Sequence record: PZ379542.1
Length of the DNA: 47,750 bases
Reading direction: 5' to 3' (one strand)
Source of the DNA: a phage
Notes under the pieces: model-generated
Told to the model about the DNA's origin: nothing
What the model saw: only the letters and a program-made list of their open reading frames with translations
Databases searched by the model: none
Translations under genes and position numbers: made by a program
Shown here: positions 1 through 47,750 of the stretch, one piece after another
Position numbering within the stretch: position 1 is the stretch's first letter
How the letters are laid out: every line of letters begins with the position of its first letter

Positions 1-723
1 CACGCAAAAGAGGATTACCCAAACGAGTGCTGCGGCGTAGTCACCCAAAAAGGCATGGCACAAAAATACCATAGAATCACCAACGCATCGAAAGACCCTG
101 AAAATGAGTTCATTCTTGACGCCAGTGAGTACATGAATATTGTCTTTAATCTTGGCTACAGCGAGTCAATTGTTTACGTAGCTCACTCACACACTGGAGA
201 TGGTGCAACTACAAGGCCTAGCCCGGCAGACATATGCAGTTGCAATGAGTGCGAGATTCCATATGTCATCGTTAGTTACCCGGAAGGAGATCTGCGAATC
301 CTTGAACCAGTTGATATGCCGCTAGCAGGAAGACCGTGGGGTTTGGGTAGCTTCGATTGCTGGGGATTGATAATGTCATTCCACGCAAAGCACGGCGTCA
401 AACTGGCTGACTACCGCGTTAATTACCCATGGTGGAACAAGGAGTATGGAGAAAATATCTATGATGACAACTGGATTAAGGAAGGATTTGAGCTAGTCGA
501 AACTGATGATATTCCAGTTGGCTCCATGATTATGATGCAGATTCAAAGTGAGGCCACAAACCACGCAGGAATCTACATTGGAGACAATAAGTTCTTGCAC
601 CATCTTTACGGCAAGATGAGTAAAGTGGATACCTATAGTGATTACTGGCGTGAGCGTACCGTTCGAATCGTTCGCCACAAAGATTTACCAGAAGGAGCAA
701 ATTACAATGCAGAGACTGATTAA
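1..723 (+). CDS. tail assembly protein K-like (MPN/JAMM + NlpC/P60); 5' partial in window, N-terminus encoded at 47715-47750
   Basis: Frame 1 is open from position 1 (HAKEDYPNECCGVV...); HSHT JAMM-like motif; the window end encodes MLTPKVKLEIMR in the continuing frame; lies upstream of I and J as in lambda. Confidence 0.85.
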   Translation, partial: HAKEDYPNECCGVVTQKGMAQKYHRITNASKDPENEFILDASEYMNIVFNLGYSESIVYVAHSHTGDGATTRPSPADICSCNECEIPYVIVSYPEGDLRILEPVDMPLAGRPWGLGSFDCWGLIMSFHAKHGVKLADYRVNYPWWNKEYGENIYDDNWIKEGFELVETDDIPVGSMIMMQIQSEATNHAGIYIGDNKFLHHLYGKMSKVDTYSDYWRERTVRIVRHKDLPEGANYNAETD

Positions 724-1282
724 GGTTAAGCTGGGCTTGTCACTTGGCAGAAGGTACGGGAAAGTCCATGAGTTGTGCGTGGAGTCTGTACCGGAAGCAC
801 TTCGAGCATTATCGGTAAACATTCCAGCATTTAAAGAGTTCATGCAAAGCCATGCTGGACAAAGGACTAGGTTCGCAATATTTGCTGACGGGAAGAACCT
901 TAATGAACATCGTATCAAGGATTTTAAGGCAGTTGGTGAGATTCGTATTATGCCAATACCTCAAGGAAGAAAAAGCGGAGGGTTATTCCAGACAGTACTA
1001 GGTGCGGCGCTCATTGGTGCTAGCTTCTTCCTTACTGGTGGTATTGCAACCGCTGTTCTTGGTGCTGGTATCTCACTAGCTGCTGGCGGTGTAGCTCAGT
1101 TACTTTCCCCACAAGCAACTGGATTAAAGACGCAGGAGTCTGCGCAAAACAGGGCTTCATACGCATTCGGGTCGGCTGTTAACACTGTAGCTGCTGGATA
1201 CCCAATATGTTTGCCATACGGTTATCGAAGTGTTGGCGGCTCTGTATTTAGTGCTGGGAGTTACTCAGAAGATATCGCTTAA
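707..1282 (+). CDS. tail assembly protein I-like
   Basis: ATG at 707 overlaps the K stop; Gly/Ala-rich hydrophobic C-terminal half; position between K and J. Confidence 0.8.
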   Translation: MQRLIKVKLGLSLGRRYGKVHELCVESVPEALRALSVNIPAFKEFMQSHAGQRTRFAIFADGKNLNEHRIKDFKAVGEIRIMPIPQGRKSGGLFQTVLGAALIGASFFLTGGIATAVLGAGISLAAGGVAQLLSPQATGLKTQESAQNRASYAFGSAVNTVAAGYPICLPYGYRSVGGSVFSAGSYSEDIA

Positions 1283-1287
1283 ATTAA

Positions 1288-1312
1288 GACCCGCCTAGTG
1301 CGGGTTTTTTAT
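1288..1312 (+). terminator. rho-independent terminator-like hairpin
   Basis: acccgc-ctagt-gcgggt followed by T-tract. Confidence 0.55.
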
Positions 1313-1322
1313 TTAGTGTAGA

Positions 1323-4300
1323 ATGGCACAAATGGTCAAAACAAATGCGGAGCTATGTGATATGGCGGAAGAAATTAAGATTTATGGAAGTAAGGGCGGA
1401 CAGCCAAAGCAGCACCAACCTGTAGAGCAGCCTGATAACCTGATATCCGTAAACAAGGTTAAGGTTTTGCTAGCTGTTTCTGATGGTGAGGTTGATAGCT
1501 CATTCTCCCTAAAGGACCTTTACCTTGCTGACGTTCCTGTACAGAACCAGAATGGCACATACAACTACGAGGGTGTAACGGCAGAGTTTCGCCCTGGCAC
1601 ACAGAGTCAGGATTACATTGCCGGGCTAGAGGGTGCTAACTCGGAAGTGCAAGTGAACAGGGAGATTAAAAACTCAACTCCTTACATCATTGCTGTTAAT
1701 AACACCCAGCTATCAGCGATTAGGGTTAAGCTGTTTTGGCCTCGTCTGATTAATCAGGAAAGTAACGGAGATCTTAACGGTACCACTTGCGAGTATGCGA
1801 TTGACCTGTCCGTTGATGGCGCTACATACACTGAGTACACGCGCGGAGTAGCTAATGGCAAGACAACTAGCGGGTACGACAGAAGTATCAGGGTTAACCT
1901 TCCTGCTGAGTTCTCGAGTGCGTTGGTGAGGGTTCGTAAGATCACGGCATATTCAGAAAGTTCGACGCTGGTTAACGACATGCAAATTACGACCTATCAG
2001 GAAGTAATTGATGCTAAATTCCGCTACCCACTTACAGCGCTGGTTTACGTTGAGTTCAGTTCTGACCTCTTCCCTAACGGAATCCCGACGATTTCAATCA
2101 AGAAGAAGTGGAAGTTGATTCGCGTTCCAACTAACTACAACCCAGAGACAAGGACTTACAGCGGAACCTGGAACGGCACCTTTAAGATGGCGTATTCCAA
2201 TAACCCGGCGTGGGTTCTTTACGACTTGGTGACGAATCAGCGTTACGGACTTGACCAGCGAGAGCTTGGCATTACTATTGATAAGTGGGGTCTGTATGAG
2301 GCGGCGCAATTCTGTGACCAGATGGTTCCAGATGGTAAGGGTGGAGTTGAGCCGCGCTACCTGTGTGATGTTGTCATTCAGCAGAAAGTTGAAGCATATC
2401 AGGTAATCCGTGATATTTGCTCTATCTTCCGTGGGCTGACATTCTATGACGGCGAGCAGATAGGTATTGTTGTCGATAAGCCGCGTCAACCATCGTACGT
2501 ATTCACCAATGACAACGTTGTTGATGGATTGTTCAACCGTACATTTGGTAGCGATAAGTCACTTTACACGGTTGCCAACGTTCAGTTTGATGACGTTGAA
2601 AACTCATACCAACAGGATGTTGAGCCAGTATTCGAGTTAGAGGCAACAAGGCGTTTTGGTTACAACCCGGTCGACCTTACAGCTATTGGATGTACTCGCA
2701 GGAGTGAGGCAAACCGCCGAGGGCGCTGGTTATTAAAGACGAACATTCGCAGCGAGACTATTAGTTTCACTACTGGTCTGGAAGGTATGATTCCAATGAT
2801 TGGTGAGGTTATTGCAGTTAATGACCAGGCATGGTCTAGCAACTACACCCTTAACCTTTCTGGTCGTATCGAGTCAGTAAGTGGGTTGCAAGTTTTTGTG
2901 CCATTTAAGATTGATGCTACTGCTGGCGACAGGATTCTAATAAACAAGCCTGATGGAATGCCAGAGTACAGGACCATTGCATCTGTATCTGAAGATGGTA
3001 TGACGCTGCAACTTAATACAGCGTTTAGCTTTACTCCTCAGCCTGACACAGTATTTGCGATTGATAAGGAAAATCTTGCTCTTCAGCAATATGTTGTGAC
3101 CGGGATTCAAAAAGCAGACAGCGATGGAGACGATGCGTTCGGTTACAGCATTACGGCAGTCGAGTACGACCCGAATAAATACGACGAAATTGATTACGGC
3201 GTAAACATTCAGGATAGGCCATCGTCAATCGTTGAACCTGACACGCTACTTGCCCCAGAAAATGTTCAGGTGAGCAGCTACAGCAAGGTTGTGCAGGGTT
3301 TATCAGTTGAGACAATGGTAATCACCTGGGACAAAGTTCAGTACGCCAAGACTTACACGGTACAGTGGCGTAAGGAGAACGGAAACTGGATTAACGTACC
3401 GCGCACAGCAAACACAGAAGTTGATATTGAAGGTATTTATGCTGGTATTTATCAGGTTCGCGTGAGGGCTGTTTCTGATACTGAAAACGTATCCGCATGG
3501 TCTGACATTGTTTCAGCAAGCCTAACTGGTAAAATTGGAACGCCGTCTGAGCCTACGGTAATCACAGCTTCAGATGATGAAATATTTGGCATTAGGGTTA
3601 AGTGGGGTTTCCCTGAAAACTCAGCCGATACGTCATACACTGAATTGCAGCAAGTAGCCGACAATGGTGATGGTACTTACTCACCAGAGAACGCCAGTTT
3701 GTTAACGCTAGTTCCTTACCCGGGTTACGAGTATTGGCACACTACATTACCGGCAGGAAAGGTTATCTGGTACAGGGCGCGACTGATTGACAAGATTGGT
3801 AACGTCTCACCATGGACTGATTTTGTAAGGGGTATGGCAAGCGATGATGTGTCGTCAATCATTGGTGATATTAAGGTTGATATAGAAAACTCAGATGGGT
3901 TCAAGTATCTCCAACAGAATGCCATTGAGTCAAACGGAGCTATTCAGGCGCAAGCGGAATCAATAATTGAGAACGCCCTGGCTAATGATGGTGACGTGCG
4001 TAGAATGACGAAGGAAAACGGCAAGAGGAAGGCCGAATTTGTTCAGGCTGTGAATCTTATCGCCGATGAAGAAAGGGCTCGCGTAGAGGCTCTGACGCAG
4101 CTTAAAGCGCAGATTGATGATGAGATTGTGGCTTCGTTGACAAGGATTGATACGGCGCTAGCGGAAGAAACGCAAGCAAGGACCACTGCGGACACTGCTT
4201 TATCTGCAAGGCTCGGTGAGAATGAAGCTGCTTTAAATGAGAAGCTGGATACTTACGTTACAGCTGATTCAATTGGTGCGCAGTACGGCATTAAGCTGGG

Positions 4301-4748
4301 TCTTACTTACAATGGGGTTGAGTACAATTCAGGGATGAGCATGGAACTAACCGGATCTGGTGGCAACGTTCGTAGTCAGTTCATTTTCGATGCTAACAGG
4401 TTCGCAATCAGTAACGGCATTAGCTCTGGATCCGGTCAGTGGTCATTGCCTTTCGTAGTTGAAGGTAATCAGGTATTCATTCAAAGCGCAGTGATTCAGG
4501 ATGGTTCAATCACTAACGCGAAGATTGGTAACCGGATTCAATCTAATAACTACGTGGCTGGTTCTCAGGGTTGGGCCATTGATAAGTCAGGCAGTGCGGA
4601 ACTTAACAATGCAACTGTAAGGGGTAGTCTGTACGCAAGTAACGGCAACTTTGCGTTTAACGGAACCAACAACACTGTTCAGATTAACAATAATGGAATT
4701 ACAGTTAATTTACCGAATGGTGGAAGGGTTGTAGTTGGAGTGTGGTAA
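1323..4748 (+). CDS. tail tip / host specificity protein J-like
   Basis: 1141 aa; YNPETRTYSGTWNGTFKMAYSNNPAWVLYDLVTNQRYG matches the conserved central block of lambda J as recalled from memory. Confidence 0.9.
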   Translation: MAQMVKTNAELCDMAEEIKIYGSKGGQPKQHQPVEQPDNLISVNKVKVLLAVSDGEVDSSFSLKDLYLADVPVQNQNGTYNYEGVTAEFRPGTQSQDYIAGLEGANSEVQVNREIKNSTPYIIAVNNTQLSAIRVKLFWPRLINQESNGDLNGTTCEYAIDLSVDGATYTEYTRGVANGKTTSGYDRSIRVNLPAEFSSALVRVRKITAYSESSTLVNDMQITTYQEVIDAKFRYPLTALVYVEFSSDLFPNGIPTISIKKKWKLIRVPTNYNPETRTYSGTWNGTFKMAYSNNPAWVLYDLVTNQRYGLDQRELGITIDKWGLYEAAQFCDQMVPDGKGGVEPRYLCDVVIQQKVEAYQVIRDICSIFRGLTFYDGEQIGIVVDKPRQPSYVFTNDNVVDGLFNRTFGSDKSLYTVANVQFDDVENSYQQDVEPVFELEATRRFGYNPVDLTAIGCTRRSEANRRGRWLLKTNIRSETISFTTGLEGMIPMIGEVIAVNDQAWSSNYTLNLSGRIESVSGLQVFVPFKIDATAGDRILINKPDGMPEYRTIASVSEDGMTLQLNTAFSFTPQPDTVFAIDKENLALQQYVVTGIQKADSDGDDAFGYSITAVEYDPNKYDEIDYGVNIQDRPSSIVEPDTLLAPENVQVSSYSKVVQGLSVETMVITWDKVQYAKTYTVQWRKENGNWINVPRTANTEVDIEGIYAGIYQVRVRAVSDTENVSAWSDIVSASLTGKIGTPSEPTVITASDDEIFGIRVKWGFPENSADTSYTELQQVADNGDGTYSPENASLLTLVPYPGYEYWHTTLPAGKVIWYRARLIDKIGNVSPWTDFVRGMASDDVSSIIGDIKVDIENSDGFKYLQQNAIESNGAIQAQAESIIENALANDGDVRRMTKENGKRKAEFVQAVNLIADEERARVEALTQLKAQIDDEIVASLTRIDTALAEETQARTTADTALSARLGENEAALNEKLDTYVTADSIGAQYGIKLGLTYNGVEYNSGMSMELTGSGGNVRSQFIFDANRFAISNGISSGSGQWSLPFVVEGNQVFIQSAVIQDGSITNAKIGNRIQSNNYVAGSQGWAIDKSGSAELNNATVRGSLYASNGNFAFNGTNNTVQINNNGITVNLPNGGRVVVGVW

Positions 4749-4754
4749 ATGATT

Positions 4755-4779
4755 AGGCCCCTTTCGGGGCCTTTTCTTT
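4755..4779 (+). terminator. rho-independent terminator
   Basis: ggcccc-tttc-ggggcc hairpin plus T-tract immediately after the J stop. Confidence 0.75.
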
Positions 4780-5741
4780 TAGTAGAAGTTTGGTATGAAT
4801 GGTAGAGCCATTGATATGTTTGTGTCGAATGGGAATCGGGCTCCCGTCTGCGTTGAGTAGTTACCTATTACAGTCCCTGGAACGGCCCTTACGGCGCCGC
4901 CAGACATGCATATGCCTTTGTATCTTAAGTTGTTATACCTTCCAGTAACCCTTGTTGTAGCTCCACACCTAAGTAGTGGGAAGAATCCACCATTTATTGA
5001 CTGGAAATCGTTAGTCATTTGTATAAAGCCACCAAGCACAAACGGTCGCCTAACGCTGGAAAAGACAATCTGGCCCAAGCTGTTAGACATTGTAAGCCCG
5101 GGTCCAGCTATCGGCGGTTCGTTTCTGAATATCACCAGTTGCACGTAAGTGCTTGCCGCCACGTCATCTGTACCAGTGTAGTTTATATTTCGGCACCAAA
5201 TTGTGCTCCCGTCGCTCTCCAGAGAAACTCCTGGGTTATCCCACTTACCAAACGGAACTCCGCTAACTGGAAGTGAAGCCGCGCCGTTAACTTGGATTCC
5301 ACCAACCCACGCCGCAGACATTAACCGCGAATTACTTGAAATTGCCAGGAAGTCAGTTGAGTTCTCAACAAGTATGCCCGGGCTTGAAGAGGATGAAGCA
5401 GCTAGTATCTCAAAGCAATTGCCAGCAAAGTTAATTATACGACCTCTTGCGCCATTGAAGTTACTAAGTTTTATCCTGCCAGTTCCGTCATTTACCTTCT
5501 GGAACCCGTTCATATAATAAACTTCAGGTACAACATCATAAGCGTCAACGTGCACAGCCTTTGTTGGAAGGCAGAATGCTGTTGAGCCTGGGGACATGGT
5601 TAAACCAAAATCCCATGATGATGCTGGCGTCGAAAGTCCATTGGTATTTATTGAGCCAGTCACAGCGGGCGCTCTTAATCCTGCCGTTATTTCCATAGGT
5701 GGCCTTCCATCATTAAGGTCAATCAATATTCCTTGAGGCAT
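4779..5741 (-). CDS. hypothetical protein; candidate receptor-binding / distal tail protein
   Basis: Long minus-strand ORF convergent with J; ATG at 5741 with AAGGAG RBS (ORF-track start at 5750 is GTG); co-oriented with and overlapping the upstream lipoprotein gene. Confidence 0.6.
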   Translation of the reverse strand: MPQGILIDLNDGRPPMEITAGLRAPAVTGSINTNGLSTPASSWDFGLTMSPGSTAFCLPTKAVHVDAYDVVPEVYYMNGFQKVNDGTGRIKLSNFNGARGRIINFAGNCFEILAASSSSSPGILVENSTDFLAISSNSRLMSAAWVGGIQVNGAASLPVSGVPFGKWDNPGVSLESDGSTIWCRNINYTGTDDVAASTYVQLVIFRNEPPIAGPGLTMSNSLGQIVFSSVRRPFVLGGFIQMTNDFQSINGGFFPLLRCGATTRVTGRYNNLRYKGICMSGGAVRAVPGTVIGNYSTQTGARFPFDTNISMALPFIPNFY

Positions 5742-5983
5742 TATTTCCACTCCTTAGACCCATGGTCAGCAACAGAGCCACCGTAACCGCCGCCAGCCTT
5801 GCTCTCAATACCAGCGTATCGCACATCAACTTCACCAGACGGTACAACCACACCATTTTCCCATTTAGCCACGCACACGCCGTTTGCTTGCGTTGCACAC
5901 CATCCGTCAGGACGCGGAGCAGAAGAACAACCCACCATCATGATTGCTGCTGCGATGATTGAAAGTTTGATTAAGTTAGTCAT
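5741..5983 (-). CDS. small lipoprotein (Llp/Cor-like superinfection-exclusion candidate)
   Basis: Signal peptide with lipobox [13 protein letters not shown]; 80 aa; AAGGA RBS; promoter cassette upstream. Confidence 0.75.
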
Positions 5984-6023
5984 TTTCGTATTCCTTAGAA
6001 GGTGTGTTTCGTTTCAATGGAGT

Positions 6024-6069
6024 AATGATATCTCATCCTTGAGATTTGTCTTTAGCAATTGGTGCTATT
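6024..6069 (-). promoter_or_regulatory. palindrome-containing promoter cassette (AATAGCACnnnTTGCTAAA + extended -10)
   Basis: Minus-strand motif aaatagcaccaattgctaaa; -10 tatcat at conserved spacing; ccattgaaacga leader; upstream of lipoprotein gene. Confidence 0.6.
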
Positions 6070-6741
6070 TGCTATGAAGACTGCTTTTGCAAAACCGCGA
6101 GGAGTTAGACTGTGAATTACCTTTGTCTTCTTACTCTTCCCACCAAGCTTCTTGTATTGGTCAGAGAATCCATCGTTAACGTCCACAGGAATCGCCTCTG
6201 GCCATTTAAACCCATTGCCATACCAAATGCATGTCTTCTTGGGATATGCGTCTTTTGTCTTTATTAGGTCGCTAAAAAACGGGTGTAAATCATCTTCCGG
6301 CAAATAGCCTCCGTATTCATATGGGTGGAAAGTCTTATTAGGCTTTCTCCAGAGTGATGACAGTACGCTGATTGGATTCTCAATCATGTATGGGACTTCG
6401 TACTTATTAGCCAAGTTAAAAGCAACTTTACATGTTTCCGCAGCTTCAATCTGGAAGTTATGGTTAACCAGTCGCTTTCGCTCAAAGTGCCTTGACCCGC
6501 TCACGGCTAAATCCGTACACGGCGGGAACGCTAAAATGATATCAGGCTTCACATCAAAGTCGAAGTTGCCATCTATCCAGGCATTAACGTAGGTGATGTT
6601 CTCATGTTCAAATTTTGCATTTAAATCCCCGCAACTACCGTGGTCAGACTCATCAAAGTTGAAACAGTAGCACTCGTGACCAGCTTCGGCCCAATCTTTC
6701 ACAGCCAGCCCTGAACCATCAAATAAAGACCAGATAACCAT
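6052..6741 (-). CDS. DNA (cytosine-5) methyltransferase-like protein
   Basis: Motif I-like SLFDGSG, motif IV-like FPPCTDLAVSG, motif VI-like MIENP; ATG at 6741 with GAGAGAGG RBS; C-terminus NSTNC encoded by the repeat motif. Confidence 0.65.
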   Translation of the reverse strand: MVIWSLFDGSGLAVKDWAEAGHECYCFNFDESDHGSCGDLNAKFEHENITYVNAWIDGNFDFDVKPDIILAFPPCTDLAVSGSRHFERKRLVNHNFQIEAAETCKVAFNLANKYEVPYMIENPISVLSSLWRKPNKTFHPYEYGGYLPEDDLHPFFSDLIKTKDAYPKKTCIWYGNGFKWPEAIPVDVNDGFSDQYKKLGGKSKKTKVIHSLTPRGFAKAVFIANSTNC

Positions 6742-6772
6742 TTTGAAATCCTCTCTCGTTTTTTTGTGTGAC

Positions 6773-6818
6773 CAACTATACATGGTTTTGCGGATTAGTT
6801 TTAGCTATTCGTGCTGTT
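6773..6818 (-). promoter_or_regulatory. palindrome-containing promoter cassette (variant)
   Basis: Minus-strand cagcacgaatagctaaa; tgtatagt extended -10; upstream of methyltransferase-like gene. Confidence 0.5.
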
Positions 6819-6904
6819 GGTTACGCGTAACCGATGTAACTCTATGTATACCATATGCATCAGCGGGAAATCGTATACGCCTAGTTACGCTTTGATACGC
6901 CATA

Positions 6905-6967
6905 GTTACATAATAATATCTATATATATCAACCATTTACTCTTATTATTATTATTATATATATTAC
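6905..6967. repeat. AT-rich conserved block, copy 1 (gttacataataatatctatatatatcaacc...ttattattattat...)
   Basis: Near-identical to 26178-26242; (tta)n(ta)n tract. Confidence 0.85.
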
Positions 6968-7282
6968 TGTGTATATCATGTAACTACTGTTCTGGAGTGT
7001 TCCGGTTATAATTTTTATATAATGTGATTTTATACAGTATTGCGTGGCGCATATAACTATGCACCCTCCGCAAAAATCGGTATACACGGTATACGCACTA
7101 TTTACATTGAGCTATAGCTGGGCTGAAGTGGTGAAAAACGTAACTAATGGCAATGTCTACACATAGTTACGGATTTATACGCGTATACTTGATTAATTAA
7201 TCGGTGATACCAATTGGACTGTGTGTCTTGCGTGCGGCATCATTAACGCATCGAAAGCAAACAACAACAGAGAGATACAGAA

Positions 7283-7477
7283 ATGACCTACTACATTATC
7301 AAAGAGAAAAACAACGCACTGTTCGGCGACTGCTACTTTGGTGGCCCAGCCGGATACACTACCAAAAAATCTGAAGCCGACCAATTCGAGACAAAGGAAG
7401 AGGCCAAGGAGTTGCTTACAGGATACTTCACTGAAGAAGATTTGAAAGCTATTAAGATTGTTAAAATTAAGGATTGA
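7283..7477 (+). CDS. hypothetical protein
   Basis: First ORF of rightward operon; ATG with upstream purine-rich RBS. Confidence 0.5.
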   Translation: MTYYIIKEKNNALFGDCYFGGPAGYTTKKSEADQFETKEEAKELLTGYFTEEDLKAIKIVKIKD

Positions 7478-7480
7478 ACC

Positions 7481-8452
7481 ATGACATTTAAAGTTTATAC
7501 GAACGACGAGCTAACCAATGAAGCCTATCACGAAGAGAAAGACCATATCTCTGGCTCTTCGCTGGCTGAGATTCTTGCTACTTCTCCAGCAAAATGGAAA
7601 TTTAAGCAGCGCAGCAACTCTAGCGCAGCACTTAAATTTGGCACACTAAGTCACTGCATGATGCTAGAGCGCGAGGTATTTGACTTAACATACATGCGAG
7701 CTACTGACTTTGACGAAGTGGAAGGATTGATTACTAGCCAAACGGCTTTATCCGCAGCGCTTAAAAAAGTTGGAGTTTCAGGCACGTCAGGTAAGGGATA
7801 TAGCGAGCTCGTGGAGATGATGTATAAATCTGGTGAGGATTGGCCTGTTAAATGGTTAATTGAGCAGCAGGAGAGCGCTGAGGCGTTAATTAGTGGCAAA
7901 GAGCTCGTTACTGCGAAAGATTACGATAAGGTAATCTCAATGCGCGAGGTTCTGACTAATATCCCAGCTTACGATGCGATTATTAACTCACCAACAGCAC
8001 AGAAAGAGCTATCAATCTTTGGTGAGATTCTTGGGTGTGGTGTTAAGGTTAGGCTTGATCACGTGGATGTTGTTGATGGCGTGGTTTTCATTACTGACTA
8101 CAAGACGACGGCGGACGCAAGCCCGAGAGGATTTGGCAAGTCAGCTTATGACCATGGATACCTGTGCAAAATGAGCCTTCAGCGTGACTTGTTCGTGAAG
8201 GCATTTAACGAGAAGCGTAAGGTTGTGGTTCGACTTCTGGCGCAGGAAAAAACGGAGCCTTACTTACCAATGAGCTACACGCTTACAGATGAACAGCTTC
8301 GCATTGGTCGTTTACAATATTGTGAGGCACTAGCAACATACAAACAGTGCAAGGAGCTTGATGTATGGCCTGGGTATAGCAATGGGATTACAGAGCAAGA
8401 TTTGATGATTCCTGAGTGGGTAAGTAAGCAGTATCAAGAACTTCTAAAATAG
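7481..8452 (+). CDS. PD-(D/E)xK family exonuclease (recombination exonuclease)
   Basis: VRLDHVDVVDGVVFITDYKT D...D/E-x-K signature; adjacent to ERF and SSB. Confidence 0.7.
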   Translation: MTFKVYTNDELTNEAYHEEKDHISGSSLAEILATSPAKWKFKQRSNSSAALKFGTLSHCMMLEREVFDLTYMRATDFDEVEGLITSQTALSAALKKVGVSGTSGKGYSELVEMMYKSGEDWPVKWLIEQQESAEALISGKELVTAKDYDKVISMREVLTNIPAYDAIINSPTAQKELSIFGEILGCGVKVRLDHVDVVDGVVFITDYKTTADASPRGFGKSAYDHGYLCKMSLQRDLFVKAFNEKRKVVVRLLAQEKTEPYLPMSYTLTDEQLRIGRLQYCEALATYKQCKELDVWPGYSNGITEQDLMIPEWVSKQYQELLK

Positions 8453-8493
8453 CACTAATTGCTAAAGACAAAATCAAAAGGTGAGGTATGATT
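8448..8493 (+). promoter_or_regulatory. palindrome-containing promoter cassette
   Basis: aatagcactaattgctaaa; tatgat at -10 position; ctgaaacga leader; motif TAG is the stop codon of the exonuclease gene. Confidence 0.6.
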
Positions 8494-8522
8494 GCCCCAC
8501 TGAAACGAAAGAGAGATAGTTA

Positions 8523-9173
8523 ATGAAAACTTCAGATCAAAACAAGCAAGTATTGAAGGCTTTATTTGAGGCCAAATCAAAGTTTGCAAAGGCTGAAAAG
8601 TCAAAGCAGAACTCGCACCTAAAGAACAGGTACGCCACCCTGGAAGACGTACTGGCGGCTGTAGAGCCTGGCCTTGCAGATAGCGGACTGGTCATGTTTC
8701 AAGACATGATTGATGATGAAGCCACAACTAGAATTAAGGTTGAAACAACTGTCTATCATGCAGAATCTGGAGAGTGGGTCAGCTTCCTGACAATCGTCCC
8801 AATCAGCAAGCAAGATGCTCAAGGTTACGGCTCATCACTTACATATGCTCGCCGTTATGCAATTACAGCGTCATTAGGCTTGAGCCAGGCAGATGATGAT
8901 GGTCAGCTTGCAGTTAAGGGTATCAACTCATTTAAGAAAGATTTAGCTAAGTGCAACACTCTTGATGACCTGCGTGATGTATACAAAGAAGCTAAGCAGT
9001 CTCTTGATTCAGCTGGTTGGCTGGTGATTGAACCTCACATCATTGAGCGTAAGGCAGAAATTCAGGCTAATGCAACTAACGGCTTCAATCCTGCAAAACC
9101 TAAACAGGTTGCACAAAAGTCTGTTCAAGAAGAAAAAGTTGAAGTACAATCTCAAGAAATCGACACATTCTAA
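8523..9173 (+). CDS. ERF-family single-strand annealing protein
   Basis: NRYATLEDVL and YARRYAITASLGL blocks resemble P22 Erf as recalled from memory. Confidence 0.75.
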   Translation: MKTSDQNKQVLKALFEAKSKFAKAEKSKQNSHLKNRYATLEDVLAAVEPGLADSGLVMFQDMIDDEATTRIKVETTVYHAESGEWVSFLTIVPISKQDAQGYGSSLTYARRYAITASLGLSQADDDGQLAVKGINSFKKDLAKCNTLDDLRDVYKEAKQSLDSAGWLVIEPHIIERKAEIQANATNGFNPAKPKQVAQKSVQEEKVEVQSQEIDTF

Positions 9174-9213
9174 TTTAACGGGGCTGCGGCCTCAACATTA
9201 AGAGAGAAAGAAA

Positions 9214-9648
9214 ATGAGTCATGTAATCACTGGTGTTATCCGTCGCGCTCCGTTCACTAAAGAAGGTCAGAATGCAAATGGCAGTTGGAAGATGTACGCG
9301 GTTGATTTAAGTGAGCGTTACAAGGATAAAGATGGTCAATCTCAGTATAGCAACTATCGTGCCGTCTTCTTCGCAAAGGAATCAATGCTTACATGGTATA
9401 ACGAAGCGTTTCAGGAAGGGAAGATTGTTAGCGTAAGTTGTGAGACGTTAGCATTAGATGTTCGAGATAAAGATGGCAAGACTTACATAACAATTAACAT
9501 GAACAATCCTCGTCTTGAGTTTAGTCAGCGTGGTGAGGGTGCACAGCAACATAAAAATACAGAGCAACAACAGCGCCATCAACCGCAACATCAACAGCAA
9601 CAACAACAACAACAGCAAAACACATTCGACGGAGATATTCCATTCTGA
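9214..9648 (+). CDS. single-stranded DNA-binding protein with poly-Q linker and acidic DIPF tail
   Basis: C-terminus ...QQQQQQQQQNTFDGDIPF is an SSB-type tail; strong RBS. Confidence 0.7.
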   Translation: MSHVITGVIRRAPFTKEGQNANGSWKMYAVDLSERYKDKDGQSQYSNYRAVFFAKESMLTWYNEAFQEGKIVSVSCETLALDVRDKDGKTYITINMNNPRLEFSQRGEGAQQHKNTEQQQRHQPQHQQQQQQQQQNTFDGDIPF

Positions 9649-9658
9649 TAAAAGATAA

Positions 9659-9681
9659 AGCCCCTTTCGGGGCTTTTTTTA
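9659..9681. terminator. bidirectional rho-independent terminator
   Basis: agcccc-tttc-ggggct hairpin with T-tract on both strands, between convergent SSB and tailspike genes. Confidence 0.75.
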
Positions 9682-12207
9682 TGCAAGAGAAACTCTTGAG
9701 TTTGCAAATATCAAGGCGTCCCTTTGATTATCAAATTCTACAACAAAATAATCAGCAAGGCTTAATACCATACCAGTTAATCCATTGAGGTTAATGTTAA
9801 GGTTTGCAACGCCAGAAACCGAAGCCTTACCAACGCCAAATGTATGAACCCACTTACCAGCTTCTGTGAATACAGTTCCTAATGATGCGCTACCAGAAAT
9901 GTTTATAATACCATCAGCACCGCCTTGAATCCTGTTTGCAGAAATACCCCAAGCATACCATTTGCCGGAAGTTATATTAAAGCTACCATTTATCAATTCG
10001 TACTGAGCCGCACCAGCCAATTCGTAGTATCCAGATGATTGCGAGTGTATACCCCTTGTATCAGAACCTTCACTTGACGACCCTGTTCCACCAAAGTTGT
10101 TCCCACCAGTACCAAAAGGCCTCCTTACTAAAACAGTTCCGGAATCAGGGTTAAAAACTCGACCTTTAGTAACATATCCTCTAACAGATAAGTCAGATGT
10201 ACCCGTTATCTTGGCTGTCTGTGATACCAGTGACTCAACTATAACGTTTGATGTTGAAGAGCCATTCAGGTATGCATCCTTAGCAAAAATAATACTGTTC
10301 GAATCAAGAGAGAAACTTTGGTGCCCATCAGCGTTATCAAACCTGCACCCATAAGTTACAAGGTTTGAATTTGATAACTCAATGTTATTAATATAAGAAT
10401 GCTCAGCAAAGAAAACGGACGTATCGATGAGCTTCAAAACCCTTGGGAGTTCAGCTCCCTCACCTACGTTAATTGCCCCACCAGTTGCTATCGCTTCAAA
10501 CCATACGTTAGACAATCCGCAAGGTGATGTTGGGCAATCTCCAGGTTTATTCTTTAACCTTATACCGCCGCCAGCAGAGGCCTCCATTATTGAATCCCTA
10601 ATCCACCACCCACCAATTCCTCCAGCGCCAGGGTTCGTTGCGCTACTTGTGCTTGTCGCATCTAGCATTACTGAATATTGAGAGATTGTATCTGAGTGGT
10701 ATCCGTATAAAGTGTCCGCTCCTATATGCATTTCGTCATGAGCTTTTGCTCGATACCCGTAATTCGCATTTCTAATACTTACGTTTCTGTAGGTATTTCC
10801 AATGTTGCCAGCATTTTTCCTTATACCAACATCCAGGTCATTGAAGTAAAGCCTATCCAATACAACCCTTCCAGCATAAGGGCCATCCGGGAATTGAAAG
10901 CCGTTATTACCTTGTATTGCAGTACCTGTAAACTGCAAATCCGATAAATGCTTTTGCCTCCAGTGCGGAACCGATAGCGTTGAGGTGAGTCCGGTTTCAA
11001 AAGGTTTAACACTTATTACGGTATTATATCCAGAGCCTGATATGTTCCTGCCAGCAAAGGAGTAGTTATTACTCTCATAAGTTCCCGGGCTTATAACTAC
11101 CGACCCGCCATCGCCAGCGGCTTCTATTGCTGAAGATATTGAGCCGCTATAGCTTGATGTGCTTTTTGAATCTGTATTTAAAATTGATGATAATTCGCTC
11201 TTTGAGTAAACATCAAGGTTGGTTCTTGCTTCTGCTTTATCTGCAACATCAGATAAATTCAATGATTTTTGAAAAGTCTCATTTTTTGAGTAAACATCAA
11301 GCAAGCCTCTTACTCGCTGGGCGCTAGCGTCGCCAACCTTACTTCCTGATGCGACATAAAGAGCCTCTCTTGAATAGTAAGTTTTGTTTGGTGCCGTGCC
11401 AGTCTGAGTTAAATCAATCAACCTGTACGTATTATCGGATCCGGTTGATGCTGACACTTGTATGTTCTTAACACCAGTAATCCCCCTTGATGACTTAACC
11501 TCAATCGCACAAAGCGTGCTATCGGAGTAGGTTATATTTATCACCTCTGGAGCGTTGATCATTGCTGACTTTTGGCATAGGTATCTAGCTCCTGATTTGA
11601 AATCAAACGTATTCCAGTCAAGTTCTGTCAACTGAGGTGTAAACGAGCCACCGATACCCATATTGGCAAGAGTTACCATTGTGCCAGCATCACCAGCACT
11701 ATTAATTGCCTCAATAGTAGCATCTCTCGCTGATGTGGTTGTATCCCTTGCGCTAACGGCAGTAGCGGCGCTCTCTGCGGCAGCAATCTGGCTAGCTAAA
11801 GACTCGGCAGCCCCTGTTACTGATTGGTTTGCTAATTGCTCGAAGCGAGGCCAATCGAAATTATCTTGCCCGATAAATTGCAGCAAACTTTCAATAGAAG
11901 TCTCCTTTGACTGATAGTAACGCAGAGTCTCAGCAACATCCTGAGCTAAACCCTGAACGGTAATGCCATCGTGAGCAAGAATCGCGTAACCAGTTCCGGC
12001 AGGAACAGTTTCAGAATTAGGGTTGTAAACATTAATCTGAGTGTCGCTGATGATTTCAGAGATGGTATAAATTTTAAGTGGACTGGTTTTAAAAATAATG
12101 GTTGCACCTACACGAATAAGTGTAAGTGGTGCTTTCCATGTTGTCCGGACGCCAGTAACCTCGCCATTTGCGGCTAGCGACGCTGTTCCTAAGTCATAAA
12201 TTGCCAT
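9679..12207 (-). CDS. tailspike / tail fibre protein with predicted beta-helix (pectate-lyase-like) domain
   Basis: 842 aa from ATG 12207 (GGAGA RBS); Gly/Ser/Asn/Thr-rich repetitive central region. Confidence 0.75.
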   Translation of the reverse strand: MAIYDLGTASLAANGEVTGVRTTWKAPLTLIRVGATIIFKTSPLKIYTISEIISDTQINVYNPNSETVPAGTGYAILAHDGITVQGLAQDVAETLRYYQSKETSIESLLQFIGQDNFDWPRFEQLANQSVTGAAESLASQIAAAESAATAVSARDTTTSARDATIEAINSAGDAGTMVTLANMGIGGSFTPQLTELDWNTFDFKSGARYLCQKSAMINAPEVINITYSDSTLCAIEVKSSRGITGVKNIQVSASTGSDNTYRLIDLTQTGTAPNKTYYSREALYVASGSKVGDASAQRVRGLLDVYSKNETFQKSLNLSDVADKAEARTNLDVYSKSELSSILNTDSKSTSSYSGSISSAIEAAGDGGSVVISPGTYESNNYSFAGRNISGSGYNTVISVKPFETGLTSTLSVPHWRQKHLSDLQFTGTAIQGNNGFQFPDGPYAGRVVLDRLYFNDLDVGIRKNAGNIGNTYRNVSIRNANYGYRAKAHDEMHIGADTLYGYHSDTISQYSVMLDATSTSSATNPGAGGIGGWWIRDSIMEASAGGGIRLKNKPGDCPTSPCGLSNVWFEAIATGGAINVGEGAELPRVLKLIDTSVFFAEHSYINNIELSNSNLVTYGCRFDNADGHQSFSLDSNSIIFAKDAYLNGSSTSNVIVESLVSQTAKITGTSDLSVRGYVTKGRVFNPDSGTVLVRRPFGTGGNNFGGTGSSSEGSDTRGIHSQSSGYYELAGAAQYELINGSFNITSGKWYAWGISANRIQGGADGIINISGSASLGTVFTEAGKWVHTFGVGKASVSGVANLNINLNGLTGMVLSLADYFVVEFDNQRDALIFANSRVSLA

Positions 12208-12229
12208 TGTGTAAAGTCTCCATTTGTAA

Positions 12230-12276
12230 AGTAGCACTAATTGCTAAAGTGGATTGTATCATCTTTCAGGTATAAA
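12230..12276 (+). promoter_or_regulatory. palindrome cassette copy (orphan or antisense orientation)
   Basis: gtagcactaattgctaaa + tataaa; points rightward into the minus-strand primase gene; overlaps the tailspike 5' UTR. Confidence 0.4.
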
Positions 12277-12294
12277 AAAACCTCCCGAAGGAGG
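12274..12294 (-). terminator. rho-independent terminator (minus strand)
   Basis: cctcc-ttcg-ggagg hairpin followed by T7 on the minus strand, after the primase stop. Confidence 0.7.
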
Positions 12295-13221
12295 TTAGTC
12301 TAGTAATTCGTTTGCCTTGTATATTCTCTTTCTTATGCCTGACTTGAAAAAATTACCATCATTTGGAATTACAATATCAAGATTGCGATCGTCAGCAACG
12401 GCAAGTAAATCAAAAGAGTTGCGAGTACAAGCGACGCGTAACTTGTAGTTCCTAAGCGCATAAGCAACCATTTCCATGTTGTAGCTGGAGTGGCAAACAA
12501 GCACGCAGCGATTTCCAGTAGCAAGATGAACGCGAACACCATCAATCCAATTATCGACCAGATAAGCGTACTCATCATCTTTAAAGGTGCCAATAATAGA
12601 AACAGACTGGCGAGTATAATCTTTTGCAGCATAGCTAACATCTCCATCTTCATTGATAAACATTACATTGCACATATCATCTGATATGCCGTCACTATAA
12701 GCCATAAAGCACGGTACTGCGTGTATTAGTTCGCCTGATTTCGTCCTGCCAACATCAAAACCAAATTCGCTATAGATACCCTCGTATGTACTTAGCGGAG
12801 TTAATTCTACTCTTTCCGTCCTTTCCATTATCTCTAAGCATCTTTCGTGATCAATCTTGGCGCCCATTTTGTATGGTGATGTACGAGATGCTCTTTTGTT
12901 TGCTTTTGATATAACCTCTACTGGAACGAGATTCAGCCAATCACCAAGCGTATCTATTGTTTCGCTATAACTCATTCCCGAGCATTTCATAACCCAGCCA
13001 ACACCAGAATCATTTCCGCACTGGTTGCATATTGCTGCGCCATTTCCCTTTTCCTGACCTAACTCATCAGTGAAGCGAAACCTATCCCTGCCAAAGCAGT
13101 AAGGGCACGGACCATGTTTCTTGCTGAGATTCTCCTTTGTCCATCCAAGGTTCGATGAGTAGAATTCGCCCCACATTCCCTTCATTTTTGCTATCACTTC
13201 GCTCTTATCATGGTGACTCAT
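12295..13221 (-). CDS. DNA primase (zinc-ribbon + Toprim)
   Basis: CPYCFGRDRF...CNQCGND zinc-binding motif; ATG 13221 with GGAGGT RBS. Confidence 0.75.
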   Translation of the reverse strand: MSHHDKSEVIAKMKGMWGEFYSSNLGWTKENLSKKHGPCPYCFGRDRFRFTDELGQEKGNGAAICNQCGNDSGVGWVMKCSGMSYSETIDTLGDWLNLVPVEVISKANKRASRTSPYKMGAKIDHERCLEIMERTERVELTPLSTYEGIYSEFGFDVGRTKSGELIHAVPCFMAYSDGISDDMCNVMFINEDGDVSYAAKDYTRQSVSIIGTFKDDEYAYLVDNWIDGVRVHLATGNRCVLVCHSSYNMEMVAYALRNYKLRVACTRNSFDLLAVADDRNLDIVIPNDGNFFKSGIRKRIYKANELLD

Positions 13222-13245
13222 AGTTACCTCCATAAACAATAAAGG

Positions 13246-13291
13246 CACTATACACAATGTATAGCGCCACTGTTTATCAATTCGTGCTATT
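13246..13291 (-). promoter_or_regulatory. palindrome-containing promoter cassette (variant TTGATAAA)
   Basis: Minus-strand aaatagcacgaattgataaa; tgtgtatagt extended -10; upstream of primase. Confidence 0.6.
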
Positions 13292-13769
13292 TCCCTTGCT
13301 CTTTATCTTTTCGTGCTGCTTCGTTAGCGGCCTTAATCTTGCGCCATGAGCGACACTCTGGTTTAGTTGCTAGCTCAGCCTCAGTAACAACACGCAGCAT
13401 ATGACGCTTCTTGCAACGTAGAGTTAGCGGTTTCCCGTTACCGTCGAATTGCAGATCTGGTCGGCAGAATGTAGCGCGAAAACCTTCTCCATTTCGCTTA
13501 TAGTAGTTGTGCGACAACTGAGCGCCACGCGCAGAAATCATCCCGCGATCAAACCATTGCTCTACAGTCTGGTGAGATACATTTAACTGCTTGGCGATAT
13601 TGGCCTTCGTGCCGTAGAAATCAAGAACCATCTCCAGACGAGCTCGTAGCCCAGCCTTTACTTCATCTTTCAATACGTAGTAGCCTGACGGTCGTTTGCG
13701 CTGTTTCTTGTCTTGCGTGCGGATGGTTCCGTTATTGCCGTTGATAGTTCGCTTGTCAATTTCACACAT
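13287..13769 (-). CDS. HTH DNA-binding protein (candidate transcriptional regulator)
   Basis: Helix-turn-helix GTKANIAKQLNVSHQTVEQWFDRG; basic termini. Confidence 0.65.
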   Translation of the reverse strand: MCEIDKRTINGNNGTIRTQDKKQRKRPSGYYVLKDEVKAGLRARLEMVLDFYGTKANIAKQLNVSHQTVEQWFDRGMISARGAQLSHNYYKRNGEGFRATFCRPDLQFDGNGKPLTLRCKKRHMLRVVTEAELATKPECRSWRKIKAANEAARKDKEQGK

Positions 13770-13780
13770 CTCATTACCTC

Positions 13781-13826
13781 AATAGCACTTTTTGTTAAAC
13801 AATAGGTTCGATAATTGCTATTATAC
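13781..13826 (+). promoter_or_regulatory. palindrome-containing promoter cassette
   Basis: aatagcactttttgttaaa; ttgctattat extended -10; upstream of helicase; also overlaps the 5' UTR of the divergent HTH gene. Confidence 0.6.
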
Positions 13827-13865
13827 AGCAATGCAACGAACTAACAAACTGTAAGGGTATTTAAA

Positions 13866-14675
13866 ATGCTTCCAGTAGAGCGCTTAGTGGCGAACTTTGA
13901 TAAAGAGAAAATTAAACAGATTCAGAAAGATTACCAGTTTGGAGACATAACGCCTTACGAATTCCAGTGCGTGACATTTGACGCAATCGGTAAGGCTATT
14001 GGCAAGTACGAAGCGCCATTCATCGCAGACCTGTCGGTGTCTGCTGGTAAGACAATTATACTCGCCATGATTGGGAAACGAATGGAACAGCTTGGCCTTC
14101 CTTACATGGTCCTATCTCGCCAGTCAGAGATTATCAGCCAGAACGCAGAGGAACTTCGTAATTTCGGCATCCGTAATAGCGTCTATTGCGCTGGCCTTAA
14201 CGTTAAATCAGTTTACTACCCAACCATAGTGGCTAGCGAGGGTACGGCTGCCAACGGCTTATTTAAGGGGCTTGGTGACTATGTTCCGGCTGTTATCGCG
14301 ATAGATGAGTGCTTAACTGGAGACACGATGATAACCACCGATTCAGGGATGATGAGGATTGATAGCGAAGACCTTATCAATCATAAAATAAAATGCATAA
14401 ACGAAAGCACTGGTGATTACTTCTATCATAAGCCAAAAAGAGTTTTTACTAATGGTGTAAGACATGTATCATCAATTAAATTAGAAAGCGGAGAGGAAAT
14501 AAAATGCACGAGTACACACAAACTTTATTCGAACGGCTGCTGGGTAGGAGCGGGAAAACTTCGTATTGGGATGAATCTGTCGCTAGACGGCTCGCAGGAC
14601 AAATTTACGAAAAAGCTCCTGCGTGCAAGTGTGGCTGTGGTGAAAAAGTTATGCCGCATTCAAGCAAGGGGTTAG
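13866..14675 (+). CDS. SF2 helicase N-terminal part (Walker A, DE of DECH) fused to intein N-terminal splicing domain
   Basis: SVSAGKT Walker A; AIDE then CLTGDT (intein block A) and TSTH...GCWVGAGKLRIGMNL (block B); frame ends at TAG 14674-14676. Confidence 0.8.
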   Translation: MLPVERLVANFDKEKIKQIQKDYQFGDITPYEFQCVTFDAIGKAIGKYEAPFIADLSVSAGKTIILAMIGKRMEQLGLPYMVLSRQSEIISQNAEELRNFGIRNSVYCAGLNVKSVYYPTIVASEGTAANGLFKGLGDYVPAVIAIDECLTGDTMITTDSGMMRIDSEDLINHKIKCINESTGDYFYHKPKRVFTNGVRHVSSIKLESGEEIKCTSTHKLYSNGCWVGAGKLRIGMNLSLDGSQDKFTKKLLRASVAVVKKLCRIQARG

Positions 14676-15449
14676 GCGTACTTCTTAAGAACCCTTTCGA
14701 TTTCTATTTGGATTACAGAACGGGGCATCATAATTCAACCGTCAACCCATCAATGGAGGTTGATGACTTTTTACATCAAAACATTCTTGCGGCAATGGCT
14801 GGTGATGGTTGCTTGATTAAAAATACAGAAAAAGGAACGCATAGGCTATCTTGGAATATGGGAAATAAGGAGCACGCACTAAGCAAGGTTGAAAGGTTTG
14901 CAAAACTAAACCCTAGATACAGGGAGAAGAAAAACCCTGGATTTGGCGACAACTGGTTTTGCGTATCAACATCATGTACGAAAGTTCTGGATTCATATGC
15001 TGATAAGTACGGAAATTCTAAGGATGGTTACGATATTGGAAAGATATGCAGAGAGCTTAATCCAGTTGGTTGGGCTGCTTACTTTGGTGATGATGGTCAT
15101 TGCACTGTAAGCTCAGGGAAGAGGGTTGTAGAAATCCACACCGAATCATTTAGCAGGCGTGAAGTTCAATCAGTAGTTGATGCGCTAATAGCATTTATTG
15201 CTAATGACGGAGTTAAGGTTAGAAGCTATATTGGCGGCAAGAAAAAGAGAGAGCTTTACTCAGTATCAATAACAACGAGGTCGGCACAAGATGAGTTTTT
15301 TAAGAGAATTAGTAAGCACATGGAAAATGGCGTGGAATACAAAATCAAGCAAAATTAAAGACATCTCACCCATTGGCAAGGAACTTGTTTGGGATATAGA
15401 GATGCCTGAGCACCATAATTTCATTGCTGACGGGGTCGTGGCACATAAT
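14310..15449 (+). mobile_element. intein in helicase motif II (DE|CH), LAGLIDADG type; split or frame-shifted
   Basis: Starts Cys 14310; ends ...GVVAHN 15449 followed by +1 Cys; exactly 1140 nt; the endonuclease domain is in a different frame. Confidence 0.75.
14504..15358 (+). CDS. LAGLIDADG homing endonuclease (intein-associated; separate frame)
   Basis: Two motifs ILAAMAGDGC and WAAYFGDDGH about 100 aa apart; GGAGAGG RBS 7 nt before ATG 14504 (alternative ATG 14651). Confidence 0.65.
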   Translation: MHEYTQTLFERLLGRSGKTSYWDESVARRLAGQIYEKAPACKCGCGEKVMPHSSKGLGVLLKNPFDFYLDYRTGHHNSTVNPSMEVDDFLHQNILAAMAGDGCLIKNTEKGTHRLSWNMGNKEHALSKVERFAKLNPRYREKKNPGFGDNWFCVSTSCTKVLDSYADKYGNSKDGYDIGKICRELNPVGWAAYFGDDGHCTVSSGKRVVEIHTESFSRREVQSVVDALIAFIANDGVKVRSYIGGKKKRELYSVSITTRSAQDEFFKRISKHMENGVEYKIKQN

Positions 15450-17000
15450 TGCCACATGGTGGACCATATGGATATCGTAGAAGCTGAAGAGAATGAGGAA
15501 ACATTCGAGCAGATGAGCACGAAGAAGGGTGAGATGGTCTTTAAGGATGGTGTGAATACCGGGCTTCTTGGCACTGGTCGCGCGCAATACACGTTAATCA
15601 TTACCGAAATGAAGCGTCGATGCAAGGAGAAGTACGGTCGCGAACTTCGTATCTTTGGGTTAACTGGTAGCCCGTACCGTAACAACGACCACATTGTAGT
15701 TAGTAACCCAAATGTCCGTGGATTCTGGCGCAAAACTGTAATGCAAGTGCCAACCAGCTACCTTGTTGACTTGGGGTTTGTTGTTCCTACTGTCTACGGT
15801 GAAGTTGGTGATTTGGGCTACGACCTTAGTGAGTTCACTCCTGATGGAAGTGATGGGGTTAAGGACTTCAGCAAGAAAGAAATGGATGCGATGGCTGCAA
15901 AGATTCACGAAAACCAAACGATGACACAAAAGATAATGGGATTTGCTGCTAAGTTTATGGAAACAAGGAATGCTGCATTGGTAACTTGCGCTGGCAAACA
16001 GCATTGCGAGGAGGCGGCAGCCGCACTTCCAGAAGGTGTTACTTGGGCGATAGTTACCAACTCCACTGGTGAGAAGAAGCGTAGAGAGATACTTGAGAAG
16101 GCAGCCAACGGAGAATATAAGTTCATATTTCAGATTGGTTGCCTCACAACTGGCGTAAACTGCCCCCCGTGGGATACAAGCATTATCCTGAGGAAGGTTG
16201 GTAGCATTACTCTACTCATTCAGTTGCTTGGTCGTGGTATGCGTATCCTTAAGAAGAAGCACAAAGAAGCTGGAATGGTAAAAGATGACCATGTTGTTCT
16301 TGATTTTGCTGGAACGCTTGATGATATGGCTGAACTTTACTTCGACCCAATTATAGAAGAGGTACAAGACCAGAAATTTAGGTCAGCAAGAAAGCGTGGT
16401 GATGAGCCAAGAATCTGTCCGGTATGCTCTTATGGGAACTCTCCATTCGCCAGGCGCTGCAATAACGTAATTGACGGGAAGCGCTGTGAGCACTTCTTTC
16501 AGTTTAGACTGTGTGAAGATATAGCGGACCCACAGACCAAAGCTATCATCAAGAAAGGATGCGGTGAGAAGAATGATATTGCAGCTAAGAATTGCAGATG
16601 CTGTGGTGAGATGCTCATAGACCCGAATGCTAAGTTATCAGGAAAAATGTATCGTAAGGGGGACTGGTTGCGAGTTTATGACTTCAAGATTGGGTTAACA
16701 AAGAACCAGTCAGGGATTGTTGCTTCATATGAGGTAATGGCTCATAGTGGAGATAAGTTCCGAGCTTATGAAACATTCTTCCCGGAGTCAGACCATCGTG
16801 TTTGTTCTGTCAAATGGAAGGCGTTTTGCTCAACTCACATCGAGAACAGGACTGAGGCTTTTAGGATTGGCAGATTGCGTAATGCTAAAATGATTATGAC
16901 AAATGCACATCTTTTCCGTGCGCCGCTAAGGATTACGCACCGCAAGAATCAGAAGTCGCAAGATATTATCGCCAACAAATCATTTACGATGGAGGATTGA
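15291..17000 (+). CDS. intein C-terminal splicing domain fused to helicase C-terminal part
   Basis: KIKDISPIGKELVWDIEMPEHHNFIADGVVAHN|C (blocks F/G); then LTGSP and QLLGRGMR helicase motifs and Cys-rich zinc-ribbon-like C-terminus. Confidence 0.8.
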   Translation: MSFLRELVSTWKMAWNTKSSKIKDISPIGKELVWDIEMPEHHNFIADGVVAHNCHMVDHMDIVEAEENEETFEQMSTKKGEMVFKDGVNTGLLGTGRAQYTLIITEMKRRCKEKYGRELRIFGLTGSPYRNNDHIVVSNPNVRGFWRKTVMQVPTSYLVDLGFVVPTVYGEVGDLGYDLSEFTPDGSDGVKDFSKKEMDAMAAKIHENQTMTQKIMGFAAKFMETRNAALVTCAGKQHCEEAAAALPEGVTWAIVTNSTGEKKRREILEKAANGEYKFIFQIGCLTTGVNCPPWDTSIILRKVGSITLLIQLLGRGMRILKKKHKEAGMVKDDHVVLDFAGTLDDMAELYFDPIIEEVQDQKFRSARKRGDEPRICPVCSYGNSPFARRCNNVIDGKRCEHFFQFRLCEDIADPQTKAIIKKGCGEKNDIAAKNCRCCGEMLIDPNAKLSGKMYRKGDWLRVYDFKIGLTKNQSGIVASYEVMAHSGDKFRAYETFFPESDHRVCSVKWKAFCSTHIENRTEAFRIGRLRNAKMIMTNAHLFRAPLRITHRKNQKSQDIIANKSFTMED

Positions 17001-17001
17001 T

Positions 17002-17421
17002 ATGAAAATCACAGACAAAGGTGATTACCTCGAGTTCTATGGCGGACCGGTGAAGTCATGCCCAAAGGAAGACGATGAACAAATCTTCTGCTCTGATTGG
17101 GTGAAATACAACTATCCGCAGATTGTTTACTGGCACACGATTAACGAAAATAAAAAGAGCATTGGTCAAGCAAGAAAAGACCAAGCCAAGGGGCTTCTCA
17201 AAGGTGTGTCAGACTGCTTATTTCTGATACCTGAGTCATTGCGTGGCGGTTATCCATTTGGCGCCATAGAGTTAAAGAGGGCTGGTAAAACGCAAGCAAG
17301 CCCAGTTAGCAATGAGCAAAAGTCATTCCTAAAAAGCGTAAGTGAATCAGGCGGTTTCGCAGCGGTGGCTTATGGAAGAGAGGGTTTTCTTGCGGCATTC
17401 GCAGAGATGATAAGAAAATAG
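17002..17421 (+). CDS. VRR-NUC domain nuclease
   Basis: GVSDCLFLIPE...GAIELKRAGKTQASPVSNEQKSF PD-(D/E)xK-like VRR-NUC pattern; start overlaps helicase stop. Confidence 0.65.
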   Translation: MKITDKGDYLEFYGGPVKSCPKEDDEQIFCSDWVKYNYPQIVYWHTINENKKSIGQARKDQAKGLLKGVSDCLFLIPESLRGGYPFGAIELKRAGKTQASPVSNEQKSFLKSVSESGGFAAVAYGREGFLAAFAEMIRK

Positions 17422-17462
17422 CACGAATTGCTAAAGACGAATTGGTGAGTTGGTGTATTATC
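17417..17462 (+). promoter_or_regulatory. palindrome-containing promoter cassette
   Basis: aatagcacgaattgctaaa; tgtattat; ctcatcgaaacga leader; motif TAG is the VRR-NUC stop. Confidence 0.6.
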
Positions 17463-17499
17463 AACTCATCGAAACGAAACACACAAAGAGAGAAAGAAA

Positions 17500-17694
17500 A
17501 TGGCTACTATCTATACTGGTAAATTCTACGAATCACGCAAGACTGGCTACATCTACGAGATGCAAGTAACTGAAGATGGTTATGTTTTGGTTGACATTGA
17601 AGACTGCACATATGCATTCGAAGTTAGCCCAACTTACAAATATGATCTGGAAACTGTTAAAAACGAATTCGGCGAAAAATTTGATGAGGTATAA
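17500..17694 (+). CDS. hypothetical protein
   Basis: ORF with AGAGAAAGAAA RBS. Confidence 0.5.
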   Translation: MATIYTGKFYESRKTGYIYEMQVTEDGYVLVDIEDCTYAFEVSPTYKYDLETVKNEFGEKFDEV

Positions 17695-17699
17695 GAGTA

Positions 17700-17921
17700 A
17701 TGGCAATTTTAACATTTGACAAACAATGGGAACTATTTCAGGCAATGGTGGTTCAGGAATTACACAAGGCTGGATATAAAGGTGATGTTTGGGATTTGGC
17801 CTGGTGCCTTGATTACAGTTTTGAGGAAGATTACTTGCGAACCGATATCGAAACGTGGCGCGACCGCATGGTTGCAGATATCGCAGATATGAAAAAAGAT
17901 TGCCCGGAGGATTTTGAATAA
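17700..17921 (+). CDS. hypothetical protein
   Basis: ORF tightly following previous gene. Confidence 0.5.
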   Translation: MAILTFDKQWELFQAMVVQELHKAGYKGDVWDLAWCLDYSFEEDYLRTDIETWRDRMVADIADMKKDCPEDFE

Positions 17922-18046
17922 TGAAAATCGTAGATAAGGAGATGTTCGAGATTGCGCAAGTTTATGCGATTGATGCGGTTAAGAATAAATCAGAGTGGTC
18001 ATGGATGTGCGCTCGTGAATATCTGAAATTGGCATACGGCTTATGA
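17921..18046 (+). CDS. hypothetical small protein (41 aa)
   Basis: ATG overlaps preceding TAA; ends with ATGA overlap onto next gene. Confidence 0.35.
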   Translation: MKIVDKEMFEIAQVYAIDAVKNKSEWSWMCAREYLKLAYGL

Positions 18047-18285
18047 TAGTTGAAACAGGACGGGCCGCAGTCTGGGCCCACTGCGCAGAGGCTGGCATTC
18101 AGGACGACATTAAGATGATATCTAAGTACTTCGATATAAAAGATATCAGTGTCATCTTCAACGGTAAGTTTACGTACATGGATGAAAGGCCGCGCAAGTA
18201 TCTCAGGGTTAAACCTGGCGTCACGATAAACACGAATGAGTTCCTGAAAGAGAAGGGATTCAAATTTAAGATAACGAAGGGTTAA
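18043..18285 (+). CDS. hypothetical protein
   Basis: Translationally coupled ORF. Confidence 0.5.
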   Translation: MIVETGRAAVWAHCAEAGIQDDIKMISKYFDIKDISVIFNGKFTYMDERPRKYLRVKPGVTINTNEFLKEKGFKFKITKG

Positions 18286-18287
18286 TT

Positions 18288-18539
18288 ATGTTTGGATTAG
18301 ATTTCCAGCCAAAGCATTATGATTTAGTGCATGGTAGTAGCGGAGCCAGGTTTAGAGCGATACCTATTGATGACTGGTTTCCACCTGACTATGTGGATGT
18401 TAACGCGAAGACGAAGGACGGTAAATGGGTACAGATTTACTACTCTCCAGCGTGCGGTAATCTGTGCATGACAGACATGGACCAAAAATTAGCAATTAGT
18501 GCTGATTTGTTGGATTTCTGGTTAAAAGAGGTTGAATGA
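18288..18539 (+). CDS. hypothetical protein
   Basis: ORF 3 nt after previous stop. Confidence 0.5.
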   Translation: MFGLDFQPKHYDLVHGSSGARFRAIPIDDWFPPDYVDVNAKTKDGKWVQIYYSPACGNLCMTDMDQKLAISADLLDFWLKEVE

Positions 18540-18620
18540 GGTACGTAGCCCTAGTAGCATTAGCACCACTGGTTAGCTTTACTATCTTATATTTTATCGT
18601 GATGAACTAAGGACTTAAAA

Positions 18621-19757
18621 ATGGCAGCAGCAAAGATTACCAACGAGCAATTAATCGAAGAACTGAAAAACGGCCTTACTAACAAGGCGATTGCAGAGAA
18701 GTATGGTATGAACATTCGTAACGTTGAGATTCGTCGCAGTAAGTTGGCTAAGAGTGGCTTGTTCGGGCATGGTAACGAAGGCATTAAGAAGCTAGTACCG
18801 GACGGATACTTGGTAAAAGGCACTTCGACCATGATTGATGCGGATGGGAATGAGAAGCTGCGTTGGGTTAAGACTTCAATTGATAATGAGCGCCTTGAGA
18901 TTCTGCTTGAGCAAGCACGAGAGGCATTTTGTTCTGACTTACCAAAGGCAGTTGCCAGTGAGTGCCCAGACATTGATTTTGATGATGACACGATGGCTAT
19001 GTATCCGGTTTTCGACCTTCACATTGGCGCAATGGCTCATAAGCATGAGTGCGGTGAAAACTACGACACTGCAACAGCAGAGAAGGTAATGAATAGCTTC
19101 TTTGATTATGCTGTAGATAAGGCTCCTAAATCAATAAATGCGACATTAGTTTTGGGGGGTGATTTTCTGCATTACGACTCTCTAGAGGCTAAAACACCAG
19201 CATCAGGACATATCTTAGACAGCGACAGTCGCTATGCTAAATTGGTTTACGTAGCAATCCGCTCAGTGCGTCGTGCGGTTTCAAGGATGCTTGAGAAGCA
19301 CCAAATCATTGATATTAAAGTAATAAGTGGAAATCACGACGAAGCTGGGATGGTTTGGTTGCGTGCAGCATTGGCGGCATTCTATGAAGACGAGGAGCGA
19401 ATTACTGTCGACGTAAGCCCAGCAGCAATGCTGATGACAAGCTTCGGCTCAACATTGATTGGTTATACTCATGGTCACCAGATGCGAAAAGCTGAAACTC
19501 GACTTACAGTAATGGCTACAGACTTTCGTAAACTATTCGGTAACAGCGAATATGTCTATACACACTCGGGCCACTGGCATAGTCAGAAAATTACAGAAAC
19601 AAACCTGGGTATCGATGAAGTTCATGGTCAGCTTGGCGCGCCAGATGCCTATTCAGCTAATGGAGGATGGCGCTCAATGCGTCAAGCAGCGGTAATCGTT
19701 TACCATAAGCGTTTTGGTGAGGTTGGTCGATTTATTTGTCGCCCTGAGATGTTCTAA
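18621..19757 (+). CDS. calcineurin-like metallophosphoesterase with N-terminal HTH
   Basis: DLHIG, GGDF, GNHDE, GHWH phosphoesterase motifs; N-terminal LTNKAIAEKYGMNIRNVEIRRSKL HTH. Confidence 0.7.
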   Translation: MAAAKITNEQLIEELKNGLTNKAIAEKYGMNIRNVEIRRSKLAKSGLFGHGNEGIKKLVPDGYLVKGTSTMIDADGNEKLRWVKTSIDNERLEILLEQAREAFCSDLPKAVASECPDIDFDDDTMAMYPVFDLHIGAMAHKHECGENYDTATAEKVMNSFFDYAVDKAPKSINATLVLGGDFLHYDSLEAKTPASGHILDSDSRYAKLVYVAIRSVRRAVSRMLEKHQIIDIKVISGNHDEAGMVWLRAALAAFYEDEERITVDVSPAAMLMTSFGSTLIGYTHGHQMRKAETRLTVMATDFRKLFGNSEYVYTHSGHWHSQKITETNLGIDEVHGQLGAPDAYSANGGWRSMRQAAVIVYHKRFGEVGRFICRPEMF

Positions 19758-19802
19758 GTAGCACTTTTTGTTAATAAAGCCTCAAAGGATTGAGGCAAAA
19801 TG
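19757..19802 (+). promoter_or_regulatory. palindrome-containing promoter cassette (weaker -10)
   Basis: gtagcactttttgttaata; caaaat at -10 position. Confidence 0.45.
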
Positions 19803-19831
19803 AATAAACGATAACGAGATGAGGAGTTGTA

Positions 19832-20305
19832 ATGATTTACGTGTTTGATATTGATGGAACTATTGCTAACAATGAACATAGAAGCCACCTCTTACCATCT
19901 AGTGACCTTCACTTGACTTCAAGTTGGAGTGATTACAATAGAGCCTGTTCTGGAGATTCACCGATAATTCCAATGATAAACATGATGAATGCGTTAGCTG
20001 AGTTATCGCCAGTTTACATCATGACTTCAAGAAGTGACGAAGTCGAATGTATGACGCTTGAATGGCTTCAGTATAATAATATTAATTATGATGGAATATA
20101 TATGAGGAGTAGATTGGATAACAGAAATGACTATATCATTAAAGAGATGTGGCTAAATGATTTGTGTAATGGTGACAAAGCAAGTGTGATAATCTTTGAG
20201 GATAATCCTAATGTTATCAGTCACCTAAGGAATTGCGGATATACTGTAATGTCAGTTTGTGAATATAAAGAATTACCAAAAGACTGCGAATCTCACGGAG
20301 AATAA
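19832..20305 (+). CDS. HAD-superfamily phosphatase (nucleotidase-like)
   Basis: N-terminal FDIDGT motif I. Confidence 0.65.
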   Translation: MIYVFDIDGTIANNEHRSHLLPSSDLHLTSSWSDYNRACSGDSPIIPMINMMNALAELSPVYIMTSRSDEVECMTLEWLQYNNINYDGIYMRSRLDNRNDYIIKEMWLNDLCNGDKASVIIFEDNPNVISHLRNCGYTVMSVCEYKELPKDCESHGE

Positions 20306-20306
20306 A

Positions 20307-20861
20307 ATGAAAAAGTTAATCATCCTTAATGCACCCCCTGGTGCTGGAAAAGATACAGTTGCAGATATCATTGTTAATCTTGGAATTTGCAAGGATAAGG
20401 TTTCATTCAAGTCACCAATGTTTAATGTTGCAAAAGGAATACTATCAAGCGATGAGTTTGATGAATTTATTAAGAATTACGATGACCGAGAGTACAAAGA
20501 ATCACCACATGAATTTCTTGGTGGAATGACGGTTCGTGAATTTATGATTTGGATTAGTGAGTCAGTTATGAAGCCAGTCTTTGGTGATGATGTTTTCGGT
20601 AAAAGGCTAGCGCAATCACTTGGTGATGGTTGCTATATCTGTGCTGATGGTGGCTTCGCTAGCGAGATTAATACTCTCATTGATTCAGGGGTTGAAGTTA
20701 CTTTGATTAGACTTTTTAGGCCTGGCTATACTTTTGATGGAGATAGCCGCTCCTACATTCGCGGTGTCTGCGCAAGAGAAATTGACGTTCATGTTGTAGA
20801 TGGTGATATTGATGGAACCTCTGCTTTGGTAATGCACGTAATAAATAGCACGAATTGCTAA
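20307..20861 (+). CDS. P-loop deoxynucleoside monophosphate kinase-like protein
   Basis: LNAPPGAGKDT Walker A; RPG and DGD blocks resemble T4 gp1 as recalled; ATG 20307 one nt after previous stop; C-terminus NSTNC from the repeat motif. Confidence 0.65.
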   Translation: MKKLIILNAPPGAGKDTVADIIVNLGICKDKVSFKSPMFNVAKGILSSDEFDEFIKNYDDREYKESPHEFLGGMTVREFMIWISESVMKPVFGDDVFGKRLAQSLGDGCYICADGGFASEINTLIDSGVEVTLIRLFRPGYTFDGDSRSYIRGVCAREIDVHVVDGDIDGTSALVMHVINSTNC

Positions 20862-20889
20862 ACAATCGCCGGAGTAATCCGGCATAATT
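20844..20889 (+). promoter_or_regulatory. palindrome-containing promoter cassette
   Basis: aatagcacgaattgctaaa; cataat; ctacatcgaaaacaa leader. Confidence 0.6.
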
Positions 20890-20919
20890 ACTACATCGAA
20901 AACAACAGAGGATTCAAAA

Positions 20920-21093
20920 ATGACTAAATTATACTGCGTTAAAAACAACTCAAAGACACTGCCGTTCACCGAAAACCAGCCGTACAGCGCAGAGTCTCTA
21001 GGTGACGGTTACTACAAAGTTTACGGTGACGATATGACTCACATCCTTGCGCCGATTGATGGCTCTTTGGTGGAATTTATTATCGCAGATTAA
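20920..21093 (+). CDS. hypothetical small protein (57 aa)
   Basis: ATG with GAGGA RBS downstream of cassette; below ORF-track size cut-off. Confidence 0.45.
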   Translation: MTKLYCVKNNSKTLPFTENQPYSAESLGDGYYKVYGDDMTHILAPIDGSLVEFIIAD

Positions 21094-21118
21094 CACATCA
21101 AAAACATAGATTTGCATG

Positions 21119-21148
21119 CGGGGGGCCTTTTGGCTCCCCTTTTTTTTG
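21119..21148 (+). terminator. rho-independent terminator
   Basis: G-rich 8-bp stem gggggcc-tttt-ggctcccc followed by T8. Confidence 0.8.
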
Positions 21149-21156
21149 CTTATAAT
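21148..21156 (+). promoter_or_regulatory. extended -10 promoter (TGcTATAAT) for lysis cassette
   Basis: tgcttataat directly after the terminator. Confidence 0.5.
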
Positions 21157-21221
21157 TTGCCACCGCCTAATGTATGATATTTGCACTATGTATTGACAAA
21201 TTAGGATTTAAAGGTGATCAC

Positions 21222-21437
21222 ATGAGGGAAGTAATTAACGCCGCCACGGCATCAACCGGCGGAGCCGCTGTAACTGGTGCCGCAACTGGTCAAATGACTA
21301 TAGCAATAATCAGCCTTGTGGCTCTTGTTGTTTTCGGGCTGTGGGGAGCATATTGGAAGTTTAAGGACAGTCAGGCAATCAGGAAGGCTCTAGAGTCGGG
21401 TGATTTAAAGACAGCTATCAATATTAGGAGTAAGTAA
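21222..21437 (+). CDS. holin (pinholin-like, two predicted TMDs)
   Basis: Gly/Ala-rich TMD1 and hydrophobic TMD2 MTIAIISLVALVVFGLWGAYW; basic C-terminus; immediately upstream of endolysin; AAAGGTGA RBS. Confidence 0.65.
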   Translation: MREVINAATASTGGAAVTGAATGQMTIAIISLVALVVFGLWGAYWKFKDSQAIRKALESGDLKTAINIRSK

Positions 21438-21922
21438 TGAAGCAGAAGCTGGTAATTAGTGCAGCGACGGCTGTGGCAATATACATCGCAGCGCCGATTA
21501 TTGAGCTAGTAGAAGGTGTGGAATACAAGCCTTACATGGACATTGCAGGCATTCCTACGGTTTGTTCAGGTATCACTGGTCCTGATGTGGTGTGGGGTAA
21601 AAAGTACAGTGCAAGGGAGTGCAGGAACTTACTGGAGAAACACATCCAGATTCATGGAAAGTATGTGCAGGATGCAGTAACTTACCCAATCTCTCCACAG
21701 ACAAGGGCGGCGTTAATCAGCTTTAGCTACAACGTTGGTGGCGCTGCAATGAGGAAGTCAACGGCAGTAAGGCTGATTAATCAGGGCAAGATTGAAGAGG
21801 GTTGTAATGCTCTCGCCTCCTGGAATAAAGCTCGAGTAAATGGCAAGCTAAAAGTTGTTAAAGGCCTCGTTAACAGGCGCAACGAGGAGATTAAATTATG
21901 CTTAAGTGGGGTGGGTAAATGA
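21437..21922 (+). CDS. SAR-endolysin (lysozyme, P21 R21-like)
   Basis: N-terminal signal-anchor-release segment; EGVEYKPYMDIAGIPTVCSG catalytic E-x8-D-x5-T; FSYNVGGAA block. Confidence 0.85.
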   Translation: MKQKLVISAATAVAIYIAAPIIELVEGVEYKPYMDIAGIPTVCSGITGPDVVWGKKYSARECRNLLEKHIQIHGKYVQDAVTYPISPQTRAALISFSYNVGGAAMRKSTAVRLINQGKIEEGCNALASWNKARVNGKLKVVKGLVNRRNEEIKLCLSGVGK

Positions 21923-22305
21923 AGGCTGCGTTAATTGCTGCGGTAATTATACTTTCTGGTTGCTCGGCAACATCTGCGCTGACCGGGTTGATTGGTAGTA
22001 AGCCAGAGATTAGCGCTCAAGCAGGTGCGGAGAATAACAAGGTTGGAGTAGGGCTAACTAATAAGGTTGATTCAAGTTCCAGCGCAAAGGCTGAAGTGAA
22101 GAACTCTAAGGTTGACACTCTTGATAGTTCAAGCGGTAAAAAGACTTCTGATAACTCAATCAAGGCATCAACAATCACGGCTGAGAAGATTGAAATCACC
22201 AACAATGATTCGTCTGCAATCCCGTGGATTGGGAGTGGAATCATGTTTTGCGTCATCATCATTCTGCTCTTAATGATATTCAGGAAAAACAAAAAAGCCC
22301 CGTAA
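21919..22305 (+). CDS. unimolecular spanin (u-spanin)
   Basis: Lipoprotein signal IILSGC plus C-terminal TMD IMFCVIIILLLMIF; directly after endolysin as in phage T1. Confidence 0.75.
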   Translation: MKAALIAAVIILSGCSATSALTGLIGSKPEISAQAGAENNKVGVGLTNKVDSSSSAKAEVKNSKVDTLDSSSGKKTSDNSIKASTITAEKIEITNNDSSAIPWIGSGIMFCVIIILLLMIFRKNKKAP

Positions 22306-22319
22306 TGGGGCTATTTTTA
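22291..22319. terminator. bidirectional terminator
   Basis: gcccc-gtaat-ggggc hairpin flanked by A-tract and T-tract between convergent genes. Confidence 0.7.
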
Positions 22320-22652
22320 TGCAAACAATTCGTCATCACTCATGTTGGATATGTTCATCATCTCACTGATGTAGTCACTGGACCTACCTTCAAAACTCAT
22401 GAATTCAAACTGGAATGGTCGCTTGCTAGAGTCTTTGGACCAGTACACCCCATTAACTCCATCAAGATAACCAGCAGTTAGCATTCTCGCCATAAACTCC
22501 TTCGAGCAGCTTGATGCAAAATACCTTTCATCAACACCAGCAGCTTTGGCCATCCTTGCACAATCCTTGTGCTTGTAGATGAATCTTGCCAGATGTTGGC
22601 GGTTGAAGTTTTTATATCCTTCGCAGAAATTGTACAGGTCGAGCAGATACAT
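22317..22652 (-). CDS. hypothetical protein
   Basis: 111-aa ORF at the end of the leftward operon. Confidence 0.55.
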   Translation of the reverse strand: MYLLDLYNFCEGYKNFNRQHLARFIYKHKDCARMAKAAGVDERYFASSCSKEFMARMLTAGYLDGVNGVYWSKDSSKRPFQFEFMSFEGRSSDYISEMMNISNMSDDELFA

Positions 22653-22655
22653 AGC

Positions 22656-24239
22656 TTACCCCAGCAGTCGCGGATTAATGTAAATTTTATCACCAATCAG
22701 GCACGTGTAGTTTTTCTCGTCAAGCATAGGAATTAAATGGTCCTTGATACGAGTCATTACACCCGCCTGAGCTTCAAAAGGTTTAACCTTGCGAGCAGCT
22801 TCATACAATGAGCGAACACCAACAACACCTTTCCCATTCTTACCCTGCTTAATCAGGATATCAACCAGCTTATTCATCTCGGCATTGTCACCAGCATGAC
22901 CAGCGGCACTAGCAGATGACAAATAAGTCTTGCTCAGTTCGTTAAAAATCATAACCGCTTCCTGCATCGTATCAAGTTCAATCTCTCTTGATTTCTTCGG
23001 ACTTGAACCATCTGGCGCGAACCAGTTACGAATAACGTGCAGGACAGAAGCTATACGTATTGCTTGCTTATCAAATTTACCCAGCGCACCGCGTAACATT
23101 GTGTGGGAGTACTTCCCGCCATCACCAAGATGCGGCTCCATCTCCTGACGTGATCGGTTAAGGTAACGCATTGATGATGCGCTTACTGTTAGCTTAACCT
23201 CTACTTCATTCATAATCTCATGAACAAGACGGAAATAGTCTGCTTTCAGGCCGCCATCAATAGCCTCATAGGTTGAATCACCATTTTCATCAACAAATAC
23301 ACGGTCGCCAAGAAATGATTTTTCACGCACCAGAAGGAAACGCTCAGATACACCAATACCACGCGCACCAGCATTCATAATGGCATTGATTGTTTCATCC
23401 TGAGCAATTACGGAGATGCATCCCATAGCCACAAAGCTCATGTTATTTTCTGCGTTCGCACGGGCAATTGACACATTACCTGCATCCCATGCTTTCAGCA
23501 CGAGCTCGCTGTTCGTTTTCTTAGAGCCATCACCATATGTCATACCCAACAATGAGTTGACGCTAGTTGCCTCATCAGATATTACCGCAAAGTTACCCTG
23601 GCGGTTGTTGATTCGCGCAAGGCCTTCAGGTGTGGTATCGGAGACTGGAAATACGATATCGCATAGTTTCTCAAGTTTTTCCTCTAAATCCTCTTTTTCC
23701 TCAAATAGTGAAGCCATTTCAGAAGGTGATTTCTCCTGCTTCATCTCTTTAGCCAGAGCGGACAGTTTAGCCATAATCTTTTTTCGATCACGTTTACGTA
23801 CTTCATTCAACCGCTCAGTCTCAGCAATCATCGGCGCAATTGATAGCGAGTTAATGGCTGATTTACCAGTTGAAGGCGGCTGACTTGTTACCACGTACAA
23901 AGATGTTGGCTGTTGGGTTCCATGATACTCGACAGTAAAACGCCCAAGCATTGCAGCAGAAACACAACCAAGAAAGTGCATGTAAGCTGACGACTCAGGG
24001 AACTGAACCGAGCGAGCGATATTAGCCGATAGCTTACCAACAACATCAATATCATTACCGAGTGAGATTACTGGATACTTATCATTACCTGTATCAATCT
24101 CGACAGGTGCTTTCCAGAACGATTGAGACTGTCGATAGCCATTGGCATTAATAGCCACGCGAAGCGGTGGTAGGTTGTCATTGGCAGCGATTGCCATAAC
24201 TTGCTCAACAGATAGTTTATCTTCATTGAAATAAAACAT
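22656..24239 (-). CDS. putative replication-associated P-loop protein (function uncertain)
   Basis: Large ORF; ATG 24239 with GGAGAG RBS; P-loop-like SQPPSTGKSAIN; promoter cassette upstream. Confidence 0.6.
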   Translation of the reverse strand: MFYFNEDKLSVEQVMAIAANDNLPPLRVAINANGYRQSQSFWKAPVEIDTGNDKYPVISLGNDIDVVGKLSANIARSVQFPESSAYMHFLGCVSAAMLGRFTVEYHGTQQPTSLYVVTSQPPSTGKSAINSLSIAPMIAETERLNEVRKRDRKKIMAKLSALAKEMKQEKSPSEMASLFEEKEDLEEKLEKLCDIVFPVSDTTPEGLARINNRQGNFAVISDEATSVNSLLGMTYGDGSKKTNSELVLKAWDAGNVSIARANAENNMSFVAMGCISVIAQDETINAIMNAGARGIGVSERFLLVREKSFLGDRVFVDENGDSTYEAIDGGLKADYFRLVHEIMNEVEVKLTVSASSMRYLNRSRQEMEPHLGDGGKYSHTMLRGALGKFDKQAIRIASVLHVIRNWFAPDGSSPKKSREIELDTMQEAVMIFNELSKTYLSSASAAGHAGDNAEMNKLVDILIKQGKNGKGVVGVRSLYEAARKVKPFEAQAGVMTRIKDHLIPMLDEKNYTCLIGDKIYINPRLLG

Positions 24240-24268
24240 TACTTCTCTCCGCATTGTTTCTGAGCGGC

Positions 24269-24314
24269 CATTATATCAACGACCGCTTATAATTCATTAT
24301 CAATTTGTGCTATT
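24269..24314 (-). promoter_or_regulatory. palindrome-containing promoter cassette
   Basis: Minus-strand aaatagcacaaattgataa; ttgatataat extended -10 (perfect TATAAT). Confidence 0.65.
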
Positions 24315-24470
24315 TAGTAAGATGCAATCTATCTTGTAGTAGTCAAAGTGATTTTCTGAAGATATTTCTTTGTTATATTTAAACTCCTGTGCTTTGAATT
24401 CTTCATCGAAAGCGGCAATCACTTCGCTTCCATCATAGTGTGTGCAACCACTTACAATGTATAATTTCAT
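24300..24470 (-). CDS. hypothetical small protein (56 aa), C-terminus NSTN from repeat motif
   Basis: ATG 24470; stop TGA lies inside the cassette motif. Confidence 0.4.
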   Translation of the reverse strand: MKLYIVSGCTHYDGSEVIAAFDEEFKAQEFKYNKEISSENHFDYYKIDCILLNSTN

Positions 24471-24856
24471 TTGTATTGAGCCTCAAAGTGGTAAGTTTCA
24501 CACAACGTATAAAAGCCAACATCTTCGCTACGATATAGCTGCCAGGCGTTGCCATCTTCATCGTAAATGTATCCAGCTGACTGACCAAGTCCGCTATGCA
24601 TGTTGACCTGGTATCGCTTACCTTCTTTGAAGTCTTTCTTAACGCCAGACTTATGGTTAACCTTTGTGCAGTAAAGAGTTTTGGTTTTAATGTATTTTCC
24701 ACGTTCTTCCAGGTTGATCCATTTGCCGTCTTTTTTGATTTGCTCAAATTCAACTTCCTCAGCGACACCGTTAACCCACTGGTGAATCTTTTTAACGCGA
24801 GCTTTAAATAGCTTGTTGTCGTTGCTAATGAAATTTTTGGTTATCGTAGTAGTCAT
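24467..24856 (-). CDS. hypothetical protein
   Basis: 129-aa ORF, translationally coupled. Confidence 0.55.
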   Translation of the reverse strand: MTTTITKNFISNDNKLFKARVKKIHQWVNGVAEEVEFEQIKKDGKWINLEERGKYIKTKTLYCTKVNHKSGVKKDFKEGKRYQVNMHSGLGQSAGYIYDEDGNAWQLYRSEDVGFYTLCETYHFEAQYK

Positions 24857-25017
24857 TATTTTAATCTCTTAGTTGTCCACATGAATTTGTTTGGTACTGA
24901 TTTGCGCACAATACGCACAACAATCTTATCAAACTTCTGAACTAAACCGTAAATCTTACCATCTATCGACGCCCTGAGAACCGCCTCTTCCATCGCGTCA
25001 TAAAAGTTGTCGAACAT
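24856..25017 (-). CDS. hypothetical small protein
   Basis: Start placed at internal ATG (MFDNFYDAMEE) downstream of cassette TSS; track ORF 24856-25083 would start inside the promoter. Confidence 0.45.
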   Translation of the reverse strand: MFDNFYDAMEEAVLRASIDGKIYGLVQKFDKIVVRIVRKSVPNKFMWTTKRLK

Positions 25018-25048
25018 GATCTCTTGCTCTATTTCGTTTCGATGGAGT

Positions 25049-25094
25049 AAATATACGCCATCCGTGGCGGTGAGTTTTAGCAATTAGTGCTATT
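25049..25094 (-). promoter_or_regulatory. palindrome-containing promoter cassette
   Basis: Minus-strand aaatagcactaattgctaaaa; ccacggatggcgtatattt; tccatcgaaacga leader. Confidence 0.6.
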
Positions 25095-25241
25095 TCTTCT
25101 GGCCTTCTCAATTGCCTTCAACATAATCTCGTGAGACTCAAGCAGGTCCTCGTTAAACCAGTCCCCGCAAGGCCAACCCTTTCCGCTGTAAGCACTAATT
25201 ATTTCCAGATCGAAATAGTTTATCTCAGATGGTAAAAGCAT
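25077..25241 (-). CDS. hypothetical small protein (54 aa), C-terminus NSTNC
   Basis: ATG 25241; last codons AAT AGC ACT AAT TGC TAA are the repeat motif. Confidence 0.45.
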   Translation of the reverse strand: MLLPSEINYFDLEIISAYSGKGWPCGDWFNEDLLESHEIMLKAIEKARRNSTNC

Positions 25242-25444
25242 TATTCAATCACCTTAAAAGTTGCGATGCCGTGGATGATTACGTAATCAAGGCATTTAAG
25301 CGCCTGGAACGTGTCGTGATGCTTGTGTGGACGTTCGCCGGTAACAAGGCACATATCATTTTTAAACTCGGTAGCGTTGTATTCAGAGCCCTTATTGAAG
25401 GCGTCGTTAAAGTCTTTAATTATGTTAGTGCAAAGAAGTTTCAT
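25241..25444 (-). CDS. hypothetical protein
   Basis: 67-aa ORF in leftward operon. Confidence 0.5.
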   Translation of the reverse strand: MKLLCTNIIKDFNDAFNKGSEYNATEFKNDMCLVTGERPHKHHDTFQALKCLDYVIIHGIATFKVIE

Positions 25445-25445
25445 G

Positions 25446-25637
25446 TTAATCCTCTAAAATTTCAAAAATCAATCGACGCTTAACAGCGGCAATAACAAGG
25501 CCATTTTCAATGTAGCAGTAAACTGGCTTGAAGTTATCACCAACTACGTAACCATAAATTTCATCATAACTGTAATGCTTTCAACTACTGAATTCCCAGG
25601 TTCCATCATTAAGATTATTTAAGCACTTAACTTTCAT
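25446..25637 (-). CDS. hypothetical protein with in-frame TGA (possible readthrough or pseudogene)
   Basis: AAGGAG RBS, ATG 25637, in-frame TGA at 25581-25583 after 18 codons, frame stays open 44 more codons to TAA 25446. Confidence 0.35.
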
Positions 25638-25648
25638 TATTCGGCTCC

Positions 25649-25834
25649 TTACCAGGGTAAACATTCGTCGCAGCCGAGGCCATCGCAGCACAGATATTCA
25701 TCATCTGACTGGAATTGCTTAGCAAGGTCGATATCGATGCGTCCGCGTAAAACCATATCAGTATAGTCACTATTCAATCCAATCAGCGCACATTCCTGCT
25801 TTAATTGCTCAAATGCTTCGTCTTTAAGTTTCAT
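25649..25834 (-). CDS. hypothetical protein (Cys-rich C-terminus)
   Basis: First gene of leftward operon; GAGGAG RBS; C-terminal CCDGLGCDEC. Confidence 0.5.
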   Translation of the reverse strand: MKLKDEAFEQLKQECALIGLNSDYTDMVLRGRIDIDLAKQFQSDDEYLCCDGLGCDECLPW

Positions 25835-25861
25835 ATCTATCTCCTCGTTGTTGATGGATTC

Positions 25862-25907
25862 ATTATGGTATCGTCGCCAGTTTTTGTCATTAGCAAAAAG
25901 TGCTATT
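25862..25907 (-). promoter_or_regulatory. palindrome-containing promoter cassette (leftward early/middle promoter)
   Basis: Minus-strand gaatagcactttttgctaa; cataat; tccatcaacaacga leader. Confidence 0.6.
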
Positions 25908-25920
25908 CGTTGGATTTATA

Positions 25921-26026
25921 GATTGTTGCAGCTATTGCAATGATTATCATGATTATTGCACATATAGCAATATTGCATGGAATGCAATGATGTTTTTGAT
26001 TGTTGCATAATTTGCAATGATTGATG
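25921..26026. repeat. iteron-like array of TTGCA(AT) repeats incl. palindrome ATTGCAAT
   Basis: Seven TTGCA cores at 25925, 25935, 25956, 25973, 25983, 26003, 26013; TGCAATGAT x3; GATTGTTGCA x2. Confidence 0.7.
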
Positions 26027-26177
26027 TGGGGTGAATGAATGGTGGATGAACTACCATACAAGTTGATTTTGATTCTTGCTGAGCCAATTTGGATATACAC
26101 GTTATCGAAGTTATGGTGTGTATATGAGGTGCGCTTCCGAAGAATCATACACGCCTACCACGCGAGATTACGCAATG

Positions 26178-26242
26178 GTTACATAATAATATCTATATAT
26201 ATCAACCTTTTACTATATTATTATTATTATTATATATATGTA
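26178..26242. repeat. AT-rich conserved block, copy 2
   Basis: Near-identical to 6905-6967. Confidence 0.85.
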
Positions 26243-26506
26243 TGTATATGGTGTAGATTGGTCGTATGGATGGGTCGATAGTTTTTCTATGAAAACTACT
26301 AATTTTATCTATATAGATACATATGCATACCCCCGGCGAATCCGCGTAAAATCTTACACAGGGTAATTACACCGGCTATAGCTTGGCTGAGAGGTCAAAA
26401 AGCGTAACCAATGCAGATATAAACACAACATAACACTTGATAACGCGTATATTCATGATACCATGGTTTCATCTTAACGAAGAGCAACCAATCAGGAGTA
26501 ACGAAT

Positions 26507-27028
26507 ATGTCAGAACATAAAGAAGCAGTAAGTTTGGGTGAAATCATTCGATACATGGCGAGTCAGGCGCTAAAGTCAGAAGACAAAGTGTGCACAGTCC
26601 CTGTGACCATGATTGCTCGTCAATACTTCGGCATGAGTCGTGAGACGTTCGTATCGCTAAGTGGTGAGGAGGTTCTACCTGGTGGTGAATACCACATGCC
26701 AAAACTAAAATCGTCATACGTTTCAAACACCGTAAGCCGAATGCCTGAGATTAAGGCGGCTGACGTGCGCTCAAGGTTCTCACTTAGTTTTACCGACTTT
26801 GAGGGCGAGAGTGAGACATACTGCGCATCACTTAGCCTGGTTCCTGGCGCTGTAAAATCCGGCTCAAGAAGCAAAGCAGAGCAAGAGAAGGAGGCGGCTA
26901 CCATTGAAAGGTTCAAGGCTCGATTGTTGAAACTATCACCAAGCGTCGCTGGTCTTGAAGGTGATGAACTTAAGGGTGCAGTATCAATGATTAACGCATA
27001 CCAGGAAATGATTAAGGAGACTAAATAG
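26507..27028 (+). CDS. hypothetical early protein
   Basis: 173 aa; AGGAG RBS; first gene of rightward early operon. Confidence 0.6.
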   Translation: MSEHKEAVSLGEIIRYMASQALKSEDKVCTVPVTMIARQYFGMSRETFVSLSGEEVLPGGEYHMPKLKSSYVSNTVSRMPEIKAADVRSRFSLSFTDFEGESETYCASLSLVPGAVKSGSRSKAEQEKEAATIERFKARLLKLSPSVAGLEGDELKGAVSMINAYQEMIKETK

Positions 27029-27128
27029 TAGGTATCCTAGTAGACTACCATACCACTTTCGGTACGGCGAGGAGGAGGTTGAGGCGGCTATGGAGTTTTA
27101 TCGGAAAGCTAAGTCACTCCTGAATGGA

Positions 27129-27174
27129 AATAGCACTTTTTGCCTAACGATATGACGCCAAGGATGGCATAATT
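27129..27174 (+). promoter_or_regulatory. palindrome-containing promoter cassette
   Basis: aatagcactttttgcctaa; gccaaggatggcataatt; cctcatcgaaacgagagg leader. Confidence 0.6.
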
Positions 27175-27210
27175 ACCTCATCGAAACGAGAGGCACAAAG
27201 GAAAACGAAA

Positions 27211-27399
27211 ATGGCTAAGCGCATCACTAAAGAACTTAAAGTCCTGAATAAAGAAAACGTAATCACCATCCTGACAATGTTCGGATACAACGAAGAGTCA
27301 GCGATTGCAAAGGTTGAGGCTGGTTACGATGTTGCAGTACGTAGTATGCCGGAAGCAACCTCAAAAGGTATCGCCGACTTCCTTGCTACCTGCTACTGA
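27211..27399 (+). CDS. hypothetical protein
   Basis: ORF with AAGGAAAA RBS. Confidence 0.5.
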   Translation: MAKRITKELKVLNKENVITILTMFGYNEESAIAKVEAGYDVAVRSMPEATSKGIADFLATCY

Positions 27400-27454
27400 G
27401 TTATCTTACAAGGCATCTCGCGGGGTGCCTCAATAAGACAACTGGAGAAACAGC

Positions 27455-27640
27455 ATGAAAACTAAAATGGTACATAAGAGCGAAGTTAAGATTGGCGATA
27501 CTGTTATCCATCGTGGCTATCTTAGAACTGTAAATGCCAACACTTTTAGTAAGGATGAGTTTATGGGACTACTTCTTTGGGGCGACTCCTACCGGCTTGG
27601 GCAGGAGATGGTTGAAGTCATAATTGATGTTAAGTTTTGA
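27455..27640 (+). CDS. hypothetical protein
   Basis: ORF with GGAGAAA RBS. Confidence 0.5.
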   Translation: MKTKMVHKSEVKIGDTVIHRGYLRTVNANTFSKDEFMGLLLWGDSYRLGQEMVEVIIDVKF

Positions 27641-27685
27641 ATAGCACAAATTGTTAAACCTTCCGCAAGGCCATTTGATATAGTG
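27640..27685 (+). promoter_or_regulatory. palindrome-containing promoter cassette (variant TTGTTAAA)
   Basis: aatagcacaaattgttaaa; tatagt at -10 position. Confidence 0.5.
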
Positions 27686-27732
27686 GCCTTATTAAAGCAA
27701 AGCAAGAGAGGGTGGGATGGATAGGAACAAAT

Positions 27733-27947
27733 ATGAAAGAGAGATTACTGGGCTTAATGGCTAGCGGGCTGTTGTTGATGTGTATCGCACGCTATCAGCG
27801 TTCAACGTTACAGACCCAGCATGTAAGCATGCAATCAAAAAGCTGCTCTGCATGGGTTTACGAGGTCACAAGGATGTTATCACAGACCTTGATGACGCAA
27901 TAGACTCACTGAACAAGATGAAAACTTACCTGGAACAAACGAAATGA
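27733..27947 (+). CDS. hypothetical protein with apparent frameshift near 27760-27790
   Basis: ATG 27733 with AGGAA RBS opens frame 1 (MKERLLGLMASG...); protein-like frame 0 (..VYRTLSAFNVTDPACKHAIKKLL..) ends TGA 27945-27947 overlapping the next start but has no ATG of its own. Confidence 0.4.
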
Positions 27948-28177
27948 TTACAATTAACCTGTCAGAGAAAGATGCAGCAATCCTTAAATCAATCATCATG
28001 AAGCAAATGCATTCAACGCTGACCTTTGAGCAGATGCGTGTCGTAAAAGAGACTGGAGCACAAATCAACAACCAGCAATTCGACGTATCAGACTTCGAGT
28101 CATCTCGCCAGTACGAAGCTCTAAGCATCAAGAATGCTGGCTACCTCACTAACTGGGATAAGGCGACAAAGAAATGA
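27944..28177 (+). CDS. hypothetical protein
   Basis: ATGA start/stop overlap with upstream frame. Confidence 0.55.
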   Translation: MITINLSEKDAAILKSIIMKQMHSTLTFEQMRVVKETGAQINNQQFDVSDFESSRQYEALSIKNAGYLTNWDKATKK

Positions 28178-28353
28178 TTTATAAAAAAGGAGATGAGATT
28201 TACAGCAAGCACACATTGAACAGATTCATCATTGAATACACTGATGGAAATTGCGTCATCCTGAAAAGTATTGATGGCAAGTATGATGAAACTAGATGCT
28301 ACTACATGCATGACATTAAAGAGAGCTTTAGACATGTCATGGTGAAGAAATGA
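28174..28353 (+). CDS. hypothetical small protein (59 aa)
   Basis: ATGA overlaps at both ends. Confidence 0.45.
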   Translation: MIYKKGDEIYSKHTLNRFIIEYTDGNCVILKSIDGKYDETRCYYMHDIKESFRHVMVKK

Positions 28354-28493
28354 TTTACGTTCACACGTACTATACAGGTAAGTTTAACAGCGTTAAGCAC
28401 GTGCGAGTTTATGAATCCTACAAGGAAGCAAAAGCTCAGATGGATGTTCTTGGTGGTGCCGTGCATCGATGCGAAGTAGTTGAAGAATTATAA
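28350..28493 (+). CDS. hypothetical small protein (47 aa)
   Basis: ATGA overlap start; stop TAA abuts cassette. Confidence 0.4.
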   Translation: MIYVHTYYTGKFNSVKHVRVYESYKEAKAQMDVLGGAVHRCEVVEEL

Positions 28494-28538
28494 ATAGCAC
28501 GAATTGCTAAACATGAATTGGGATAGGTTGTTATACTT
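28493..28538 (+). promoter_or_regulatory. palindrome-containing promoter cassette
   Basis: aatagcacgaattgctaaa; ttgttatact extended -10; tcccatcaaaacga leader. Confidence 0.6.
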
Positions 28539-28568
28539 ATCCCATCAAAACGAGATGAGGAATTGACG

Positions 28569-28748
28569 ATGCGTTTTAGACAATCAGCCGCCAAGCTCCA
28601 GGCTAACAACTTCGATGGTTACACAACATTTATCATCGCCCAGGCTTTCGGTTTGCATGATGAACCTAAGGTTCATACTATCCACTTAAATGAAGAGCAA
28701 GCTCGAGAACTGGCTTTCGAGATTCTTGATCAATTGAATAAAATTTAA
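28569..28748 (+). CDS. hypothetical protein
   Basis: ATG 28569 with AGGAA RBS (track start 28563 is TTG). Confidence 0.5.
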   Translation: MRFRQSAAKLQANNFDGYTTFIIAQAFGLHDEPKVHTIHLNEEQARELAFEILDQLNKI

Positions 28749-28758
28749 GGTTTATAAA

Positions 28759-29181
28759 ATGAAATTAAGCAAATCTCAAAGGGAAGAGTTGAAGGGCAAG
28801 TTCGGTGGTCGCTGCGCTTATTGTGGGTGTGAACTACCTGAGAAAGGCTGGCATGCTGACCATGTTGAACCGGTGCTACGTAAATCTGAGGTATGCATGA
28901 AGGCAGCGGAGAAAGGAACTTTCAAGCTGAAGGCGACAGGTGAGTTTAATCGACCACAAGCTGATCGAATGGAAAACCTTTACCCTGCATGTGCTCCATG
29001 CAACCTCATGAAAACTTGCTATTCCCTTGAAATGTTCAGGGAACAGGTGTCTCTTCAAGTAGCTCGCGGGCGTAAGAGCAGCATGAATTTTCGCACGGCA
29101 GAGCGGTTCGGCCTCATCTCCATAGTGGAGGATCCAGTTGTTTTCTGGTTTGAGAAGTTTGAGCAAATTAACAAAATCTGA
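28759..29181 (+). CDS. HNH endonuclease
   Basis: CAYCG...HADHVEP...NLYPACAPCN HNH zinc-finger motifs. Confidence 0.8.
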   Translation: MKLSKSQREELKGKFGGRCAYCGCELPEKGWHADHVEPVLRKSEVCMKAAEKGTFKLKATGEFNRPQADRMENLYPACAPCNLMKTCYSLEMFREQVSLQVARGRKSSMNFRTAERFGLISIVEDPVVFWFEKFEQINKI

Positions 29182-29191
29182 GGATAGAGAA

Positions 29192-29326
29192 ATGCATACT
29201 GGGTTAATGATGGGTGAATTTCTGGTTGAAGCATTGCCATGGTTACTCTGGTCATTGGGCTTCATGATTATTTACATGATTTCAGCAGCCGTAGATGACG
29301 CTAAAAGCGATTCTAACGAACTATAA
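29192..29326 (+). CDS. hypothetical small membrane protein (44 aa)
   Basis: AGGATAGAGAA RBS; hydrophobic LPWLLWSLGFMIIYMI. Confidence 0.4.
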   Translation: MHTGLMMGEFLVEALPWLLWSLGFMIIYMISAAVDDAKSDSNEL

Positions 29327-29344
29327 TTTAAGTGAGGTGATTGC

Positions 29345-29506
29345 ATGATTAAGATCGTATATATTGGTGAGGATGATTATATGGCGCGCTTAAAGCATGG
29401 CGACGTATTCTATGCAGAGCCTAGCGAAGATGGCAATGGGTACTTCATTAAAAACAAGCACGATGAGGAGCTTTACATAGCAAACCACGAGGCTCTTGTT
29501 TACTAA
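29345..29506 (+). CDS. hypothetical small protein (53 aa)
   Basis: GTGAGGTGA RBS; TAATG overlap onto next ORF. Confidence 0.45.
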   Translation: MIKIVYIGEDDYMARLKHGDVFYAEPSEDGNGYFIKNKHDEELYIANHEALVY

Positions 29507-29640
29507 TGGATAACTACGAAACACCAAGCCAGTGGGCCCGCAGAATGCAGGATGAGGCAAAGACTGGCGAAGAGGCAATGAACTATTACGAGTTGGCTAA
29601 AATTTGGATGGAACGGGAGAGTAAGAAATGTCATTCGTAG
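29506..29640 (+). CDS. hypothetical small protein (44 aa)
   Basis: Coupled ORF. Confidence 0.4.
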   Translation: MDNYETPSQWARRMQDEAKTGEEAMNYYELAKIWMERESKKCHS

Positions 29641-29780
29641 ATTGGGTGATTGCATGTGAGCGCATCGCATTTGAAATGAAAACGTTCAAATGGTTCATCA
29701 TCAAGGATTGCATAAAGCCATACAAGCAAGGCGTTACTCCAGATCAGTTTGTTAAGTCATTCTATAAACAGCACGAATAG
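29628..29780 (+). CDS. hypothetical small protein (50 aa)
   Basis: Overlapping ORF; stop TAG lies in cassette variant. Confidence 0.4.
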   Translation: MSFVDWVIACERIAFEMKTFKWFIIKDCIKPYKQGVTPDQFVKSFYKQHE

Positions 29781-29812
29781 CTAAACACCAAAGGCATGGA
29801 TGCCATATAATT
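29767..29812 (+). promoter_or_regulatory. palindrome-containing promoter cassette (variant)
   Basis: cagcacgaatagctaaa; gccatataat (perfect TATAAT). Confidence 0.55.
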
Positions 29813-29840
29813 TATATATCAAACAGCGAGAGGTTAGAAA

Positions 29841-30077
29841 ATGTTCGGGTTAGACGACGCATACTTTAACGCAGTTAAGCGACAGGCTGACAAGCTGAAT
29901 GACGAATACGGCAAATTGGGCGCAAAAAAGAAAGATGATAAGGTTGTTGCGGCGCTTATCACTCAGATATGGGGGCCGGTATCCACGATAATCGCACGTG
30001 ATAAGTTTGTGTGGATAGCGGGCTATCGTCGAGGGCGTGTGGGTCATGATGAGAATGGGAATAGCCTTTATGAGTGA
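29841..30077 (+). CDS. hypothetical protein
   Basis: ORF with GAGAGG RBS. Confidence 0.5.
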   Translation: MFGLDDAYFNAVKRQADKLNDEYGKLGAKKKDDKVVAALITQIWGPVSTIIARDKFVWIAGYRRGRVGHDENGNSLYE

Positions 30078-30171
30078 TATTATCATTGATTTAGTACTAA
30101 CTCTGATCGCCATCGGATTGGCTATGGCTACGGCAATTGGGATGATTTTCTTCATATTTACATTGAATTAG
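30070..30171 (+). CDS. hypothetical small hydrophobic peptide (33 aa)
   Basis: MSDIIIDLVLTLIAIGLAMATAIGMIFFIFTLN; lies between two copies of a ~28-bp direct repeat. Confidence 0.35.
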   Translation: MSDIIIDLVLTLIAIGLAMATAIGMIFFIFTLN

Positions 30172-30179
30172 GTTAGAGA

Positions 30180-30386
30180 ATGGGAATAGCCTTTATGAGT
30201 GATAACGACAATAATCACAAACATCATTACATTTACGTGTTCACATCAATCATTAACGATTTTGACATTAAGGCGATAAGCTATGCATACCACGAGTCAA
30301 CAAAACCAAGTGTATCAATAGGTGAAACATGTGCGTTCTACGAGTGCAAAGATTGTGGCAAGATGCTTATAACTGAGGAGTTTTGA
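30180..30386 (+). CDS. hypothetical protein
   Basis: ORF starting inside second repeat copy. Confidence 0.5.
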   Translation: MGIAFMSDNDNNHKHHYIYVFTSIINDFDIKAISYAYHESTKPSVSIGETCAFYECKDCGKMLITEEF

Positions 30387-30583
30387 TGAATAAAATTATT
30401 AAGAAAGGCGATGCTATCAAGTGCACAAAGGCGGCATCGGATGACTTCATGGATGGATGCGATTACCAGGTCGAAAAGGTATCGAAGACTGGCCACGTAT
30501 TCTGCTACAGCGATAATGGCGAATTGGTGAGCATTGACTACCCGTATGACCAGAATTATGGGAAATTCGAAAGAGTAAGTTGA
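30383..30583 (+). CDS. hypothetical protein
   Basis: ATGA-coupled ORF. Confidence 0.5.
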   Translation: MMNKIIKKGDAIKCTKAASDDFMDGCDYQVEKVSKTGHVFCYSDNGELVSIDYPYDQNYGKFERVS

Positions 30584-30771
30584 CACATCTAACCCTGACT
30601 GGTACATTAACAACTGTAGACAGACGAGGCCACCAAGTGGCAACGGCGCACGGAGCGCAACACAAAGTCCATAGCTCACTAAGCAGCGTATATGGCGAAA
30701 TCGGTCGAGAAACTCGACGCTGGAAGCGTAACCAGCAATCCTTCAATAGCGCAATCGCTACTCAAGGATTT

Positions 30772-30847
30772 GTTCTGCTGGCGTAACAGGATAACGCAAA
30801 GACCTCCTAAGTCTTAGTTACTGGTTCGAGTCCAGTGCGGAACACCA
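30772..30847 (+). tRNA. tRNA-Arg (anticodon CCU)
   Basis: Hand-folded cloverleaf: acceptor gttctgc/gcggaac (one G-U), D-stem gcgt/acgc with GG in loop, anticodon stem aagac/gtctt with loop ctCCTaa, T-arm actgg-ttcgagt-ccagt, discriminator A, encoded CCA. Confidence 0.75.
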
Positions 30848-30878
30848 AATTAAGAAACCAATAATCCTGGGGGATTAA

Positions 30879-31091
30879 ATGAAAAAAGTAACAATCATCG
30901 TAAAAGATATTGAAAGCGGCACTTCCCAAAAATTCAACGCAACACTTGACCGTGAACATAAATGCTTAAAGGGTGTGATTGGCGGGGTTTCAGTTAGCGC
31001 GGATATTAAATGTTATCTCGAGCTTGAAAGAGAAACTCAAAACTATAGCAATCAGAGCGGGAAGATAAAAAATGCAGCTCTGGGATGTTAA
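30879..31091 (+). CDS. hypothetical protein
   Basis: ORF with GGGGGA RBS. Confidence 0.5.
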   Translation: MKKVTIIVKDIESGTSQKFNATLDREHKCLKGVIGGVSVSADIKCYLELERETQNYSNQSGKIKNAALGC

Positions 31092-31260
31092 GCTTTCAAT
31101 CCGATTAATGGGTCGTAGTTGCAAAAGTTGCACTCAAGAATTTATCGCGTCGGTTACTGCTAAGTCCTCAGAGGAAGCAGTAGCGAAAGTTAAGGTAATG
31201 TCTGGTGCCGACCCGGATTACCACAAATTCCTAGTAGCTTACGTTCGTGAGCGAAAGTAA
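31072..31260 (+). CDS. hypothetical protein
   Basis: Overlapping ORF. Confidence 0.45.
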   Translation: MQLWDVKLSIRLMGRSCKSCTQEFIASVTAKSSEEAVAKVKVMSGADPDYHKFLVAYVRERK

Positions 31261-31312
31261 AAGAAGTTCTACTCTCTGTTTGTTTCATATCTCTCGTTGT
31301 TGTTCGATACTT

Positions 31313-31337
31313 CGCCCTCTTCTTGAGGGCTTTTTTT
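31313..31337 (+). terminator. rho-independent terminator
   Basis: gccctc-ttcttg-agggc hairpin + T7. Confidence 0.75.
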
Positions 31338-31348
31338 CGTTTGCTATA

Positions 31349-31357
31349 TGATATAAT
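31349..31357 (+). promoter_or_regulatory. extended -10 promoter (TGaTATAAT) for packaging/head operon
   Basis: tgatataat immediately after terminator, 28 nt before terminase small subunit gene. Confidence 0.5.
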
Positions 31358-31384
31358 GCATCTCTAAACAAAGGAGGTAACAAA

Positions 31385-31909
31385 ATGAAAGACGAAAACT
31401 TCACCAGTCAGGCGCAAGAAAAGGTCCGCTCTGGCAACTTTAAAGCCATGTACAATAAAAAGTACTCAGACATTACAACGCTAGCCAAAAACCGAAGCAT
31501 GACACCCGAACAGCTATTTGAATTCGCCGTGAAATACTTCTCATGGGCTGAGGACCAGGCAATCAAGGCAATCGAGACAGCCAGCTTCCAGGGTGTGGTA
31601 AAAGAGAGCCTGGTGCACAAACCACGAGTCTTCACGCTAACCGGATTCTGCCTTTACTGCGGTGTCACCCATAGCGCTATCGAGAAATGGAGGAAGTCGG
31701 CTGGTTATGATGAGGTGATTGCGTTCATTGATTCCGTGATTCGCGAGCAGAAATACCAGCTTGCAGCATCTGGCATCATTAACCCTGGCATGATTTCCAA
31801 AGAGCTTGGAATCGACAAGCCGCAGGAGATTACCATCAGCAACAACTCTTCAGCTAACGACGTCGATACGATGAAGGAAGCGCTGGAGTCTGTGATTAGC
31901 AAACTGTAA
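31385..31909 (+). CDS. terminase small subunit (candidate)
   Basis: 174-aa ORF with AAAGGAGG RBS directly upstream of terminase large subunit. Confidence 0.55.
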   Translation: MKDENFTSQAQEKVRSGNFKAMYNKKYSDITTLAKNRSMTPEQLFEFAVKYFSWAEDQAIKAIETASFQGVVKESLVHKPRVFTLTGFCLYCGVTHSAIEKWRKSAGYDEVIAFIDSVIREQKYQLAASGIINPGMISKELGIDKPQEITISNNSSANDVDTMKEALESVISKL

Positions 31910-32027
31910 GAACATGGCGGGTTGGTATGATAAAATTGATTAAGGCATTATTGGCGTATTACATGATAGCGGCTACATGCTTCACAACTGGATTCTTAAT
32001 TGGCGTGATGGTTGGATTGGTGAAATT

Positions 32028-33596
32028 ATGGCTAATTTAGTTTGGGAGGAAATGACGACAGCAGAAAAGATGGCGGTTAAGGCGATATCCACTCATAGCT
32101 TCGAGGGATTCTTGCGGGTGTGGTTCCAGCTAACTCAGGGAGAGCGGTACATCCCAAACTGGCATCATAAATACCTTTGCAGAATCATTGACGAGATTAT
32201 CGCAGGTGAGCGCAAGGACACTATCATTAACATAGCACCAGGTAGCGGAAAAACAGAGATAGCCTCAATTCACTTCCCAGCATACTCAATGGTGAAGCTA
32301 AAGAAGGTAAGGAACCTCAACATCTCATTTGCTGACTCACTGGTTAAGCGCAACTCCAAGCGAGTGCGCGACCTGATTAAGTCTGTTGAGTTCCAGGAGT
32401 TATTCCCTTGCAAGTTCGGCACGTGCAAGGACGATGAGTTACAGGTCCTTGATGAGTCTGGAAAGGTCCGGTTTGAATCAATCTCAAAAGCTGCTGGCGG
32501 TCAGATTACCGGCGCAAGGGGTGGGTATATAACAGATTCATATAGTGGCGCAGTACTGTTAGATGATTTTGACAAACCTGCAGATATGCTTTCGGCTGTA
32601 TTCCGTGCCAACAACCATGTGATGCTAAAGAACACCATACGTTCTCGTAGGGCTAGCTCGGTAAAAGGCAAGGCGACGCCGATTATCTCTATCCAACAGC
32701 GCCTTCATGTGAATGATAGTACGTGGTTCATGATGAATGGCGGTATGGGTATTAGCTTCGACTTGATTAAGATACCGGCGCTCGTAACTGAGAATTACGT
32801 CGACACGCTCCCTGACTGGATTAAGCAGCAATTCATTGATGACGTTCTATCAAGCGAATATATTGAGCGTGATGGTGTTAGGTACTATAGCTATTTCCCT
32901 GGCAAGGAATCTGTTCACGACCTAGTTGCAATGTGGGATTCTGATAGCTATACATTCCTTAGCCAGTATCAGCAAGAACCAGTAGCACTTGGCGGCAACC
33001 TGATTAACGTAGACTGGCTTCAACGCATTAGCGACACTCTGCGACCGCCAGCTAAGTACGATTACAGGTTTATGGTCCTTGATACTGCGATGACAACCAA
33101 AAGTTACAGCGACTTTAGCGTCATGCAGCTATGGGGTTATAAGGATGGGAAGATTTATCTGCTTGACCAGCGGCGCGGTAAATTTGAAGCTCCTGAGCTC
33201 GAGGCTGAGTTATTGGATTTCGAGAAGATGGCTAGGGCATCCAATCAGATAGATGGTATCCTTCGTAAAATCATCATCGAGAAGAAAGCCTCTGGTATTG
33301 GCCTGATTCAATCAGCCGGAAGGGTTATGCGAACGCCTATCGAGCCGTACGTTCCTGATAACGATAAGCTGACTCGCGTAATGAGTGCATTGCCGCAGAT
33401 TAAAGCTGGTAACGTAATCCTTCCGGAGTCTGCTACTTGGCTTAATGGCTTGCTAACGGAGATTGCGGCATTCACGGCAGATGATTCACATGTTCACGAT
33501 GACCAGATAGACTGTTTGACAATGGCTGTCAACCTGGTACTGAACATTGCAGAAGACCCTAAATCGAGGATGATGCGCCTCGCTGGCATCAAATAG
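32028..33596 (+). CDS. terminase large subunit
   Basis: Walker A IAPGSGKT; C-terminal nuclease-like region; ATG 32028 (alternative in-frame ATG 31977); stop TAG inside cassette motif. Confidence 0.8.
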   Translation: MANLVWEEMTTAEKMAVKAISTHSFEGFLRVWFQLTQGERYIPNWHHKYLCRIIDEIIAGERKDTIINIAPGSGKTEIASIHFPAYSMVKLKKVRNLNISFADSLVKRNSKRVRDLIKSVEFQELFPCKFGTCKDDELQVLDESGKVRFESISKAAGGQITGARGGYITDSYSGAVLLDDFDKPADMLSAVFRANNHVMLKNTIRSRRASSVKGKATPIISIQQRLHVNDSTWFMMNGGMGISFDLIKIPALVTENYVDTLPDWIKQQFIDDVLSSEYIERDGVRYYSYFPGKESVHDLVAMWDSDSYTFLSQYQQEPVALGGNLINVDWLQRISDTLRPPAKYDYRFMVLDTAMTTKSYSDFSVMQLWGYKDGKIYLLDQRRGKFEAPELEAELLDFEKMARASNQIDGILRKIIIEKKASGIGLIQSAGRVMRTPIEPYVPDNDKLTRVMSALPQIKAGNVILPESATWLNGLLTEIAAFTADDSHVHDDQIDCLTMAVNLVLNIAEDPKSRMMRLAGIK

Positions 33597-33601
33597 CACG
33601 T

Positions 33602-33648
33602 TTTGCTAAAGACGCGCCGCCAAGGATGGCTTATAGTTACTTCACGCA
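33602..33648 (+). promoter_or_regulatory. palindrome-containing promoter cassette
   Basis: aatagcacgttttgctaaa; gccaaggatggcttatagt; ttcacgcaaacgagagg. Confidence 0.6.
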
Positions 33649-33665
33649 AACGAGAGGAGTAAAAA

Positions 33666-34019
33666 ATGAAAGCAGTATTTAAAGGGTATAAAAAAGCTGG
33701 TTATTTTGATTTTACCGTTGGTAAGATTTATGACTTATCAAGAACGCCTGGAAGTAATAATGAATACGTAAAAGTTAAGGATGATAAAGGCTATTTGGGC
33801 GTAATTAATCTTAGTGTTTATGATTTCGAAGTTATAGAGCCTACCGATTTTGTCGTTAAAGGTGATAATTTTAAAGTTGAAAAGGCTGGGATTAAATACT
33901 TCATCAACAAAGACATAGTAACTAAAGAGGCATTTTATGAAGTCAGAAGGGAGGTTCGCCAGTTAACACTTAATGGAGTGAAAACATCATCAATCAAGTT
34001 CGAAGTAAAATTCGAGTAA
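33666..34019 (+). CDS. hypothetical protein (inserted between terminase and portal)
   Basis: 117 aa; own promoter cassette and own terminator. Confidence 0.55.
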   Translation: MKAVFKGYKKAGYFDFTVGKIYDLSRTPGSNNEYVKVKDDKGYLGVINLSVYDFEVIEPTDFVVKGDNFKVEKAGIKYFINKDIVTKEAFYEVRREVRQLTLNGVKTSSIKFEVKFE

Positions 34020-34041
34020 CCATAAAAGCTATGCTAAACTA

Positions 34042-34064
34042 AGCCCCTAAATGGGGCTTTTTAT
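34042..34064 (+). terminator. rho-independent terminator
   Basis: agcccc-taaat-ggggct + T-tract. Confidence 0.7.
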
Positions 34065-34077
34065 TGGAGCAAATAAA

Positions 34078-35355
34078 ATGGTAAAAGCAGATTCATACGC
34101 CACGCAATTTCTTGGTGGCTCCAGTGATGGTAGCGAGATTTACGGGCACTTTGGCAACACGTATCTTACACCTCCTTTCGCTGATTCACTGTACGCATCA
34201 AACTCAATTGTACGCCGCATCGTCGACACCATACCGGAGACAGCAATCGCCGCAGGTTTCCATATCGATGGTATTGATGACGAAGGTGAATTCTGGTCCA
34301 GGTGGGATTACCTGAGGGTTAACGAGTCAATCTCTGACGCATGGTCATGGGCGAGGTTATTTGGCGGCTCTGCAATTGTGGCTATCGTTAAGGACAATCG
34401 TGCGCTAACTAGCCCGGTACGTGAAGGCGCGGAACTTGAATCACTTCGCGTTTATGAGCGTAGCCAGGTAAGAGTTCAGACTAAGGAGGAAAACCCTCGC
34501 AATGTGCGATTCGGTAAGCCATTAACGTACCGCATCACGCCAGAAGGTGGCGCCATGTTTTATGATGTGCACTACTCGCGAGTTCACATTATGGATGGCG
34601 AGAAGATTCCTAGTTCATTGCGTCGCGGTAATGACGGGTGGGGTGCTAGCGTTCTGGTTCCTGACCTGCTTGAATCAATCAAGGATTATCAGACGTGTGA
34701 GAAACTGGCAACTCAGTTATTGCGCCGCAAGCAGCAGGCGGTGTGGAAGGCTAAAGGCCTTGCTGAACTGTGTGACGACGCGGAAGGTTTTGGTGCGGCC
34801 AGGTTGAGGCTTGCCCAGGTTGATGATAACTCTGGCGTTGGTCGCGCGATTGGTATCGACGCTGAAGCTGAAGAGTACAGCGTTCTTAACTCGGATATTG
34901 GTGGGATTGATGGATTCCTCGATAAGAAGTTCGACAGAATTGTTGCTCTGAGCGGTATCCATGAAATCATTCTCAAAGGTCGTAACGTTGGCGGGTTGTC
35001 ATCAAGCCAAAACACAGCGCTAGAGACATTCCATAAGTTGATTGACCGCAAGCGTAACGAAGAGCTACTTCCAGTTCTTGGGTTCTTAATCCCGTTCGTC
35101 ACAACCGAGCAAGAATGGTCAGTTGAGTTTAACCCTCTAGCTCAGGAATCGAAGAAAGACCGCGCTGAAGTACTGAAGAATAACGTTGATTCAATTACTG
35201 CTCTTATCACTAACGGCGTGATGGATGCAGACGAAGCACGAGATACCTTGCGCGCATTAGCCCCTGAGGTTAAGATTGGTGAAGGTTCAATTGAGACAGA
35301 GGTAACAATCAATGAAACCAGTGAAGACCCGCTGGAAGTACCCGCAGACAATTGA
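34078..35355 (+). CDS. portal protein
   Basis: ~425 aa; position after terminase; ATG 34078 with GGAG RBS (track start 34051 lies in the terminator hairpin). Confidence 0.75.
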   Translation: MVKADSYATQFLGGSSDGSEIYGHFGNTYLTPPFADSLYASNSIVRRIVDTIPETAIAAGFHIDGIDDEGEFWSRWDYLRVNESISDAWSWARLFGGSAIVAIVKDNRALTSPVREGAELESLRVYERSQVRVQTKEENPRNVRFGKPLTYRITPEGGAMFYDVHYSRVHIMDGEKIPSSLRRGNDGWGASVLVPDLLESIKDYQTCEKLATQLLRRKQQAVWKAKGLAELCDDAEGFGAARLRLAQVDDNSGVGRAIGIDAEAEEYSVLNSDIGGIDGFLDKKFDRIVALSGIHEIILKGRNVGGLSSSQNTALETFHKLIDRKRNEELLPVLGFLIPFVTTEQEWSVEFNPLAQESKKDRAEVLKNNVDSITALITNGVMDADEARDTLRALAPEVKIGEGSIETEVTINETSEDPLEVPADN

Positions 35356-36040
35356 GAATCAGGTAAACCGCAACCTTAGCGTTGCGGTAACTGAGCTAAT
35401 ATCTGCAATGAAAGAATCAGCTACGCGGCTTAAGATTGACACTGCCGAGGAGCTAGAGCAGGAAGATAATTATCTCGACGCAATCATAGCAGCGCTTATA
35501 GCTTCTGTTGTAGCTACACTTCCGGCAATTGGAGCGTCAATATACAGGTATAATTCATCGCAGTTTCTTGTGCTGGCAATCAAGACCGGTGGCGGCTCGG
35601 TCCAGTCAGTTATGGACTTGAGACTTAACGGTATAAATGGAGATGAAGATTGGTATCAGCCGGATTTAAAACAGTGGCTTTACACATCAAATAAGTCCGT
35701 TGAAAAGTTACTCAACAATATCAAGGACGACTTTATTCAGTCTGCATCAATCATACAGAGTGGTGACTACCTTAAGATTAACGAAAGGTACAAGATTTAC
35801 CGCAAGAGAACTGCTAATATAGCCTCAGGCATCACGTCCAGTATTAACTCTACGTTCATGCGCAGGAGGCTAGAGGATGCTGGTGTTACCCATTACATTT
35901 GGCACGGCATGCTTGATGAAAGGGAGCGAATGACCCATTTCAAGAAAGAGGGCCTAAGCTTCAGGTTGAGCGGTAACGATCTCTTCCCTGGTCAGGAATA
36001 CGGCTGTCGTTGTTGGGCTGTGCCGGATTGGGAGTCATAA
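35312..36040 (+). CDS. minor head / head morphogenesis protein
   Basis: Position after portal, overlapping its 3' end. Confidence 0.55.
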   Translation: MKPVKTRWKYPQTIENQVNRNLSVAVTELISAMKESATRLKIDTAEELEQEDNYLDAIIAALIASVVATLPAIGASIYRYNSSQFLVLAIKTGGGSVQSVMDLRLNGINGDEDWYQPDLKQWLYTSNKSVEKLLNNIKDDFIQSASIIQSGDYLKINERYKIYRKRTANIASGITSSINSTFMRRRLEDAGVTHYIWHGMLDERERMTHFKKEGLSFRLSGNDLFPGQEYGCRCWAVPDWES

Positions 36041-36088
36041 CATGAGGATGAAAGATGAATTCGATGGATTTTAGTGAGGAGAATTGGG

Positions 36089-37195
36089 ATGTATAAGAAT
36101 CGCTTTGATACAGCAACATTCAAAGCCACCATTGACGAGAATGGTTTTCTCGTCGATACGCCAGTAGTAGCAAGGGTTGGTGTGCAGGTTTATTTCACAG
36201 AGGACGGTTCGACTGTTCGAGAGTTCAGGCCAGCAGAAGAAGTCTTCAAAGAGGAGTCGCTAGCCAGTTACCAGGGTAAGCCAATGACTCTTGACCACGT
36301 CTTTGTAAACTCCGATAACGCTAAAGACGTAGTGGTCGGCTCGGTAACTGGTAAAGCTGAGGCTCTAGGAAGTACGGTAATTGCGCCAATTGTCGTATAC
36401 TCTCAAGAAGCTATTGACGAGGCTCGCTCAGGTAACGCTAAGGAATTATCTGTAGGTTACTCTGCCGTTCTTGATGAAACTCCGGGTTGGGGTGACCCTG
36501 CAACTGGTAATTATATCCTTAGAAGTGACAACACACAGGGGCTCGACATACCTCCTGACTGGCAAGAGTTCGACGCAATCCAGAGAGACATTAAGGTAAA
36601 CCATTTAGCTATGGTCTTCAGGGGTAGGGCTGGAATTGCTAAGCTAAATATGGACGGGCAGCAAGAAAACCCGTATACTGACAACGTTGATTTAAATACT
36701 AAGGAAAACAAAATGACAGTTAAGATTAAGATTGACTCTGTTGAAGTTGAGGTGTCTAAAGAGGTTGCAGACCACATCTCCAAAATTAACTCCGCTGTTG
36801 AAGCACAGAAAGCTAAGGTTGATTCCATCGAAGCTGAGCGTGACGCACTGAAAGCCAAAGTAGACGCAATGCCCGCTGAAATCGAGAAAGCAGTCAAAGC
36901 TGCCAAAGCTGACGCTGAAGCACTTGCCGCTCTGGTTACTGTAGCCACTGAAGCTGGTGTTAAGACTGATGGCCTGGATGCTAAAGGCATTAAGGTATTA
37001 TACGTTAAAGAAGTTTCCGGCCTTGATGTTTCCGAGAAGTCCGACGCATACATCGATGCAGCGTTCGACATTGCCAAAGAATCTGATAAAATGGCTGAAG
37101 TACGTAAAGCGACTACCGCTTCCGACAAATCTGACAGCGCCGATGAGCCTAAGAAATTAGACCCACGTGCTCGTTTAGCTAAAATTAAGAAATAA
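36089..37195 (+). CDS. prohead protease / scaffolding protein (fusion-like)
   Basis: ATG 36089 with GGAG RBS; C-terminal Ala/Lys/Glu-rich coiled-coil typical of scaffolds. Confidence 0.55.
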   Translation: MYKNRFDTATFKATIDENGFLVDTPVVARVGVQVYFTEDGSTVREFRPAEEVFKEESLASYQGKPMTLDHVFVNSDNAKDVVVGSVTGKAEALGSTVIAPIVVYSQEAIDEARSGNAKELSVGYSAVLDETPGWGDPATGNYILRSDNTQGLDIPPDWQEFDAIQRDIKVNHLAMVFRGRAGIAKLNMDGQQENPYTDNVDLNTKENKMTVKIKIDSVEVEVSKEVADHISKINSAVEAQKAKVDSIEAERDALKAKVDAMPAEIEKAVKAAKADAEALAALVTVATEAGVKTDGLDAKGIKVLYVKEVSGLDVSEKSDAYIDAAFDIAKESDKMAEVRKATTASDKSDSADEPKKLDPRARLAKIKK

Positions 37196-37207
37196 GGAGT
37201 TATAAAC

Positions 37208-37705
37208 ATGGCAATTCGTTCCGTAGCACTGGCTGGTATGGTTTCTGATACTTCTCTGTATAACATCGACGGAGCTTGCGTGGTTGGCGGCAGCGATGCA
37301 ATTCCGGTTGGTGTAGCTGTTAGAGTATCTACGCTAGAACCGTTAGTTGATGGTCACAAATCCGTTGTTGCAACTGGTATTGCTGCAAACGCGGCTTATG
37401 GCGTAGTTGTTCGTTCTCATTACGAGACTCCAGGTGGCACCGCTAAAGTGAAAGAGGCTGTTAACGTAATGACCGCTGGCCGAATCTGGATGCGCACTAA
37501 CCTTACAGTAGCGCCAAACTTCGGTATTGCCGTTTTGGTGGATTCAACTGGCGTAGTTGTTGCAGACGCAGCAGCTGGCGGAGTGGCAACTGGCTGGACA
37601 TTCGCTGGCGGATTCATTCCCGCAGCAACCGCAGATGGCGCAATGCCAACTCAAGGTGATAGCGTTGATGGTCCTCTGGTAGAAGTTCAGGTTAAGCAGA
37701 AGTAA
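37208..37705 (+). CDS. head decoration-like protein (candidate)
   Basis: Gly/Ala/Val-rich 165-aa ORF between scaffold and major capsid genes. Confidence 0.45.
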   Translation: MAIRSVALAGMVSDTSLYNIDGACVVGGSDAIPVGVAVRVSTLEPLVDGHKSVVATGIAANAAYGVVVRSHYETPGGTAKVKEAVNVMTAGRIWMRTNLTVAPNFGIAVLVDSTGVVVADAAAGGVATGWTFAGGFIPAATADGAMPTQGDSVDGPLVEVQVKQK

Positions 37706-37725
37706 GATTATCATTAATTAAACAA

Positions 37726-37749
37726 GCCTCCTTCGGGAGGTTTTTTTTT
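37726..37749 (+). terminator. rho-independent terminator
   Basis: cctcc-ttcg-ggagg + T9. Confidence 0.8.
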
Positions 37750-37791
37750 GTGTATTTTGCCATCCAGATTTAAGCCTCATGTATGATGCTA

Positions 37792-37819
37792 TTGTAACAA
37801 CCACAAAGTCGTGTATAAT
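37792..37819 (+). promoter_or_regulatory. sigma70-like promoter upstream of major capsid gene
   Basis: -35 ttgtaa, 16-bp spacer, -10 tataat preceded by tg. Confidence 0.5.
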
Positions 37820-37857
37820 TGACTCGTACATACCTAACTGAAAAGGAATAAACAAGA

Positions 37858-38799
37858 ATGGCCATTAAATTTGATGCAGAACAAGCAAAAATCACCTCTC
37901 ACCTTGAGCAAATGGGCGTAGATAAAGCTGATGCCGCTGGTATCTGGACCGTTAGCCAGCTTACCGCTGCTCTGAATCGCGCTTACGAAAAAGAATACGC
38001 AGAAAACTCAGTTGTTAATATCTTCCCGGTAACTAATGAAATTCCTGGTCACGCGAAGTATTTCGAATATCCAGAGTTTGATGGTGTTGGTATTGCTCAG
38101 ATTATCGCTGATTACTCTGATGACTTGCCGCTGGTTGATGCTTTCATGACCGAGAAACAAGGTAAAGTGTTCCGTTTCGGTAACGCATTCCTGATTTCTA
38201 CTGACGAAATCAAGGCTGGCGCTGCTACTGGTCAATCACTGTCAACTCGCAAACAGGCATTAGCTTTCGAAGCGCACGACAACCTGCTTGATAAACTGGT
38301 TTGGTCTGGCTCCACCCCGCACGGTATCCCTAGCGTATTCGACCATCCTAACATCAACAACGTTGTTGCTGGTACGTGGAACTCCGCAGCTGCCGCCATG
38401 ACTGATATCACCGCACTTATTGATGCGATCGAGACTTCGACCAATGGCACTCACACCGCAACTGATATCTTGCTGCCCGCTTCCGCTCGCCGCCTGATGC
38501 AAGAGCTGGTTCCTAACACCTCTATCAGTTACGCGCAGTTGTTTGCTACCAACAACTCGGGCATCAATCTGCGTTATCTGCAGTTCCTGGATAACTACGA
38601 TGGCGCAGGTGGCAAAGCTGCTCTGGCGTTTGAGAAGGATCCACTCAATATGAGTATTGAGATTCCAGAGGTTACTAACGTGCTTCCAGCTCAACCTAAA
38701 GACCTGCATTTCCGCTATCCTGTAACATCAAAAGCGACGGGATTGATTGTTTATCGCCCTCTGACGATGGCTGTAATCAAAGGCATCACCTTCGCGTAA
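37858..38799 (+). CDS. major capsid protein (lambda E-like)
   Basis: 313 aa; strong AAAGGAATAAACAAGA RBS region; own promoter and terminator. Confidence 0.8.
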   Translation: MAIKFDAEQAKITSHLEQMGVDKADAAGIWTVSQLTAALNRAYEKEYAENSVVNIFPVTNEIPGHAKYFEYPEFDGVGIAQIIADYSDDLPLVDAFMTEKQGKVFRFGNAFLISTDEIKAGAATGQSLSTRKQALAFEAHDNLLDKLVWSGSTPHGIPSVFDHPNINNVVAGTWNSAAAAMTDITALIDAIETSTNGTHTATDILLPASARRLMQELVPNTSISYAQLFATNNSGINLRYLQFLDNYDGAGGKAALAFEKDPLNMSIEIPEVTNVLPAQPKDLHFRYPVTSKATGLIVYRPLTMAVIKGITFA

Positions 38800-38804
38800 T
38801 AAAT

Positions 38805-38827
38805 CGCCCTCTTATGAGGGCTTTTTT
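38805..38827 (+). terminator. rho-independent terminator
   Basis: cgccctc-ttat-gagggc + T6. Confidence 0.8.
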
Positions 38828-38890
38828 ACGTCTGTACCTAATGGATTTGTTGGGTTATAATCAACCATCAACTAATAAAAGGAGACAAAA

Positions 38891-39136
38891 ATGATTCGTT
38901 TAGAACACACTGGAGCTTGCCTTATCGTTTACAAAGGTGAGAAATATTTGCCTGGTGACACTTTCGAGGTTGATGTAATTTGCGACGGGCTCAAGCGTTT
39001 AATCGCAGAGGGTAAACTCACCATTGAGGGTGACACCAAAGCAACCAAACAAATCGCGCAAGAAGTTGTTAGCAAGAAAAAGCGCAAAGAACCGAAAACC
39101 ATCTCCGAGGCTGAGACTGGTAACGAGTACAAATAA
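38891..39136 (+). CDS. hypothetical structural protein
   Basis: AAAGGAGA RBS. Confidence 0.5.
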   Translation: MIRLEHTGACLIVYKGEKYLPGDTFEVDVICDGLKRLIAEGKLTIEGDTKATKQIAQEVVSKKKRKEPKTISEAETGNEYK

Positions 39137-39177
39137 CAAACAGGGCGCTTCGGCGTCCTTTATTGTATGGAGCTAAT

Positions 39178-39576
39178 ATGAATGATGCAATTTTGGCGTT
39201 TATGCGATCTCTTGTTCCTGCGCTCAAAGCGGTGGATGACGAATCAATTAATGTATGGATTGATTTGGCACGTCTCTACGTATGCGAAAGCAAGTTTGGC
39301 GCAGACAAAGATAAGGCGGTAGGACTTTACGCATTACACCTGATGCTTGCTGATGGCGCATTTAAGGGTGAGAATGAAGGCCTGGAAACATACAGCCGTA
39401 GAATGGCAAGTTATGCGCTGAGCGGTGAATTTTCTATCACTTATGATAACCAGTCAGCAATCCAGGGTGACTTATCATCTTCATCATGGGGCCGCATGTA
39501 CAAAGCACTTCTCCGCAAGAAAGGTGGCGGCTTTGGATTGATTACGTCCGCTGGGCGTGAGTGCGGTTGCCAATGA
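39178..39576 (+). CDS. head-tail connector / head completion protein (candidate)
   Basis: ATG 39178 with GGAG RBS (track start is TTG 39163). Confidence 0.45.
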   Translation: MNDAILAFMRSLVPALKAVDDESINVWIDLARLYVCESKFGADKDKAVGLYALHLMLADGAFKGENEGLETYSRRMASYALSGEFSITYDNQSAIQGDLSSSSWGRMYKALLRKKGGGFGLITSAGRECGCQ

Positions 39577-39944
39577 ATTACTCCCAAGTAGAATCATTAA
39601 TGCGCACGGGCATCAATATCTTTAGTGATGGCGATGGTACATTCACGATGAATACTGGTAAAGGTGGTGTCGAAATTGTTGACGGCGTTGAGGTTCCTGT
39701 AGCTGGCGGCACTGCATTAATCAATGGGCTGGTGAGGGAGATTAAAACCAGAGATATTGATGGCGAATATATCCAGTTTGGTGACAAGCGTGGAATTTTC
39801 ACTTCTGAAGTCCCAATCTTGCAGGGCTACAGGATTATAGTTGACGATGAAACTTACACTGTAGTCGACCCGAGGCCAGTCAAACCAACAGGAACTATAG
39901 TGGCTTACAGACCAATTCTAAGGAGGGTTGCTACCTATGGCTAG
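39561..39944 (+). CDS. hypothetical structural protein
   Basis: ORF overlapping neighbours; start uncertain (GTG 39561 or ATG 39573). Confidence 0.45.
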   Translation: MRLPMNYSQVESLMRTGINIFSDGDGTFTMNTGKGGVEIVDGVEVPVAGGTALINGLVREIKTRDIDGEYIQFGDKRGIFTSEVPILQGYRIIVDDETYTVVDPRPVKPTGTIVAYRPILRRVATYG

Positions 39945-40374
39945 AAATATTGGTGGGTTGGCTACATTTACGAATAGTATTGCTGATTGGATTGATAGAG
40001 CTGATGATAACTTCTCTGATATTGTTTCTGGCACTGTAATTAAGGCTGCTAACGCCATCGTTGATTTATCGCCTGTTGATACTGGTAGGTTTAAGGCTAA
40101 CTGGCAGATTACAGCGAACTCCCCAGCCGCTCAGTCTCTGAATGATTACGACAAAACAGGTGGAGATACAAAAAGGTATCTGGCAAGGCAAGCTCGAGCT
40201 GTGGCTAATTCACCAGCGACAAAGGTTATCTACATAACTAACAGGCTTGATTACGCCTCTGACCTTGAGTATGGATCGTCACAACAAGCGCCAGCAGGTG
40301 TACTTGGTGTAGTCAATATCCGGCTTGGGCGTTACTTCGAAGAAGCCGTAGCTGAAGCAAGGAGTAAACGATAA
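39937..40374 (+). CDS. tail completion / head-tail joining protein (candidate)
   Basis: ATG 39937 after AAGGAGGG RBS. Confidence 0.45.
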   Translation: MARNIGGLATFTNSIADWIDRADDNFSDIVSGTVIKAANAIVDLSPVDTGRFKANWQITANSPAAQSLNDYDKTGGDTKRYLARQARAVANSPATKVIYITNRLDYASDLEYGSSQQAPAGVLGVVNIRLGRYFEEAVAEARSKR

Positions 40375-40772
40375 TGCAGTATGAATTATCTTTGGCGGCA
40401 AGGAGGTTTGTGACTGATTTGGTTAAAACGTTTCCAGTCAGGTATCCAATCTCCTATGAAAACGTAGCCTTTTCCCCTCCAAGAAATGGCGGCATGTGGC
40501 TGAAGTACGATTATACCGAGGCTGACACAGTAACCTATAGCTTGAGTCGCAAGTGTAAGTATTATGTTGGCATGGTTCAGGTATCTGTCTTTTTCTCACC
40601 AGGTGATGGTGTTGATAGTGCGAGGAGAATTGCTAATCAATTGGCAGAATCAATGCTTGATGGTACAATGCTTGACACAGGCTACATTTATGAGGGCGGA
40701 GTAGTTCACCCGGTAGTGAAGTCAAAATCTGGCTGGTTTATTCCAGTTCGTTTCTATGTTCGTCTTGACTAA
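40374..40772 (+). CDS. tail terminator-like protein (candidate)
   Basis: ATGA-coupled; position before major tail protein. Confidence 0.45.
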   Translation: MQYELSLAARRFVTDLVKTFPVRYPISYENVAFSPPRNGGMWLKYDYTEADTVTYSLSRKCKYYVGMVQVSVFFSPGDGVDSARRIANQLAESMLDGTMLDTGYIYEGGVVHPVVKSKSGWFIPVRFYVRLD

Positions 40773-40782
40773 AAGGTTGCAA

Positions 40783-41268
40783 ATGAAAGAGTTCTTAAAT
40801 TCTCTTTACGATTATCGCGATGGTCAAATCTTTCATAAAGGAGGTTCAAAGCCATGTGGGTATGGAAAGCCTAACGGATACATTCAAACTTACGTCTCAA
40901 AGACTGGTAAGAAGTATGTTCACAGGATTATTTGGACAATGCATAATGGAGACATCCCAGAAGGCATGCAAATTGACCATTTAAATGGCAATAGGAGCGA
41001 CAACCGCATTGAGAATTTAAGGTGCGCATCAGTAACTGAAAATAGAAGAAATTCAGGAACGAAATATAGGTATCGTAGATTCCCTGGTGTTAATGGTGTA
41101 AACTACAATAAGCGCGATAATCTTTGGCATGCAATGATTTCTGATAATGGCGTAGCTAAGAGCCTTGGTCATTACAAGTCATTTGTTAGTGCATGTGAAG
41201 CTAGAATTATCGCAGAAGTAAATCTTGGATACCACGTAAATCACGCGATGCGTGATAGCGTATATTAA
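40783..41268 (+). CDS. HNH homing endonuclease (HNH + AP2-like DNA-binding region)
   Basis: HRIIWTMHNGDIPEGMQIDHLNGNRSDNRIENLR; paralogous to the 42982-43467 gene. Confidence 0.8.
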   Translation: MKEFLNSLYDYRDGQIFHKGGSKPCGYGKPNGYIQTYVSKTGKKYVHRIIWTMHNGDIPEGMQIDHLNGNRSDNRIENLRCASVTENRRNSGTKYRYRRFPGVNGVNYNKRDNLWHAMISDNGVAKSLGHYKSFVSACEARIIAEVNLGYHVNHAMRDSVY

Positions 41269-41277
41269 CTTAACTCT

Positions 41278-41955
41278 TTGAATTGGAGGTGTATTATTGC
41301 CCATCTCAGCAATGGCACTCAGGTCTTCGTAGAAGGCACTAGGGGAGCTGCTATCGACGTAACCGCAATTTCCAACGCGGTTAATCCTGTTTTAACTTTG
41401 TCCAGCGTTGCAGATATTGCACGCGGTGACTACCTGTTGTTTACCAGCTCCGCTTCAACTCTGCTGGCTGATAAGCAAGTTCGCGTTACCGCAGTGTCTG
41501 GTTCAACCGTAACTGTTGAAGGTATTGACACCTCCAGCACCACCAAGTTCCCGGCCGGTTTAACTGGTGAAGTGGTTAAGATTCTTAGCTGGTTTGAGGT
41601 TCCTTGCGTTCAGGACGTATCCACTGACGGCGGCGAACAGCAGTTCGTTAACTTCCAGTGTTTATCCGATGACCGTGAGCAACAGATTCCAACTTATAAA
41701 TCTGCGGTAACTAATACCTACACTTTCGCGCACGAATACACCAACCCGATATATCCGATTCTGCGTAACTATGACGAAGCTGGTACTGTTGTTGCTATCC
41801 GTCTGTTCGTACCTCGCGCTAGTGAGATGCGTCTTCAGTCTGGCACTATCGCTTTCAACGACACGCCGAGCATTGGTGTTAACGAAATCGAAACGGTATC
41901 CATTGCGGTATCTATTCGCGGCAGGCTGAGTTCTGTAGCTTCTGAACTGGCATAA
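41278..41955 (+). CDS. major tail protein (candidate); non-ATG start
   Basis: 225-aa frame has no ATG; starts with TTG 41278 or ATT 41296 after GGAGGTG RBS; followed by strong terminator. Confidence 0.55.
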   Translation: MNWRCIIAHLSNGTQVFVEGTRGAAIDVTAISNAVNPVLTLSSVADIARGDYLLFTSSASTLLADKQVRVTAVSGSTVTVEGIDTSSTTKFPAGLTGEVVKILSWFEVPCVQDVSTDGGEQQFVNFQCLSDDREQQIPTYKSAVTNTYTFAHEYTNPIYPILRNYDEAGTVVAIRLFVPRASEMRLQSGTIAFNDTPSIGVNEIETVSIAVSIRGRLSSVASELA

Positions 41956-41960
41956 AAATT

Positions 41961-41983
41961 AACCCTCTTCGGAGGGTTTTTTA
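41961..41983 (+). terminator. rho-independent terminator
   Basis: ccctc-ttcg-gaggg + T6. Confidence 0.8.
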
Positions 41984-41985
41984 TT

Positions 41986-42031
41986 GATAGCACTTTTTGT
42001 TAAAGGCTAAGTCGCGGATTGCTGTATAGTT
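41986..42031 (+). promoter_or_regulatory. palindrome-containing promoter cassette
   Basis: atagcactttttgttaaa; ctgtatagt; ttcatcgaaaaga. Confidence 0.55.
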
Positions 42032-42063
42032 CATTCATCGAAAAGAAATGAGAGATTAATGAA

Positions 42064-42312
42064 ATGAACAACGTTAAAAATATCATCAAACTTGCTGCTG
42101 CTCTTGGTGCTTTCTACCTGGCAATTCAGATTGTCAACCCAACTGGTGGCGCAACCGCTAACTCTGATGCAATAAAGTATGAACATGAATTTAATAGTGC
42201 ATATTCTCATTGTGAAAAAGTAGCTGGCGATAAGACAAATCAGATTCTGCATTATGGTCGCGAGGTGTGCACCGAAGTTGCTCACAACATTGTAAAAAAC
42301 GAATCAAAGTAA
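42064..42312 (+). CDS. hypothetical secreted/membrane protein
   Basis: N-terminal hydrophobic IIKLAAALGAFYLAIQI; own cassette promoter inside the tail module. Confidence 0.5.
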   Translation: MNNVKNIIKLAAALGAFYLAIQIVNPTGGATANSDAIKYEHEFNSAYSHCEKVAGDKTNQILHYGREVCTEVAHNIVKNESK

Positions 42313-42347
42313 TATAATCATTCAACACAAACAAAGGAGATAACGAG

Positions 42348-42662
42348 ATGGCAAAATTTAAACTTTCACTTAAGGCGCTGCCTGACTTTAAACTTCCAGT
42401 TAAGTTCCAGTTAGCTAATGGCGATGATGCAGAAGTAGTGCTAACAGTTAAGCACAAGAAATCATCTGAGTTGCAGGAGATTCTTAACCGTGAGAACTTC
42501 AGCACCAAAGAATTGATTAACGAAATCTGCTCTGATTGGGATTTAGAAGAACCATTTAACGATGAGAACGTAGAAGAGTTCGCGAACCTTTTCCCTGCCG
42601 CAGTTCCGTCATTAATGGATTCATACATGAAGGCGTTAGCGGGACAAAGGGTAAAAATTTAA
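42348..42662 (+). CDS. tail assembly chaperone (G-like)
   Basis: Acidic 104-aa ORF upstream of tape measure; GGAGA RBS. Confidence 0.6.
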   Translation: MAKFKLSLKALPDFKLPVKFQLANGDDAEVVLTVKHKKSSELQEILNRENFSTKELINEICSDWDLEEPFNDENVEEFANLFPAAVPSLMDSYMKALAGQRVKI

Positions 42663-42976
42663 GGCGCGCTGTATTTTTGCAGTACCAATCACCACCAACT
42701 GACGCTGAACTCGAAGCGATTGGAATGAAAAGATCAGACTATGACGGTGAGGAGCCTGAAGAGTTATACTTCGATGAGGATATGATGCAAAGTTGGGATT
42801 TGTACTGCGCCATGTCTACTCAGTGGAGGGTTGGTACATGCGGCGCCACAGGTCTTGATTACAACTGCTTGAATTTTCTTTTTGATGTTTACGAAGTCAG
42901 TGATAGACAAATGGTACTTAACGATATCAGGGTGCTGGAAGCTAAAGCCCTTGATATGATGAGAGATAAAAAATAA
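42566..42976 (+). CDS. tail assembly chaperone -1 frame extension (GT-like, putative)
   Basis: The -1 frame is open from 42566 and overlaps the G-like ORF 3' end; no canonical X_XXY_YYZ heptamer found. Confidence 0.35.
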   Translation, partial: ERRRVREPFPCRSSVINGFIHEGVSGTKGKNLRRAVFLQYQSPPTDAELEAIGMKRSDYDGEEPEELYFDEDMMQSWDLYCAMSTQWRVGTCGATGLDYNCLNFLFDVYEVSDRQMVLNDIRVLEAKALDMMRDKK

Positions 42977-42981
42977 AGCGC

Positions 42982-43467
42982 CTACTGGCGCTTTTTGTTA
43001 CCGTGATTTTCATGGTATTTAAATCTAAAGTCAGCATCGAATCTTGCTTTTTTAGCGTCTGAAATGTTATCAAAATACCCAAGATGAACATCTTTTCCAT
43101 CTACACCTATCCTTACCTGCCATTTTCCATTTGATTTATTCCAAGATACACCATTAACTCCGCTAGAGTTTCTTACTTGCTTTGGTTTGTTCTTTTTGTT
43201 TTCCTGCTGCGTGACTAGCCTTAGGTTTGAAATCCTGTTATCTGATTTGTCCTGATTTACATGGTCAATCTGCATCCCTTCAGGTATCTCGCCATGATGC
43301 ATCTCCCATATTATCCTATGAGCAAGGTATAGCTTCCTATTAAAGCAAACTTGAATGTATCCTCTCTTATGCTTAGTTCCCGCAACGTCGCCCTTTGTGA
43401 ATCTAGGTGATGTTGGGTTTTTCCATATCAATTTCATTCCATCATAATCAAACAAATATTTAAACAT
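42982..43467 (-). CDS. HNH homing endonuclease (HNH + AP2-like)
   Basis: AHRIIWEMHHGEIPEGMQIDHVNQDKSDNRISNLR; opposite strand inside the tail operon. Confidence 0.8.
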   Translation of the reverse strand: MFKYLFDYDGMKLIWKNPTSPRFTKGDVAGTKHKRGYIQVCFNRKLYLAHRIIWEMHHGEIPEGMQIDHVNQDKSDNRISNLRLVTQQENKKNKPKQVRNSSGVNGVSWNKSNGKWQVRIGVDGKDVHLGYFDNISDAKKARFDADFRFKYHENHGNKKRQ

Positions 43468-43558
43468 TTTACCCCCAAAGTCGAAGTGTTAATGTATTAT
43501 ACATACTGAGATTTATTGTTTTTGACTTTTGGTGCTATTAGCTACTAGTGGAGGAAAA

Positions 43559-46531
43559 ATGGCAACTAACGAAATTGCTGGTATCACGCTAGCCGTCGAC
43601 GTCGCTCAGGTCGATAAGGGTACACAATCATTACAGAAATTCAGGCAAGCAAACGAGCAAGCTGCAACAGGCATTAATAGCTTCGTCAACGCCGAACTTG
43701 TAGCCAAGACTCAAGCAAGGGACACCGCAAGGCAGCTTGAGGAGCAGCGCAAATCTTTCGCATCACTTCAACAAGTCATAGACCCAACTGCCGCTAAATT
43801 CCAGAAGCTTCAGAAAGCAGCAACTGAATTAGACAAGGCGTTTGAATCTGGAATAGTTCCTGATGATGAGTTCTTCCGGCTTGGCTCTGTTATTGAAACT
43901 CAAATAAATAAGCTAAACAGGTCTAAAGCAGCTCTTAGCGAGGAAGGGCGAGCTGCACTACAGGCATCAATAGATAAAGAAAAGGCAACAGCAGCCGCGC
44001 AAAAGTTCATTCAATCTCTTGAGAACGAGGCGAATGCAGCAAGCCTTACAAGGACTGAACTACTTCAACTTAAGGCTGCTCAACTCGGAGTTAGTGACCA
44101 AGCGGCACCGATTATCGACAGGATTGGCAAGGCCGCCGAGGCATCTGCTGTTCAGTTACAGAAGCAAAGCTCCGCTTTTGTTAAGTCAGGTTTAAGCGCC
44201 GGTCAGTACAAGCAAGCAATACGACAGCTACCAGCTCAGATTACAGATATCGGAACATCTCTTGCTGGCGGCATCCCAATCTGGCTCATTGCAATTCAGC
44301 AGGGTGGGCAGATTAAGGATAGCTTTGGTGGTATTGCTAACACCGCAAGGTTCGCACTGGCAGCCATTAACCCATTAACGGCAGTTGTTGGGACTTTGGG
44401 CTTGGCCCTCGGCGCTCTTGGTGTTGCTGCTTATCAGGCTGACAAGAACACTCGCGGACTAGCATCAACGATAACATTGGTTGGCAACTCAACTATCACG
44501 TCGACAGCGCAGATAAATCAGGTTGTTGATGGAATTGAGAGTTCAACACTAGCCACGCGCGGACTTATCCAGGAGATAGCTAACAGCCTGGTAGCAAACG
44601 GTAATCTGACTCTTACGCAGATAGATAAGATAACCAAGGCGACAGCACAATGGGCAACTGTAACATCAACAGACTCGAAAACTATTCTTGGATACTTTGA
44701 TCAGATTACAAAGGACCCAATTCAAGGTCTGATTGCACTCGATAAGCAGTTCAACTTCCTTCAGTCTGGGCAATTGAAATACATTGAGAATATCAGGAAG
44801 ACGGCTGGAGAAACAGAGGCTGTAACCGCAGCTACTGAGCTATTCGCTAACGTTATGGAAAACAGGCTAGCAGACGTAGCACTAAGCCTTAACCCTCTTG
44901 AGAGCGCATGGAATAGCTTCAGGAAGTTTGTAAGTGAGATTTGGGATGATATAAGCAAAAGGACGCTTGGGGCGCTTAACTTAATAACTGACGTTGTTGC
45001 TGGGACTATTGAGCAGATAAGGTCGTTAATAAACTCCGGCGATATCCTATTGGGCGAGTTTGCAATAGCAGCAACCAAGACACTTCAGTCAATACCTGGA
45101 CTTGGCGATTTAGGCAATGAAGCAATCGCTGAGCAGCAAAAGATTGTTGATGCAGCTAAGAAGCAAAATGAGGAGTTAGCAAAAAGCATAGCTGAGCGAG
45201 ATGCGAGAATCAGGAAGGGTGAGCTTGGTTATGTCGAGAACAACAATAACACCAACCTTAGCGGCAATAATGCATCAACCGATAAGGAGTTTGCAGCAAG
45301 GAAGAAGGCTCTTGCCGATGAGTATGATGCGATAAAGAAAGCAAGGAGTGAGAGGAAAAAGGCTGTAAAAGAAGAAAGGGATTTAACTTTATCTTATGAA
45401 TCTGGCGTTCTTGCACTTCAGGCTCAGTTAAAGGTCTTACAAGAGCACAGAACGATAAATGATGTAATAAGCAATGAAAGAAAGCAGTTATTCCAGGAAG
45501 AAGCGAAGTTTGCAATACTTGAACAAAGACAAGCGGATGGTACGCTTACAAAATCACAGGCTAAGCTACTTGCGCAGAAGAATATCATTCTTGAACAGGC
45601 TAAACAGAAGGCTGAACTTGGTGACCAGATTGTGCTTCAGGAGAGGTCAAACAAGTTACTTGATGACAACCTTAAGAAGACTGTGCAGATTACAAATGAA
45701 GCAAATAATTTTTCACTTGCTGCTAATTTATCTGACAGGGAGAAGCAAAGAGCAAAAGAGCTTCAGGCACTTCAATCCAATCAGGTAAACAAAGGTGGTT
45801 CTGTAGATGATACTGATTTTCAGGCATTACTAGAAGCCAGGCGTAATTTCTATGCTCAAGAGGATGCGCTACGTGAAAACTGGCTTGCTGGTGTGCAATC
45901 ATCCTTCGCTAATTGGGCAGAGAGCGCGACAGATGCATTCTCTATCGCTGGTGAATTGACCACTTCCGTCTTTACCGGAATTACCGAGCAGATCACCAGC
46001 CTTGTAACAACTGGCACGGCAGACTTCAGGAGTTTTACCGTTGAGATCCTGAAACAGATTGCCAGGATTGCGACTCAACTCTTAATTGTTAAGGCCATTG
46101 AGTCAAGTCTGAGTAGTTTTGGTGGTACTGGCGGCGCTATTGGTTCAATTGGTAGTGCGCTTGGTTTTGCTGGCGGAGGTTATACTGGTGATGGCGGGAA
46201 ATATCAACCTGCTGGGACTGTTCACCGTGGTGAGTTTGTATTCACAAAAGAGGCTACAAGCAGGATTGGTGTTAAGAATCTGTACAAGCTGATGCGCGGT
46301 TATGCAAATGGAGGTGCTGTTGGTGGGCCATCTGGTTATGCTAATGGTGGGGTTGTCGGCGGTACTAATGTCAGTGTTGGTGGTGTGACGGTTAACGTAA
46401 ACTCTGGAATCGGTGGCGGAAATGATGCTAAGGCGATAGAATCTGGAGTTAAGGTTATCGTGGCTGAGGAAATCAGCAAATCATTCCAACAGGGTGGCAG
46501 AGCGTATCAGTTCTTGCGCGGTTACAACTAA
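43559..46531 (+). CDS. tape measure protein
   Basis: 990 aa, Ala/Gln-rich coiled-coil, Gly-rich C-terminus; ATG 43559 with GGAGG RBS. Confidence 0.85.
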   Translation: MATNEIAGITLAVDVAQVDKGTQSLQKFRQANEQAATGINSFVNAELVAKTQARDTARQLEEQRKSFASLQQVIDPTAAKFQKLQKAATELDKAFESGIVPDDEFFRLGSVIETQINKLNRSKAALSEEGRAALQASIDKEKATAAAQKFIQSLENEANAASLTRTELLQLKAAQLGVSDQAAPIIDRIGKAAEASAVQLQKQSSAFVKSGLSAGQYKQAIRQLPAQITDIGTSLAGGIPIWLIAIQQGGQIKDSFGGIANTARFALAAINPLTAVVGTLGLALGALGVAAYQADKNTRGLASTITLVGNSTITSTAQINQVVDGIESSTLATRGLIQEIANSLVANGNLTLTQIDKITKATAQWATVTSTDSKTILGYFDQITKDPIQGLIALDKQFNFLQSGQLKYIENIRKTAGETEAVTAATELFANVMENRLADVALSLNPLESAWNSFRKFVSEIWDDISKRTLGALNLITDVVAGTIEQIRSLINSGDILLGEFAIAATKTLQSIPGLGDLGNEAIAEQQKIVDAAKKQNEELAKSIAERDARIRKGELGYVENNNNTNLSGNNASTDKEFAARKKALADEYDAIKKARSERKKAVKEERDLTLSYESGVLALQAQLKVLQEHRTINDVISNERKQLFQEEAKFAILEQRQADGTLTKSQAKLLAQKNIILEQAKQKAELGDQIVLQERSNKLLDDNLKKTVQITNEANNFSLAANLSDREKQRAKELQALQSNQVNKGGSVDDTDFQALLEARRNFYAQEDALRENWLAGVQSSFANWAESATDAFSIAGELTTSVFTGITEQITSLVTTGTADFRSFTVEILKQIARIATQLLIVKAIESSLSSFGGTGGAIGSIGSALGFAGGGYTGDGGKYQPAGTVHRGEFVFTKEATSRIGVKNLYKLMRGYANGGAVGGPSGYANGGVVGGTNVSVGGVTVNVNSGIGGGNDAKAIESGVKVIVAEEISKSFQQGGRAYQFLRGYN

Positions 46532-46562
46532 TTAATGGGGCTTCGGCCCCTAAGGATTTTAA

Positions 46563-46910
46563 ATGGCATTGCAAACTTTTAATTGGTGCTTGAACGTTCA
46601 GGCTGGATTATCATTCTCAAACCAGAATAACGTCAGAGTTGTATCATTTGGGAATGGATTCCAGCAGCGTGGAACTGGTGGGTACAGGACAAACAAAAGG
46701 ACTTACACGGTTAGCTACGTTGGTCGTGAGTGGGAGGCAGTAATGAACTTCTGCTTTGACCATATCGTAAAACCTTTCGCATGGACTACGCCGCAGGGTG
46801 AGCTAAAACTTTTTGTTATTCAGCAGGATAGCATTAGCGTCTCTCCGAGCACAAAAGAAGTTCAGACTGTTAGTATGCAATTTACTGAAGTTTTCACGTC
46901 AATGAGTTAA
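46563..46910 (+). CDS. minor tail protein M-like
   Basis: 115 aa after tape measure. Confidence 0.65.
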   Translation: MALQTFNWCLNVQAGLSFSNQNNVRVVSFGNGFQQRGTGGYRTNKRTYTVSYVGREWEAVMNFCFDHIVKPFAWTTPQGELKLFVIQQDSISVSPSTKEVQTVSMQFTEVFTSMS

Positions 46911-46914
46911 ACTA

Positions 46915-46937
46915 AGGCTCATGTGGGCCTTTTTTTA
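46915..46937 (+). terminator. weak terminator-like hairpin
   Basis: 4-bp stem aggc/gcct + T7. Confidence 0.4.
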
Positions 46938-46948
46938 TTGGAGAGAAT

Positions 46949-47704
46949 ATGGCAAGTGTAAAGTTTGAGAACCAGCTTCAATCACTTTTCCCTGGTGAGG
47001 TGGTTACGCTTATTGAGGTTGACGGCAGTAAGTTTGGCGCAAGGGTTTACAGGTTCCATGGTGAGAACATCTCATACACGCCTGAAGAAATCATGCAATC
47101 ACAATCCTCTGGCCAGCCACTGCCAGCCAAGACAATTACATTTCGTGGTGAAGAATATGGAGCAAGGCCATTCGGTATTAGCGGAATTAACCTAACTTCT
47201 GACGGCAAAGCAAACAAACTCACGCTAATTCTATCAAACGTTGACCAGGCTGTTTCAGCGCTAATCCGTCAGTATAATGGTATGGTTCAGGCTAAGGTGA
47301 CAATCTGGGTTACCATCAAGGATAATATCAATGAGGATGGCAGCATTGCAGATGGCGATTATCGTAAGATGGTTTACTTTATTGAGCGACCAAAGCAGGT
47401 TGACTACAAAACTGCTTCTTTTGAGCTATCTAGTCCAATTGACATGGATGGTATTTATATTCCTGCGAGGTTAGTCCAGTCAGTATGCCATTGGGCTTCT
47501 CGTGGCTGGTATCGTAGTGGTAACGGTTGTGATTATGCCGGGAATCGATACTTTGATAAAGACAATAATCCGGTTGATGACCCTGGCCTGGATTTCTGCG
47601 CCGGAACTGTTGATGCATGTAAGTTAAGGTTTGGTGAAAACAACCAGCTATCATTTGGAGGTTGTGCCTCCGCTAGCTTGCAAGCCAAGAATAACCAGAA
47701 CTAA
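46949..47704 (+). CDS. minor tail protein L-like
   Basis: Cys cluster CHWASRGW...C...C...C near C-terminus as in lambda L. Confidence 0.75.
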   Translation: MASVKFENQLQSLFPGEVVTLIEVDGSKFGARVYRFHGENISYTPEEIMQSQSSGQPLPAKTITFRGEEYGARPFGISGINLTSDGKANKLTLILSNVDQAVSALIRQYNGMVQAKVTIWVTIKDNINEDGSIADGDYRKMVYFIERPKQVDYKTASFELSSPIDMDGIYIPARLVQSVCHWASRGWYRSGNGCDYAGNRYFDKDNNPVDDPGLDFCAGTVDACKLRFGENNQLSFGGCASASLQAKNNQN

Positions 47705-47714
47705 GGAGTCTAAA

Positions 47715-47750
47715 ATGCTTACACCAAAAGTTAAACTAGAAATCATGCGC
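47715..47750 (+). CDS. 5' end of tail assembly protein K gene (continues at window position 1)
   Basis: AAGGAG RBS, ATG 47715 MLTPKVKLEIMR; frame continues without stop into position 1. Confidence 0.8.
   Translation, partial: MLTPKVKLEIMR

Follow-up and report, generated by a model that had tools for sequence, protein, structure and literature searches.

A predicted LptD-specific receptor-binding protein and superinfection-exclusion lipoprotein beside gene J of an Rtp-like coliphage

In a phage DNA of 47,750 nucleotides (PZ379542.1; this whole stretch is referred to as the window), two leftward genes are found next to the gene for the tail-tip protein J. What do they contribute to the recognition of the host, and which receptor do they serve? 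An initial annotation had proposed that they encode a superinfection-exclusion lipoprotein and a distal receptor-binding protein (RBP). Judged from sequence and homology, the gene pair and its locus constitute, with a probability of about 90%, the host-recognition module of an Rtp-like coliphage (T1 family, Braunvirinae) with LptD, the translocon for LPS in the outer membrane, as its terminal receptor. The 320-aa protein would very probably be an LptD-specific RBP and the 80-aa lipoprotein its superinfection-exclusion partner, with receptor use, location in the virion and protection extrapolated from homologues. The layout of the genes, the families to which their products belong, the degrees of identity and the fold were determined directly for the window; LptD dependence, binding modes and the exclusion mechanism are known from publications on close homologues.

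The features of the locus are listed in Table 1. The lipoprotein and RBP genes are convergent with J, as had been noticed before, and the stop codons of J (4748) and of the RBP gene (4779) are separated by a hairpin that looks like an intrinsic terminator with its T-run on the plus strand. The one-nucleotide overlap described in the initial annotation was found as well: the stop codon TAA of the lipoprotein gene (5743-5741) and the ATG of the RBP gene (5741-5739) have one base in common in the sequence TAATG on the minus strand. Since the Shine-Dalgarno sequence of the RBP gene is located inside the lipoprotein gene, shortly before this ATG, translational coupling is implied. The longest possible reading frame of the RBP gene is 323 aa and starts from a GTG, but the start at the ATG, giving 320 aa, is the correct one, since the homologues begin with MPQGI, MAQGI or MGAGI. 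In small siphophages, the RBP is encoded in a variable locus immediately downstream of gpJ (PMC8594841). The locus in the window likewise adjoins the 3' side of gpJ, and the RBP gene is immediately preceded by the gene for its cognate lipoprotein. Annotations of Rtp, ES, Oekolampad, OzMSK, IMM-001, ACG-M12 and Bas01 show this arrangement as well, and all of them except that of Oekolampad also give the one-base overlap. No NCBIfam model matched the lipoprotein, the RBP or the methylase encoded upstream, and an Rfam search of the whole window returned a single tRNA (30772-30844) and nothing within the locus.

Table 1. Features of the J-proximal locus, with positions in the window
Feature	Coordinates	Strand	Basis
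J-like central tail fibre / tail-tip protein, 1141 aa	1323..4748	+	phrog_31, Pfam
G+C-rich hairpin AGGCCCC-TTTC-GGGGCCT between convergent stop codons	4755..4772		terminator scan and direct reading
Predicted RBP, 320 aa, DUF6453, LptD-specific class (ACG-M12/OzMSK allele)	4779..5741	-	PF20051, phrog_1265
Predicted superinfection-exclusion lipoprotein, 80 aa, Rtp45 family	5741..5983	-	PF24052, phrog_4281
Shine-Dalgarno AAGGAG of the RBP gene, in the 3'-terminal part of the lipoprotein gene, spaced 8 nt from the ATG	5750..5755	-	direct reading
Shine-Dalgarno AAGGA of the lipoprotein gene, spaced 8 nt from the ATG	5992..5996	-	direct reading
Promoter-like cassette of the lipoprotein-RBP operon: AAATAGCACCAATTGCTAAA, 21-22 nt, TATCAT	6025..6070	-	promoter scan match 6052..6025

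Profile and structure searches, which the initial annotation had suggested as a check, gave clear answers for both proteins. The 320-aa protein is a full-length member of the DUF6453 family: it matches PF20051 with 451 bits (cut-off 25; E = 1.8e-135) over profile positions 1-291 of 291, and a phmmer search of the PDB aligned its residues 2-320 with 9RPT_C (E = 2.6e-61), the RBP of Oekolampad in a cryo-EM structure of its complex with LptDE. The sequence is 95.3% identical to the homologue in ES, 91.9% to that in OzMSK and, at a coverage of approximately 100%, about 42% to Rtp44 and to the RBPs of Bas01 (42.3%) and Oekolampad (Bas18; 42.2%). LptD-specific RBPs have been defined by an identity of >30% and a coverage of >99% to the RBPs of phages that were experimentally found to depend on LptD (bioRxiv 10.64898/2026.04.02.716166), and the alignments with the proteins of Oekolampad/Bas18, Bas01 and OzMSK, all essentially end to end, fall within this definition. 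Of these phages, Bas01 and Bas18, as well as Bas02, depend on LptD (PMC8594841), and OzMSK was unable to infect either of two lptD loop-deletion mutants (Black et al., Mol Biotechnol 2025; PMC13035648). In GenBank, the RBP of OzMSK is annotated as 'putative LptD-receptor binding protein based on experimental evidence' (PQ659294), and the allele in the window may be expected to behave like this 92%-identical homologue.

An AF2 model of the protein (pLDDT 86, pTM 0.85) shows an all-beta, soluble fold without predicted helices. When the PDB was searched with this model by Foldseek, 9rpt_C was retrieved with E = 7.4e-21 and a TM-score of 0.90 when normalized to the target length and 0.72 when normalized to the query length; among the 50 PDB matches listed, it was the only one at E <= 0.001, the next having E = 0.12. 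The modelled protein has the fold of the LptDE-bound RBP (9RPT chain C), at an identity of only ~42% to this sole RBP with a solved complex.

These data also bear on the possibility that the 320-aa protein is a host-membrane 'moron' and not a virion component, in which case J itself would recognize the host. Such a role is suggested by phrog_1265, which carries the name 'membrane protein' and the category 'moron, auxiliary metabolic gene and host takeover', by the repetition of this name in many RefSeq records, and by the leftward orientation of the gene, away from the tail operon. However, the all-beta model is soluble and free of predicted helices, its match to the fold of 9rpt_C is unique and strong, and the homologue of Oekolampad could be purified in soluble form and attaches to LptDE from the extracellular side (9RPT). 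Furthermore, phages of the TolC and LamB types, in which J is the recognizer of the receptor, do not possess the locus and have extended J C-termini (PMC8594841; bioRxiv 10.64898/2026.04.02.716166), whereas the J protein in the window ends in a tip associated with LptD-specific RBPs. A moron function is, thus, extremely unlikely, and a correction of the label of phrog_1265 is supported.

The J homologue itself is readily identified. It matches phrog_31, 'central tail fiber J', with E = 0, contains the Pfam domains FNIII-A_GpJ, Phage-tail_3 and Phage_Tail_Tip, and is 98% identical to J of phage ES and 83.5% to Rtp43. Its last ~90 aa show 50-56% identity to J of Oekolampad, as compared with 37% overall, whilst over the last ~40 aa the identity to J of T1 is only 24%, as compared with 59.5% overall. 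As the C-terminus matches the LptD type (Oekolampad) and not the FhuA type (T1), the tip of J co-varies with the RBP family, which lends indirect support to the predicted place of the RBP at the tail tip of the virion. Probably, the RBP is docked via its very conserved first ~25 residues onto this RBP-class-specific C-terminus of J. A second receptor recognized by J, as is NupG in Bas01, was also considered. In Bas01, J contains a segment linked to NupG use, which the J protein in the window does not have: the corresponding segment (residues ~901-950) is 80% identical to that of Rtp and 44% to that of Bas01. Because the segment is of the Rtp type, there is no indication that J binds a second receptor.

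The product of the smaller gene has all the hallmarks of a lipoprotein. As had been recognized before, it contains the lipobox M-V-G-C, which follows a hydrophobic signal peptide (aa 1-18) and contains Cys19 (codon at 5927-5929). Lipoproteins with a residue other than Asp at position +2 are sorted to the outer membrane. With Ser20 at this position, the protein is predicted to have this destination. It matches PF24052 with 130.7 bits (cut-off 27; E = 1.9e-38) over profile positions 1-80 of 80; together with the PF20051 match of the RBP, this E-value excludes that the two genes are chance ORFs. The phmmer search of the PDB retrieved 9RPS_D, i.e., Rtp45 (E = 4.5e-36). The lipoprotein is 85.3% identical to Rtp45, 85% to its homologue in OzMSK, 80% to that in Bas01 and 37% to the superinfection-exclusion protein of Oekolampad. 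It shares the MVGC box with Rtp45, and its Cys29 and Cys37 align with the cysteines of the disulfide Cys30-Cys38 in that protein. The strand of Rtp45 that pairs with LptD (residues 30-35) reads CATQAS, and the lipoprotein has CATQAN. Relative to Rtp45, five residues are inserted near the C-terminus; the insertion is shared by the homologues of ES and of OzMSK, a phage dependent on LptD. Rtp45 is said to have been described in the genome paper of Rtp as a lipoprotein conferring resistance. In the cryo-EM structure of its complex with LptDE and LptM (PDB 9RPS), Rtp45 is located on the periplasmic side, and the mechanism of exclusion was deduced from this structure (Dunbar et al., PNAS 2025; PMC12685063). 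Altogether, the close relationships to Rtp45 and to the RBPs of OzMSK and Oekolampad support the proposal that the pair consists of an exclusion lipoprotein and a distal RBP.

By homology with these systems, the module may work as follows. The RBP would sit at the end of the J-like central fiber and enter the extracellular lumen of LptDE in an open state, where it would touch the loops EL3-5 and EL11; its insertion would commit the phage to injecting its DNA. After export and attachment of lipid to Cys19, the 80-aa protein would reach the inner leaflet of the outer membrane. Like Rtp45, it would bind LptD from the periplasm, at a site flanked by LptE and LptM, and push a hairpin up the lumen of the barrel, thereby displacing loop EL4 by ~20 A. 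Due to this displacement, LptD would no longer accept the RBP, and, with LptD blocked, infected cells and the debris remaining after lysis would cease to adsorb the phage itself and other LptD-targeting phages. Both proteins would be produced together, from one promoter-like cassette and by translational coupling at the TAATG.

Rtp45 lies inside the LPS translocon, with LptE and LptM on either side, and changes the conformation of LptD, which could also affect LPS transport (PMC12685063). Hence, the lipoprotein might mainly alter LPS export or the envelope, e.g., by slowing LptDE, or it might only shield the progeny from adsorption to debris. Protection of the progeny from debris, however, belongs to the accepted function of exclusion and is not an alternative to it (PMC12685063). 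As to an envelope function, the lipoprotein gene is strictly linked to the gene for an LptD-specific RBP in the seven phages examined. Such strict linkage combined with translational coupling is the pattern expected of a receptor-masking factor, as in the case of Llp of T5 and FhuA. A main role outside exclusion is, therefore, very improbable.

The initial annotation had further placed the pair under a 'cassette promoter'. A repeated element was indeed found upstream of the lipoprotein gene; promoter activity of this element and co-transcription of the two genes would follow from its sequence features. The 20-mer with which it begins contains the palindrome TAGCA-N5-TGCTA, located near -42, and it also includes the TAA that terminates the upstream methyltransferase gene. 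The spacer (22 nt) holds an inverted repeat, ATCTCA-AGGA-TGAGAT, and is followed by TATCAT, which resembles a -10 element. Relatives of the 20-mer with up to three mismatches occur seven times in the window, where none are expected by chance, and a shorter pattern has ~13 copies, almost all located immediately 5' of a gene and oriented with it. When 12 copies were aligned, the box was invariant and TAnnnT was found at a fixed distance from it. The cassette upstream of the lipoprotein gene is kept in a six-phage alignment, which includes OzMSK, IMM-001, ACG-M12, ES and Rtp, and in which the Shine-Dalgarno sequence AAGGA is invariant. For the 101 nt that precede the lipoprotein gene, the folding z-score was -1.14, indistinguishable from that of shuffled sequences; thus, a structured leader is not supported.

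A tentative, and rather doubtful, extension is that the pair does not belong to the ordinary late tail genes but is one of ~13 genomic cassettes under a Braunvirinae-specific type of promoter. In such a promoter, the 15-bp palindrome TAGCA-N5-TGCTA, with its centre ~42 bp upstream of the presumed start, would take the place of the -35 box, at a fixed distance of 22 nt from a TAnnnT -10 element; class II dimeric activators show the same geometry of palindrome and -10 element. If so, a dedicated phage or host factor would switch on the lipoprotein and the RBP along with recombination, methylase and other genes. No description of the element or its box was found in the literature searched, and the original genome paper of Rtp may already contain one.

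Among the closest known systems, OzMSK (MSK; gp038 and gp039 in PQ659294) carries the same allele of the RBP. As in the window, its J gene is followed by the convergent RBP and lipoprotein genes, with the same one-base overlap and promoter-like cassette, and the DNA identity across the locus is ~81%. A methylase is encoded upstream of the lipoprotein in OzMSK too, but it belongs to another family (27% identity; PF01555-type vs. Dcm-like in the window). The remainder of the genome is nearer to phage ES / AN_ECEAS (92%) than to OzMSK. In Rtp (Rtp44/Rtp45) and AugustePiccard (Bas01; bas01_0028/0029), the locus, orientation, overlap and cassette are as in the window, but the RBP represents a different allele of the DUF6453 family. 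Relative to Rtp, the RBP allele is swapped while the flanks are conserved, with a DNA identity of 50-65% in the RBP gene and 70-86% in the flanks. Oekolampad, which belongs to another genus (Dhillonvirus), encodes the same two families at the same position after gpJ (RBP_Oeko, bas18_0025; SE_Oeko, bas18_0026), and structures of its RBP with LptDE were solved by cryo-EM (PDB 9RPT, 9RPW and 9RQI). Its genes, however, are 2 nt apart instead of overlapping, and no TAGCA-N5-TGCTA cassette was found in the 11-kb Oekolampad locus. Both protein families are also present in Kuravirus podophages.

Could the pair serve a receptor other than LptD, i.e., FhuA, as do pb5 and Llp of T5 and Cor of T1, or one gained through divergence of the allele? 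RBP loci are exchanged horizontally and specify FhuA, BtuB, YncD or LptD (PMC8594841; bioRxiv 10.64898/2026.04.02.716166), and the RBP is separated from those of Rtp, Bas01 and Oekolampad by the considerable distance given above. However, the four receptor classes correspond to unrelated protein families, and a full-length DUF6453 protein falls in the LptD class. Besides, the closely related OzMSK homologue is LptD-dependent, the cognate lipoprotein closely resembles the LptDE-binding Rtp45, and the Rtp-like J segment discussed above does not point to a second receptor. Together with the lack of similarity to pb5 and Llp and the restriction of the Cor similarity to the signal-peptide region, this leaves very little probability for a receptor other than LptD.

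The similarity to the T5 arrangement, put forward in the initial annotation, holds for function and for the adjacency of the genes. The logic of pb5 (oad) and Llp is the same: the monomeric RBP at the tail tip of a siphophage binds an outer-membrane barrel, and a periplasmic lipoprotein encoded by an adjacent gene masks the receptor. The similarity does not extend to the receptor, which is FhuA in T5, nor to the orientation of the genes, which are divergent in T5 and form a co-directional, overlapping pair in the window. Also the modes of exclusion differ, as Llp acts by long-range allostery via the plug of a TonB-dependent transporter and Rtp45 by physical displacement of loops (PMC12685063). 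At the sequence level, the lipoprotein gave no BLASTP alignment with Llp of T5 at E <= 100 and no Pfam or PHROG match to an Llp family; the best BLASTP alignment of the RBP with pb5 of T5 had E = 0.28 over 21 residues, and no pb5 was present among the 50 PDB matches listed by Foldseek. The suggested likeness to Cor is similarly partial. Cor is a small lipoprotein encoded near the J/tail-fiber region of T1-family phages, and it mediates exclusion by inactivating the outer-membrane receptor of the phage. Function and gene arrangement are, thus, comparable, but the match to the Cor family (phrog_1119; T1, phi80 and N15) has E = 0.008 and is confined to residues 6-33, i.e., signal peptide and lipobox; in BLASTP, 14 of 38 positions were identical to T1 Cor over residues 7-44, with a gap of 10 residues. 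Moreover, Cor is associated with FhuA-dependent phages, and in T1, cor is parted from J by two rightward genes (ST32 and ST31) and is not paired with an RBP gene as in the window.

The module is already known from genetic and structural work (Maffei 2021; Black 2025; Dunbar 2025). Publications of 2021-2025 cover its class, its genetics and the structures of the two components in complex with LptDE, and GenBank already contains alleles that are 92-95% identical; no new biology is added. What is gained is the assignment of LptD as the probable terminal receptor of the phage of this window and an explanation for two genes that are still labelled 'membrane protein', 'hypothetical protein' or even 'Cor' in databases. 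With respect to host range, resistance to this phage is predicted for lptD loop mutants; expression of the 80-aa lipoprotein should enable cells to exclude all siphophages that depend on LptD.

The window is a complete, circularly permuted genome of a Braunvirinae coliphage (Rtp-like, Drexlerviridae), which begins in the tail K, I and J genes and ends with those for the tape measure, M and L proteins. Over 89% of its first 25 kb, it is ~92% identical to the Escherichia phages ES and AN_ECEAS. Its only Rfam match is a single tRNA gene; phage OzMSK was reported with one tRNA-Arg. In phage ES, the RecE and Erf homologues are mislabelled as a capsid protease and head morphogenesis proteins.

The ORF list and the raw sequence reproduced base for base what the initial annotation had described next to J, i.e., a gene for an 80-aa lipoprotein with a lipobox, overlapping by one nucleotide a 320-aa ORF, the pair being convergent with J. 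A terminator-like hairpin lies between J and the pair. The lipoprotein has a classical signal peptide with lipobox MVGC (Cys19 codon at 5927-5929), and its +2 residue, Ser, is of the outer-membrane sorting type. Its stop codon TAA and the ATG of the second gene have one base in common (TAATG), and both start codons are preceded at 8 nt by a strong ribosome-binding site, AAGGA and AAGGAG, respectively. Mechanically, the second ORF would have 323 aa with a GTG start; since all homologues begin at the MPQGI/MAQGI/MGAGI position, the ATG start is the correct one.

The 320-aa protein is a full-length member of Pfam family DUF6453 (PF20051, E=1.8e-135) and of phrog_1265. Among all PDB sequences, it had a single matching protein, present as chain C in 9RPT/9RPW/9RQI (E=2.6e-61, residues 2-320). 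This is the receptor-binding protein (RBP) of Oekolampad (Bas18) in cryo-EM structures of its complex with the lipopolysaccharide translocon LptDE (Dunbar et al., PNAS 2025, PMC12685063). An AlphaFold2 model built from an alignment of 41 sequences (pLDDT 86, pTM 0.85) is all-beta, without helices, and its only significant Foldseek match in the PDB was 9rpt_C (E=7.4e-21, TM 0.90 relative to the modelled length of the target), the second-best match having E=0.12. Across 41 diverse family members, conservation is highest in the first ~25 residues, where M1, G4, I7, N10, D11, G12, M16, I18, R23 and P25 are invariant. Both phrog_1265 and RefSeq name the RBP a "membrane protein" (phrog category moron), an annotation problem that is propagating.

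The 80-aa protein is a full-length PF24052 "Phage_lipoprotein" (E=1.9e-38; phrog_4281) and matched 9RPS chain D in the PDB (E=4.5e-36), i.e., Rtp45 of phage Rtp in a structure bound to LptDE-LptM (PMC12685063). The two lipoproteins are 85.3% identical globally, with the lipobox conserved. The disulfide pair Cys30-Cys38 of Rtp45 is kept as Cys29/Cys37, and the strand that pairs as a beta-sheet with LptD is conserved as well (CATQAN, vs. CATQAS in Rtp45). The profile and structure search of both proteins that had been proposed earlier yielded PF20051, PF24052, 9RPT chain C and 9RPS chain D. One database record labels a homologue of the lipoprotein "Cor superinfection exclusion protein", and the phage ES lipoprotein is annotated at 97 aa, with a 17-aa N-terminal extension starting inside the promoter cassette; both are annotation problems.

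In small siphophages, terminal-receptor specificity is determined by a variable locus directly 3' of gpJ, with a cognate exclusion protein, and one type of this locus goes with LptD (Maffei et al., PLoS Biol 2021, PMC8594841). Four unrelated RBP families, for FhuA, BtuB, LptD and YncD, have been distinguished, each with >30% identity at >99% coverage (bioRxiv 10.64898/2026.04.02.716166). As the RBP is 42% identical end to end to those of Bas18 and of Bas01/Rtp, it belongs to the LptD family by this criterion. More direct evidence comes from OzMSK, whose RBP shares 91.9% identity with that of the window phage. OzMSK can infect E. coli K-12 delta-RM but is unable to infect either of two mutants with a loop deletion in lptD (Black et al., Mol Biotechnol 2025, PMC13035648), and its GenBank record annotates the gene as LptD-binding RBP. 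The lipoprotein is an independent pointer to the same receptor, since exclusion has to target the receptor that the phage itself uses, and this protein is 85% identical to an LptDE binder. Together, these homologies support the assignment of the pair as an LptD-specific RBP/exclusion module, and the proposed functions, superinfection-exclusion lipoprotein plus RBP, are likewise supported by the homologues from LptDE complexes and by OzMSK.

RBP_Oeko reaches far into the extracellular lumen of LptDE in its open state, with an interface of ~1,700 A2 and contacts mostly to LptD loops EL3-5 and EL11 (PMC12685063). Rtp45 binds between LptE and LptM on the periplasmic side, close to barrel strands 5-8, and extends a hairpin up the lumen; this displaces EL4 by up to 20 A, which is incompatible with RBP binding (PMC12685063). 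By homology, the RBP of the window phage would enter the lumen of open LptDE from the outside, and its lipoprotein would block this binding from the periplasmic side by displacing EL4. The tip of J co-varies with the RBP class, since over its last ~90 residues (~1050-1141) identity to Oekolampad J rises to 50-56%, from 37% overall, whilst over its last ~40 residues identity to the FhuA-type J of T1 falls to 24%, from 59.5% overall. Such covariation is as expected if the N-terminus of the RBP docks on the J tip, a view shared by the 2026 preprint (bioRxiv 10.64898/2026.04.02.716166). J residues ~901-950, a segment that differs in Bas01, where it is linked to NupG use (bioRxiv 10.64898/2026.04.02.716166), are Rtp-like in the window phage.

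The initial annotation had likened the pair to T5 llp with its RBP gene and to Cor-type lipoproteins of T1-like phages. The likeness to T5 is apt as a functional analogy, but homology was rejected: BLASTP found nothing between the lipoprotein and Llp and gave E=0.28 over 21 residues for the RBP and pb5, and pb5 is absent from the Foldseek PDB matches listed. The modes of action differ too, as Rtp45 acts by physical displacement and Llp on FhuA by long-range allostery (PMC12685063). Furthermore, llp and oad are divergent in T5, whereas the pair is co-directional in the window phage. Kinship with Cor was dismissed as well, since in BLASTP T1 Cor aligns with the signal peptide and lipobox alone (14/38 residues); phrog_1119 (Cor) matched residues 6-33 (E=0.008). 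In T1, two rightward genes separate cor and J, unlike the pair with its one-base overlap, which recurs, equally co-directional, in Rtp, ES, OzMSK, IMM-001, ACG-M12 and Bas01. Hence, the function read initially stands, but the relatives and the receptor (FhuA) implied by the T5 and T1 models are to be replaced by the DUF6453 and PF24052 families and, as predicted from these homologies, LptD.

Features of the locus and its relatives (window coordinates unless a phage is named)
Feature	Position	Strand	Remarks
J homologue	1323-4748	+	1141 aa; phrog_31 E=0; Pfam FNIII-A_GpJ, Phage_Tail_Tip
Terminator-like hairpin	4755-4772		terminator scan
RBP gene	4779-5741	-	320 aa
Lipoprotein gene	5741-5983	-	80 aa
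C5-cytosine-methyltransferase-like gene	6052-6783	-	phrog_757; directly 5' of lipoprotein gene
Cassette, lipoprotein gene	6070-6025	-	AAATAGCACCAATTGCTAAA, 22 nt, TATCAT
Cassette copies (16-17-mer starts)	6067, 6816, 13289, 24312, 25092	-	
Cassette copies (16-17-mer starts)	8450, 12232, 17419, 20846, 27642, 28495, 29769, 33594	+	
Box-encoded stop codons	6052-6054, 8450-8452, 17419-17421, 20859-20861, 33594-33596		
tRNA gene	30772-30844	+	
Rtp45-type lipoprotein gene, phiEco32	3974-4255		among early genes; PF24052 E=2.4e-36
Region with DUF6453 gene, ES17	2977-4978		tail module; PF20051 E=1.8e-24; hhalign probability 99.4; 9rpt_C E=1e-9

As had been proposed, a promoter of its own is very probable for the pair, because the cassette upstream of it recurs with a fixed layout and is conserved at this position in six phages, whichever gene stands further upstream. 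The layout comprises AAATAGCACGAATTGCTAAA, 22 nt, TAnnnT, TACTCCATCGAAACGA, a ribosome-binding site and ATG, with a short inverted repeat of variable sequence often inside or flanking the 22-nt spacer; in an alignment of 12 copies, the box is invariant and TAnnnT lies at a fixed distance. The 20-mer of the lipoprotein cassette has seven copies with up to three mismatches in the window (0 expected), a shorter pattern ~13, nearly all of which stand directly 5' of a gene that they are oriented towards. The copy at 12232 is followed not by a gene on its strand but by a terminator-like hairpin, and the same holds in Bas01. There are 13 copies in Bas01 and none in the 11-kb Oekolampad locus; the box had no literal match in the searchable literature. 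A consensus promoter scan flagged AAGACA-16-TATCAT at the lipoprotein cassette. The box contains the palindrome TAGCA-N5-TGCTA, of which there are 10 exact copies vs. 0.05 expected from shuffles; it is centred ~42 bp upstream of the inferred start, as is typical of activator-dependent promoters. In at least five cases, the gene upstream terminates inside the box, its stop codon being either the TAG in AAATAGCA or the TAA in TGCTAAA; this fits with genes having been slotted in as cassettes between boxes.

One such gene encodes the methyltransferase-like protein, 89.5% identical to the "Dcm-like" protein of Bas01, whose C-terminus and stop (NSTNC*) are encoded by the box itself. The first ATG shares bases with the -10-like TATAGT of the gene's own cassette; the true gene is thus probably 6052-6741 (MVIWSLF..., 229 aa). 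This slot is variable: it holds an unrelated methylase in OzMSK, a hypothetical gene in ACG-M12 and nothing in ES and Rtp.

The module as such has already been described genetically, structurally and in annotations, and near-identical alleles are publicly available. When 4779-5983 was compared with Rtp 8753-9918, DNA identity was 70-75% over the 3' portion of J, 50-65% over the RBP gene and 81-86% over the lipoprotein gene, with protein identities of 83.5, 41.6 (to Rtp44) and 85.3%, respectively. Given the low value between flanks that stayed Rtp-like, the RBP gene has been exchanged for a distant allele from within its family, consistent with horizontal exchange at RBP loci (PMC8594841; bioRxiv 10.64898/2026.04.02.716166). 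Both alleles occur in LptD-dependent phages, the Rtp44 type in Bas01 (AugustePiccard) and that of the window in OzMSK. In phage TR2 (84.6% identical genome-wide), the megablast match at the locus covers only ~380 bases, i.e., the lipoprotein gene and its upstream region.

With tblastn, 343 phage records were found to contain the RBP family and 380 the lipoprotein family; most belong to siphophages of Escherichia, Shigella and Klebsiella. A collection of 5.8 billion proteins contained 77 RBP clusters, all DUF6453, including prophage or plasmid copies from Citrobacter, Enterobacter, E. coli and Pseudomonas. This coliphage-type module is also present in PP134917.1 (PsgS01F), labelled a Pseudomonas syringae phage, and in MG065669-75 (A118-A123), labelled Campylobacter jejuni phages. 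PsgS01F has 44,679 bp, equal to E. coli phage UALMA_PCEc3, and its RBP is 92.5% identical; these host labels look doubtful, and the phages are possibly contaminating coliphages. Both families also occur, unlinked, in Kuravirus podophages (Gordonclarkvirinae), where the DUF6453 gene directly follows that of a short "tail fiber" protein with a J-type Phage_Tail_Tip domain. The BASEL paper gives the terminal receptor of Kuravirus as unknown or LPS core; the presence of both families suggests that these phages may also use LptD.

What the first reader, a model, noticed from the sequence alone, without database searches (positions are those of the whole stretch)
6024..42031. Dispersed ~46-bp promoter cassette: TAGCA-N5-TGCTA palindrome at fixed distance from an extended -10, ~18 copies
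Seen in sequence: consensus AATAGCAC(g/t)(a/t)(a/t)TTG(C/T)TAAA, then ~20 nt (often ccaaggatgg-like), then TGnTATAAT-like -10 at motif positions 38-46, then a TCATCGAAACGA-like leader, RBS and ATG. Copies (+): 8448, 12230, 13781, 17417, 19757, 20844, 27129, 27640, 28493, 29767, 33602, 41986. Copies (-): 6069, 6818, 13291, 24314, 25094, 25907. The motif TTGCTA is ~22 nt from the -10, so it is not a standard -35. The palindrome centre lies about 41-42 bp upstream of the predicted start site, which by established promoter architecture is where class II activators bind. Inference: phage middle promoters driven by extended -10 plus a dimeric activator, host or phage-encoded (candidates: HTH protein 13287-13769, HTH-phosphoesterase 18621-19757). 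The copy at 12230 points antisense into the primase gene.
Basis: partly seen in the sequence, partly recalled or inferred. Interest (0 to 1): 0.8.

Follow-up and report, generated by a model that had tools for sequence, protein, structure and literature searches.

The report
Phage promoter cassettes carrying host marboxes
About twenty compact promoter units in this T1-like coliphage start with a 20-bp site that matches, in sequence, orientation and position, the E. coli "marbox" bound by the stress activators MarA, SoxS and Rob, which suggests the phage relies on a host stress regulator for most of its transcription.

Summary
All 18 listed copies exist (33602 should be 33592). I found one more full copy at 43539(-) and an intragenic one at 15187(+). 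TAGCA-N5-TGCTA gives 18 hits against 2.1 expected.

The repeat itself is already published for phage TLS (aaATAGCACnnnTTGnTAAAA, function unknown) and is said to occur in T1, Rtp and Rogue1.

New here: the site is not a true palindrome. It is an asymmetric 20-mer that fits both published marbox consensus forms. It always points forward and lies 18±1 nt from a TAnnnT -10, as in the class II promoters micF and fumC. A PWM built from phage copies alone picks the known marbox as top hit in 5 of 6 E. coli control promoters.

No MarA-like protein is encoded.

The same cassettes occur in unrelated phages (RB43-like CfP1, Hungariovirus C130_2) that lack that regulator and share no protein with this phage and each other. 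A host reader (Rob, MarA or SoxS) is therefore the best explanation (about 0.55), but it is untested.

Many cassettes also carry a hairpin, often a terminator, between the marbox and the -10.

The parts
5984..6069 (-). Cassette: 21-mer 6069-6049 (AATAGCACCAATTGCTAAAGA), -10 TATCAT 6030-6025, predicted +1 near 6018. Drives the Cor-like phage lipoprotein gene (ATG 5983).
   Evidence: perfect match to gcannwwntgnnaaa
6742..6818 (-). Cassette: 21-mer 6818-6798 (AACAGCACGAATAGCTAAAAC), -10 TATAGT 6780-6775. Drives a 229-aa ORF (ATG 6741).
8448..8522 (+). Cassette: 21-mer 8448-8468, -10 TATGAT 8487-8492. Drives the Erf recombinase gene (ATG 8523). The upstream RecE-like gene stops at the TAG inside the 21-mer.
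12230..12283 (+). Orphan forward 21-mer (12230-12250) between the primase terminator and the tail-fibre gene, both on the minus strand. It has a poor -10 (TATAAA, spacer 20) and no downstream plus-strand gene. It is conserved at the same place in ES, ACG-M12 and T1.
13222..13291 (-). Cassette: 21-mer 13291-13271, -10 TATAGT 13252-13247 lying inside a terminator-like hairpin (13268-13244 plus a T-run). Drives the primase gene (ATG 13221). The regulator gene stops at the TAG inside the 21-mer. A degenerate tandem 21-mer lies at 13320-13300.
13781..13865 (+). Cassette: 21-mer 13781-13801, -10 TATTAT 13819-13824. Drives the helicase gene (ATG 13866). Its -10 overlaps, on the opposite strand, the -10 of the canonical promoter of the regulator gene.
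13820..13847 (-). Canonical sigma-70 promoter (TTGTTA-16-TATAAT, 10 of 12 matches) for the Cro-like regulator gene 13287-13769. It is independent of the marbox and face-to-face with the helicase cassette.
15187..15290 (+). Intragenic cassette: 21-mer 15187-15207 (GCAT variant), -10 TATATT 15227-15232. It points at the C-terminal helicase fragment (ATG 15291) and lies inside the 3' end of a LAGLIDADG endonuclease ORF.
17417..17499 (+). Cassette: 21-mer 17417-17437, -10 TATTAT 17456-17461 in the loop of a stem (GATGAGTTG / CAACTCATC-type pairing). Drives a 64-aa ORF (ATG 17500). The upstream VRR-NUC gene stops at the TAG inside the 21-mer.
19757..19831 (+). Cassette: 21-mer 19757-19777, spacer hairpin GCCTCAAAGGATTGAGGC, -10 CAAAAT 19796-19801. 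Drives the PNK-phosphatase gene (ATG 19832).
20844..20919 (+). Cassette: 21-mer 20844-20864, spacer hairpin CCGGAGTAATCCGG, -10 CATAAT 20883-20888. Drives a 57-aa ORF (ATG 20920) ahead of the lysis cluster.
24240..24314 (-). Cassette: 21-mer 24314-24294, -10 TGA-TATAAT 24275-24270 bracketed by the stem AGCGGTC/GGCCGCT. Drives the DUF3987 helicase-like gene (ATG 24239).
25018..25094 (-). Cassette: 21-mer 25094-25074, spacer hairpin CGCCACGGATGGCG, -10 TATATT 25055-25050. Drives a small ORF (ATG 25017).
25835..25907 (-). Cassette: 21-mer 25907-25887, -10 CATAAT 25867-25862 (spacer 19). Drives a 61-aa ORF (ATG 25834).
27129..27210 (+). Cassette: 21-mer 27129-27149, spacer hairpin GCCAAGGATGGC, -10 CATAAT 27168-27173. 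Drives a 62-aa ORF (ATG 27211).
27640..27732 (+). Cassette: 21-mer 27640-27660, -10 TGA-TATAGT 27679-27684 bracketed by the stem AAGGCCA/TGGCCTT. Drives a small ORF (GTG 27712 or ATG 27733). T1 3534 and TLS 5135 have near-identical cassettes.
28493..28568 (+). Cassette: 21-mer 28493-28513, -10 TGT-TATACT 28532-28537 bracketed by the stem GGGATAGG/CTTATCCC. Drives a small ORF (ATG 28569).
29767..29840 (+). Cassette: 21-mer 29767-29787, spacer hairpin GGCATGGATGCC, -10 TATAAT 29806-29811. Drives a 78-aa ORF (ATG 29841).
33592..33665 (+). Drives a 117-aa ORF (ATG 33666). The large terminase gene stops at the TAG inside the 21-mer.
41986..42063 (+). Cassette directly after the terminator at 41961-41978: 21-mer 41986-42006, -10 TATAGT 42025-42030. 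Drives an 82-aa ORF (ATG 42064) in the tail module.
43468..43539 (-). Drives the HNH_3/AP2 homing endonuclease gene (ATG 43467).

Best explanation
Each cassette is a self-contained sigma-70 transcription unit boundary. In order it contains: (i) a 20-21 bp asymmetric site identical in consensus to the enterobacterial marbox, often containing the stop codon of the upstream gene; (ii) an 18-nt spacer that often holds a hairpin; (iii) a TAnnnT -10 hexamer with no usable -35; (iv) a start at an A about 7 nt later; (v) a conserved ATCGAAACGA-type leader, an RBS and ATG. What is shown is the sequence, orientation and spacing, which equal those of class II Mar/Sox/Rob promoters such as micF and fumC. 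What I infer is the mechanism. A monomeric host activator of the MarA/SoxS/Rob group sits on the marbox at about -41, contacts sigma region 4 and alpha-CTD, and recruits host RNA polymerase in place of the missing -35. Rob is the obvious candidate because it is constitutively abundant. MarA, SoxS, and RamA in Klebsiella, would act under stress. Phage transcription would then be wired to the host Mar/Sox/Rob regulon. The spacer hairpins, several of them annotated intrinsic terminators in T1 and CfP1, would stop or process read-through RNA from the upstream gene so that each unit starts afresh.
For: 1. Consensus match. AYNGCACNNWNNRYYAAAY with up to 1 mismatch gives 16 hits against 1.24 expected, 5 of them perfect and all strand-specific. 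The published gcannwwntgnnaaa (PMC12052159) with 0 mismatches gives 13 hits against 1.0 expected, and 12 of these are cassettes.
2. The degeneracy pattern matches as well. In 89 distinct cassettes the low-information positions (8, 9-10 = A/T only, 14 = C/T, 19-20) are the n/W/Y positions of the marbox, and GCAC, G13 and AAA are near-invariant.
3. Asymmetry. Conserved mirror positions 1/17 and 7/11 are complementary in 0-1% of cassettes.
4. Geometry. The site is always forward and centred about -40/-41. The spacing to the -10 is the same 18 nt as in micF and fumC. The literature defines class II as a forward marbox overlapping the -35, with RamA at about -41 on micF.
5. Cross-validation. A PWM built only from phage copies gives the known or likely marbox as the single top hit at mar, micF, fumC, zwf and rob, and fails at inaA.
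6. Canonical -35/-10 promoters are not enriched in the window, and the cassettes have poor -35 hexamers.
7. No phage reader is apparent. There is no MarA/SoxS/Rob-like ORF. The only annotated regulator has a Cro-type fold with a variable recognition helix.
8. Natural experiment. Full cassettes, including the leader, occur 5-6 times in the T4-like Citrobacter phage CfP1 and 8-9 times in Hungariovirus C130_2. Both lack the regulator (family HMM E at least 0.56) and any MarA-like ORF. No window protein has a homologue in both.
9. In CfP1 three cassettes carry the marbox 29 nt rather than 18 nt from the -10, which is one helical turn more and close to the 30 nt seen at E. coli zwf. This is what an activator bound to one face of the helix would allow.
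10. The family's recorded hosts are almost all Enterobacterales.
Against: There is no binding or transcription experiment, and no start sites have been mapped for any T1-like phage in the searched literature. Rob is largely inactive in unstressed cells, and MarA and SoxS are scarce (from my own knowledge), so whether there is enough activator for about 20 sites per genome copy is open. The motif persists in phages recorded on Vibrio (Vc1), Pseudomonas (Motto) and Stutzerimonas (STP9). If those host labels are correct, a Mar/Sox/Rob-type factor may be missing there. However, the labels are doubtful: Motto has 45% GC, and 20 Drexlerviridae records are labelled 'Campylobacter'. The phage sites are far more uniform than host marboxes, which would also fit a dedicated reader. 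About a third of cassettes have an extended -10 and might fire without any activator. I found no report that rob, marA or soxS mutants resist T1-like phages.
Confidence: 0.55

Rival explanations
1. One reading: a phage-encoded dimeric HTH activator binds the TAGCA-N5-TGCTA dyad at about -41 and activates as a class II factor. The candidate is the Cro-like regulator 13287-13769.
For: A 5-bp pseudo-dyad with 10-bp half-site spacing exists. The regulator is present in all 825 Drexlerviridae-like records found. It has its own marbox-independent canonical promoter, so it could be made first. Its fold resembles dimeric Cro proteins. The motif is kept in phages recorded on non-enteric hosts.
Against: The conserved flanks are anti-symmetric and every site has one orientation. 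The HTH recognition helix is the least conserved segment of the protein (majority fraction 0.53, against 0.75-0.78 for the N-arm and Cys region), while the DNA motif is invariant across the same phages. CfP1 and C130_2 use the cassettes without any homologue of it. This model gives no reason why the site should coincide with the marbox in sequence, degeneracy and position.
Confidence: 0.1
2. An activator-independent promoter element, or an unidentified and broadly conserved host factor. The 21-mer would be read directly by RNA polymerase (UP-element-like, as suggested for TLS) or by a host protein other than MarA, SoxS or Rob.
For: The TLS authors proposed UP elements or enhancer sites. The A/T-rich centre and the AAA tract could contact alpha-CTD. 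The cassettes work across several phage families with no shared phage protein. Possible non-enteric hosts are recorded. 36% of cassettes have an extended -10.
Against: The invariant G/C core (AGCAC, G13) is not UP-like, and the A-tract lies about one turn downstream of UP subsite positions. The TTGCTA is 22 nt from the -10, too far to act as a -35. The exact fit to the marbox consensus and to class II spacing would be a coincidence.
Confidence: 0.2
3. A negative element: a stoperator-like or roadblock site where a bound protein blocks read-through or represses the adjacent -10.
For: The TLS paper suggested this. The sites are co-oriented with transcription and lie between genes. There is an orphan copy at 12230, and there are reverse copies before the capsid genes of T1 and TLS that have no usable promoter. 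MarA-type proteins repress when the marbox is badly placed (rob and purA are among the listed targets).
Against: The fixed 18-nt spacing to a good -10 with a missing -35 is activator architecture. Stoperators have no fixed relation to a -10. These are virulent phages with no immunity repressor annotated.
Confidence: 0.07
4. Mainly an RNA-level signal. The hairpin plus the ATCGAAACGA leader would be an intercistronic terminator or processing site, and the 21-mer would be incidental.
For: Hairpin potential exceeds chimeric controls (-8.96 against -5.47 kcal/mol, p = 7.8e-9). Several hairpins are annotated terminators in T1 and CfP1. Upstream stop codons lie inside the 21-mer, so read-through RNA would contain the structure.
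Against: Hairpins are absent or weak in about half of the cassettes and are not always kept between orthologous cassettes (window 20844 against ES 37745). The 21-mer and the -10 are the invariant parts. The hairpin is better viewed as an optional module of the promoter cassette.
Confidence: 0.05

Closest known systems
Class II MarA/SoxS/Rob (RamA) promoters of Enterobacteriaceae, e.g. micF and fumC
   Same: An asymmetric marbox with the same consensus and degeneracy. Forward orientation overlapping a weak -35. About 18 nt to the -10, with the centre near -41.
   Different: They lie on virulent phage genomes, at about 20 near-consensus copies per 48 kb, whereas host sites are degenerate. They are fused to spacer hairpins or terminators and a conserved leader. 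Activator binding is untested.
The 21-nt direct repeat of phage TLS (PMC11447400), also said to occur in T1, Rtp and Rogue1
   Same: This is the same element: aaATAGCACnnnTTGnTAAAA, co-oriented with genes, about 76 nt upstream of start codons, with the same A/T/G subgroups in the central triplet.
   Different: That paper left the function open (stoperator, enhancer site or UP element). It did not report the marbox identity, the fixed spacing to a -10, the hairpins, or the occurrence outside Drexlerviridae.
E. coli zwf-type promoter (forward marbox one helical turn further upstream)
   Same: Three CfP1 cassettes have the 21-mer 29 nt from the -10, against 30 nt at zwf.
   Different: In the phage the extra turn is filled by an intrinsic terminator hairpin. 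The zwf start site is taken from my own recollection and was not checked here.
T4 middle promoters (MotA box plus AsiA)
   Same: A phage promoter class with a good -10, no -35, and an upstream box (TGCTT-like) that replaces it.
   Different: The MotA box is centred at -30 and needs the phage proteins MotA and AsiA. Here the box is centred near -41, matches a host activator site, and no such phage proteins were found.
Mycobacteriophage L5 stoperators
   Same: Many asymmetric, co-oriented short sites between genes.
   Different: Stoperators bind the phage repressor and have no fixed relation to a -10. These cassettes have activator geometry and belong to virulent phages.

Membership tests
Class II Mar/Sox/Rob-dependent promoter | A 20-bp asymmetric marbox matching AYnGCACnnWnnRYYAAAYn / gcannwwntgnnaaa | tested here: met
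   16 hits against 1.24 expected. 13 perfect hits against 1.0 expected. The per-position information mirrors the consensus degeneracy. The second consensus form is quoted from PMC12052159; the first is from my own recollection.
Class II Mar/Sox/Rob-dependent promoter | Forward orientation, overlapping the -35, centred between -36 and -55 (about -41) | tested here: met
   All cassettes are forward. The spacer is 18±1 nt, equal to micF and fumC scanned with the same PWM. The start site is predicted, not mapped.
Class II Mar/Sox/Rob-dependent promoter | A sigma-70 -10 element with a weak or absent -35 | tested here: met
   94 of 101 cassettes have an A2/T6 hexamer. The best -35 match has a median of 3 of 6.
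Class II Mar/Sox/Rob-dependent promoter | Binding by MarA, SoxS or Rob, and activator-dependent transcription | not testable with these tools
   This needs EMSA or footprinting, in vitro transcription, and mutant hosts.
Dimeric class II activator site (CRP/FNR/cI-type palindrome) | Dyad symmetry across the conserved positions, with function independent of site orientation | tested here: not met
   Only 5 bp are symmetric. Conserved positions 1/17 and 7/11 are complementary in 0% and 1% of 89 cassettes, and there is a single orientation throughout.
UP element | An A/T-rich tract at -40 to -60 contacted by alpha-CTD, with no conserved G/C core | tested here: not met
   AGCAC and G13 are invariant at 2.0 bits.
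T4 MotA-dependent middle promoter | A MotA box centred at -30 (11-13 bp from the -10) and phage MotA/AsiA | tested here: not met
   The TTGCTA is 22 nt from the -10. The only annotated regulator has a Cro-type fold. A specific MotA/AsiA search was not run.
Stoperator (L5-type) | Repressor sites scattered in transcribed regions with no fixed relation to promoter elements | tested here: not met
   There is a fixed 18-nt relation to a -10 in 76 of 94 cassettes.
Phage-RNA-polymerase promoter (T7- or N4-type) | A phage-encoded RNA polymerase and a non-sigma-70 promoter consensus | tested here: not met
   No RNA polymerase or sigma gene is annotated in T1, TLS or ACG-M12, and the TLS paper states none exists. 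The hexamer is a typical sigma-70 -10.

The most novel reading that the evidence does not exclude
Several unrelated families of phages infecting Enterobacterales share a portable marbox-terminator-promoter cassette: Drexlerviridae, RB43-like T4 relatives, Hungariovirus, and probably rV5-like phages. It hands much of their early and middle transcription to the host Mar/Sox/Rob stress regulators. If so, bile salts, salicylate, redox stress, antibiotics and clinical mar mutations would directly tune phage gene expression.
Probability: 0.45. Interest if true: 0.85.

Novelty: new member of a known kind. Interest (0 to 1): 0.72.

Why it matters
How T1-like phages organise transcription without their own polymerase or sigma factor has stayed unresolved. 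The latest reannotation (TLS, 2024) found only three canonical promoters and an unexplained repeat. Reading that repeat as a class II marbox gives a concrete hypothesis that can be tested with standard strains (marA soxS rob deletions), inducers (salicylate, paraquat, dipyridyl, bile salts) and purified proteins.

If it is true, a major group of coliphages and Klebsiella phages used in therapy would depend on, and respond to, the same regulon that drives multidrug resistance. That has consequences for phage-antibiotic synergy, for host range (restricted to Enterobacterales) and for resistance routes. The cassette would also be a compact, insulated, inducible promoter part.

Tried and rejected
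- A phage-encoded MarA-like protein. An HMM of MarA, SoxS and the Rob N-terminus against all six-frame ORFs of the window, CfP1 and C130_2 found nothing (best E 0.48, 1.7 and 1.4).
Pfam, AlphaFold2 and Foldseek show a single Cro-type HTH for 13287-13769 and no HTH for 18621-19757.
- A phage protein shared by all three cassette-bearing lineages. None was found by blastp at E ≤ 1e-3.
- TTGCTA acting as a -35. The spacer is 22 nt, which is too long.
- A class I reading of the reverse or orphan copies (12230; T1 and TLS capsid upstream). They lie too close to the start codon.
- Literature. The Rtp genome paper could not be retrieved. The IMM-001 'phage-specific promoter' consensus exists only as an image. 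Searches for marbox plus phage, for Rob/MarA/SoxS as phage host factors, and for T1 start-site mapping found nothing relevant.
- inaA control. The phage PWM does not find its divergent marbox.
- The 2026 MarA 'base-pair distortion' paper was checked as a possible link to the hairpins. It concerns a sigma-28 promoter and I judged it not directly relevant.

Full report
**What the window is.** It is a virulent T1-like siphophage of the Drexlerviridae subfamily Braunvirinae. It is 92.5% identical to Escherichia phages ES and AN_ECEAS and about 80% identical to ACG-M12 and its relatives.

**Checking the observation.**
- TAGCA-N5-TGCTA with up to 1 mismatch gives 18 hits against 2.1 expected, and no shuffle reaches 18.
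- Printing the 18 listed copies in orientation shows all are genuine and share the described layout. The only error is 33602, which starts at 33592.
- A PWM from the copies finds four more: a complete cassette at 43539(-), an intragenic one at 15187(+), a degenerate tandem copy at 13320(-) and a weak one at 18506(-).
- The geometry is tight. The 21-mer is followed by a 17-19 nt spacer, a TAnnnT hexamer, an A seven bases later in most copies, an ATCGAAACGA-like leader, an RBS, and ATG 70-104 nt from the 21-mer start.
- In 14 cassettes the stop codon of the upstream gene lies inside or just before the 21-mer, for example the TAG of AATAGCAC or the TAA of GCTAAA. The cassettes are therefore intercistronic junctions in a very compact genome.

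**Prior knowledge.** The repeat is already published. The 2024 reannotation of phage TLS (PMC11447400) reports a 21-nt direct repeat, aaATAGCACnnnTTGnTAAAA. It occurs at 21 sites, is co-oriented with transcription, and lies about 76 nt upstream of start codons. The paper notes 'similar repeats' in T1, Rtp and Rogue1. It leaves the function open, suggesting stoperators, enhancer sites or UP elements. I found nothing in the searchable literature that links it to a known regulator.

**What the site is.** It is not a true palindrome. I pooled 89 distinct cassettes from this window, ES, ACG-M12, T1 and TLS.
- Only five base pairs are symmetric.
- The equally conserved positions 1/17 and 7/11 are complementary in 0% and 1% of cassettes.
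- All copies face the same way.

The consensus fits the enterobacterial marbox position by position.
- The classical form AYnGCACnnWnnRYYAAAYn (from my own recollection) gives 16 hits at up to 1 mismatch against 1.24 expected.
- The form gcannwwntgnnaaa, quoted in PMC12052159, gives 13 perfect hits against 1.0 expected, of which 12 are cassettes.
- The pattern of degeneracy agrees too. The phage's variable positions are the marbox's n, W and Y positions.

The position also agrees.
- Class II Mar/Sox/Rob promoters carry a forward marbox overlapping the -35, centred between -36 and -55. RamA sits at about -41 on micF.
- The phage core is centred at about -40/-41 from the predicted start.
- When the phage-derived PWM is run over E. 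coli K-12 promoter regions, the single top hit is the known marbox at marO (reverse orientation), micF, fumC, zwf and rob. Only the divergent inaA site is missed.
- micF and fumC show the same 18-nt gap to their -10.

Canonical -35/-10 promoters are not enriched in the window, and the cassettes have poor -35 hexamers. Only 36% have a TGn extension. The architecture is therefore that of an activator-dependent class II promoter.

**Who reads the site.**
- No MarA/SoxS/Rob-like protein is encoded in any frame.
  - Its fold is a single Cro-type HTH, with Xfaso-1 and N15 Cro as top hits and no AraC-type match.
  - Its recognition helix is the least conserved segment, while the DNA motif is invariant across the same phages.
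- The second candidate (18621-19757) has no HTH in Pfam.

The most informative result came from an exact-pattern scan of IMG/VR. Complete cassettes, including the leader, also occur in unrelated phages.
- The RB43-like T4 relative Citrobacter phage CfP1 has 5-6 copies in 180 kb.
- Hungariovirus C130_2 has 8-9 copies in 42 kb, placed before dUTPase, structural and small genes.
- An rV5-like contig also carries one.
- CfP1 and C130_2 have no homologue of the Drexlerviridae regulator and no MarA-like ORF.
- No protein of this window has a homologue in both.

A reader supplied by the host is therefore the most economical explanation, and the marbox match points to Rob, MarA or SoxS (RamA in Klebsiella). 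In three CfP1 cassettes the marbox lies 29 nt from the -10 instead of 18. That is one helical turn more and close to the 30 nt seen at E. coli zwf, which is what a protein bound to one face of the helix would tolerate.

**A second feature: hairpins.** Native cassettes fold better between the 21-mer and +10 than chimeras that join the upstream half of one cassette to the downstream half of another. The mean is -8.96 against -5.47 kcal/mol (p = 7.8e-9; 76 non-redundant cassettes). There are two layouts.
- A G+C-rich stem-loop fills the spacer and abuts a T-rich -10. Several of these are annotated intrinsic terminators in T1 and CfP1.
- A stem of variable sequence pairs the spacer with the discriminator, so that the -10 sits in the loop.

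These structures lie upstream of the predicted start, so they can only form in read-through RNA. I infer that they terminate or process transcripts from the upstream gene and so insulate each unit. The second layout lacks a T-run, and its role is unexplained.

**Other promoters.** The regulator gene has a canonical promoter (TTGTTA-16-TATAAT, 13847-13820). Its -10 overlaps, on the opposite strand, the -10 of the helicase cassette, which suggests a switch between the two directions. The major capsid gene uses TTGTAA-16-tgTATAAT with no marbox.

**Caveats.**
- Nothing here shows binding or activation.
- No start sites have been mapped.
- Availability of Rob, MarA or SoxS during infection is uncertain.
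- The motif persists in phages recorded on Vibrio, Pseudomonas and Stutzerimonas. Those labels are questionable: Motto has 45% GC, and 20 records of this family are labelled Campylobacter.

**Verdict.**
As a repeat it is already described.
- The best explanation is a family of phage-borne class II marbox promoters read by a host Mar/Sox/Rob-type activator (confidence about 0.55).
- Rivals: an activator-independent element or another host factor (0.2), the phage regulator (0.1), a negative roadblock (0.07), and a purely RNA-level signal (0.05).

Noticed in passing
window 13866-17000: The helicase gene is 'fractured'. It consists of an N-terminal fragment (13866-14675, with a weak intein-splicing hit at its end), a LAGLIDADG_2 homing endonuclease ORF in another frame (14504-15358; Pfam E 4.8e-7, above the cut-off), and a C-terminal fragment (15291-17000, with a weak intein hit at its start plus Helicase_C). 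ACG-M12 has one uninterrupted gene. This looks like a split intein with a free-standing endonuclease. A marbox cassette at 15187 points at the C-terminal half.
   Followed up: partly
window 42982-43539 (-): An HNH_3 plus AP2-domain homing endonuclease gene is inserted on the opposite strand in the tail module.
   Followed up: partly
window 12230-12296: An orphan forward marbox lies next to the primase terminator and just upstream of the minus-strand tail-fibre gene. It has no usable -10 and no downstream gene. It is conserved at the same place in ES, ACG-M12 and T1. Its function is unknown.
   Followed up: partly
L007 (T1) 15040-15150; L008 (TLS) 14990-15080; L011 5690-5775: In T1, TLS, Vc1 and Motto a reverse-oriented marbox followed by a terminator-like hairpin sits about 50 nt upstream of the major capsid start codon. 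That is too close for class I geometry. The window instead has a canonical extended -10 promoter at 37792-37819.
   Followed up: partly
window 13819-13847: Face-to-face promoters: the -10 of the regulator's canonical promoter (minus strand, 13825-13820) and the -10 of the helicase cassette (plus strand, 13819-13824) occupy the same bases. By eye the same arrangement is present in T1.
   Followed up: partly
window 13287-13769 (-) and alignment A1: The conserved parts of the Cro-like regulator are an N-terminal basic arm (DKRTxNGNNGTxRGxDxKxRK) and a C-terminal region with two invariant cysteines, not the HTH. Its real role is open.
   Followed up: partly
L010, L011, and records: Host labels for several cassette-bearing phages look doubtful: Pseudomonas phage Motto at 45% GC; Stutzerimonas phage STP9, which is 94.5% identical to an Enterobacteriaceae phage; a Stenotrophomonas Webervirus; and 20 'Campylobacter' Drexlerviridae records.
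   Followed up: no
window 27455-27640 and CfP1: The small ORF just upstream of cassette 27640 is one of only two window ORFs with any similarity in the T4-like phage CfP1 (46% identity over 45 aa). This hints that small genes and cassettes are exchanged together.
   Followed up: no
leaders of cassettes in T1, TLS, VAC10 (L007, L008, L009): A second recurrent leader type, ACCAATCAG(G)AGG, alternates with the ATCGAAACGA type upstream of the RBS.
   Followed up: no

What the first reader, a model, noticed from the sequence alone, without database searches (positions are those of the whole stretch)
6052..25241. Unrelated proteins share an identical C-terminal tail (NSTNC) encoded by the promoter-cassette motif
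Seen in sequence: the methyltransferase-like gene (6052-6741, minus), the dNMP-kinase-like gene (20307-20861) and a 54-aa ORF (25077-25241, minus) all end ...AAT AGC AC(N) AAT TGC TAA = N-S-T-N-C-stop. A 56-aa ORF (24300-24470, minus) ends NSTN-stop. In other genes the motif TAG is itself the stop (8450, 17419, 33596, 13287). The regulatory element therefore doubles as a multi-frame translation stop and sometimes appends a fixed peptide tail.
Basis: seen in the sequence. Interest (0 to 1): 0.5.

Follow-up and report, generated by a model that had tools for sequence, protein, structure and literature searches.

The report
Promoter repeat overlaps gene ends
In this T1/Rtp-like coliphage a repeated 18-base promoter-associated DNA motif overlaps the ends of the genes upstream of it, so its built-in stop codons end those genes and in one reading frame add the same few amino acids (…NSTNC) to unrelated proteins; this looks like a side effect of tight genome packing, not a functional peptide tag.

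Summary
Three unrelated genes (cytosine-methyltransferase-like, dNMP-kinase-like, a 54-aa ORF) end AAT AGC ACN AAT TGC TAA = NSTNC-stop. A 56-aa ORF ends NSTN-TGA. Five further genes stop at the motif's TAG. The motif (AATAGCACNAATTGCTAA; 17 hits vs 0.28 expected) is the 21-nt direct repeat already published for phage TLS and noted there for T1, Rtp and Rogue1. Its function has not been tested. I find it 22 nt upstream of a TATAAT-like hexamer, often with a hairpin in between, and about 76 nt before the next start codon. This resembles the promoter/stem-loop cassettes (PeSLs) of T4-like phages. The tail follows the DNA motif, not the protein. Methyltransferase homologues in other phage types end …AN plus 1-2 variable residues with no motif downstream, and the TLS homologue stops at the motif's TAG. 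54-aa ORF orthologues without the motif end KK or NINGENK. A T-to-C motif variant turns NSTNC into NSTNR. Across 1.3 Mb of T1-like sequence, 410 of 596 gene ends overlap the motif. Thirty protein families carry such a tail in at least one member, and 27 families use more than one register.

The parts
6052..6069 (-). Motif copy AATAGCACCAATTGCTAA. It is translated in frame 0 as the last 5 codons plus the TAA stop (6052-6054) of the methyltransferase-like gene 6052-6741. The -10-like TATCAT lies at 6025-6030 and the next ATG at 5981-5983.
20844..20861 (+). Motif copy AATAGCACGAATTGCTAA. It encodes NSTNC plus TAA of the dNMP-kinase-like gene 20307-20861. A hairpin GCCGGAGTAATCCGGC lies in the spacer. 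CATAAT is at 20883-20888 and the next ATG at 20920.
25077..25094 (-). Motif copy AATAGCACTAATTGCTAA. It encodes NSTNC plus TAA of the 54-aa ORF 25077-25241 (phrog_4548). TATATT is at 25050-25055 and the next ATG at 25015-25017.
24297..24314 (-). Motif variant AATAGCACAAATTGATAA. It encodes NSTN plus TGA (24300-24302) of the 56-aa ORF 24300-24470 (DUF7336). TATAAT is at 24270-24275. The downstream gene is the DUF3987-type helicase gene, with its ATG at 24252-24254.
8448..8465 (+). Motif copy whose TAG (8450-8452) is the stop of the exonuclease VIII-like gene 7481-8452.
13274..13291 (-). Motif variant (TTGATAA) whose TAG (13287-13289) is the stop of the HTH regulator gene 13287-13769. It is followed by an 11-bp hairpin with a T-run that overlaps the TATAGT -10-like hexamer.
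17417..17434 (+). Motif copy whose TAG (17419-17421) is the stop of the VRR-NUC-like gene 17002-17421.
25890..25907 (-). TTT-type motif copy whose TAG (25903-25905) is the stop of the 81-aa ORF 25903-26148.
33592..33609 (+). Motif copy whose TAG (33594-33596) is the stop of the large terminase gene 31977-33596.
6801..6818 (-). Variant AACAGCACGAATAGCTAA. The TTG-to-TAG change gives a stop in the third frame (6805-6807) for the 43-aa ORF 6805-6936. This copy is the promoter cassette of the methyltransferase gene and marks the upstream border of the methyltransferase indel relative to phage AN_ECEAS.
29767..29784 (+). The same variant, AACAGCACGAATAGCTAA. Its TAG (29778-29780) stops the 50-aa ORF 29628-29780 (phrog_22596). 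In AN_ECEAS the equivalent copy is read in frame 0 and gives NSTNS*.
19757..19774 (+). Motif copy (AGTAGCAC...) whose first A completes the TAA stop (19755-19757) of the 378-aa exonuclease-like gene 18621-19757.
27640..27657 (+). Motif copy whose first A completes the TGA stop (27638-27640) of the 61-aa ORF 27455-27640.
28493..28510 (+). Motif copy whose first A completes the TAA stop (28491-28493) of the 47-aa ORF 28350-28493.
13781..13798 (+). Motif copy in a divergent intergenic region with no co-directional upstream gene. It still keeps TAG and TAA, has TATTAT at 13819-13824, and lies upstream of the ATG at 13866. It shows that the motif is conserved as DNA whether or not it is used as a stop.
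15187..15204 (+). Motif copy inside the LAGLIDADG endonuclease ORF 14504-15358, translated in the stop-free third frame (..LIAFIAND..). It lies upstream of the ATG at 15291, which starts the C-terminal helicase fragment.

Best explanation
The window is an Rtp/T1-like siphophage (Drexlerviridae). It carries about 19 copies of a conserved upstream element, aAATAGCACnnnTTGCTAAA. The element sits a fixed 22 nt upstream of a TATAAT-like hexamer, often with a hairpin in the spacer, and about 76 nt before the next start codon. It points in the direction of transcription.

The genome is tightly packed, so the upstream gene usually runs right into this element. The element contains TAG (positions 3-5) and TAA (positions 16-18) as part of its DNA-level consensus, so the upstream ORF ends there.
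- In one frame it ends at TAG, and its last residue is forced to K/E/Q.
- In a second frame it reads AAT AGC ACN AAT TGC TAA and gains (N)STNC.
- In the third frame the gene's own T[AG]A abuts the motif.

The shared pentapeptide is therefore a by-product of a DNA-level constraint, not a selected protein tag. The cassette also lies at junctions where gene modules differ between related phages. That would explain how unrelated genes come to sit in front of the same motif in different frames.

Shown: the overlap, the registers, and that orthologue tails follow the presence, frame and sequence variant of the motif. Inferred: promoter function, and recombination at the cassette.
For: Motif and geometry:
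- 17 copies against 0.28 expected.
- In 125 unique copies from 7 genomes, motif positions 2-8 and 12-18 are 63-100% conserved (all but position 15 at 89% or more).
- TATAAT starts 22 nt after the motif in 89/125 copies (21-23 nt in 110/125), with G at -14 and a conserved CA at the expected +1.
- Start codons lie 58-105 nt from the motif start across the 18 window copies that have a downstream ORF, most at 72-86 nt, median about 76.
- Hairpins are enriched in the spacer: mean MFE -7.9 vs -4.6 kcal/mol, p=1.7e-13.
- The same repeat is published for TLS, co-oriented with transcription and about 76 nt from starts (PMC11447400).

The tail follows the motif:
- Methyltransferase homologues.
- dNMP kinase: NSTNC, NSTNR or TAG stop in different phages.
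- HTH regulator: motif TAG in the window and TR2; plain TAA with no motif in AN_ECEAS and EC3a; DSTDC in TLS; NSIFS in T1.
- 54-aa ORF orthologues without the motif lack the tail.

Family-wide figures (1.32 Mb, 734 copies):
- Of 596 unique gene ends, 250 stop at the motif TAG, 59 carry a 5-aa tail, 57 stop at -2 and 39 at -1. Only 7 read through into the spacer.
- 30 of 152 upstream protein families carry a tail in at least one member, and 27 families use more than one register.
- TAG and TAA are kept in copies with no upstream gene (13781+).

Module junctions:
- The methyltransferase gene is bounded by two motif copies, where AN_ECEAS has one hybrid copy.
- AN_ECEAS has an extra 62-aa ORF ending NSTNC between two cassette copies.
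- One cassette is preceded by four unrelated upstream sequences in four phages, with homology starting exactly at motif position 1.
Against: - There are no transcription start or protein C-terminus data for this phage or any relative in the literature I could search. Promoter function rests on sequence geometry alone.
- A canonical -35 hexamer is absent, and a generic sigma-70 scan is not enriched (45 found vs 43.1 expected). Recognition may need an unknown factor.
- TTT-type copies, which would encode NSTFC, are under-represented among translated copies in 7 genomes (1/17 vs 17/45, p about 0.014, non-independent data). This could hint at some protein-level selection on the tail. However, NSTFC tails do occur in the larger set.
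- Homology breakpoints are enriched at the motif relative to random positions (17/131 vs 4.1). Against a gene-boundary null, a hand count gives only about 32% vs 23%. Motif-mediated recombination is therefore not proven.
Confidence: 0.85

Rival explanations
1. The NSTNC tail is a functional peptide (a degradation, sorting or modification signal, or a reactive C-terminal cysteine) maintained by selection on the proteins. On this view the DNA motif is conserved partly because it encodes the tail.
For: - The tail is identical in all four Braunvirinae orthologues of the 54-aa ORF and in 11 of 15 homologue clusters (a 12th, partial, reads through it).
- TTT-type copies (NSTFC) are depleted among translated copies in 7 genomes (p about 0.014).
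Against: - The same nucleotides are equally conserved in copies that are untranslated or read in other frames.
- Orthologues lacking the motif lack the tail.
- A motif variant changes the tail to NSTNR, NSTNS, DSTDC or NSIFS.
- 27 protein families switch register between phages.
- Most gene ends use the TAG register, which adds no tail (250 vs 59).
Confidence: 0.05
2. The motif is mainly a gene-end signal acting on RNA or translation: a termination context, an RNA processing site, or part of a transcription terminator together with the downstream hairpin. It would not be a promoter element, and the stops would be its purpose.
For: - 69% of gene ends overlap the motif.
- It is followed by an enriched hairpin, some with T-runs that score as terminators (13268-13244 and 25069-25056).
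Against: - Spacing to a TATAAT hexamer and a CA start is rigid.
- The distance to the next start codon is roughly constant.
- Copies with no co-directional upstream gene are conserved across 7 phages (13781+ and its equivalents).
- Only about a third to a half of copies use any given stop.
- A combined terminator/promoter role, as in PeSLs, is compatible with the best explanation and is not a true rival.
Confidence: 0.08
3. Chance or annotation artefact: the small ORFs are not genes, or the real proteins end earlier, so no tail is shared.
For: The 54-aa and 56-aa ORFs are short and have no known function.
Against: - All four ORFs match protein families.
- There is no earlier in-frame stop.
- The methyltransferase alignment runs to the Asn of NSTNC.
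- The motif count is about 60-fold above chance.
Confidence: 0.02

Closest known systems
21-nt direct repeats of phage TLS (aaATAGCACnnnTTGnTAAAA), German, Kropinski et al. 2024, PHAGE 5:173 (PMC11447400). The paper says the repeat is also present in T1, Rtp and Rogue1.
   Same: - Same consensus and same A/T/G subtypes of the middle triplet.
- About 18-21 copies per genome.
- Co-oriented with transcription and about 76 nt upstream of start codons.
- By comparing the paper's repeat table with the TLS annotation, I find that TLS genes also end inside it. Stp, gp06 and gp77 end NSTNC. The regulator ends DSTDC. dmk, gp19, gp62, gp72 and dcm stop at the TAG.
   Different: The paper describes the repeats as lying 'between genes' and leaves their function open (stoperator-like, enhancer site or UP element). 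It does not mention overlap with stop codons, shared C-terminal residues, the fixed 22-nt spacing to a -10 hexamer, or hairpins.
PeSLs (promoter-early stem-loops) of T4-like myoviruses, Arbiol et al. 2010 (PMC2839356) and Comeau et al. 2014 (PMC4122927)
   Same: - Repeated composite cassettes that begin at the stop codon of the upstream gene.
- They contain a promoter with a stem-loop, often between the upstream box and the -10, then a Shine-Dalgarno sequence and start codon.
- They lie at the borders of gene indels and replacements between related phages.
   Different: - PeSLs have canonical sigma-70 -35/-10 boxes. Promoter and terminator activity and mini-circle formation were shown experimentally.
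- Here the conserved box sits at -51 to -33 with no good -35, in a different phage family (siphophages of about 48 kb), and nothing has been tested.
- The PeSL passages I retrieved by term search do not mention a shared peptide tail; I did not read either paper in full.
Stoperators of mycobacteriophage L5 (Brown et al. 1997, as cited in PMC11447400)
   Same: Many copies of a short asymmetric site in short intergenic regions, oriented with transcription.
   Different: Stoperators are repressor-binding sites of a temperate phage that block elongation. T1-like phages are virulent, no binding protein is known, and the fixed spacing to a -10 hexamer points to initiation rather than blockage.

Membership tests
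Drexlerviridae 21-nt direct repeat (TLS DR element) | Consensus aaATAGCACnnnTTGnTAAAA, most conserved at ATAGCAC and TAAA | tested here: met
   17 matches against 0.28 expected. The column conservation profile over 125 unique copies agrees.
Drexlerviridae 21-nt direct repeat (TLS DR element) | About 18-21 copies per genome, oriented in the direction of transcription | tested here: met
   The window has 19 copies at up to 1 core mismatch. 17 have a co-oriented downstream ORF and a -10-like hexamer.
Drexlerviridae 21-nt direct repeat (TLS DR element) | About 76 nt upstream of start codons | tested here: met
   Distances in the window are 58-105 nt over 18 copies, most at 72-86 nt.
Drexlerviridae 21-nt direct repeat (TLS DR element) | Host genome is a T1-like phage | tested here: met
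   92% identity to Escherichia phages ES and AN_ECEAS (Drexlerviridae, Braunvirinae) and synteny with Rtp.
PeSL-type composite promoter/stem-loop cassette | Sigma-70-like -35 and -10 boxes | tested here: inconclusive
   The -10 is present at fixed spacing. The -35 position holds only TAAACA/AAGACA-like hexamers (4 of 6 matches), and a generic scan is not enriched.
PeSL-type composite promoter/stem-loop cassette | Stem-loop within or next to the promoter | tested here: met
   Mean MFE of motif positions 18-55 is -7.9 vs -4.6 kcal/mol for random windows. 47% vs 12% reach -8 kcal/mol or lower; p=1.7e-13.
PeSL-type composite promoter/stem-loop cassette | The cassette starts at the stop codon of the upstream gene | tested here: met
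   410 of 596 unique gene ends overlap the motif.
PeSL-type composite promoter/stem-loop cassette | Cassettes lie at borders of indels and replacements between related genomes | tested here: inconclusive
   There are three clear cases. HSP ends are enriched against random positions. Enrichment over ordinary gene boundaries is not shown.
PeSL-type composite promoter/stem-loop cassette | Demonstrated promoter and terminator activity, and recombination mini-circles | not testable with these tools
   Needs reporter fusions and inverse PCR on infected cells.
Functional C-terminal peptide tag (degron or sorting signal) | The tail is conserved in orthologues independently of the underlying DNA element | tested here: not met
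   Orthologues without the motif have other C-termini. The tail changes with motif variants.

The most novel reading that the evidence does not exclude
The cassette may be a recombination 'adaptor' for gene modules in T1-like phages, not just a promoter. On this reading, crossovers within the conserved motif or leader move [promoter + gene] units between genomes. The stops built into the motif let an incoming ORF be closed within 5 codons or fewer in two of three frames. The motif would then be co-selected for regulation and for frame-tolerant joining of genes. The NSTNC-type tails on about 30 unrelated protein families would be the visible scars of such exchanges.
Probability: 0.2. Interest if true: 0.55.

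Novelty: new member of a known kind. Interest (0 to 1): 0.3.

Why it matters
- It shows how a DNA-level regulatory constraint can dictate protein C-termini. In T1-like phages about 30 unrelated protein families end in NSTNC-like tails in at least one phage, and many more are forced to end in K/E/Q.
- For annotators it gives three practical warnings. Identical C-terminal pentapeptides in these phages are not evidence of homology or of a tag. Gene ends can be predicted from the motif. The unannotated gaps next to motif copies can hide small ORFs, such as the 62-aa ORF in AN_ECEAS.
- It adds a fixed -10 spacing and hairpins to the published 'direct repeat'. That turns an element of unknown function into a testable promoter/terminator cassette.
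- It suggests that PeSL-like modular exchange may operate outside the T4-like phages.

Tried and rejected
- The Rtp genome paper (PMC1367250) and the T1 genome paper are not held, so what they say about these repeats could not be checked.
- Searches for T1-like transcription-start data found nothing useful. A search for 'NSTNC' found nothing relevant.
- A generic sigma-70 scan was uninformative: 45 sites against 43.1 in shuffles.
- Rfam gave only a tRNA.
- My first upstream-frame heuristic mis-assigned genes whose stop abuts the motif. I replaced it with a longest-ORF-ending-nearby rule.
- Greedy gene calling to ask whether TAG stops come mostly from the motif over-called genes (94), so I dropped it.
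- The HSP-breakpoint test mixed several records in one file, and its null (random positions) is too easy. Against gene boundaries the enrichment is weak (plus a hand count).
- I considered that the inverted repeat TAGCA-N5-TGCTA, centred near -42, is the site of a dimeric activator such as the phage HTH protein 13287-13769. This could not be tested, and the 3' half-site is degenerate in TTT-type copies, so it remains only an idea.
- I considered T4 MotA-box similarity (TTGCTA vs tGCTT). I rejected it because the spacing is wrong: 22 nt here against about 12 nt to the -10 in T4 (own knowledge).
Full report
**What the window is.** Megablast places the window among Rtp/T1-like siphophages (Drexlerviridae, Braunvirinae). 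It is about 92% identical to Escherichia phages ES and AN_ECEAS and syntenic with Rtp, TR2 and EC3a.

**Checking the observation.** Direct reading confirms every statement in the finding.
- 6052-6741(-) ends FIANSTNC-TAA.
- 20307-20861(+) ends HVINSTNC-TAA.
- 25077-25241(-) ends RRNSTNC-TAA.
- 24300-24470(-) ends LLNSTN-TGA, using the TTGATAA variant of the motif.

The motif AATAGCACNAATTGCTAA has 17 matches at up to 3 mismatches against 0.28 expected. Its TAG is the stop of 7481-8452, 13287-13769(-), 17002-17421, 25903-26148(-) and 31977-33596.

Two further registers exist.
- A T[AG]A stop whose last A is the first base of the motif: 18621-19757, 27455-27640, 28350-28493.
- A TAG created by the variant AACAGCACGAATAGCTAA: 6805-6936(-), 29628-29780.

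By my tally, 14 of 19 copies in the window overlap the stop of the co-directional upstream ORF. The four named ORFs belong to real families: phrog_757 DNA methyltransferase, phrog_139 dNMP kinase, phrog_4548 and DUF7336.

**What the motif is.** It is already in the literature. German, Kropinski and colleagues (2024, PMC11447400) describe a 21-nt direct repeat, aaATAGCACnnnTTGnTAAAA, at 21 places in phage TLS. It is co-oriented with transcription and about 76 nt upstream of start codons. They report similar repeats in T1, Rtp and Rogue1 and leave the function unknown (stoperator-like, enhancer site or UP element). They do not mention stop codons or C-terminal tails.

My own analysis covered 125 unique copies from the window plus six genomes.
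- A TATAAT-like hexamer starts 22 nt after the motif in 89 copies, and 21-23 nt after it in 110.
- G is favoured at -14.
- A conserved CA lies where +1 would be.
- A conserved leader (AtcGAAAcgaaA) follows.

This geometry puts the motif at about -51 to -33. The canonical -35 position is weak, and a generic sigma-70 scan is not enriched (45 vs 43.1). The spacer and -10 region folds into hairpins far more often than random windows do: mean MFE -7.9 vs -4.6 kcal/mol, and 47% vs 12% reach -8 or lower (p=1.7e-13). Some of these hairpins score as terminators. In the window, start codons lie 58-105 nt from the motif start over 18 copies, most at 72-86 nt.

[quoted passage not shown] Promoter function here is inferred, not shown.

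*Methyltransferase.*
- Among the 120 best homologue clusters the conserved core ends ...SLTPRGFAxAV[FY][LE]AN, followed by 0-20 variable residues.
- Only the three nearest clusters (86-88% identity) end NSTNC.
- The Asn of the tail is therefore the last conserved residue of the family, and STNC is the add-on.
- Homologues in three other phage types (a DNA-polymerase-A/SNF2 context, a NinG context and a T7-like RNA-polymerase context) end ANHV-TAA, ANK-TGA and ANQ-TAA with no motif downstream.
- The TLS homologue ends ANQK-TAG inside a motif copy.

*dNMP kinase.*
- The window has HVINSTNC and AN_ECEAS has SAINSTNC.
- TR2 has DAINSTNR, because its motif copy reads TCGCTAA.
- The TLS and T1 orthologues stop at the motif's TAG.

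*HTH regulator.*
- It stops at the motif TAG in the window and TR2.
- It has a plain TAA with no motif in AN_ECEAS and EC3a.
- It ends DSTDC in TLS and NSIFS in T1.

*54-aa ORF.*
- Most homologues end KARNSTNC.
- Two orthologues whose stop overlaps the ATG of the next gene end KAMKK and KAKKK.
- A third ends KAKNINGENK. None of these three has the motif.

*56-aa ORF.* A distant (38% identical) EC3a homologue ends VKVAI-TAA without the motif.

The tail therefore follows the presence, frame and sequence variant of the DNA motif.

**Family-wide picture.** I pooled the window, six genomes and about 120 stretches retrieved from viral contigs by an exact motif search. The pool is 1.32 Mb with 734 motif copies.

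Of 596 unique gene ends:

| Register | Gene ends |
|---|---|
| Stop at the motif TAG | 250 |
| 5-codon motif tail | 59 |
| Stop at -2 | 57 |
| Stop at -1 (TAA-TAG tandem) | 39 |
| Read-through into the spacer | 7 |

- Tails seen include NSTNC (27), NSTFC (6), DSTDC (3), DSTKS (3), NSTNS, NSTNR and others.
- After clustering the upstream proteins, 30 of 152 families have a tailed member, and 27 families use more than one register.
- The TAG register also constrains the last residue to K/E/Q, because motif positions 1-2 are AA.
- Copies with no upstream co-directional gene (for example 13781+) still keep TAG and TAA. The stops are therefore conserved as DNA, not because they are used for termination.
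- The preference for the register that adds nothing, and the near absence of read-through, fit selection against long extensions in a compact genome.

**Module junctions.**
- The methyltransferase gene is bounded by motif copies at 6818 and 6069. AN_ECEAS has a single hybrid copy there: its upstream flank matches the 6818 copy and its downstream cassette matches the 6069 copy.
- AN_ECEAS has an extra, unannotated 62-aa ORF ending EHLNSTNC between two cassette copies where the window has one.
- The cassette in front of the DUF3987 helicase gene is conserved in the window, AN_ECEAS, Rtp and EC3a from motif position 1 onward. It is preceded by four unrelated sequences, and the upstream ORFs end in three different registers.
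- HSP ends fall within 30 nt of a motif 17 times out of 131 against 4.1 expected. That run mixed several records. Against a gene-boundary null the excess is small (about 32% vs 23% by hand count). Motif-mediated recombination is therefore plausible but not demonstrated.

**Residual doubt.** In seven genomes, TTT-type copies (which would encode NSTFC) are under-represented among translated copies (1/17 vs 17/45, p about 0.014). The data are not independent, and NSTFC tails do occur in the larger set. I treat this as a weak hint of selection against some tails, not as evidence of function.

**Verdict.**
- The motif itself is known.
- What this analysis adds: the motif overlaps gene ends in three registers, it imposes NSTNC-type tails on many unrelated proteins across the family, and it has a fixed -10 spacing and hairpins.
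- All of this fits the known PeSL-type concept, so I rate it a new member of a known kind, of modest interest.

Noticed in passing
window 13866-17000: The Rtp53-like helicase gene appears to be a 'fractured gene' (my term for the arrangement). Rtp53 residues 1-155 map to 13866-14330 and residues 138-664 to 15417-16997. The first ORF continues past the DE of the DECH helicase motif as CLTGDTMI..., with a weak Intein_splicing N-part hit. The third ORF begins with about 53 aa ending ...VVAHN|CH, with an Intein_splicing C-part hit. Between them, in another frame, lies a free-standing LAGLIDADG_2 endonuclease ORF (14504-15358). This looks like a split intein with an intervening homing endonuclease. 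The same arrangement is present in AN_ECEAS.
   Followed up: partly
window 15187-15204: A motif copy lies inside the LAGLIDADG ORF and is translated in the stop-free third frame (..LIAFIAND..). A TATATT hexamer lies 23 nt downstream, and the ATG of the C-terminal helicase fragment is at 15291. The inserted element seems to carry its own promoter cassette for the downstream gene fragment.
   Followed up: partly
window 13287-13769 (-): This gene encodes an HTH regulator (phrog_2856; weak P22_Cro-like HTH hit; orthologue of Rtp52 and T1 gp23). The motif contains an inverted repeat, TAGCA-N5-TGCTA, centred near -42 of the inferred promoters. The regulator is a candidate binder, but this is untested.
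   Followed up: no
L001 (AN_ECEAS) about 29646-29834: An unannotated 62-aa ORF ending EHLNSTNC sits between two cassette copies (29563 and 29817). The published annotation leaves a gap there.
   Followed up: partly
window 12230-12247 (+): A motif copy overlaps the 5' end of the minus-strand tail-fibre gene (9679-12237) and faces a bidirectional terminator hairpin (12279-12296). It is conserved in AN_ECEAS, Rtp and EC3a, but no plus-strand gene follows it. Its role is unclear.
   Followed up: no
L010 and L011 (metagenomic contigs), 401-560: In some relatives the 54-aa ORF is followed directly by a methyltransferase-family gene through an ATGA stop/start overlap, with no promoter cassette between them. 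The two genes that are separate NSTNC carriers in the window are neighbours there.
   Followed up: no
window 30772-30847: A tRNA-Arg (anticodon CCT) was found by both ARAGORN and Rfam. TR2 carries the same tRNA-Arg(CCT), and EC3a carries a tRNA-Arg(TCT).
   Followed up: no

What the first reader, a model, noticed from the sequence alone, without database searches (positions are those of the whole stretch)
6784..7282. Two homologous divergent regulatory regions with AT-rich (tta)n(ta)n tracts (copy 1)
Seen in sequence: 6905-6967 and 26178-26242 share a near-identical ~63-bp block (gttacataataatatctatatatatcaacc.tttact.ttattattattat.atatat). A second conserved block follows ~140-200 bp downstream in both (gctatagctgggctgaagtggtgaaaaacgtaactaatg at 7111-7149 versus gctatagcttggctgagaggtcaaaaagcgtaaccaatg at 26376-26413), as does acgcgtata...TGATACCA nearer the gene start. 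Copy 1 also has repeated TTACGC/TATACGC units and the perfect palindrome TTACGCGTAA (6821-6830). Each copy sits at a divergence point upstream of a rightward operon that lacks the palindrome cassette. Inference: duplicated early promoter and/or origin modules, with the AT tract as UP element or unwinding element.
Basis: partly seen in the sequence, partly recalled or inferred. Interest (0 to 1): 0.6.

Follow-up and report, generated by a model that had tools for sequence, protein, structure and literature searches.

The report
Twin origin-like modules in T1-like phage
This T1/Rtp-like coliphage has two ancient, strongly conserved copies of a non-coding module made of short, helically phased repeats around the most easily melted DNA in the genome. 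They look most like a pair of replication origins, which have never been located in this classic phage family.

Summary
The intergenic regions 6784-7282 and 25835-26506 share a collinear module (blastn 89 bp at 86.5%, E=5e-26; core 60 of 66 columns identical).

The window is an Rtp-like Drexlerviridae coliphage. Both copies are present at the same two divergent gene junctions in every relative examined. T1 and Hanrivervirus have the same layout at those junctions, but with different sequence.

Each module contains:
- a distal palindrome (WTAC-RY-GTAW);
- four WTACRC units at 10-11 bp spacing, whose positions are kept to within 1 bp in both copies;
- a ~60-bp TA-rich tract with an exact IHF consensus at its centre;
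- further units to the right of the tract.

The two TA tracts are the two least stable duplex segments of the genome in all eight genomes tested.

The recognisable sigma-70 promoters lie at the edges, outside the shared core, so the AT tract is not their UP element. I found no RNA family, no base-pair covariation, no coding potential and no DnaA boxes.

Best reading (about 0.45): twin iteron-plus-unwinding-element replication origins, comparable to SPP1 oriL/oriR. Main rival (about 0.3): an IHF-assisted control region for early promoters. No binding, unwinding or initiation was shown, and the binding protein is unidentified.

The parts
6799..6819 (-). Degenerate copy of the family's 21-nt 'ATAGCAC..TTGnTAAA' repeat. 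It belongs to the leftward gene and marks the left margin of region 1. It is not part of the shared module.
   Evidence: D3; conserved as TTTAGCTATTCGTGCTATT in relatives; the repeat is described for TLS/T1/Rtp in PMC11447400.
6819..6832 (.). Distal palindrome GGTTACGCGTAACC, made of two inverted WTACRC units, 95-96 bp left of the core anchor.
   Evidence: The pattern WTAC-RY-GTAW occurs 1-2 times per genome in six Braunvirinae genomes, and all 10 occurrences lie in the modules. The position is conserved.
6875..6911 (+). Four same-orientation units (ATACGC, TTACGC, ATACGC, TTACAT) at 10-11 bp spacing, abutting the AT tract. These are the iteron-like array.
   Evidence: positions 6875, 6885, 6895; units at -42, -32, -22 and -11 from the anchor in all 10 copy-1 sequences, and at matching positions in copy 2.
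6905..6967 (.). AT/TA-rich core of copy 1, (TTA)n(TA)n: the candidate DNA unwinding element.
   Evidence: 60 of 66 columns identical to copy 2. 90-98% mean pairwise identity among 10 genomes. Second least stable 40- and 60-bp duplex segment of the window, and least stable at 100 bp (z 4.4-5.3).
6927..6939 (+). Exact match to the IHF consensus WATCAANNNNTTR (TATCAACCATTTA) at the centre of the core.
   Evidence: 4 matches in the genome, 2 of them in the two cores. The bases are invariant in relatives. Both Hanrivervirus modules carry AATCAATAAGTTA.
6969..6984 (+). 16-mer GTGTATATCATGTAAC, immediately right of the tract: two tandem TGTAWA units 9 bp apart.
   Evidence: 100% conserved in 10 genomes. 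T1 has TTGTATATCGTGTAAC at the same relative place.
7080..7098 (-). Inverted partner of the 16-mer (GTATACACGGTATACGCAC).
   Evidence: RNAalifold pairs columns 14-28 with 129-143. These pairs show no change on both sides, so this reads as an inverted DNA repeat and not an RNA helix.
7111..7149 (+). Second shared block of copy 1, containing the AGCTATAGCT palindrome and a CGTAAC unit.
   Evidence: 33 of 40 columns identical to 26376-26413. Conserved islands.
7176..7187 (.). Proximal palindrome TATACGCGTATA, 27 bp upstream of the rightward -35.
   Evidence: Relatives have CACGCGTAAG or CACACGTAAA here.
7215..7243 (+). Probable sigma-70 promoter of the rightward p64-RecE-Erf-SSB operon: TGGACT-17-CATCAT, followed by a CATCGAAA leader.
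   Evidence: Alignment. The homologous Rtp site TGGACT-17-TATAGT scores 9 of 12. T1 has TTGACT-16-TATAAT, 11 of 12. The window's own version scores only 8 of 12 and was not listed.
25884..25907 (-). 21-nt cassette for the leftward operon, at the left margin of region 2.
   Evidence: D3; 95% conserved.
26095..26105 (.). Distal palindrome-like element ATACACGTTAT of copy 2, at -95 from the anchor.
   Evidence: Relatives have ATACGCGTAW here.
26147..26184 (+). Phased units of copy 2 (ATACAC, CCACGC, TTACGC, TTACAT) at 10-11 bp spacing.
26178..26242 (.). AT/TA-rich core of copy 2: the candidate unwinding element.
   Evidence: Least stable 40- and 60-bp segment of the window (z 5.1-5.6). 80-91% conserved, while the flanks are at 40-62%.
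26200..26212 (+). Exact IHF consensus TATCAACCTTTTA.
26243..26258 (+). Tandem TGTATA/TGTAGA units right of the tract (ATGTATATGGTGTAGA). This is the counterpart of the copy-1 16-mer.
   Evidence: In Rtp copy 2 it reads ATGTATATCATGTATA.
26376..26413 (+). Second shared block of copy 2.
   Evidence: Conserved only in part of the relatives.
26437..26464 (+). Sigma-70 promoter with extended -10 (TTGATA-16-TACCAT, preceded by TG) for the rightward early operon. The palindrome-like TAACGCGTATA (26441-26451) lies in its spacer.
   Evidence: Conserved in relatives as TTGAYN...TGnTAnnAT. Pattern hit.
26507..27028 (+). DUF7174 gene, the first gene right of copy 2: a fast-evolving protein found across the family. 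It is a weak candidate for the site-specific binding protein.

Best explanation
Each region is a composite. Outward-facing promoters sit at its two margins. Between them lies a conserved protein-binding module of about 330-350 bp. From left to right the module has:
- a distal palindrome;
- four helically phased WTACRC units;
- a ~60-bp TA-rich tract, the least stable DNA in the genome, with an IHF consensus at its centre;
- further units in both orientations;
- a proximal palindrome next to, or inside, the rightward promoter.

I read the two modules as the phage's two replication origins. Alternatively, as in SPP1, one is an origin and the other an origin-like site that binds the same protein.

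Proposed mechanism (inferred): a phage-encoded sequence-specific protein occupies the phased units on one face of the helix. IHF bends the tract. The TA tract then melts, so that the phage helicase (DUF3987 type) and primase can be loaded, and host Pol III elongates. The adjacent early promoters may give transcriptional activation. The palindromes built from inverted units may let the same protein regulate those promoters.

Shown here: the sequence anatomy, its conservation, the phasing, the duplex instability, and the same architecture across the family. Inferred: protein binding, unwinding and initiation.
For: (a) Two copies under selection. The core is 90-97% identical in both positions in all Braunvirinae genomes fetched. 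Copies group by position, not by genome: c1-c2 identity is 75.7% within a genome and 75.6% between genomes, while c1-c1 is 92%. So this is an old duplication kept by selection, not by gene conversion.

(b) Geometry. Units lie at -95, -42, -32, -22 and -11 from the core anchor in both copies, to within 1 bp (2 bp for the -42 unit of Rtp copy 2), even where copy-2 flanks are only 40-60% identical.

(c) Motif clustering. The two modules are the two densest WTACRC clusters in the genome: 10 and 9 per 400 bp, against a mean of 0.86.

(d) Instability. The two tracts are the two least stable 40-, 60- and 100-bp segments of the window (z 4.4-5.6; the third is at 3.6-3.8). The same holds, without any tuning, in Rtp, Msk, 12397V, T145P1, A110b, T1 and Hanrivervirus A14b.

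(e) Property conserved where sequence is not. T1, Hanrivervirus and Webervirus have TA-rich tracts flanked by short phased repeats at the same junctions. The enriched words are shared by the two modules of a genome but differ between lineages: TGTATA/TTACGC/GTTACA versus TGTTAT/TGTGTG, and Webervirus copy 1 has ATCTTAC.

(f) An exact IHF consensus lies at the centre of both cores and of both Hanrivervirus modules.

(g) The promoters are separate from the core.

(h) Precedent. SPP1, another pac-type virulent siphovirus, has two origins, each made of direct repeats plus an AT-rich unwinding element (PMC6316719). The origin of T1-like phages is reported as not found (PMC7718038; PMC11447400).

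(i) The neighbouring genes are replication and recombination genes: RecE/Erf/SSB to the right of copy 1, and the DUF3987 helicase in the leftward operon of copy 2.
Against: - There is no experimental evidence of initiation, binding or unwinding.
- The units are only 6-7 bp long, much shorter than classical 18-22 bp iterons. The motif was defined after looking at these regions.
- The same anatomy (IHF site flanked by operator arrays between divergent promoters) also fits a transcriptional control region.
- The IHF consensus is not enriched genome-wide (4 found, 3.4 expected) and is absent from the T1 tracts.
- GC skew follows transcription direction and gives no independent origin signal.
- Copy 2 is much less conserved outside its core than copy 1.
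Confidence: 0.45

Rival explanations
1. Early-transcription control regions. The modules are operator arrays for a phage regulator, assisted by an IHF-induced bend. They switch the two cassette-less, host-RNAP-dependent rightward promoters (and/or the leftward ones) on or off, as in the O1-IHF-O2-O3 region between the divergent Pe and Pc promoters of phage Mu. The TA tract serves as a flexible hinge, or holds extra promoters.
For: - Both modules lie between divergent promoters.
- Palindromes made of inverted units lie 27 bp upstream of the copy-1 -35 and inside the spacer of the copy-2 promoter.
- The only two rightward operons without the 21-nt cassette start here.
- Weak hexamer pairs exist in the tract (TTTACT-18-TATATT). 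Phage EC3a was annotated with two in-silico promoters there.
- A Cro-like HTH protein is encoded in the genome.
- The Mu comparison comes from memory of the literature.
Against: - Promoter-like pairs in the modules are no more frequent than in shuffles.
- None falls in the T1 copy-1 tract.
- The putative -35 TTTACT is not kept in copy 2 of relatives (TTTAGT, TTTATC, TTTAGA). Conservation stops at TTTA, which is the IHF part.
- A regulatory hinge does not obviously need to be the least stable DNA of the genome in every lineage.
- This reading is not exclusive of the origin reading, because origins are often regulated by, and regulate, flanking promoters.
Confidence: 0.3
2. Packaging-related sites. 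The module is part of pac recognition by the small terminase, comparable to the R sites plus the IHF site I1 of lambda cosB.
For: Copy 2 lies about 200 bp from the point where the T1 terminal repeat and several GenBank records begin. An IHF site flanked by short repeats resembles cosB (from memory).
Against: - The genome-end position maps to the separate TTGCA-repeat cluster 25903-26040. That cluster is absent from copy 1.
- Copy 1 is 19 kb away, next to recE. A second pac would give a second packaging series, which is not reflected in the record starts.
Confidence: 0.05
3. Genes for small non-coding RNAs or small peptides.
For: Long conserved intergenic sequence. Mechanical ORFs overlap the regions: 6811-7011, 6929-7087, 26039-26281 and 25903-26148.
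Against: - No Rfam family other than the tRNA at 30772.
- The RNAalifold covariation term is -0.46. The long helix shows no change on both sides, and conservation comes as short islands separated by variable spacers.
- The only terminator-like hairpin (6992-7005) is not conserved.
- Relatives have 1-, 2- and 4-nt indels, which break any reading frame.
Confidence: 0.04
4. Recombination hot spots or other DNA-structural sites (for example entry points for RecE/Erf-mediated concatemer formation), or a neutral relic of a duplication.
For: Easily melted DNA next to the recombination operon. T1 is known to form concatemers by recombination (from memory).
Against: - A neutral relic is excluded by the 90-100% conservation of the core across genera, while flanks and coding DNA are near 80%.
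- No known recombination system uses such arrays.
Confidence: 0.05

Closest known systems
Bacillus phage SPP1 oriL and oriR
   Same: A virulent siphovirus with pac-type headful packaging and two origin sequences kilobases apart. Each has direct repeats bound by one phage protein (gp38) plus an AT-rich unwinding element. oriR lies in a long intergenic region. The second copy is thought to stall forks and trigger the switch to recombination-dependent concatemer synthesis (PMC6316719; PMC3485210).
   Different: No sequence or protein homology was detected. SPP1 oriL lies inside gene 38, whereas both modules here are intergenic at divergent promoters. The units here are 6-7 bp at 10-11 bp spacing. 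The binding protein is unknown and nothing has been tested experimentally.
Iteron origins of plasmids (pSC101, mini-F ori2/RepE, R6K gamma/Pi) and lambda ori
   Different: Classical iterons are 18-22 bp. There are no DnaA boxes here. The fold similarity is below any safe threshold. The module has no match in 72,556 plasmids or 5,426 E. coli genomes.
Phage Mu early operator region (O1-IHF-O2-O3 between Pe and Pc)
   Same: An IHF site flanked by arrays of regulator sites between divergent promoters. This is the model for the main rival explanation (from memory).
   Different: Mu has one such region, bound by a known repressor, and no extreme TA tract. Here there are two copies in a virulent phage.
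T7 primary origin and T4 oriF/oriG (promoter plus AT-rich unwinding element)
   Same: An AT-rich, easily unwound segment close to promoters in a virulent phage that encodes its own primase and helicase (from memory).
   Different: In those origins the promoter sits directly upstream of the unwinding element and its transcript primes synthesis. Here the convincing promoters point away from the tract and lie 100-270 bp from it.
21-nt 'aaATAGCACnnnTTGnTAAAA' repeats of T1-like phages (TLS paper)
   Same: They occur in the same intergenic regions, at the left margins, and their function is equally unknown (PMC11447400).
   Different: They are a different element: about 20 dispersed copies, each oriented with its downstream gene. 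The twin modules are not mentioned in that paper, which states that no origin-like repeats were found.

Membership tests
Iteron-type (theta) replication origin | Array of direct repeats for an initiator, phased with the helix | tested here: met
   Four same-orientation WTACRC units at 10-11 bp spacing abut the tract in both copies and in all relatives. This is sequence evidence only. The units are shorter than classical iterons.
Iteron-type (theta) replication origin | Adjacent AT-rich DNA unwinding element | tested here: met
   The two tracts are the two least stable duplex segments in the window and in 7 related genomes. Actual unwinding was not tested.
Iteron-type (theta) replication origin | Cognate initiator protein that binds the repeats | tested here: inconclusive
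   The candidates are DUF7174 and the Cro-like HTH. Fold matches are weak. Their divergence does not track the repeat words.
Iteron-type (theta) replication origin | Replication starts there, or the element supports autonomous or phage-dependent replication | not testable with these tools
   This needs marker-frequency analysis, 2D gels or origin cloning.
Iteron-type (theta) replication origin | Host-factor sites (IHF, DnaA) as in many enterobacterial origins | tested here: inconclusive
   An exact IHF consensus lies in both cores and in Hanrivervirus, but not in T1. There is no DnaA-box enrichment and no perfect box.
Sigma-70 promoter with UP element | -35 and -10 hexamers 16-18 bp apart, conserved in relatives, inside the shared core | tested here: not met
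   Only 9 of 12 matches, no more than in shuffles. The -35 is not conserved in copy 2 of relatives. There is none in the T1 copy-1 tract.
Sigma-70 promoter with UP element | A/T tract at about -40 to -60 of a promoter | tested here: not met
   The identifiable promoters are about 100-270 bp from the tract.
Non-coding RNA gene | Match to a known family, or a conserved structure with compensatory changes | tested here: not met
   No Rfam hit. The covariation term is -0.46, and the long predicted helix shows no change on both sides.
pac site of T1-like phages | Coincides with the genome end or the start of the terminal repeat | tested here: not met
   The ends of T1, Rtp, FP and OzMSK map to the TTGCA cluster at 25903-26040, not to the shared module. 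Copy 1 has no such cluster.

The most novel reading that the evidence does not exclude
The twin modules are the long-sought replication origins of T1-like phages (Drexlerviridae). DUF7174, the fast-evolving first gene next to copy 2, is a new winged-helix initiator. It binds the phased 6-7-bp units as an origin complex together with IHF, and it represses its own promoter through the inverted units in the promoter spacer. The second copy, next to recE-erf-ssb, acts as in SPP1, either as a second origin or as a fork barrier that triggers recombination-dependent concatemer synthesis.
Probability: 0.2. Interest if true: 0.75.

Novelty: new member of a known kind. Interest (0 to 1): 0.6.

Why it matters
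T1 is one of the seven classic T phages. Its relatives are common laboratory and fermentation contaminants and are also phage-therapy candidates. Even so, where and how their DNA replication starts is unknown. Two recent genome papers state that no origin could be found.

This work gives two precisely delimited, family-wide candidate sites, with defined repeat units, an unwinding tract and an IHF site. That turns the question into a handful of direct experiments. If the modules are instead early-promoter control regions, they define the switch governing the only two host-polymerase-only operons. That would matter for engineering these phages.

Tried and rejected
- Rfam and tRNA scans found only tRNA-Arg at 30772.
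- RNAalifold on 10 copy-1 sequences showed no meaningful covariation.
- DnaA boxes are not enriched.
- The terminator-like hairpin at 6992-7005 is not conserved.
- GC skew only mirrors transcription direction.
- IMG/VR scans by pattern and by RecE or DUF7174 gave few loci, so GenBank phage records were used instead.
- The module has no homologue in E. coli genomes or plasmids.
- The low-complexity filter hid copy 2 in the 121-nt search.
- The Cro-like HTH as binder: its recognition helix is conserved across lineages with different repeat words. It is more likely tied to the family-wide 21-nt repeat.
- The 243-aa neighbour at 6052-6783 is a Dcm-like methyltransferase that is absent from many relatives. 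It is not a binder.
- Literature searches found no transcript start map, no origin mapping and no description of these modules for T1-like phages. The Rtp genome paper is not held.

Full report
**Identity of the window.** The window is a complete or nearly complete genome of an Rtp-like coliphage (Drexlerviridae, Braunvirinae). Its closest records are Escherichia phages ES and AN_ECEAS. Gene order matches Rtp and T1.

- Region 1 (6784-7282) is the gap between a leftward gene and the rightward operon p64-RecE-Erf-SSB. The leftward gene here is a Dcm-like methyltransferase at 6052-6783. In Rtp it is the Cor-type lipoprotein rtp45.
- Region 2 (25835-26506) is the gap between the leftward operon that contains the DUF3987 helicase and the rightward operon of small early-type genes. 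That rightward operon begins with a DUF7174 protein (rtp1) and runs to the terminase genes.

**The observation.**
- The two regions give a blastn match of 89 bp at 86.5% (E=5e-26), plus a second collinear match of 52 bp at 81% (E=5e-7).
- The local alignment score is 130, against 25 +/- 3.4 for dinucleotide shuffles.
- The core blocks are identical in 60 of 66 columns, and the second blocks in 33 of 40.
- Weaker homology (54-62%) joins them, so the duplicated unit spans about 6818-7150 and 26092-26415.
- The palindrome is real and extends to GGTTACGCGTAACC (6819-6832).
- The 21-nt cassette occurs in both regions only in the leftward orientation.

**Conservation.** I extracted both regions from ten or more related genomes and aligned them.
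- Copy 1 is 84-100% identical from 6824 to 7043, with a fully invariant stretch at 6964-6983.
- Copy 2 is strongly conserved only in the AT core (26187-26246, 80-91%) and in a separate island at 25887-26006. The rest is at 40-62%.
- The regions do not code for protein. Relatives differ by 1-, 2- and 4-nt indels.
- Copies group by position, not by genome. Identity between copy 1 and copy 2 is 75.7% within a genome and 75.6% between genomes, while copy 1 versus copy 1 is 92%. So the duplication predates the radiation of these phages. The similarity is kept by selection on both copies, not by gene conversion.

**Anatomy.** A single short motif, WTACRC (GYGTAW on the other strand), fills both modules.
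- There are 10 and 9 copies per 400 bp, against a genome mean of 0.86. These are the two densest clusters in the genome.
- Measured from an anchor inside the core, units sit at -95/-96 (as a palindrome), -42, -32, -22 and -11. This holds in all ten copy-1 sequences, and at matching positions in copy 2, to within 1 bp (2 bp for the -42 unit of Rtp copy 2).
- The four proximal units are in the same orientation at 10-11 bp spacing, so they lie on one face of the helix and abut the AT tract.
- Right of the tract lies the invariant 16-mer GTGTATATCATGTAAC (two units 9 bp apart). Its inverted partner follows 110 bp further on.
- A second palindrome (TATACGCGTATA, 7176-7187) lies 27 bp upstream of the rightward -35. 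In copy 2 the corresponding TAACGCGTATA sits in the spacer of the rightward promoter.
- In six Braunvirinae genomes the 10-mer pattern WTAC-RY-GTAW occurs once or twice per genome, and all ten occurrences are in the modules.
- The centre of each core matches the IHF consensus WATCAANNNNTTR exactly. These are 2 of the 4 matches in the genome.

**The AT tract.** With nearest-neighbour energies, the two tracts are the two least stable 40-, 60- and 100-bp segments of the window (z 4.4-5.6; the next is at 3.6-3.8). The same calculation, run unchanged on Rtp, Msk, 12397V, T145P1, A110b, T1 and Hanrivervirus A14b, picks the two homologous junctions as the top two in every genome. Words such as TATATA and GTATAC are almost confined to the modules.

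**Beyond the subfamily.** T1 (Tunavirinae) has no alignable sequence with the window here. Even so, both of its syntenic gaps (cor|recE and ST1|ST77) hold a TA-rich tract flanked by GTGTAAC, ATTACGCC and CGATTAACA repeats at 9-10 bp spacing. T1 also has TTGTATATCGTGTAAC at the place of the window's 16-mer.
- Hanrivervirus (aaroes, A14b) has the same layout, with other words (TGTTAT, TGTGTG) enriched in both of its modules and AATCAATAAGTTA (another exact IHF consensus) in both tracts.
- Webervirus Skenny has ATCTTAC/GGTAAGAT repeats and two TTACGTAA palindromes around a TA tract upstream of recE.

So the architecture and the physical property are conserved across the family. The repeat words are shared by the two modules of a genome but differ between some lineages. 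That is what one expects of sites for a phage-encoded specific DNA-binding protein.

**Promoters.** The convincing sigma-70 promoters lie at the right margins, outside the near-identical core.
- Copy 2: TTGATA-16-TACCAT with an extended -10 at 26437-26464. It is conserved in relatives.
- Copy 1: TGGACT-17-CATCAT at 7215-7243. The equivalents are TGGACT-17-TATAGT in Rtp and TTGACT-16-TATAAT in T1.
- The AT tract is 100-270 bp from any of these promoters, so it cannot be their UP element.
- Hexamer pairs inside the tract are weak and no more frequent than in shuffles. The supposed -35 is not kept in copy 2 of relatives. None is found in the T1 copy-1 tract.

**What it is not.**
- It is not a known RNA, and it shows no covariation.
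- It has no DnaA boxes.
- It has no homologue in E. coli chromosomes or plasmids.
- It is not the pac site. The T1 terminal repeat and the Rtp, FP and OzMSK records begin in the neighbouring TTGCA-repeat cluster (25903-26040), which copy 1 lacks.

**Interpretation.** The features are phased direct repeats abutting the most meltable DNA of the genome, an IHF site inside that DNA, inverted units at the flanking promoters, and lineage-specific repeat words. Two copies are kept for a long time, next to replication and recombination genes. Together this is the anatomy of iteron-type origins.
- The closest precedent is SPP1. Its oriL and oriR are each direct repeats plus an AT-rich unwinding element bound by gp38. 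Its second copy is thought to stall forks and trigger concatemer synthesis.
- The published view for T1-like phages is that no origin has been found.
- I therefore favour twin origins, with confidence of about 0.45.
- The main rival (about 0.3) is an IHF-assisted operator region controlling the flanking early promoters, as in phage Mu. The two readings are not exclusive.

**The binding protein** remains unidentified.
- The Cro-like HTH (13287-13769) has a recognition helix conserved across lineages with different words. It fits the family-wide 21-nt repeat better.
- DUF7174 is the first gene right of copy 2 in Braunvirinae and Hanrivervirus, and weakly in T1. It evolves fast.

**Verdict.** The finding is a new member of a known kind, and it makes an old open question about T1-like phages directly testable.

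Noticed in passing
window 25903-26040: A cluster of (A)TTGCA(AT) units, including a 46/47-nt tandem pair (25926-25971 and 25973-26018), 84-96% conserved in relatives. The start of the T1 2.8-kb terminal repeat and base 1 of the Rtp, FP and OzMSK records fall in the homologous cluster. It is probably the pac / first-cut region, and it is distinct from the shared module.
   Followed up: partly
window, about 20 sites, e.g. 8447-8476, 17416-17445, 28492-28521, and 6795-6823 and 25884-25912 on the minus strand: The 21-nt 'aaATAGCACnnnTTGnTAAAA' repeat of T1-like phages (function unknown according to PMC11447400). It is an inverted repeat, TAGCA-N5-TGCTA, just upstream of an AAGACA-type -35. It is followed by a CATAAT-type -10 and a conserved CATCGAAA leader (D1-D3, D9 and D12). 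The family-wide Cro-like HTH at 13287-13769 is a plausible binder.
   Followed up: partly
window 13866-17000: The SNF2-type helicase gene is interrupted by an intein (N and C splicing parts in ORFs 13866-14675 and 15291-17000, which share a frame). A LAGLIDADG endonuclease ORF, 14504-15358, lies in a different frame. This may be a decaying intein or a sequencing frameshift.
   Followed up: partly
window 6052-6783 (-): A 243-aa Dcm-like DNA methyltransferase (phrog_757; Pfam DNA_methylase below cut-off) abuts copy 1. It is present in only some relatives (JeanPiccard, BEK phages, EC3a, A110b) and absent from Rtp and ES.
   Followed up: partly
window 30051-30079 and 30176-30204; tRNA at 30772-30847: An exact 29-nt direct repeat 125 bp apart (D20), upstream of the single tRNA-Arg(CCT).
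   Followed up: no
L013 (MG065688), L026 (MG065640), PP134917: GenBank records named Campylobacter phage A110b and A14b, and Pseudomonas phage PsgS01F, are T1-like coliphage genomes (Braunvirinae or Hanrivervirus). Their host labels are doubtful.
   Followed up: no
window 4747-4783, 9650-9686, 22288-22324, 41953-41989, 42968-43004: A family of GC-rich hairpins with T runs on both sides, which look like bidirectional intrinsic terminators at convergent gene ends (D4).
   Followed up: no

Follow-up and report, generated by a model that had tools for sequence, protein, structure and literature searches.

A phage helicase gene broken at its DECH motif probably carries a naturally split intein and a free-standing LAGLIDADG endonuclease gene

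In the 47,750-nt stretch of phage DNA analysed here (record PZ379542.1; hereafter the window), an insert at the catalytic DE|CH motif divides the SF2 helicase gene of a coliphage into two halves, and half of an intein is attached to each. ORF1 (13866-14675, frame 0, 269 aa) encodes the N-terminal part of the helicase and a 121-aa intein N-fragment, and ORF3 (15291-17000, frame 0, 569 aa) encodes a 53-aa intein C-fragment and the remaining helicase. Between them lies ORF2 (14504-15358, frame -1, 284 aa), which encodes an I-SceI-like LAGLIDADG endonuclease and, in the window, shares 172 nt with ORF1 and 68 nt with ORF3. All genes and motifs described here are on the plus strand.

ORF1 reads ...AVIAIDE followed by CLTGDT (block A) and CTSTH (block B), the two intein blocks that a preliminary description of this DNA had placed in the helicase frame; its TAG stop is at 14673-14675 rather than at 14674-14676, as given there. 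ORF3 reads ...VVAHN followed by CHMVDHM. Phage P818 has an intein-free helicase in which AIDE|CHMVDHM is uninterrupted; this places the insert at exactly 14310-15449 (1140 nt, a multiple of three), and the span and DE|CH junction proposed earlier hold. All sequence features listed in the preliminary description are found in the DNA, and they go far beyond what chance would give. Frame 0 has 10 stops in 14673-15272 of the window, and no open frame joins the N- and C-fragments.

The helicase N-extein (13866-14309, 148 aa) is SF2/RadD-like, contains the Walker A GKT and ends at the DE of the motif II DECH. It shares 86% identity with the intein-free helicase of P818 over residues 1-148 of the latter, and also matches the PHROG 16 DNA helicase and NCBIfam RadD. 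The C-extein (15450-17000) starts with the +1 Cys of DE-CH, continues into Helicase_C (Pfam, 38 bits) and C-terminal Zn-ribbon-like Cys clusters, and is 91% identical to residues 138-664 of the P818 helicase.

The same three-ORF layout is found in at least eight diverged lineages, with DNA identities of only 50-69%, from E. coli phages, Pectobacterium phages (the seven further lineages include five such phages) and metagenomic contigs. The frames run 0/-1/0 in all eight lineages, with overlaps of 166-178 nt and 68-95 nt, and frame 0 within the endonuclease contains 7-17 stops in every one. Every catalytic residue, for splicing as well as for the nuclease, is retained in the eight lineages. The phage records ES and AN_ECEAS, which are mutually identical over these 3135 nt, share the layout with zero indels.

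The intein N-fragment core (14310-14594, 95 aa) is a Hint N-lobe, with Cys1 (14310-14312) directly after AIDE and the block B T-x-x-H motif, TSTH, at 14508-14519. Cys1 is invariant in the eight lineages and in 20 database homologues, and the block B Thr and His are invariant in the eight lineages. The core aligns to the Spl DnaX mini-intein (7cfv), and NCBIfam TIGR01445 (intein_Nterm) matches ORF1 with 32.9 bits (cut-off 24.5). A basic, amphipathic tail with a predicted helix follows (14595-14675, QDKFTKKLLRASVAVVKKLCRIQARG and the TAG); residues 246-268 form one helix in the AF2 model, at low confidence (pLDDT ~60), and the hydrophobic moment exceeds that of most shuffles. Every lineage and 20 ORF1 homologues from the database keep the tail core LLRASxAVVK.

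The intein C-fragment opens with a head (15291-15350, MSFLRELVSTWKMAWNTKSS) that is dual-coded with the endonuclease C-terminus DEFFKRISKHMENGVEYKIKQN, and continues into a core (15351-15449, KIKDISPIGKELVWDIEMPEHHNFIADGVVAHN) with blocks F and G. Block G ends in VWDIEMPEHHNFIADGVVAHN|C, a terminal His-Asn followed by Cys at +1. NCBIfam TIGR01443 (intein_Cterm) matches ORF3 with 27 bits (cut-off 15.6), and the D, H and N of the C-fragment are invariant in the eight lineages. When the halves are joined, the Pfam Intein_splicing score rises to 46.1 bits (cut-off 35.8), and 7cfv is matched over its full length (residues 2-128, E 9.5e-16). Intein profiles thus exceed their cut-offs on both ORF1 and ORF3, as the earlier intein call had predicted. 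In its Cys1, T-x-x-H, HN|C, profile matches and precise insertion, the element has the sequence hallmarks of a class 1 intein (Hint domain).

Split-intein halves bind tightly, and the two fragments might only dimerise, without splicing, to give a non-covalent two-subunit helicase; some endonuclease-fractured genes, such as nrdA of phage Aeh1 (PMC2677866), lack any intein. Such a helicase is nevertheless improbable. The residues required for splicing only (C1, TxxH, HN and C+1) show no variation among lineages with intein protein identities of 39-68%, and a bulky insert within motif II (DE|CH) would probably disturb the ATPase site.

ORF2 matches Pfam LAGLIDADG_2 with 30.3 bits (cut-off 25) and PHROG 11023; in the intein and LAGLIDADG profile alignments that the preliminary description had proposed, all three ORFs score above curated cut-offs. 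Both LAGLIDADG motifs listed there are present, in what is here termed frame -1 (its 'frame 2'). Motif 1 (14783-14812, ILAAMAGDGC) contains the catalytic Asp101 (14804-14806), and motif 2 (15071-15100) reads WAAYFGDDGH; G100-D101-G102 and G195-D196-D197-G198 are invariant in 19 homologues. The ORF2 AF2 model (pLDDT 87) has I-WcaI and I-SceI as its best PDB fold matches (E 1e-9; TM 0.67-0.70 normalised to target), both of which have two LAGLIDADG motifs per chain, with just 16-17% sequence identity. Unlike I-SceI and I-WcaI, ORF2 has an extra N-terminal CxCGCG...GH Cys module and lies in a split intein, not in a group I intron. Distant free-standing LAGLIDADG_2 proteins also have this module, some of them in two copies. 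All 20 relatives of ORF2 from a word search are 167-294 aa long, and the best 28 from an exhaustive search (E <= 1e-10) are 124-351 aa. By motifs, profile and fold, ORF2 appears to encode a monomeric two-motif LAGLIDADG homing endonuclease, whose activity and target we infer.

The ORF2 ATG is preceded by a Shine-Dalgarno-like GGAGAGG (14490-14496) at a distance of 7 nt, as described previously. A G-rich purine motif occupies this position in 8/8 lineages, and the ATG itself is kept in all eight, 191 or 194 nt from Cys1 and, in every lineage, exactly 120 nt from the CKCGCG motif. The initiation region has less structure than shuffled controls. The first 35 codons (14504-14608), a leader inside the block B region of the intein N-fragment, vary in the phase of frame 0 and show no amino-acid constraint of their own, so the initiation site is deduced from the conserved ATG, the Shine-Dalgarno-like motif and the open frame. 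This leader is kept open, with no frame -1 stops in 8/8 lineages and 2-5 stops each in frame +1.

Frame 0 reopens at 15273, after the TAA at 15270-15272, and a Shine-Dalgarno-like GAGG (15277-15280) lies 10 nt upstream of the ORF3 ATG at 15291, both as first reported; the spacing of 10 nt is long. GAGG, AGGA or GGGG is found by eye in the alignment ~7-15 nt upstream of the upstream ATG in 8/8 lineages, and the initiation region is unstructured. The upstream Met is present in 8/8 lineages, and L014 (TAWNTK) and L015 (KAWNTK) lack the internal Met of MAWNTK; 15291 is therefore taken as the ORF3 start. Both the ORF2 and the ORF3 start codons are presumably used.

The phase of nucleotide variability shifts from frame 0 to -1 and back to 0 exactly at the module borders. 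The third-position peak follows frame 0 up to codon ~92 of the intein N-fragment, frame -1 over ORF2 codons ~52-275, and frame 0 again in the intein C-fragment core. Within the first overlap, the dual-coded stretch CGTGCAAGTGTGGCTGTGGT (14622-14641) encodes C-K-C-G-C-G of the endonuclease N-terminal Cys module in frame -1 and R-A-S-V-A-V-V of the intein N-fragment tail in frame 0. All three of its codon positions are nearly invariant among lineages of only 50-69% identity, and its synonymous sites are frozen; a second dual-coded stretch, ACATGG..TGGAATACAAAA (15318-15344), is likewise frozen at all codon positions. Among invariant ORF2 residues, the codon itself is invariant for 8/10 in the overlaps vs 2/37 in the unique part (Fisher p = 5.9e-6); the corresponding frame 0 counts are 6/10 in the overlaps and 2/27 elsewhere (p = 0.002). 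Purifying selection acts on each part in that part's own frame, and suppression of synonymous change is confined to the overlaps.

These patterns bear on the second reading offered in the preliminary description, a contiguous LAGLIDADG intein in which sequencing error or recent pseudogenisation has introduced two compensating indels. The insert length is divisible by three, homopolymers lie near both frame switches, and contiguous inteins with the same LAGLIDADG_2-type nuclease occur in PhoH (P0114), RNA ligase (P0119) and DnaX (P0086) genes. This explanation is extremely improbable, and for the present state of the locus it is rejected. The identical layout recurs in the separately deposited ES and AN_ECEAS records, free of indels, and in seven lineages of up to 50% nucleotide divergence, each with its mid-element frame 0 stops, and all three ORFs are under purifying selection in their own frames. 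Conservation of the layout in at least eight diverged lineages points to a working mobile element, not sequencing error. No contiguous version of this helicase intein is found among the database matches to ORF1: all those reaching into the intein N-fragment are short (243-316 aa), and no match exceeds 332 aa. This word-indexed search, not exhaustive for contiguous relatives, listed just one intein-free helicase (partial, 332 aa) and no full-length one of ~660 aa.

The order of Hint N-lobe, nuclease and Hint C-lobe is that of contiguous LAGLIDADG inteins such as PI-SceI, and the PhoH, RNA ligase and DnaX inteins are nearer contiguous relatives. A conceptual joined translation and P0114 are collinear over the stretch from nuclease to block G (E 8e-14), and in P0114, which has the sole readable junction, the insertion likewise follows a Walker-B DE and precedes a Cys. 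Unlike in contiguous inteins, the nuclease here has a start and a stop of its own in another frame, and a single polypeptide holding all three modules is therefore impossible.

Programmed ribosomal frameshifting, -1 in the ORF1/ORF2 overlap with or without +1 in the ORF2/ORF3 overlap, would instead produce a contiguous cis-splicing intein precursor, or a fusion of intein N-fragment and endonuclease like that of the related element L016, in which the two are joined in frame. The 0/-1/0 arrangement in all lineages is what successive -1 and +1 shifts need, and the window contains G_AAA_AAG at 14609-14615 and 14642-14648 and a T6 run at 15296-15301. The slippery heptamers show no positional conservation, however, and L004 and L009 have none in the overlap; the overlap shows nothing unusual in its RNA folding (z = -0.97). 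Furthermore, the same nucleotides are under constraint in both frames, something not needed for a single read-through path, ORF2 and ORF3 have their own ATG and Shine-Dalgarno-like motif in 8/8 lineages, and two successive low-efficiency shifts would give a very small yield of helicase. Frameshifting and its proposed products are accordingly considered unlikely.

The Ssp and Npu DnaE inteins are naturally split class 1 inteins with Cys1 and Cys+1, an N-fragment of ~100 aa and a C-fragment of ~35 aa; the cyanobacterial genes for the two DnaE halves lie far from each other, and no endonuclease gene is known to lie between them. The present element resembles them in its class, its Cys1/Cys+1 pair and its comparable core fragment sizes. 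It differs from DnaE in the 615-nt spacing of its halves and in their additional, conserved tail and head segments.

Dassa, London, Stoddard and Pietrokovski (2009; PMC2677866) described 'fractured genes', in which split inteins are associated with free-standing homing endonuclease genes, and from which the gp41-1, NrdJ-1 and IMPDH-1 split inteins come. The preliminary description had pointed correctly to a metagenomic precedent. The endonucleases in those genes, however, are only GIY-YIG or Vsr-like (EDxHD), and LAGLIDADG enzymes, not observed there, were said to be ones that 'could' fracture genes. As in those fractured genes, a conserved replication or nucleotide-metabolism gene is split into same-strand halves in a phage-like context, with a free-standing endonuclease gene between them whose 3' end overlaps the downstream intein C-fragment ORF (by 6-69 bp in PMC2677866). 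In contrast to that precedent, the enzyme here is LAGLIDADG_2, its ORF also overlaps the upstream N-fragment by ~170 nt and starts inside block B, and the interrupted gene, split at motif II, encodes an SF2 (RadD-like) helicase. Cultured coliphages and Pectobacterium phages carry the element, whereas the fractured genes of PMC2677866 were found only in marine metagenomes.

In a 2025 preprint, Gosselin, Arsenault and Gogarten (10.1101/2025.01.02.630785) reported actinobacteriophage inteins with out-of-frame or antisense homing endonucleases, and read the out-of-frame nuclease as a free-standing endonuclease gene invading an intein. The present element is similar in that an endonuclease lies within intein DNA in a frame different from that of the splicing domain. 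Their nuclease ORFs are nested in inteins not classed by them as split, and they describe an out-of-frame enzyme of Endo VII-like type. In the present locus, stop codons close the intein frame, and the intein is in two parts.

Comparison with phage ES reveals a near-identical tract (14289-16309, 6 mismatches in 2021 nt); 21 nt separate its left edge from the insertion site. Divergence from ES is 0.3% in this tract, 8.3% in 13892-14288 and 16.6% in 16310-16718, and elsewhere the window and the ES genome are ~92% identical. A second identical patch lies at 16800-17399. Intein and extein identities are incongruent, at 68% vs 46% between the window and L006 and 61% vs 76% between L006 and L008. 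The tract is a candidate homing or co-conversion tract, and could instead reflect ordinary phage mosaicism. Mobility of the element, which is sporadically distributed, is suggested by the incongruent identities together with the near-identical 2-kb tract.

Most probably, the locus is a naturally split class 1 intein with a free-standing I-SceI-type LAGLIDADG gene that overlaps both halves, a reading raised in the preliminary description and consistent with every computational test; trans-splicing and homing are its presumed activities. It is proposed that one transcript would be translated from three independent starts, at 13866, 14504 and 15291. The intein fragments at the end of the ORF1 product and at the beginning of the ORF3 product would then associate and support protein trans-splicing through Cys1, the block B Thr/His, the terminal His-Asn and the +1 Cys, giving a 664-aa helicase (~75 kDa) with an intact DECH and the junction peptide ...AVIAIDECHMVDHMDIVEAEENEETFEQMSTK. 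The ORF2 endonuclease would cut intein-free helicase alleles of co-infecting phages; through repair by copying, the cut allele would acquire all three ORFs of the cassette, together with some of the helicase sequence next to it. The SF2 helicase gene of this T1-like phage (Drexlerviridae, Braunvirinae-related) would thus probably be host to a mobile 'fractured gene' cassette at DE|CH.

Three overlapping plus-strand open reading frames lie at the helicase locus of the window, and sequence translation bore out the positions given for them in the preliminary description: ORF1 (13866–14675; frame 0, 269 aa), ORF2 (14504–15358; frame −1, there called frame 2, 284 aa) and ORF3 (15291–17000; frame 0, 569 aa). 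The ORF1 protein passes from helicase sequence (...AVIAIDE) into CLTGDT... and then CTSTH..., and is terminated by a TAG at 14673–14675, one base away from the stop originally given. Beyond ORF1, frame 0 contains ten stop codons, the last at 15270–15272, and is then open again, with ORF3 encoding MSFLRELVSTWKMAWNTKSSKIKDISPIGKELVWDIEMPEHHNFIADGVVAHN followed by CHMVDHM.... Because the intein-free helicase of phage P818 reads AIDE/CHMVDHM, with 86% and 91% identity to the two window flanks, the insert can be placed exactly at 14310–15449 (1140 nt), as previously proposed; the intein-free insertion site of the P818 type is GCGATAGATGAG joined directly to TGCCACATGGTG.

Curated intein-terminus models matched the separate ORFs above threshold, which upholds the earlier intein call: TIGR01445 scored 32.9 bits on ORF1 residues 149–221 (cut-off 24.5) and TIGR01443 scored 27 bits on ORF3 residues 34–54 (cut-off 15.6). 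Either half by itself fell below the cut-off of the Pfam Intein_splicing model, and the joined halves scored 46.1 bits (cut-off 35.8) and aligned over its full length with the Spl DnaX mini-intein 7cfv, a solved structure (E 9.5e-16). The locus is thus inferred to encode a new Cys1/Cys+1 split intein, with trans-splicing predicted. ORF2 matched Pfam LAGLIDADG_2 (30.3 bits; cut-off 25) and PHROG 11023, and its AlphaFold model (pLDDT 87, pTM 0.78) most closely resembles the monomeric nucleases I-WcaI and I-SceI, which are not embedded in inteins; intein-embedded nucleases are less close. Both nuclease activity and a target site are predicted for ORF2. Profile matches identify the host protein as an SF2, RadD-like phage helicase.

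Annotation of the locus in GenBank is wrong, misleading or uninformative. In the record of phage ES (OR466728.1), which carries the insert, ORF1 is labelled 'minor tail protein' and ORF3 'putative single-stranded DNA binding protein', and the ORF2 start is put at an internal Met (window 14651). The record of a second insert-bearing phage, AN_ECEAS (PP944860.1), leaves out ORF2 and starts ORF3 at 15327.

Dassa et al. (2009; PMC2677866) described 'fractured genes', in which a free-standing endonuclease lies between the halves of a split intein. As in those loci, the endonuclease here sits between the split-intein halves and is overlapped by a downstream ORF carrying the intein C-fragment. Dassa et al. 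found only GIY-YIG and Vsr-like endonucleases, and wrote that LAGLIDADG or HNH enzymes 'could' fracture genes; the window, unlike their loci, has a LAGLIDADG nuclease and a double overlap that interlocks three genes, and the element resides in culturable phages. Gosselin et al. (2025; 10.1101/2025.01.02.630785) reported out-of-frame and antisense nucleases within inteins, which were not classed as split, and according to a 2024 paper inteins had yet to be reported in E. coli or coliphages. Literature searches on Drexlerviridae inteins and on phage split inteins with LAGLIDADG nucleases found no published description of the helicase element, nor is it mentioned in the Ymer genus paper.

The preliminary description had also entertained a contiguous intein broken by two compensating frameshifts, arising from sequencing error or decay. 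Over the locus ES and AN_ECEAS share one sequence, which differs from that of the window by 108 substitutions and zero indels across 3135 nt; elsewhere their identity to the window is only ~92%, so that the window is a different genome. The same three-ORF layout occurs in five Pectobacterium phages (Ymer, Amona, Koroua, Abuela and Sabo), whose middle ORF GenBank already labels a LAGLIDADG homing endonuclease, and in several metagenomic phage contigs. Eight lineages remained once near-duplicates were dropped, with intein DNA 50–69% identical. All eight share the frames 0/−1/0, ORF1/ORF2 overlaps of 166–178 nt and ORF2/ORF3 overlaps of 68–95 nt, a distance of 191 or 194 nt from Cys1 to the ORF2 ATG and of exactly 120 nt from that ATG to the CKCGCG motif, and 7–17 frame-0 stops within the endonuclease. 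Error or decay is rejected by this layout, gap-free in ES and AN_ECEAS and kept in seven diverged lineages. Database matches to ORF1 that reach the intein N-fragment are all 243–316 aa, none exceeding 332 aa, and 20 of 20 word-search relatives of ORF2 measure 167–294 aa; no contiguous form of the helicase intein was found among the matches to either. The intein N-fragment alone gave no match as a protein-database query, for which the word index was probably limiting, the full ORF1 query having worked.

Selection in each frame was followed by aligning the eight lineages codon by codon under protein guidance. Between Cys1 and roughly intein codon 92 (..LSLDG), nucleotide diversity is highest at the third positions of frame 0; over ORF2 codons ~52–275 the peak moves to the third positions of frame −1, and past the ORF2 stop the frame-0 phase is resumed. 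This switching of third-position diversity indicates that purifying selection acts on each module in the frame that encodes it. The stretch of ~35 codons that opens ORF2, over block B, carries no amino-acid constraint of its own; this leader is stop-free in frame −1 in 8/8 lineages, and frame +1 there holds 2–5 stops in each. In two short stretches every codon position is frozen: 14622–14641, read as CKCGCG in frame −1 and RASVAVV in frame 0, and 15318–15344, read as HMENGVEYK and TWKMAWNTK, respectively. Among columns with an invariant amino acid, the codon is also invariant for ORF2 at 8/10 in the overlaps vs 2/37 in the unique part (Fisher p = 5.9e-6), and for frame 0 at 6/10 in the overlaps vs 2/27 outside (Fisher p = 0.002). 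This excess is a signature of genuine dual coding, from which it follows that the first overlap is read both as intein N-fragment tail and as endonuclease Cys module, and the second both as intein C-fragment head and as endonuclease C-terminus.

Programmed frameshifting, with successive −1 and +1 shifts, would account for the 0/−1/0 pattern, and the window does carry G_AAA_AAG and T6 runs. It would leave unexplained, however, the selection on both frames across the same nucleotides. A scan of all lineages for X_XXY_YYZ heptamers in the first overlap and homopolymers in the second found none at a conserved position except AAAA, which lies within the dual-coded AWNTK/EYK stretch and has no hungry or stop codon context; two lineages lack any slippery site, and the RNA fold of 14590–14700 is unremarkable. 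Frameshifting is accordingly considered very improbable. A canonical heptamer, GGGAAAA (14550–14556; G_GGA_AAA in frame 0), lies inside the Hint N-lobe and is common to the window and two of the other lineages (L006 and L008) and missing from the remaining five. It is probably incidental, since a shift there would truncate the intein fold.

Separate initiation of ORF2 and ORF3 is predicted from their start regions. The invariant block-B Cys codon supplies the TG of the ORF2 ATG, and the codon before it supplies the A as its final base; that base is A in 8/8 lineages, so the ATG is kept in all of them, and a G-rich purine motif lies upstream. For ORF3, two of the loci compared lack the Met of MAWNTK (15327), L014 having Thr there and L015 Lys. 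All eight lineages have a Met 12–15 codons further upstream, with a Shine–Dalgarno-like GAGG, AGGA or GGGG ~7–15 nt before its ATG in the alignment, and 15291 is therefore supported as the predicted start. The initiation regions of ORF2 and ORF3 are less structured than shuffled controls, and no hairpin sequestering the endonuclease ribosome-binding site was seen there, in contrast with the Dassa loci, where one is present. Counts of internal promoters and terminators between the ORFs equalled shuffle expectation.

An exhaustive HMMER scan with ORF2 residues 36–284 against 1.84 billion representatives returned only 72 relatives, the best 28 of which are 124–351 aa. In more distant members that are free-standing, the N-terminus bears one or two CxCGCG...GH modules, which argues that the dual-coded Cys motif is genuinely the nuclease's own. 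Four such LAGLIDADG_2 proteins (P0068, P0070, P0073 and P0074) have 1–2 N-terminal copies of the form AP-x-C-x-C-G-C-G-x-x-V ... G-H; the module, whose window counterpart is 14615–14665, matches Pfam DUF6527 weakly and, as a small unit of this nuclease subfamily, probably binds Zn or DNA. At a still greater distance, relatives occur as nuclease domains within contiguous inteins, in PhoH, RNA ligase and DnaX. Where junctions could be read (P0114 and the split P0099), the insertion comes after a Walker-B DE, and a conceptual joined translation of the window cassette is collinear with P0114, the PhoH member.

A further arrangement was found on a contig from Logan SRR33949953 (L016:3001–5761), where a phage-like DnaX/clamp-loader gene is divided into two ORFs. 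The first (P0099, 531 aa) encodes, in one frame, the N-extein, the intein N-fragment, two CxCGCG modules and the LAGLIDADG_2 nuclease; the second overlaps it by 8 nt and encodes a 43-aa intein C-fragment (MAKIVKKEFLGPKKVYDITVEDTHNFYAASKDGAQNTMVLAHN before the +1 Cys) and then the C-extein. A split intein with the nuclease fused to its N-fragment seems unusual, and the contig shows a third state of the element family. The three-ORF state may have arisen when a free-standing endonuclease gene entered a mini-intein, or a contiguous intein may have fallen apart into three ORFs.

The element is sporadic, the insert being present in only 2/89 phage records that match the helicase region. Intein and extein identities are incongruent: the window and L006 are 68% identical in the intein and 46% in the exteins, and L006 and L008 are 61% and 76% identical, respectively. 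Between the window and ES, 14289–16309 contains 6 mismatches in 2021 nt, vs flank divergence of 8.3% (13892–14288) and 16.6% (16310–16718), and the left edge of this near-identical tract lies 21 nt from the insertion site. The tract would fit homing with co-conversion; it may also reflect ordinary mosaic exchange.

Several other features of the surroundings were recorded. Downstream of the helicase, beside a near-identical patch at 16800–17399, the window and ES differ by large indels or replacements at 17400–17600 and 18200–18500 (about 250 and 240 alignment gaps), a mosaic pattern. In P818, a gene annotated as an HNH homing endonuclease (L003:340–870) lies shortly before the helicase module, a second selfish nuclease in the same replication-gene neighbourhood. 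A database protein (P0001; 'hypothetical protein LUL88_004429') is 99% identical to ORF2 residues 50–284 and comes from a 34.8-kb contig of an E. coli third-party-annotation assembly, which is probably phage DNA inside a bacterial assembly. The 'apparent frameshift' previously noted at 27733–27947 corresponds to two overlapping small GTG-start ORFs within 27712–27947 (27712–27903, 63 aa; 27780–27947, 55 aa).

It is possible, at a confidence somewhat short of even, that the three-ORF cassette is a stable, selected and undescribed architecture in which dual coding locks an I-SceI-type LAGLIDADG gene to the two halves of a split intein. No part of such an interlocked cassette could be lost or frameshifted without destroying the others. 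The dual-coded peptides, a basic amphipathic N-fragment tail and a C-fragment head, may themselves be functional; judging from conservation, hydrophobic moment and a low-confidence helix for the tail in the AF2 model of ORF1 alone, they could be docking helices that replace the covalent link.

Protein-ligation tools in wide use are built on natural split inteins, whose evolutionary origin continues to be debated. The locus is the case foreseen, not observed, by Dassa et al., a LAGLIDADG gene fracturing a host gene via a split intein, and its double overlap with frozen synonymous sites offers a clear natural example of overlapping frames locking a selfish element to a host-rescue function. The new split intein and eight diverged orthologues are a candidate set of orthogonal ligation tools. 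As the phages of E. coli and Pectobacterium are cultured, trans-splicing, homing and the fitness cost of splitting an essential-type gene are directly testable; the host being a culturable E. coli phage, this would, if the proposed architecture holds, be the first genetically tractable natural system for tests of split-intein homing. The three-ORF cassette, the two-ORF DnaX contig and the contiguous PhoH, RNA-ligase and DnaX inteins would then form a living series of states, and this series would reveal how inteins gain or lose their endonuclease domains.
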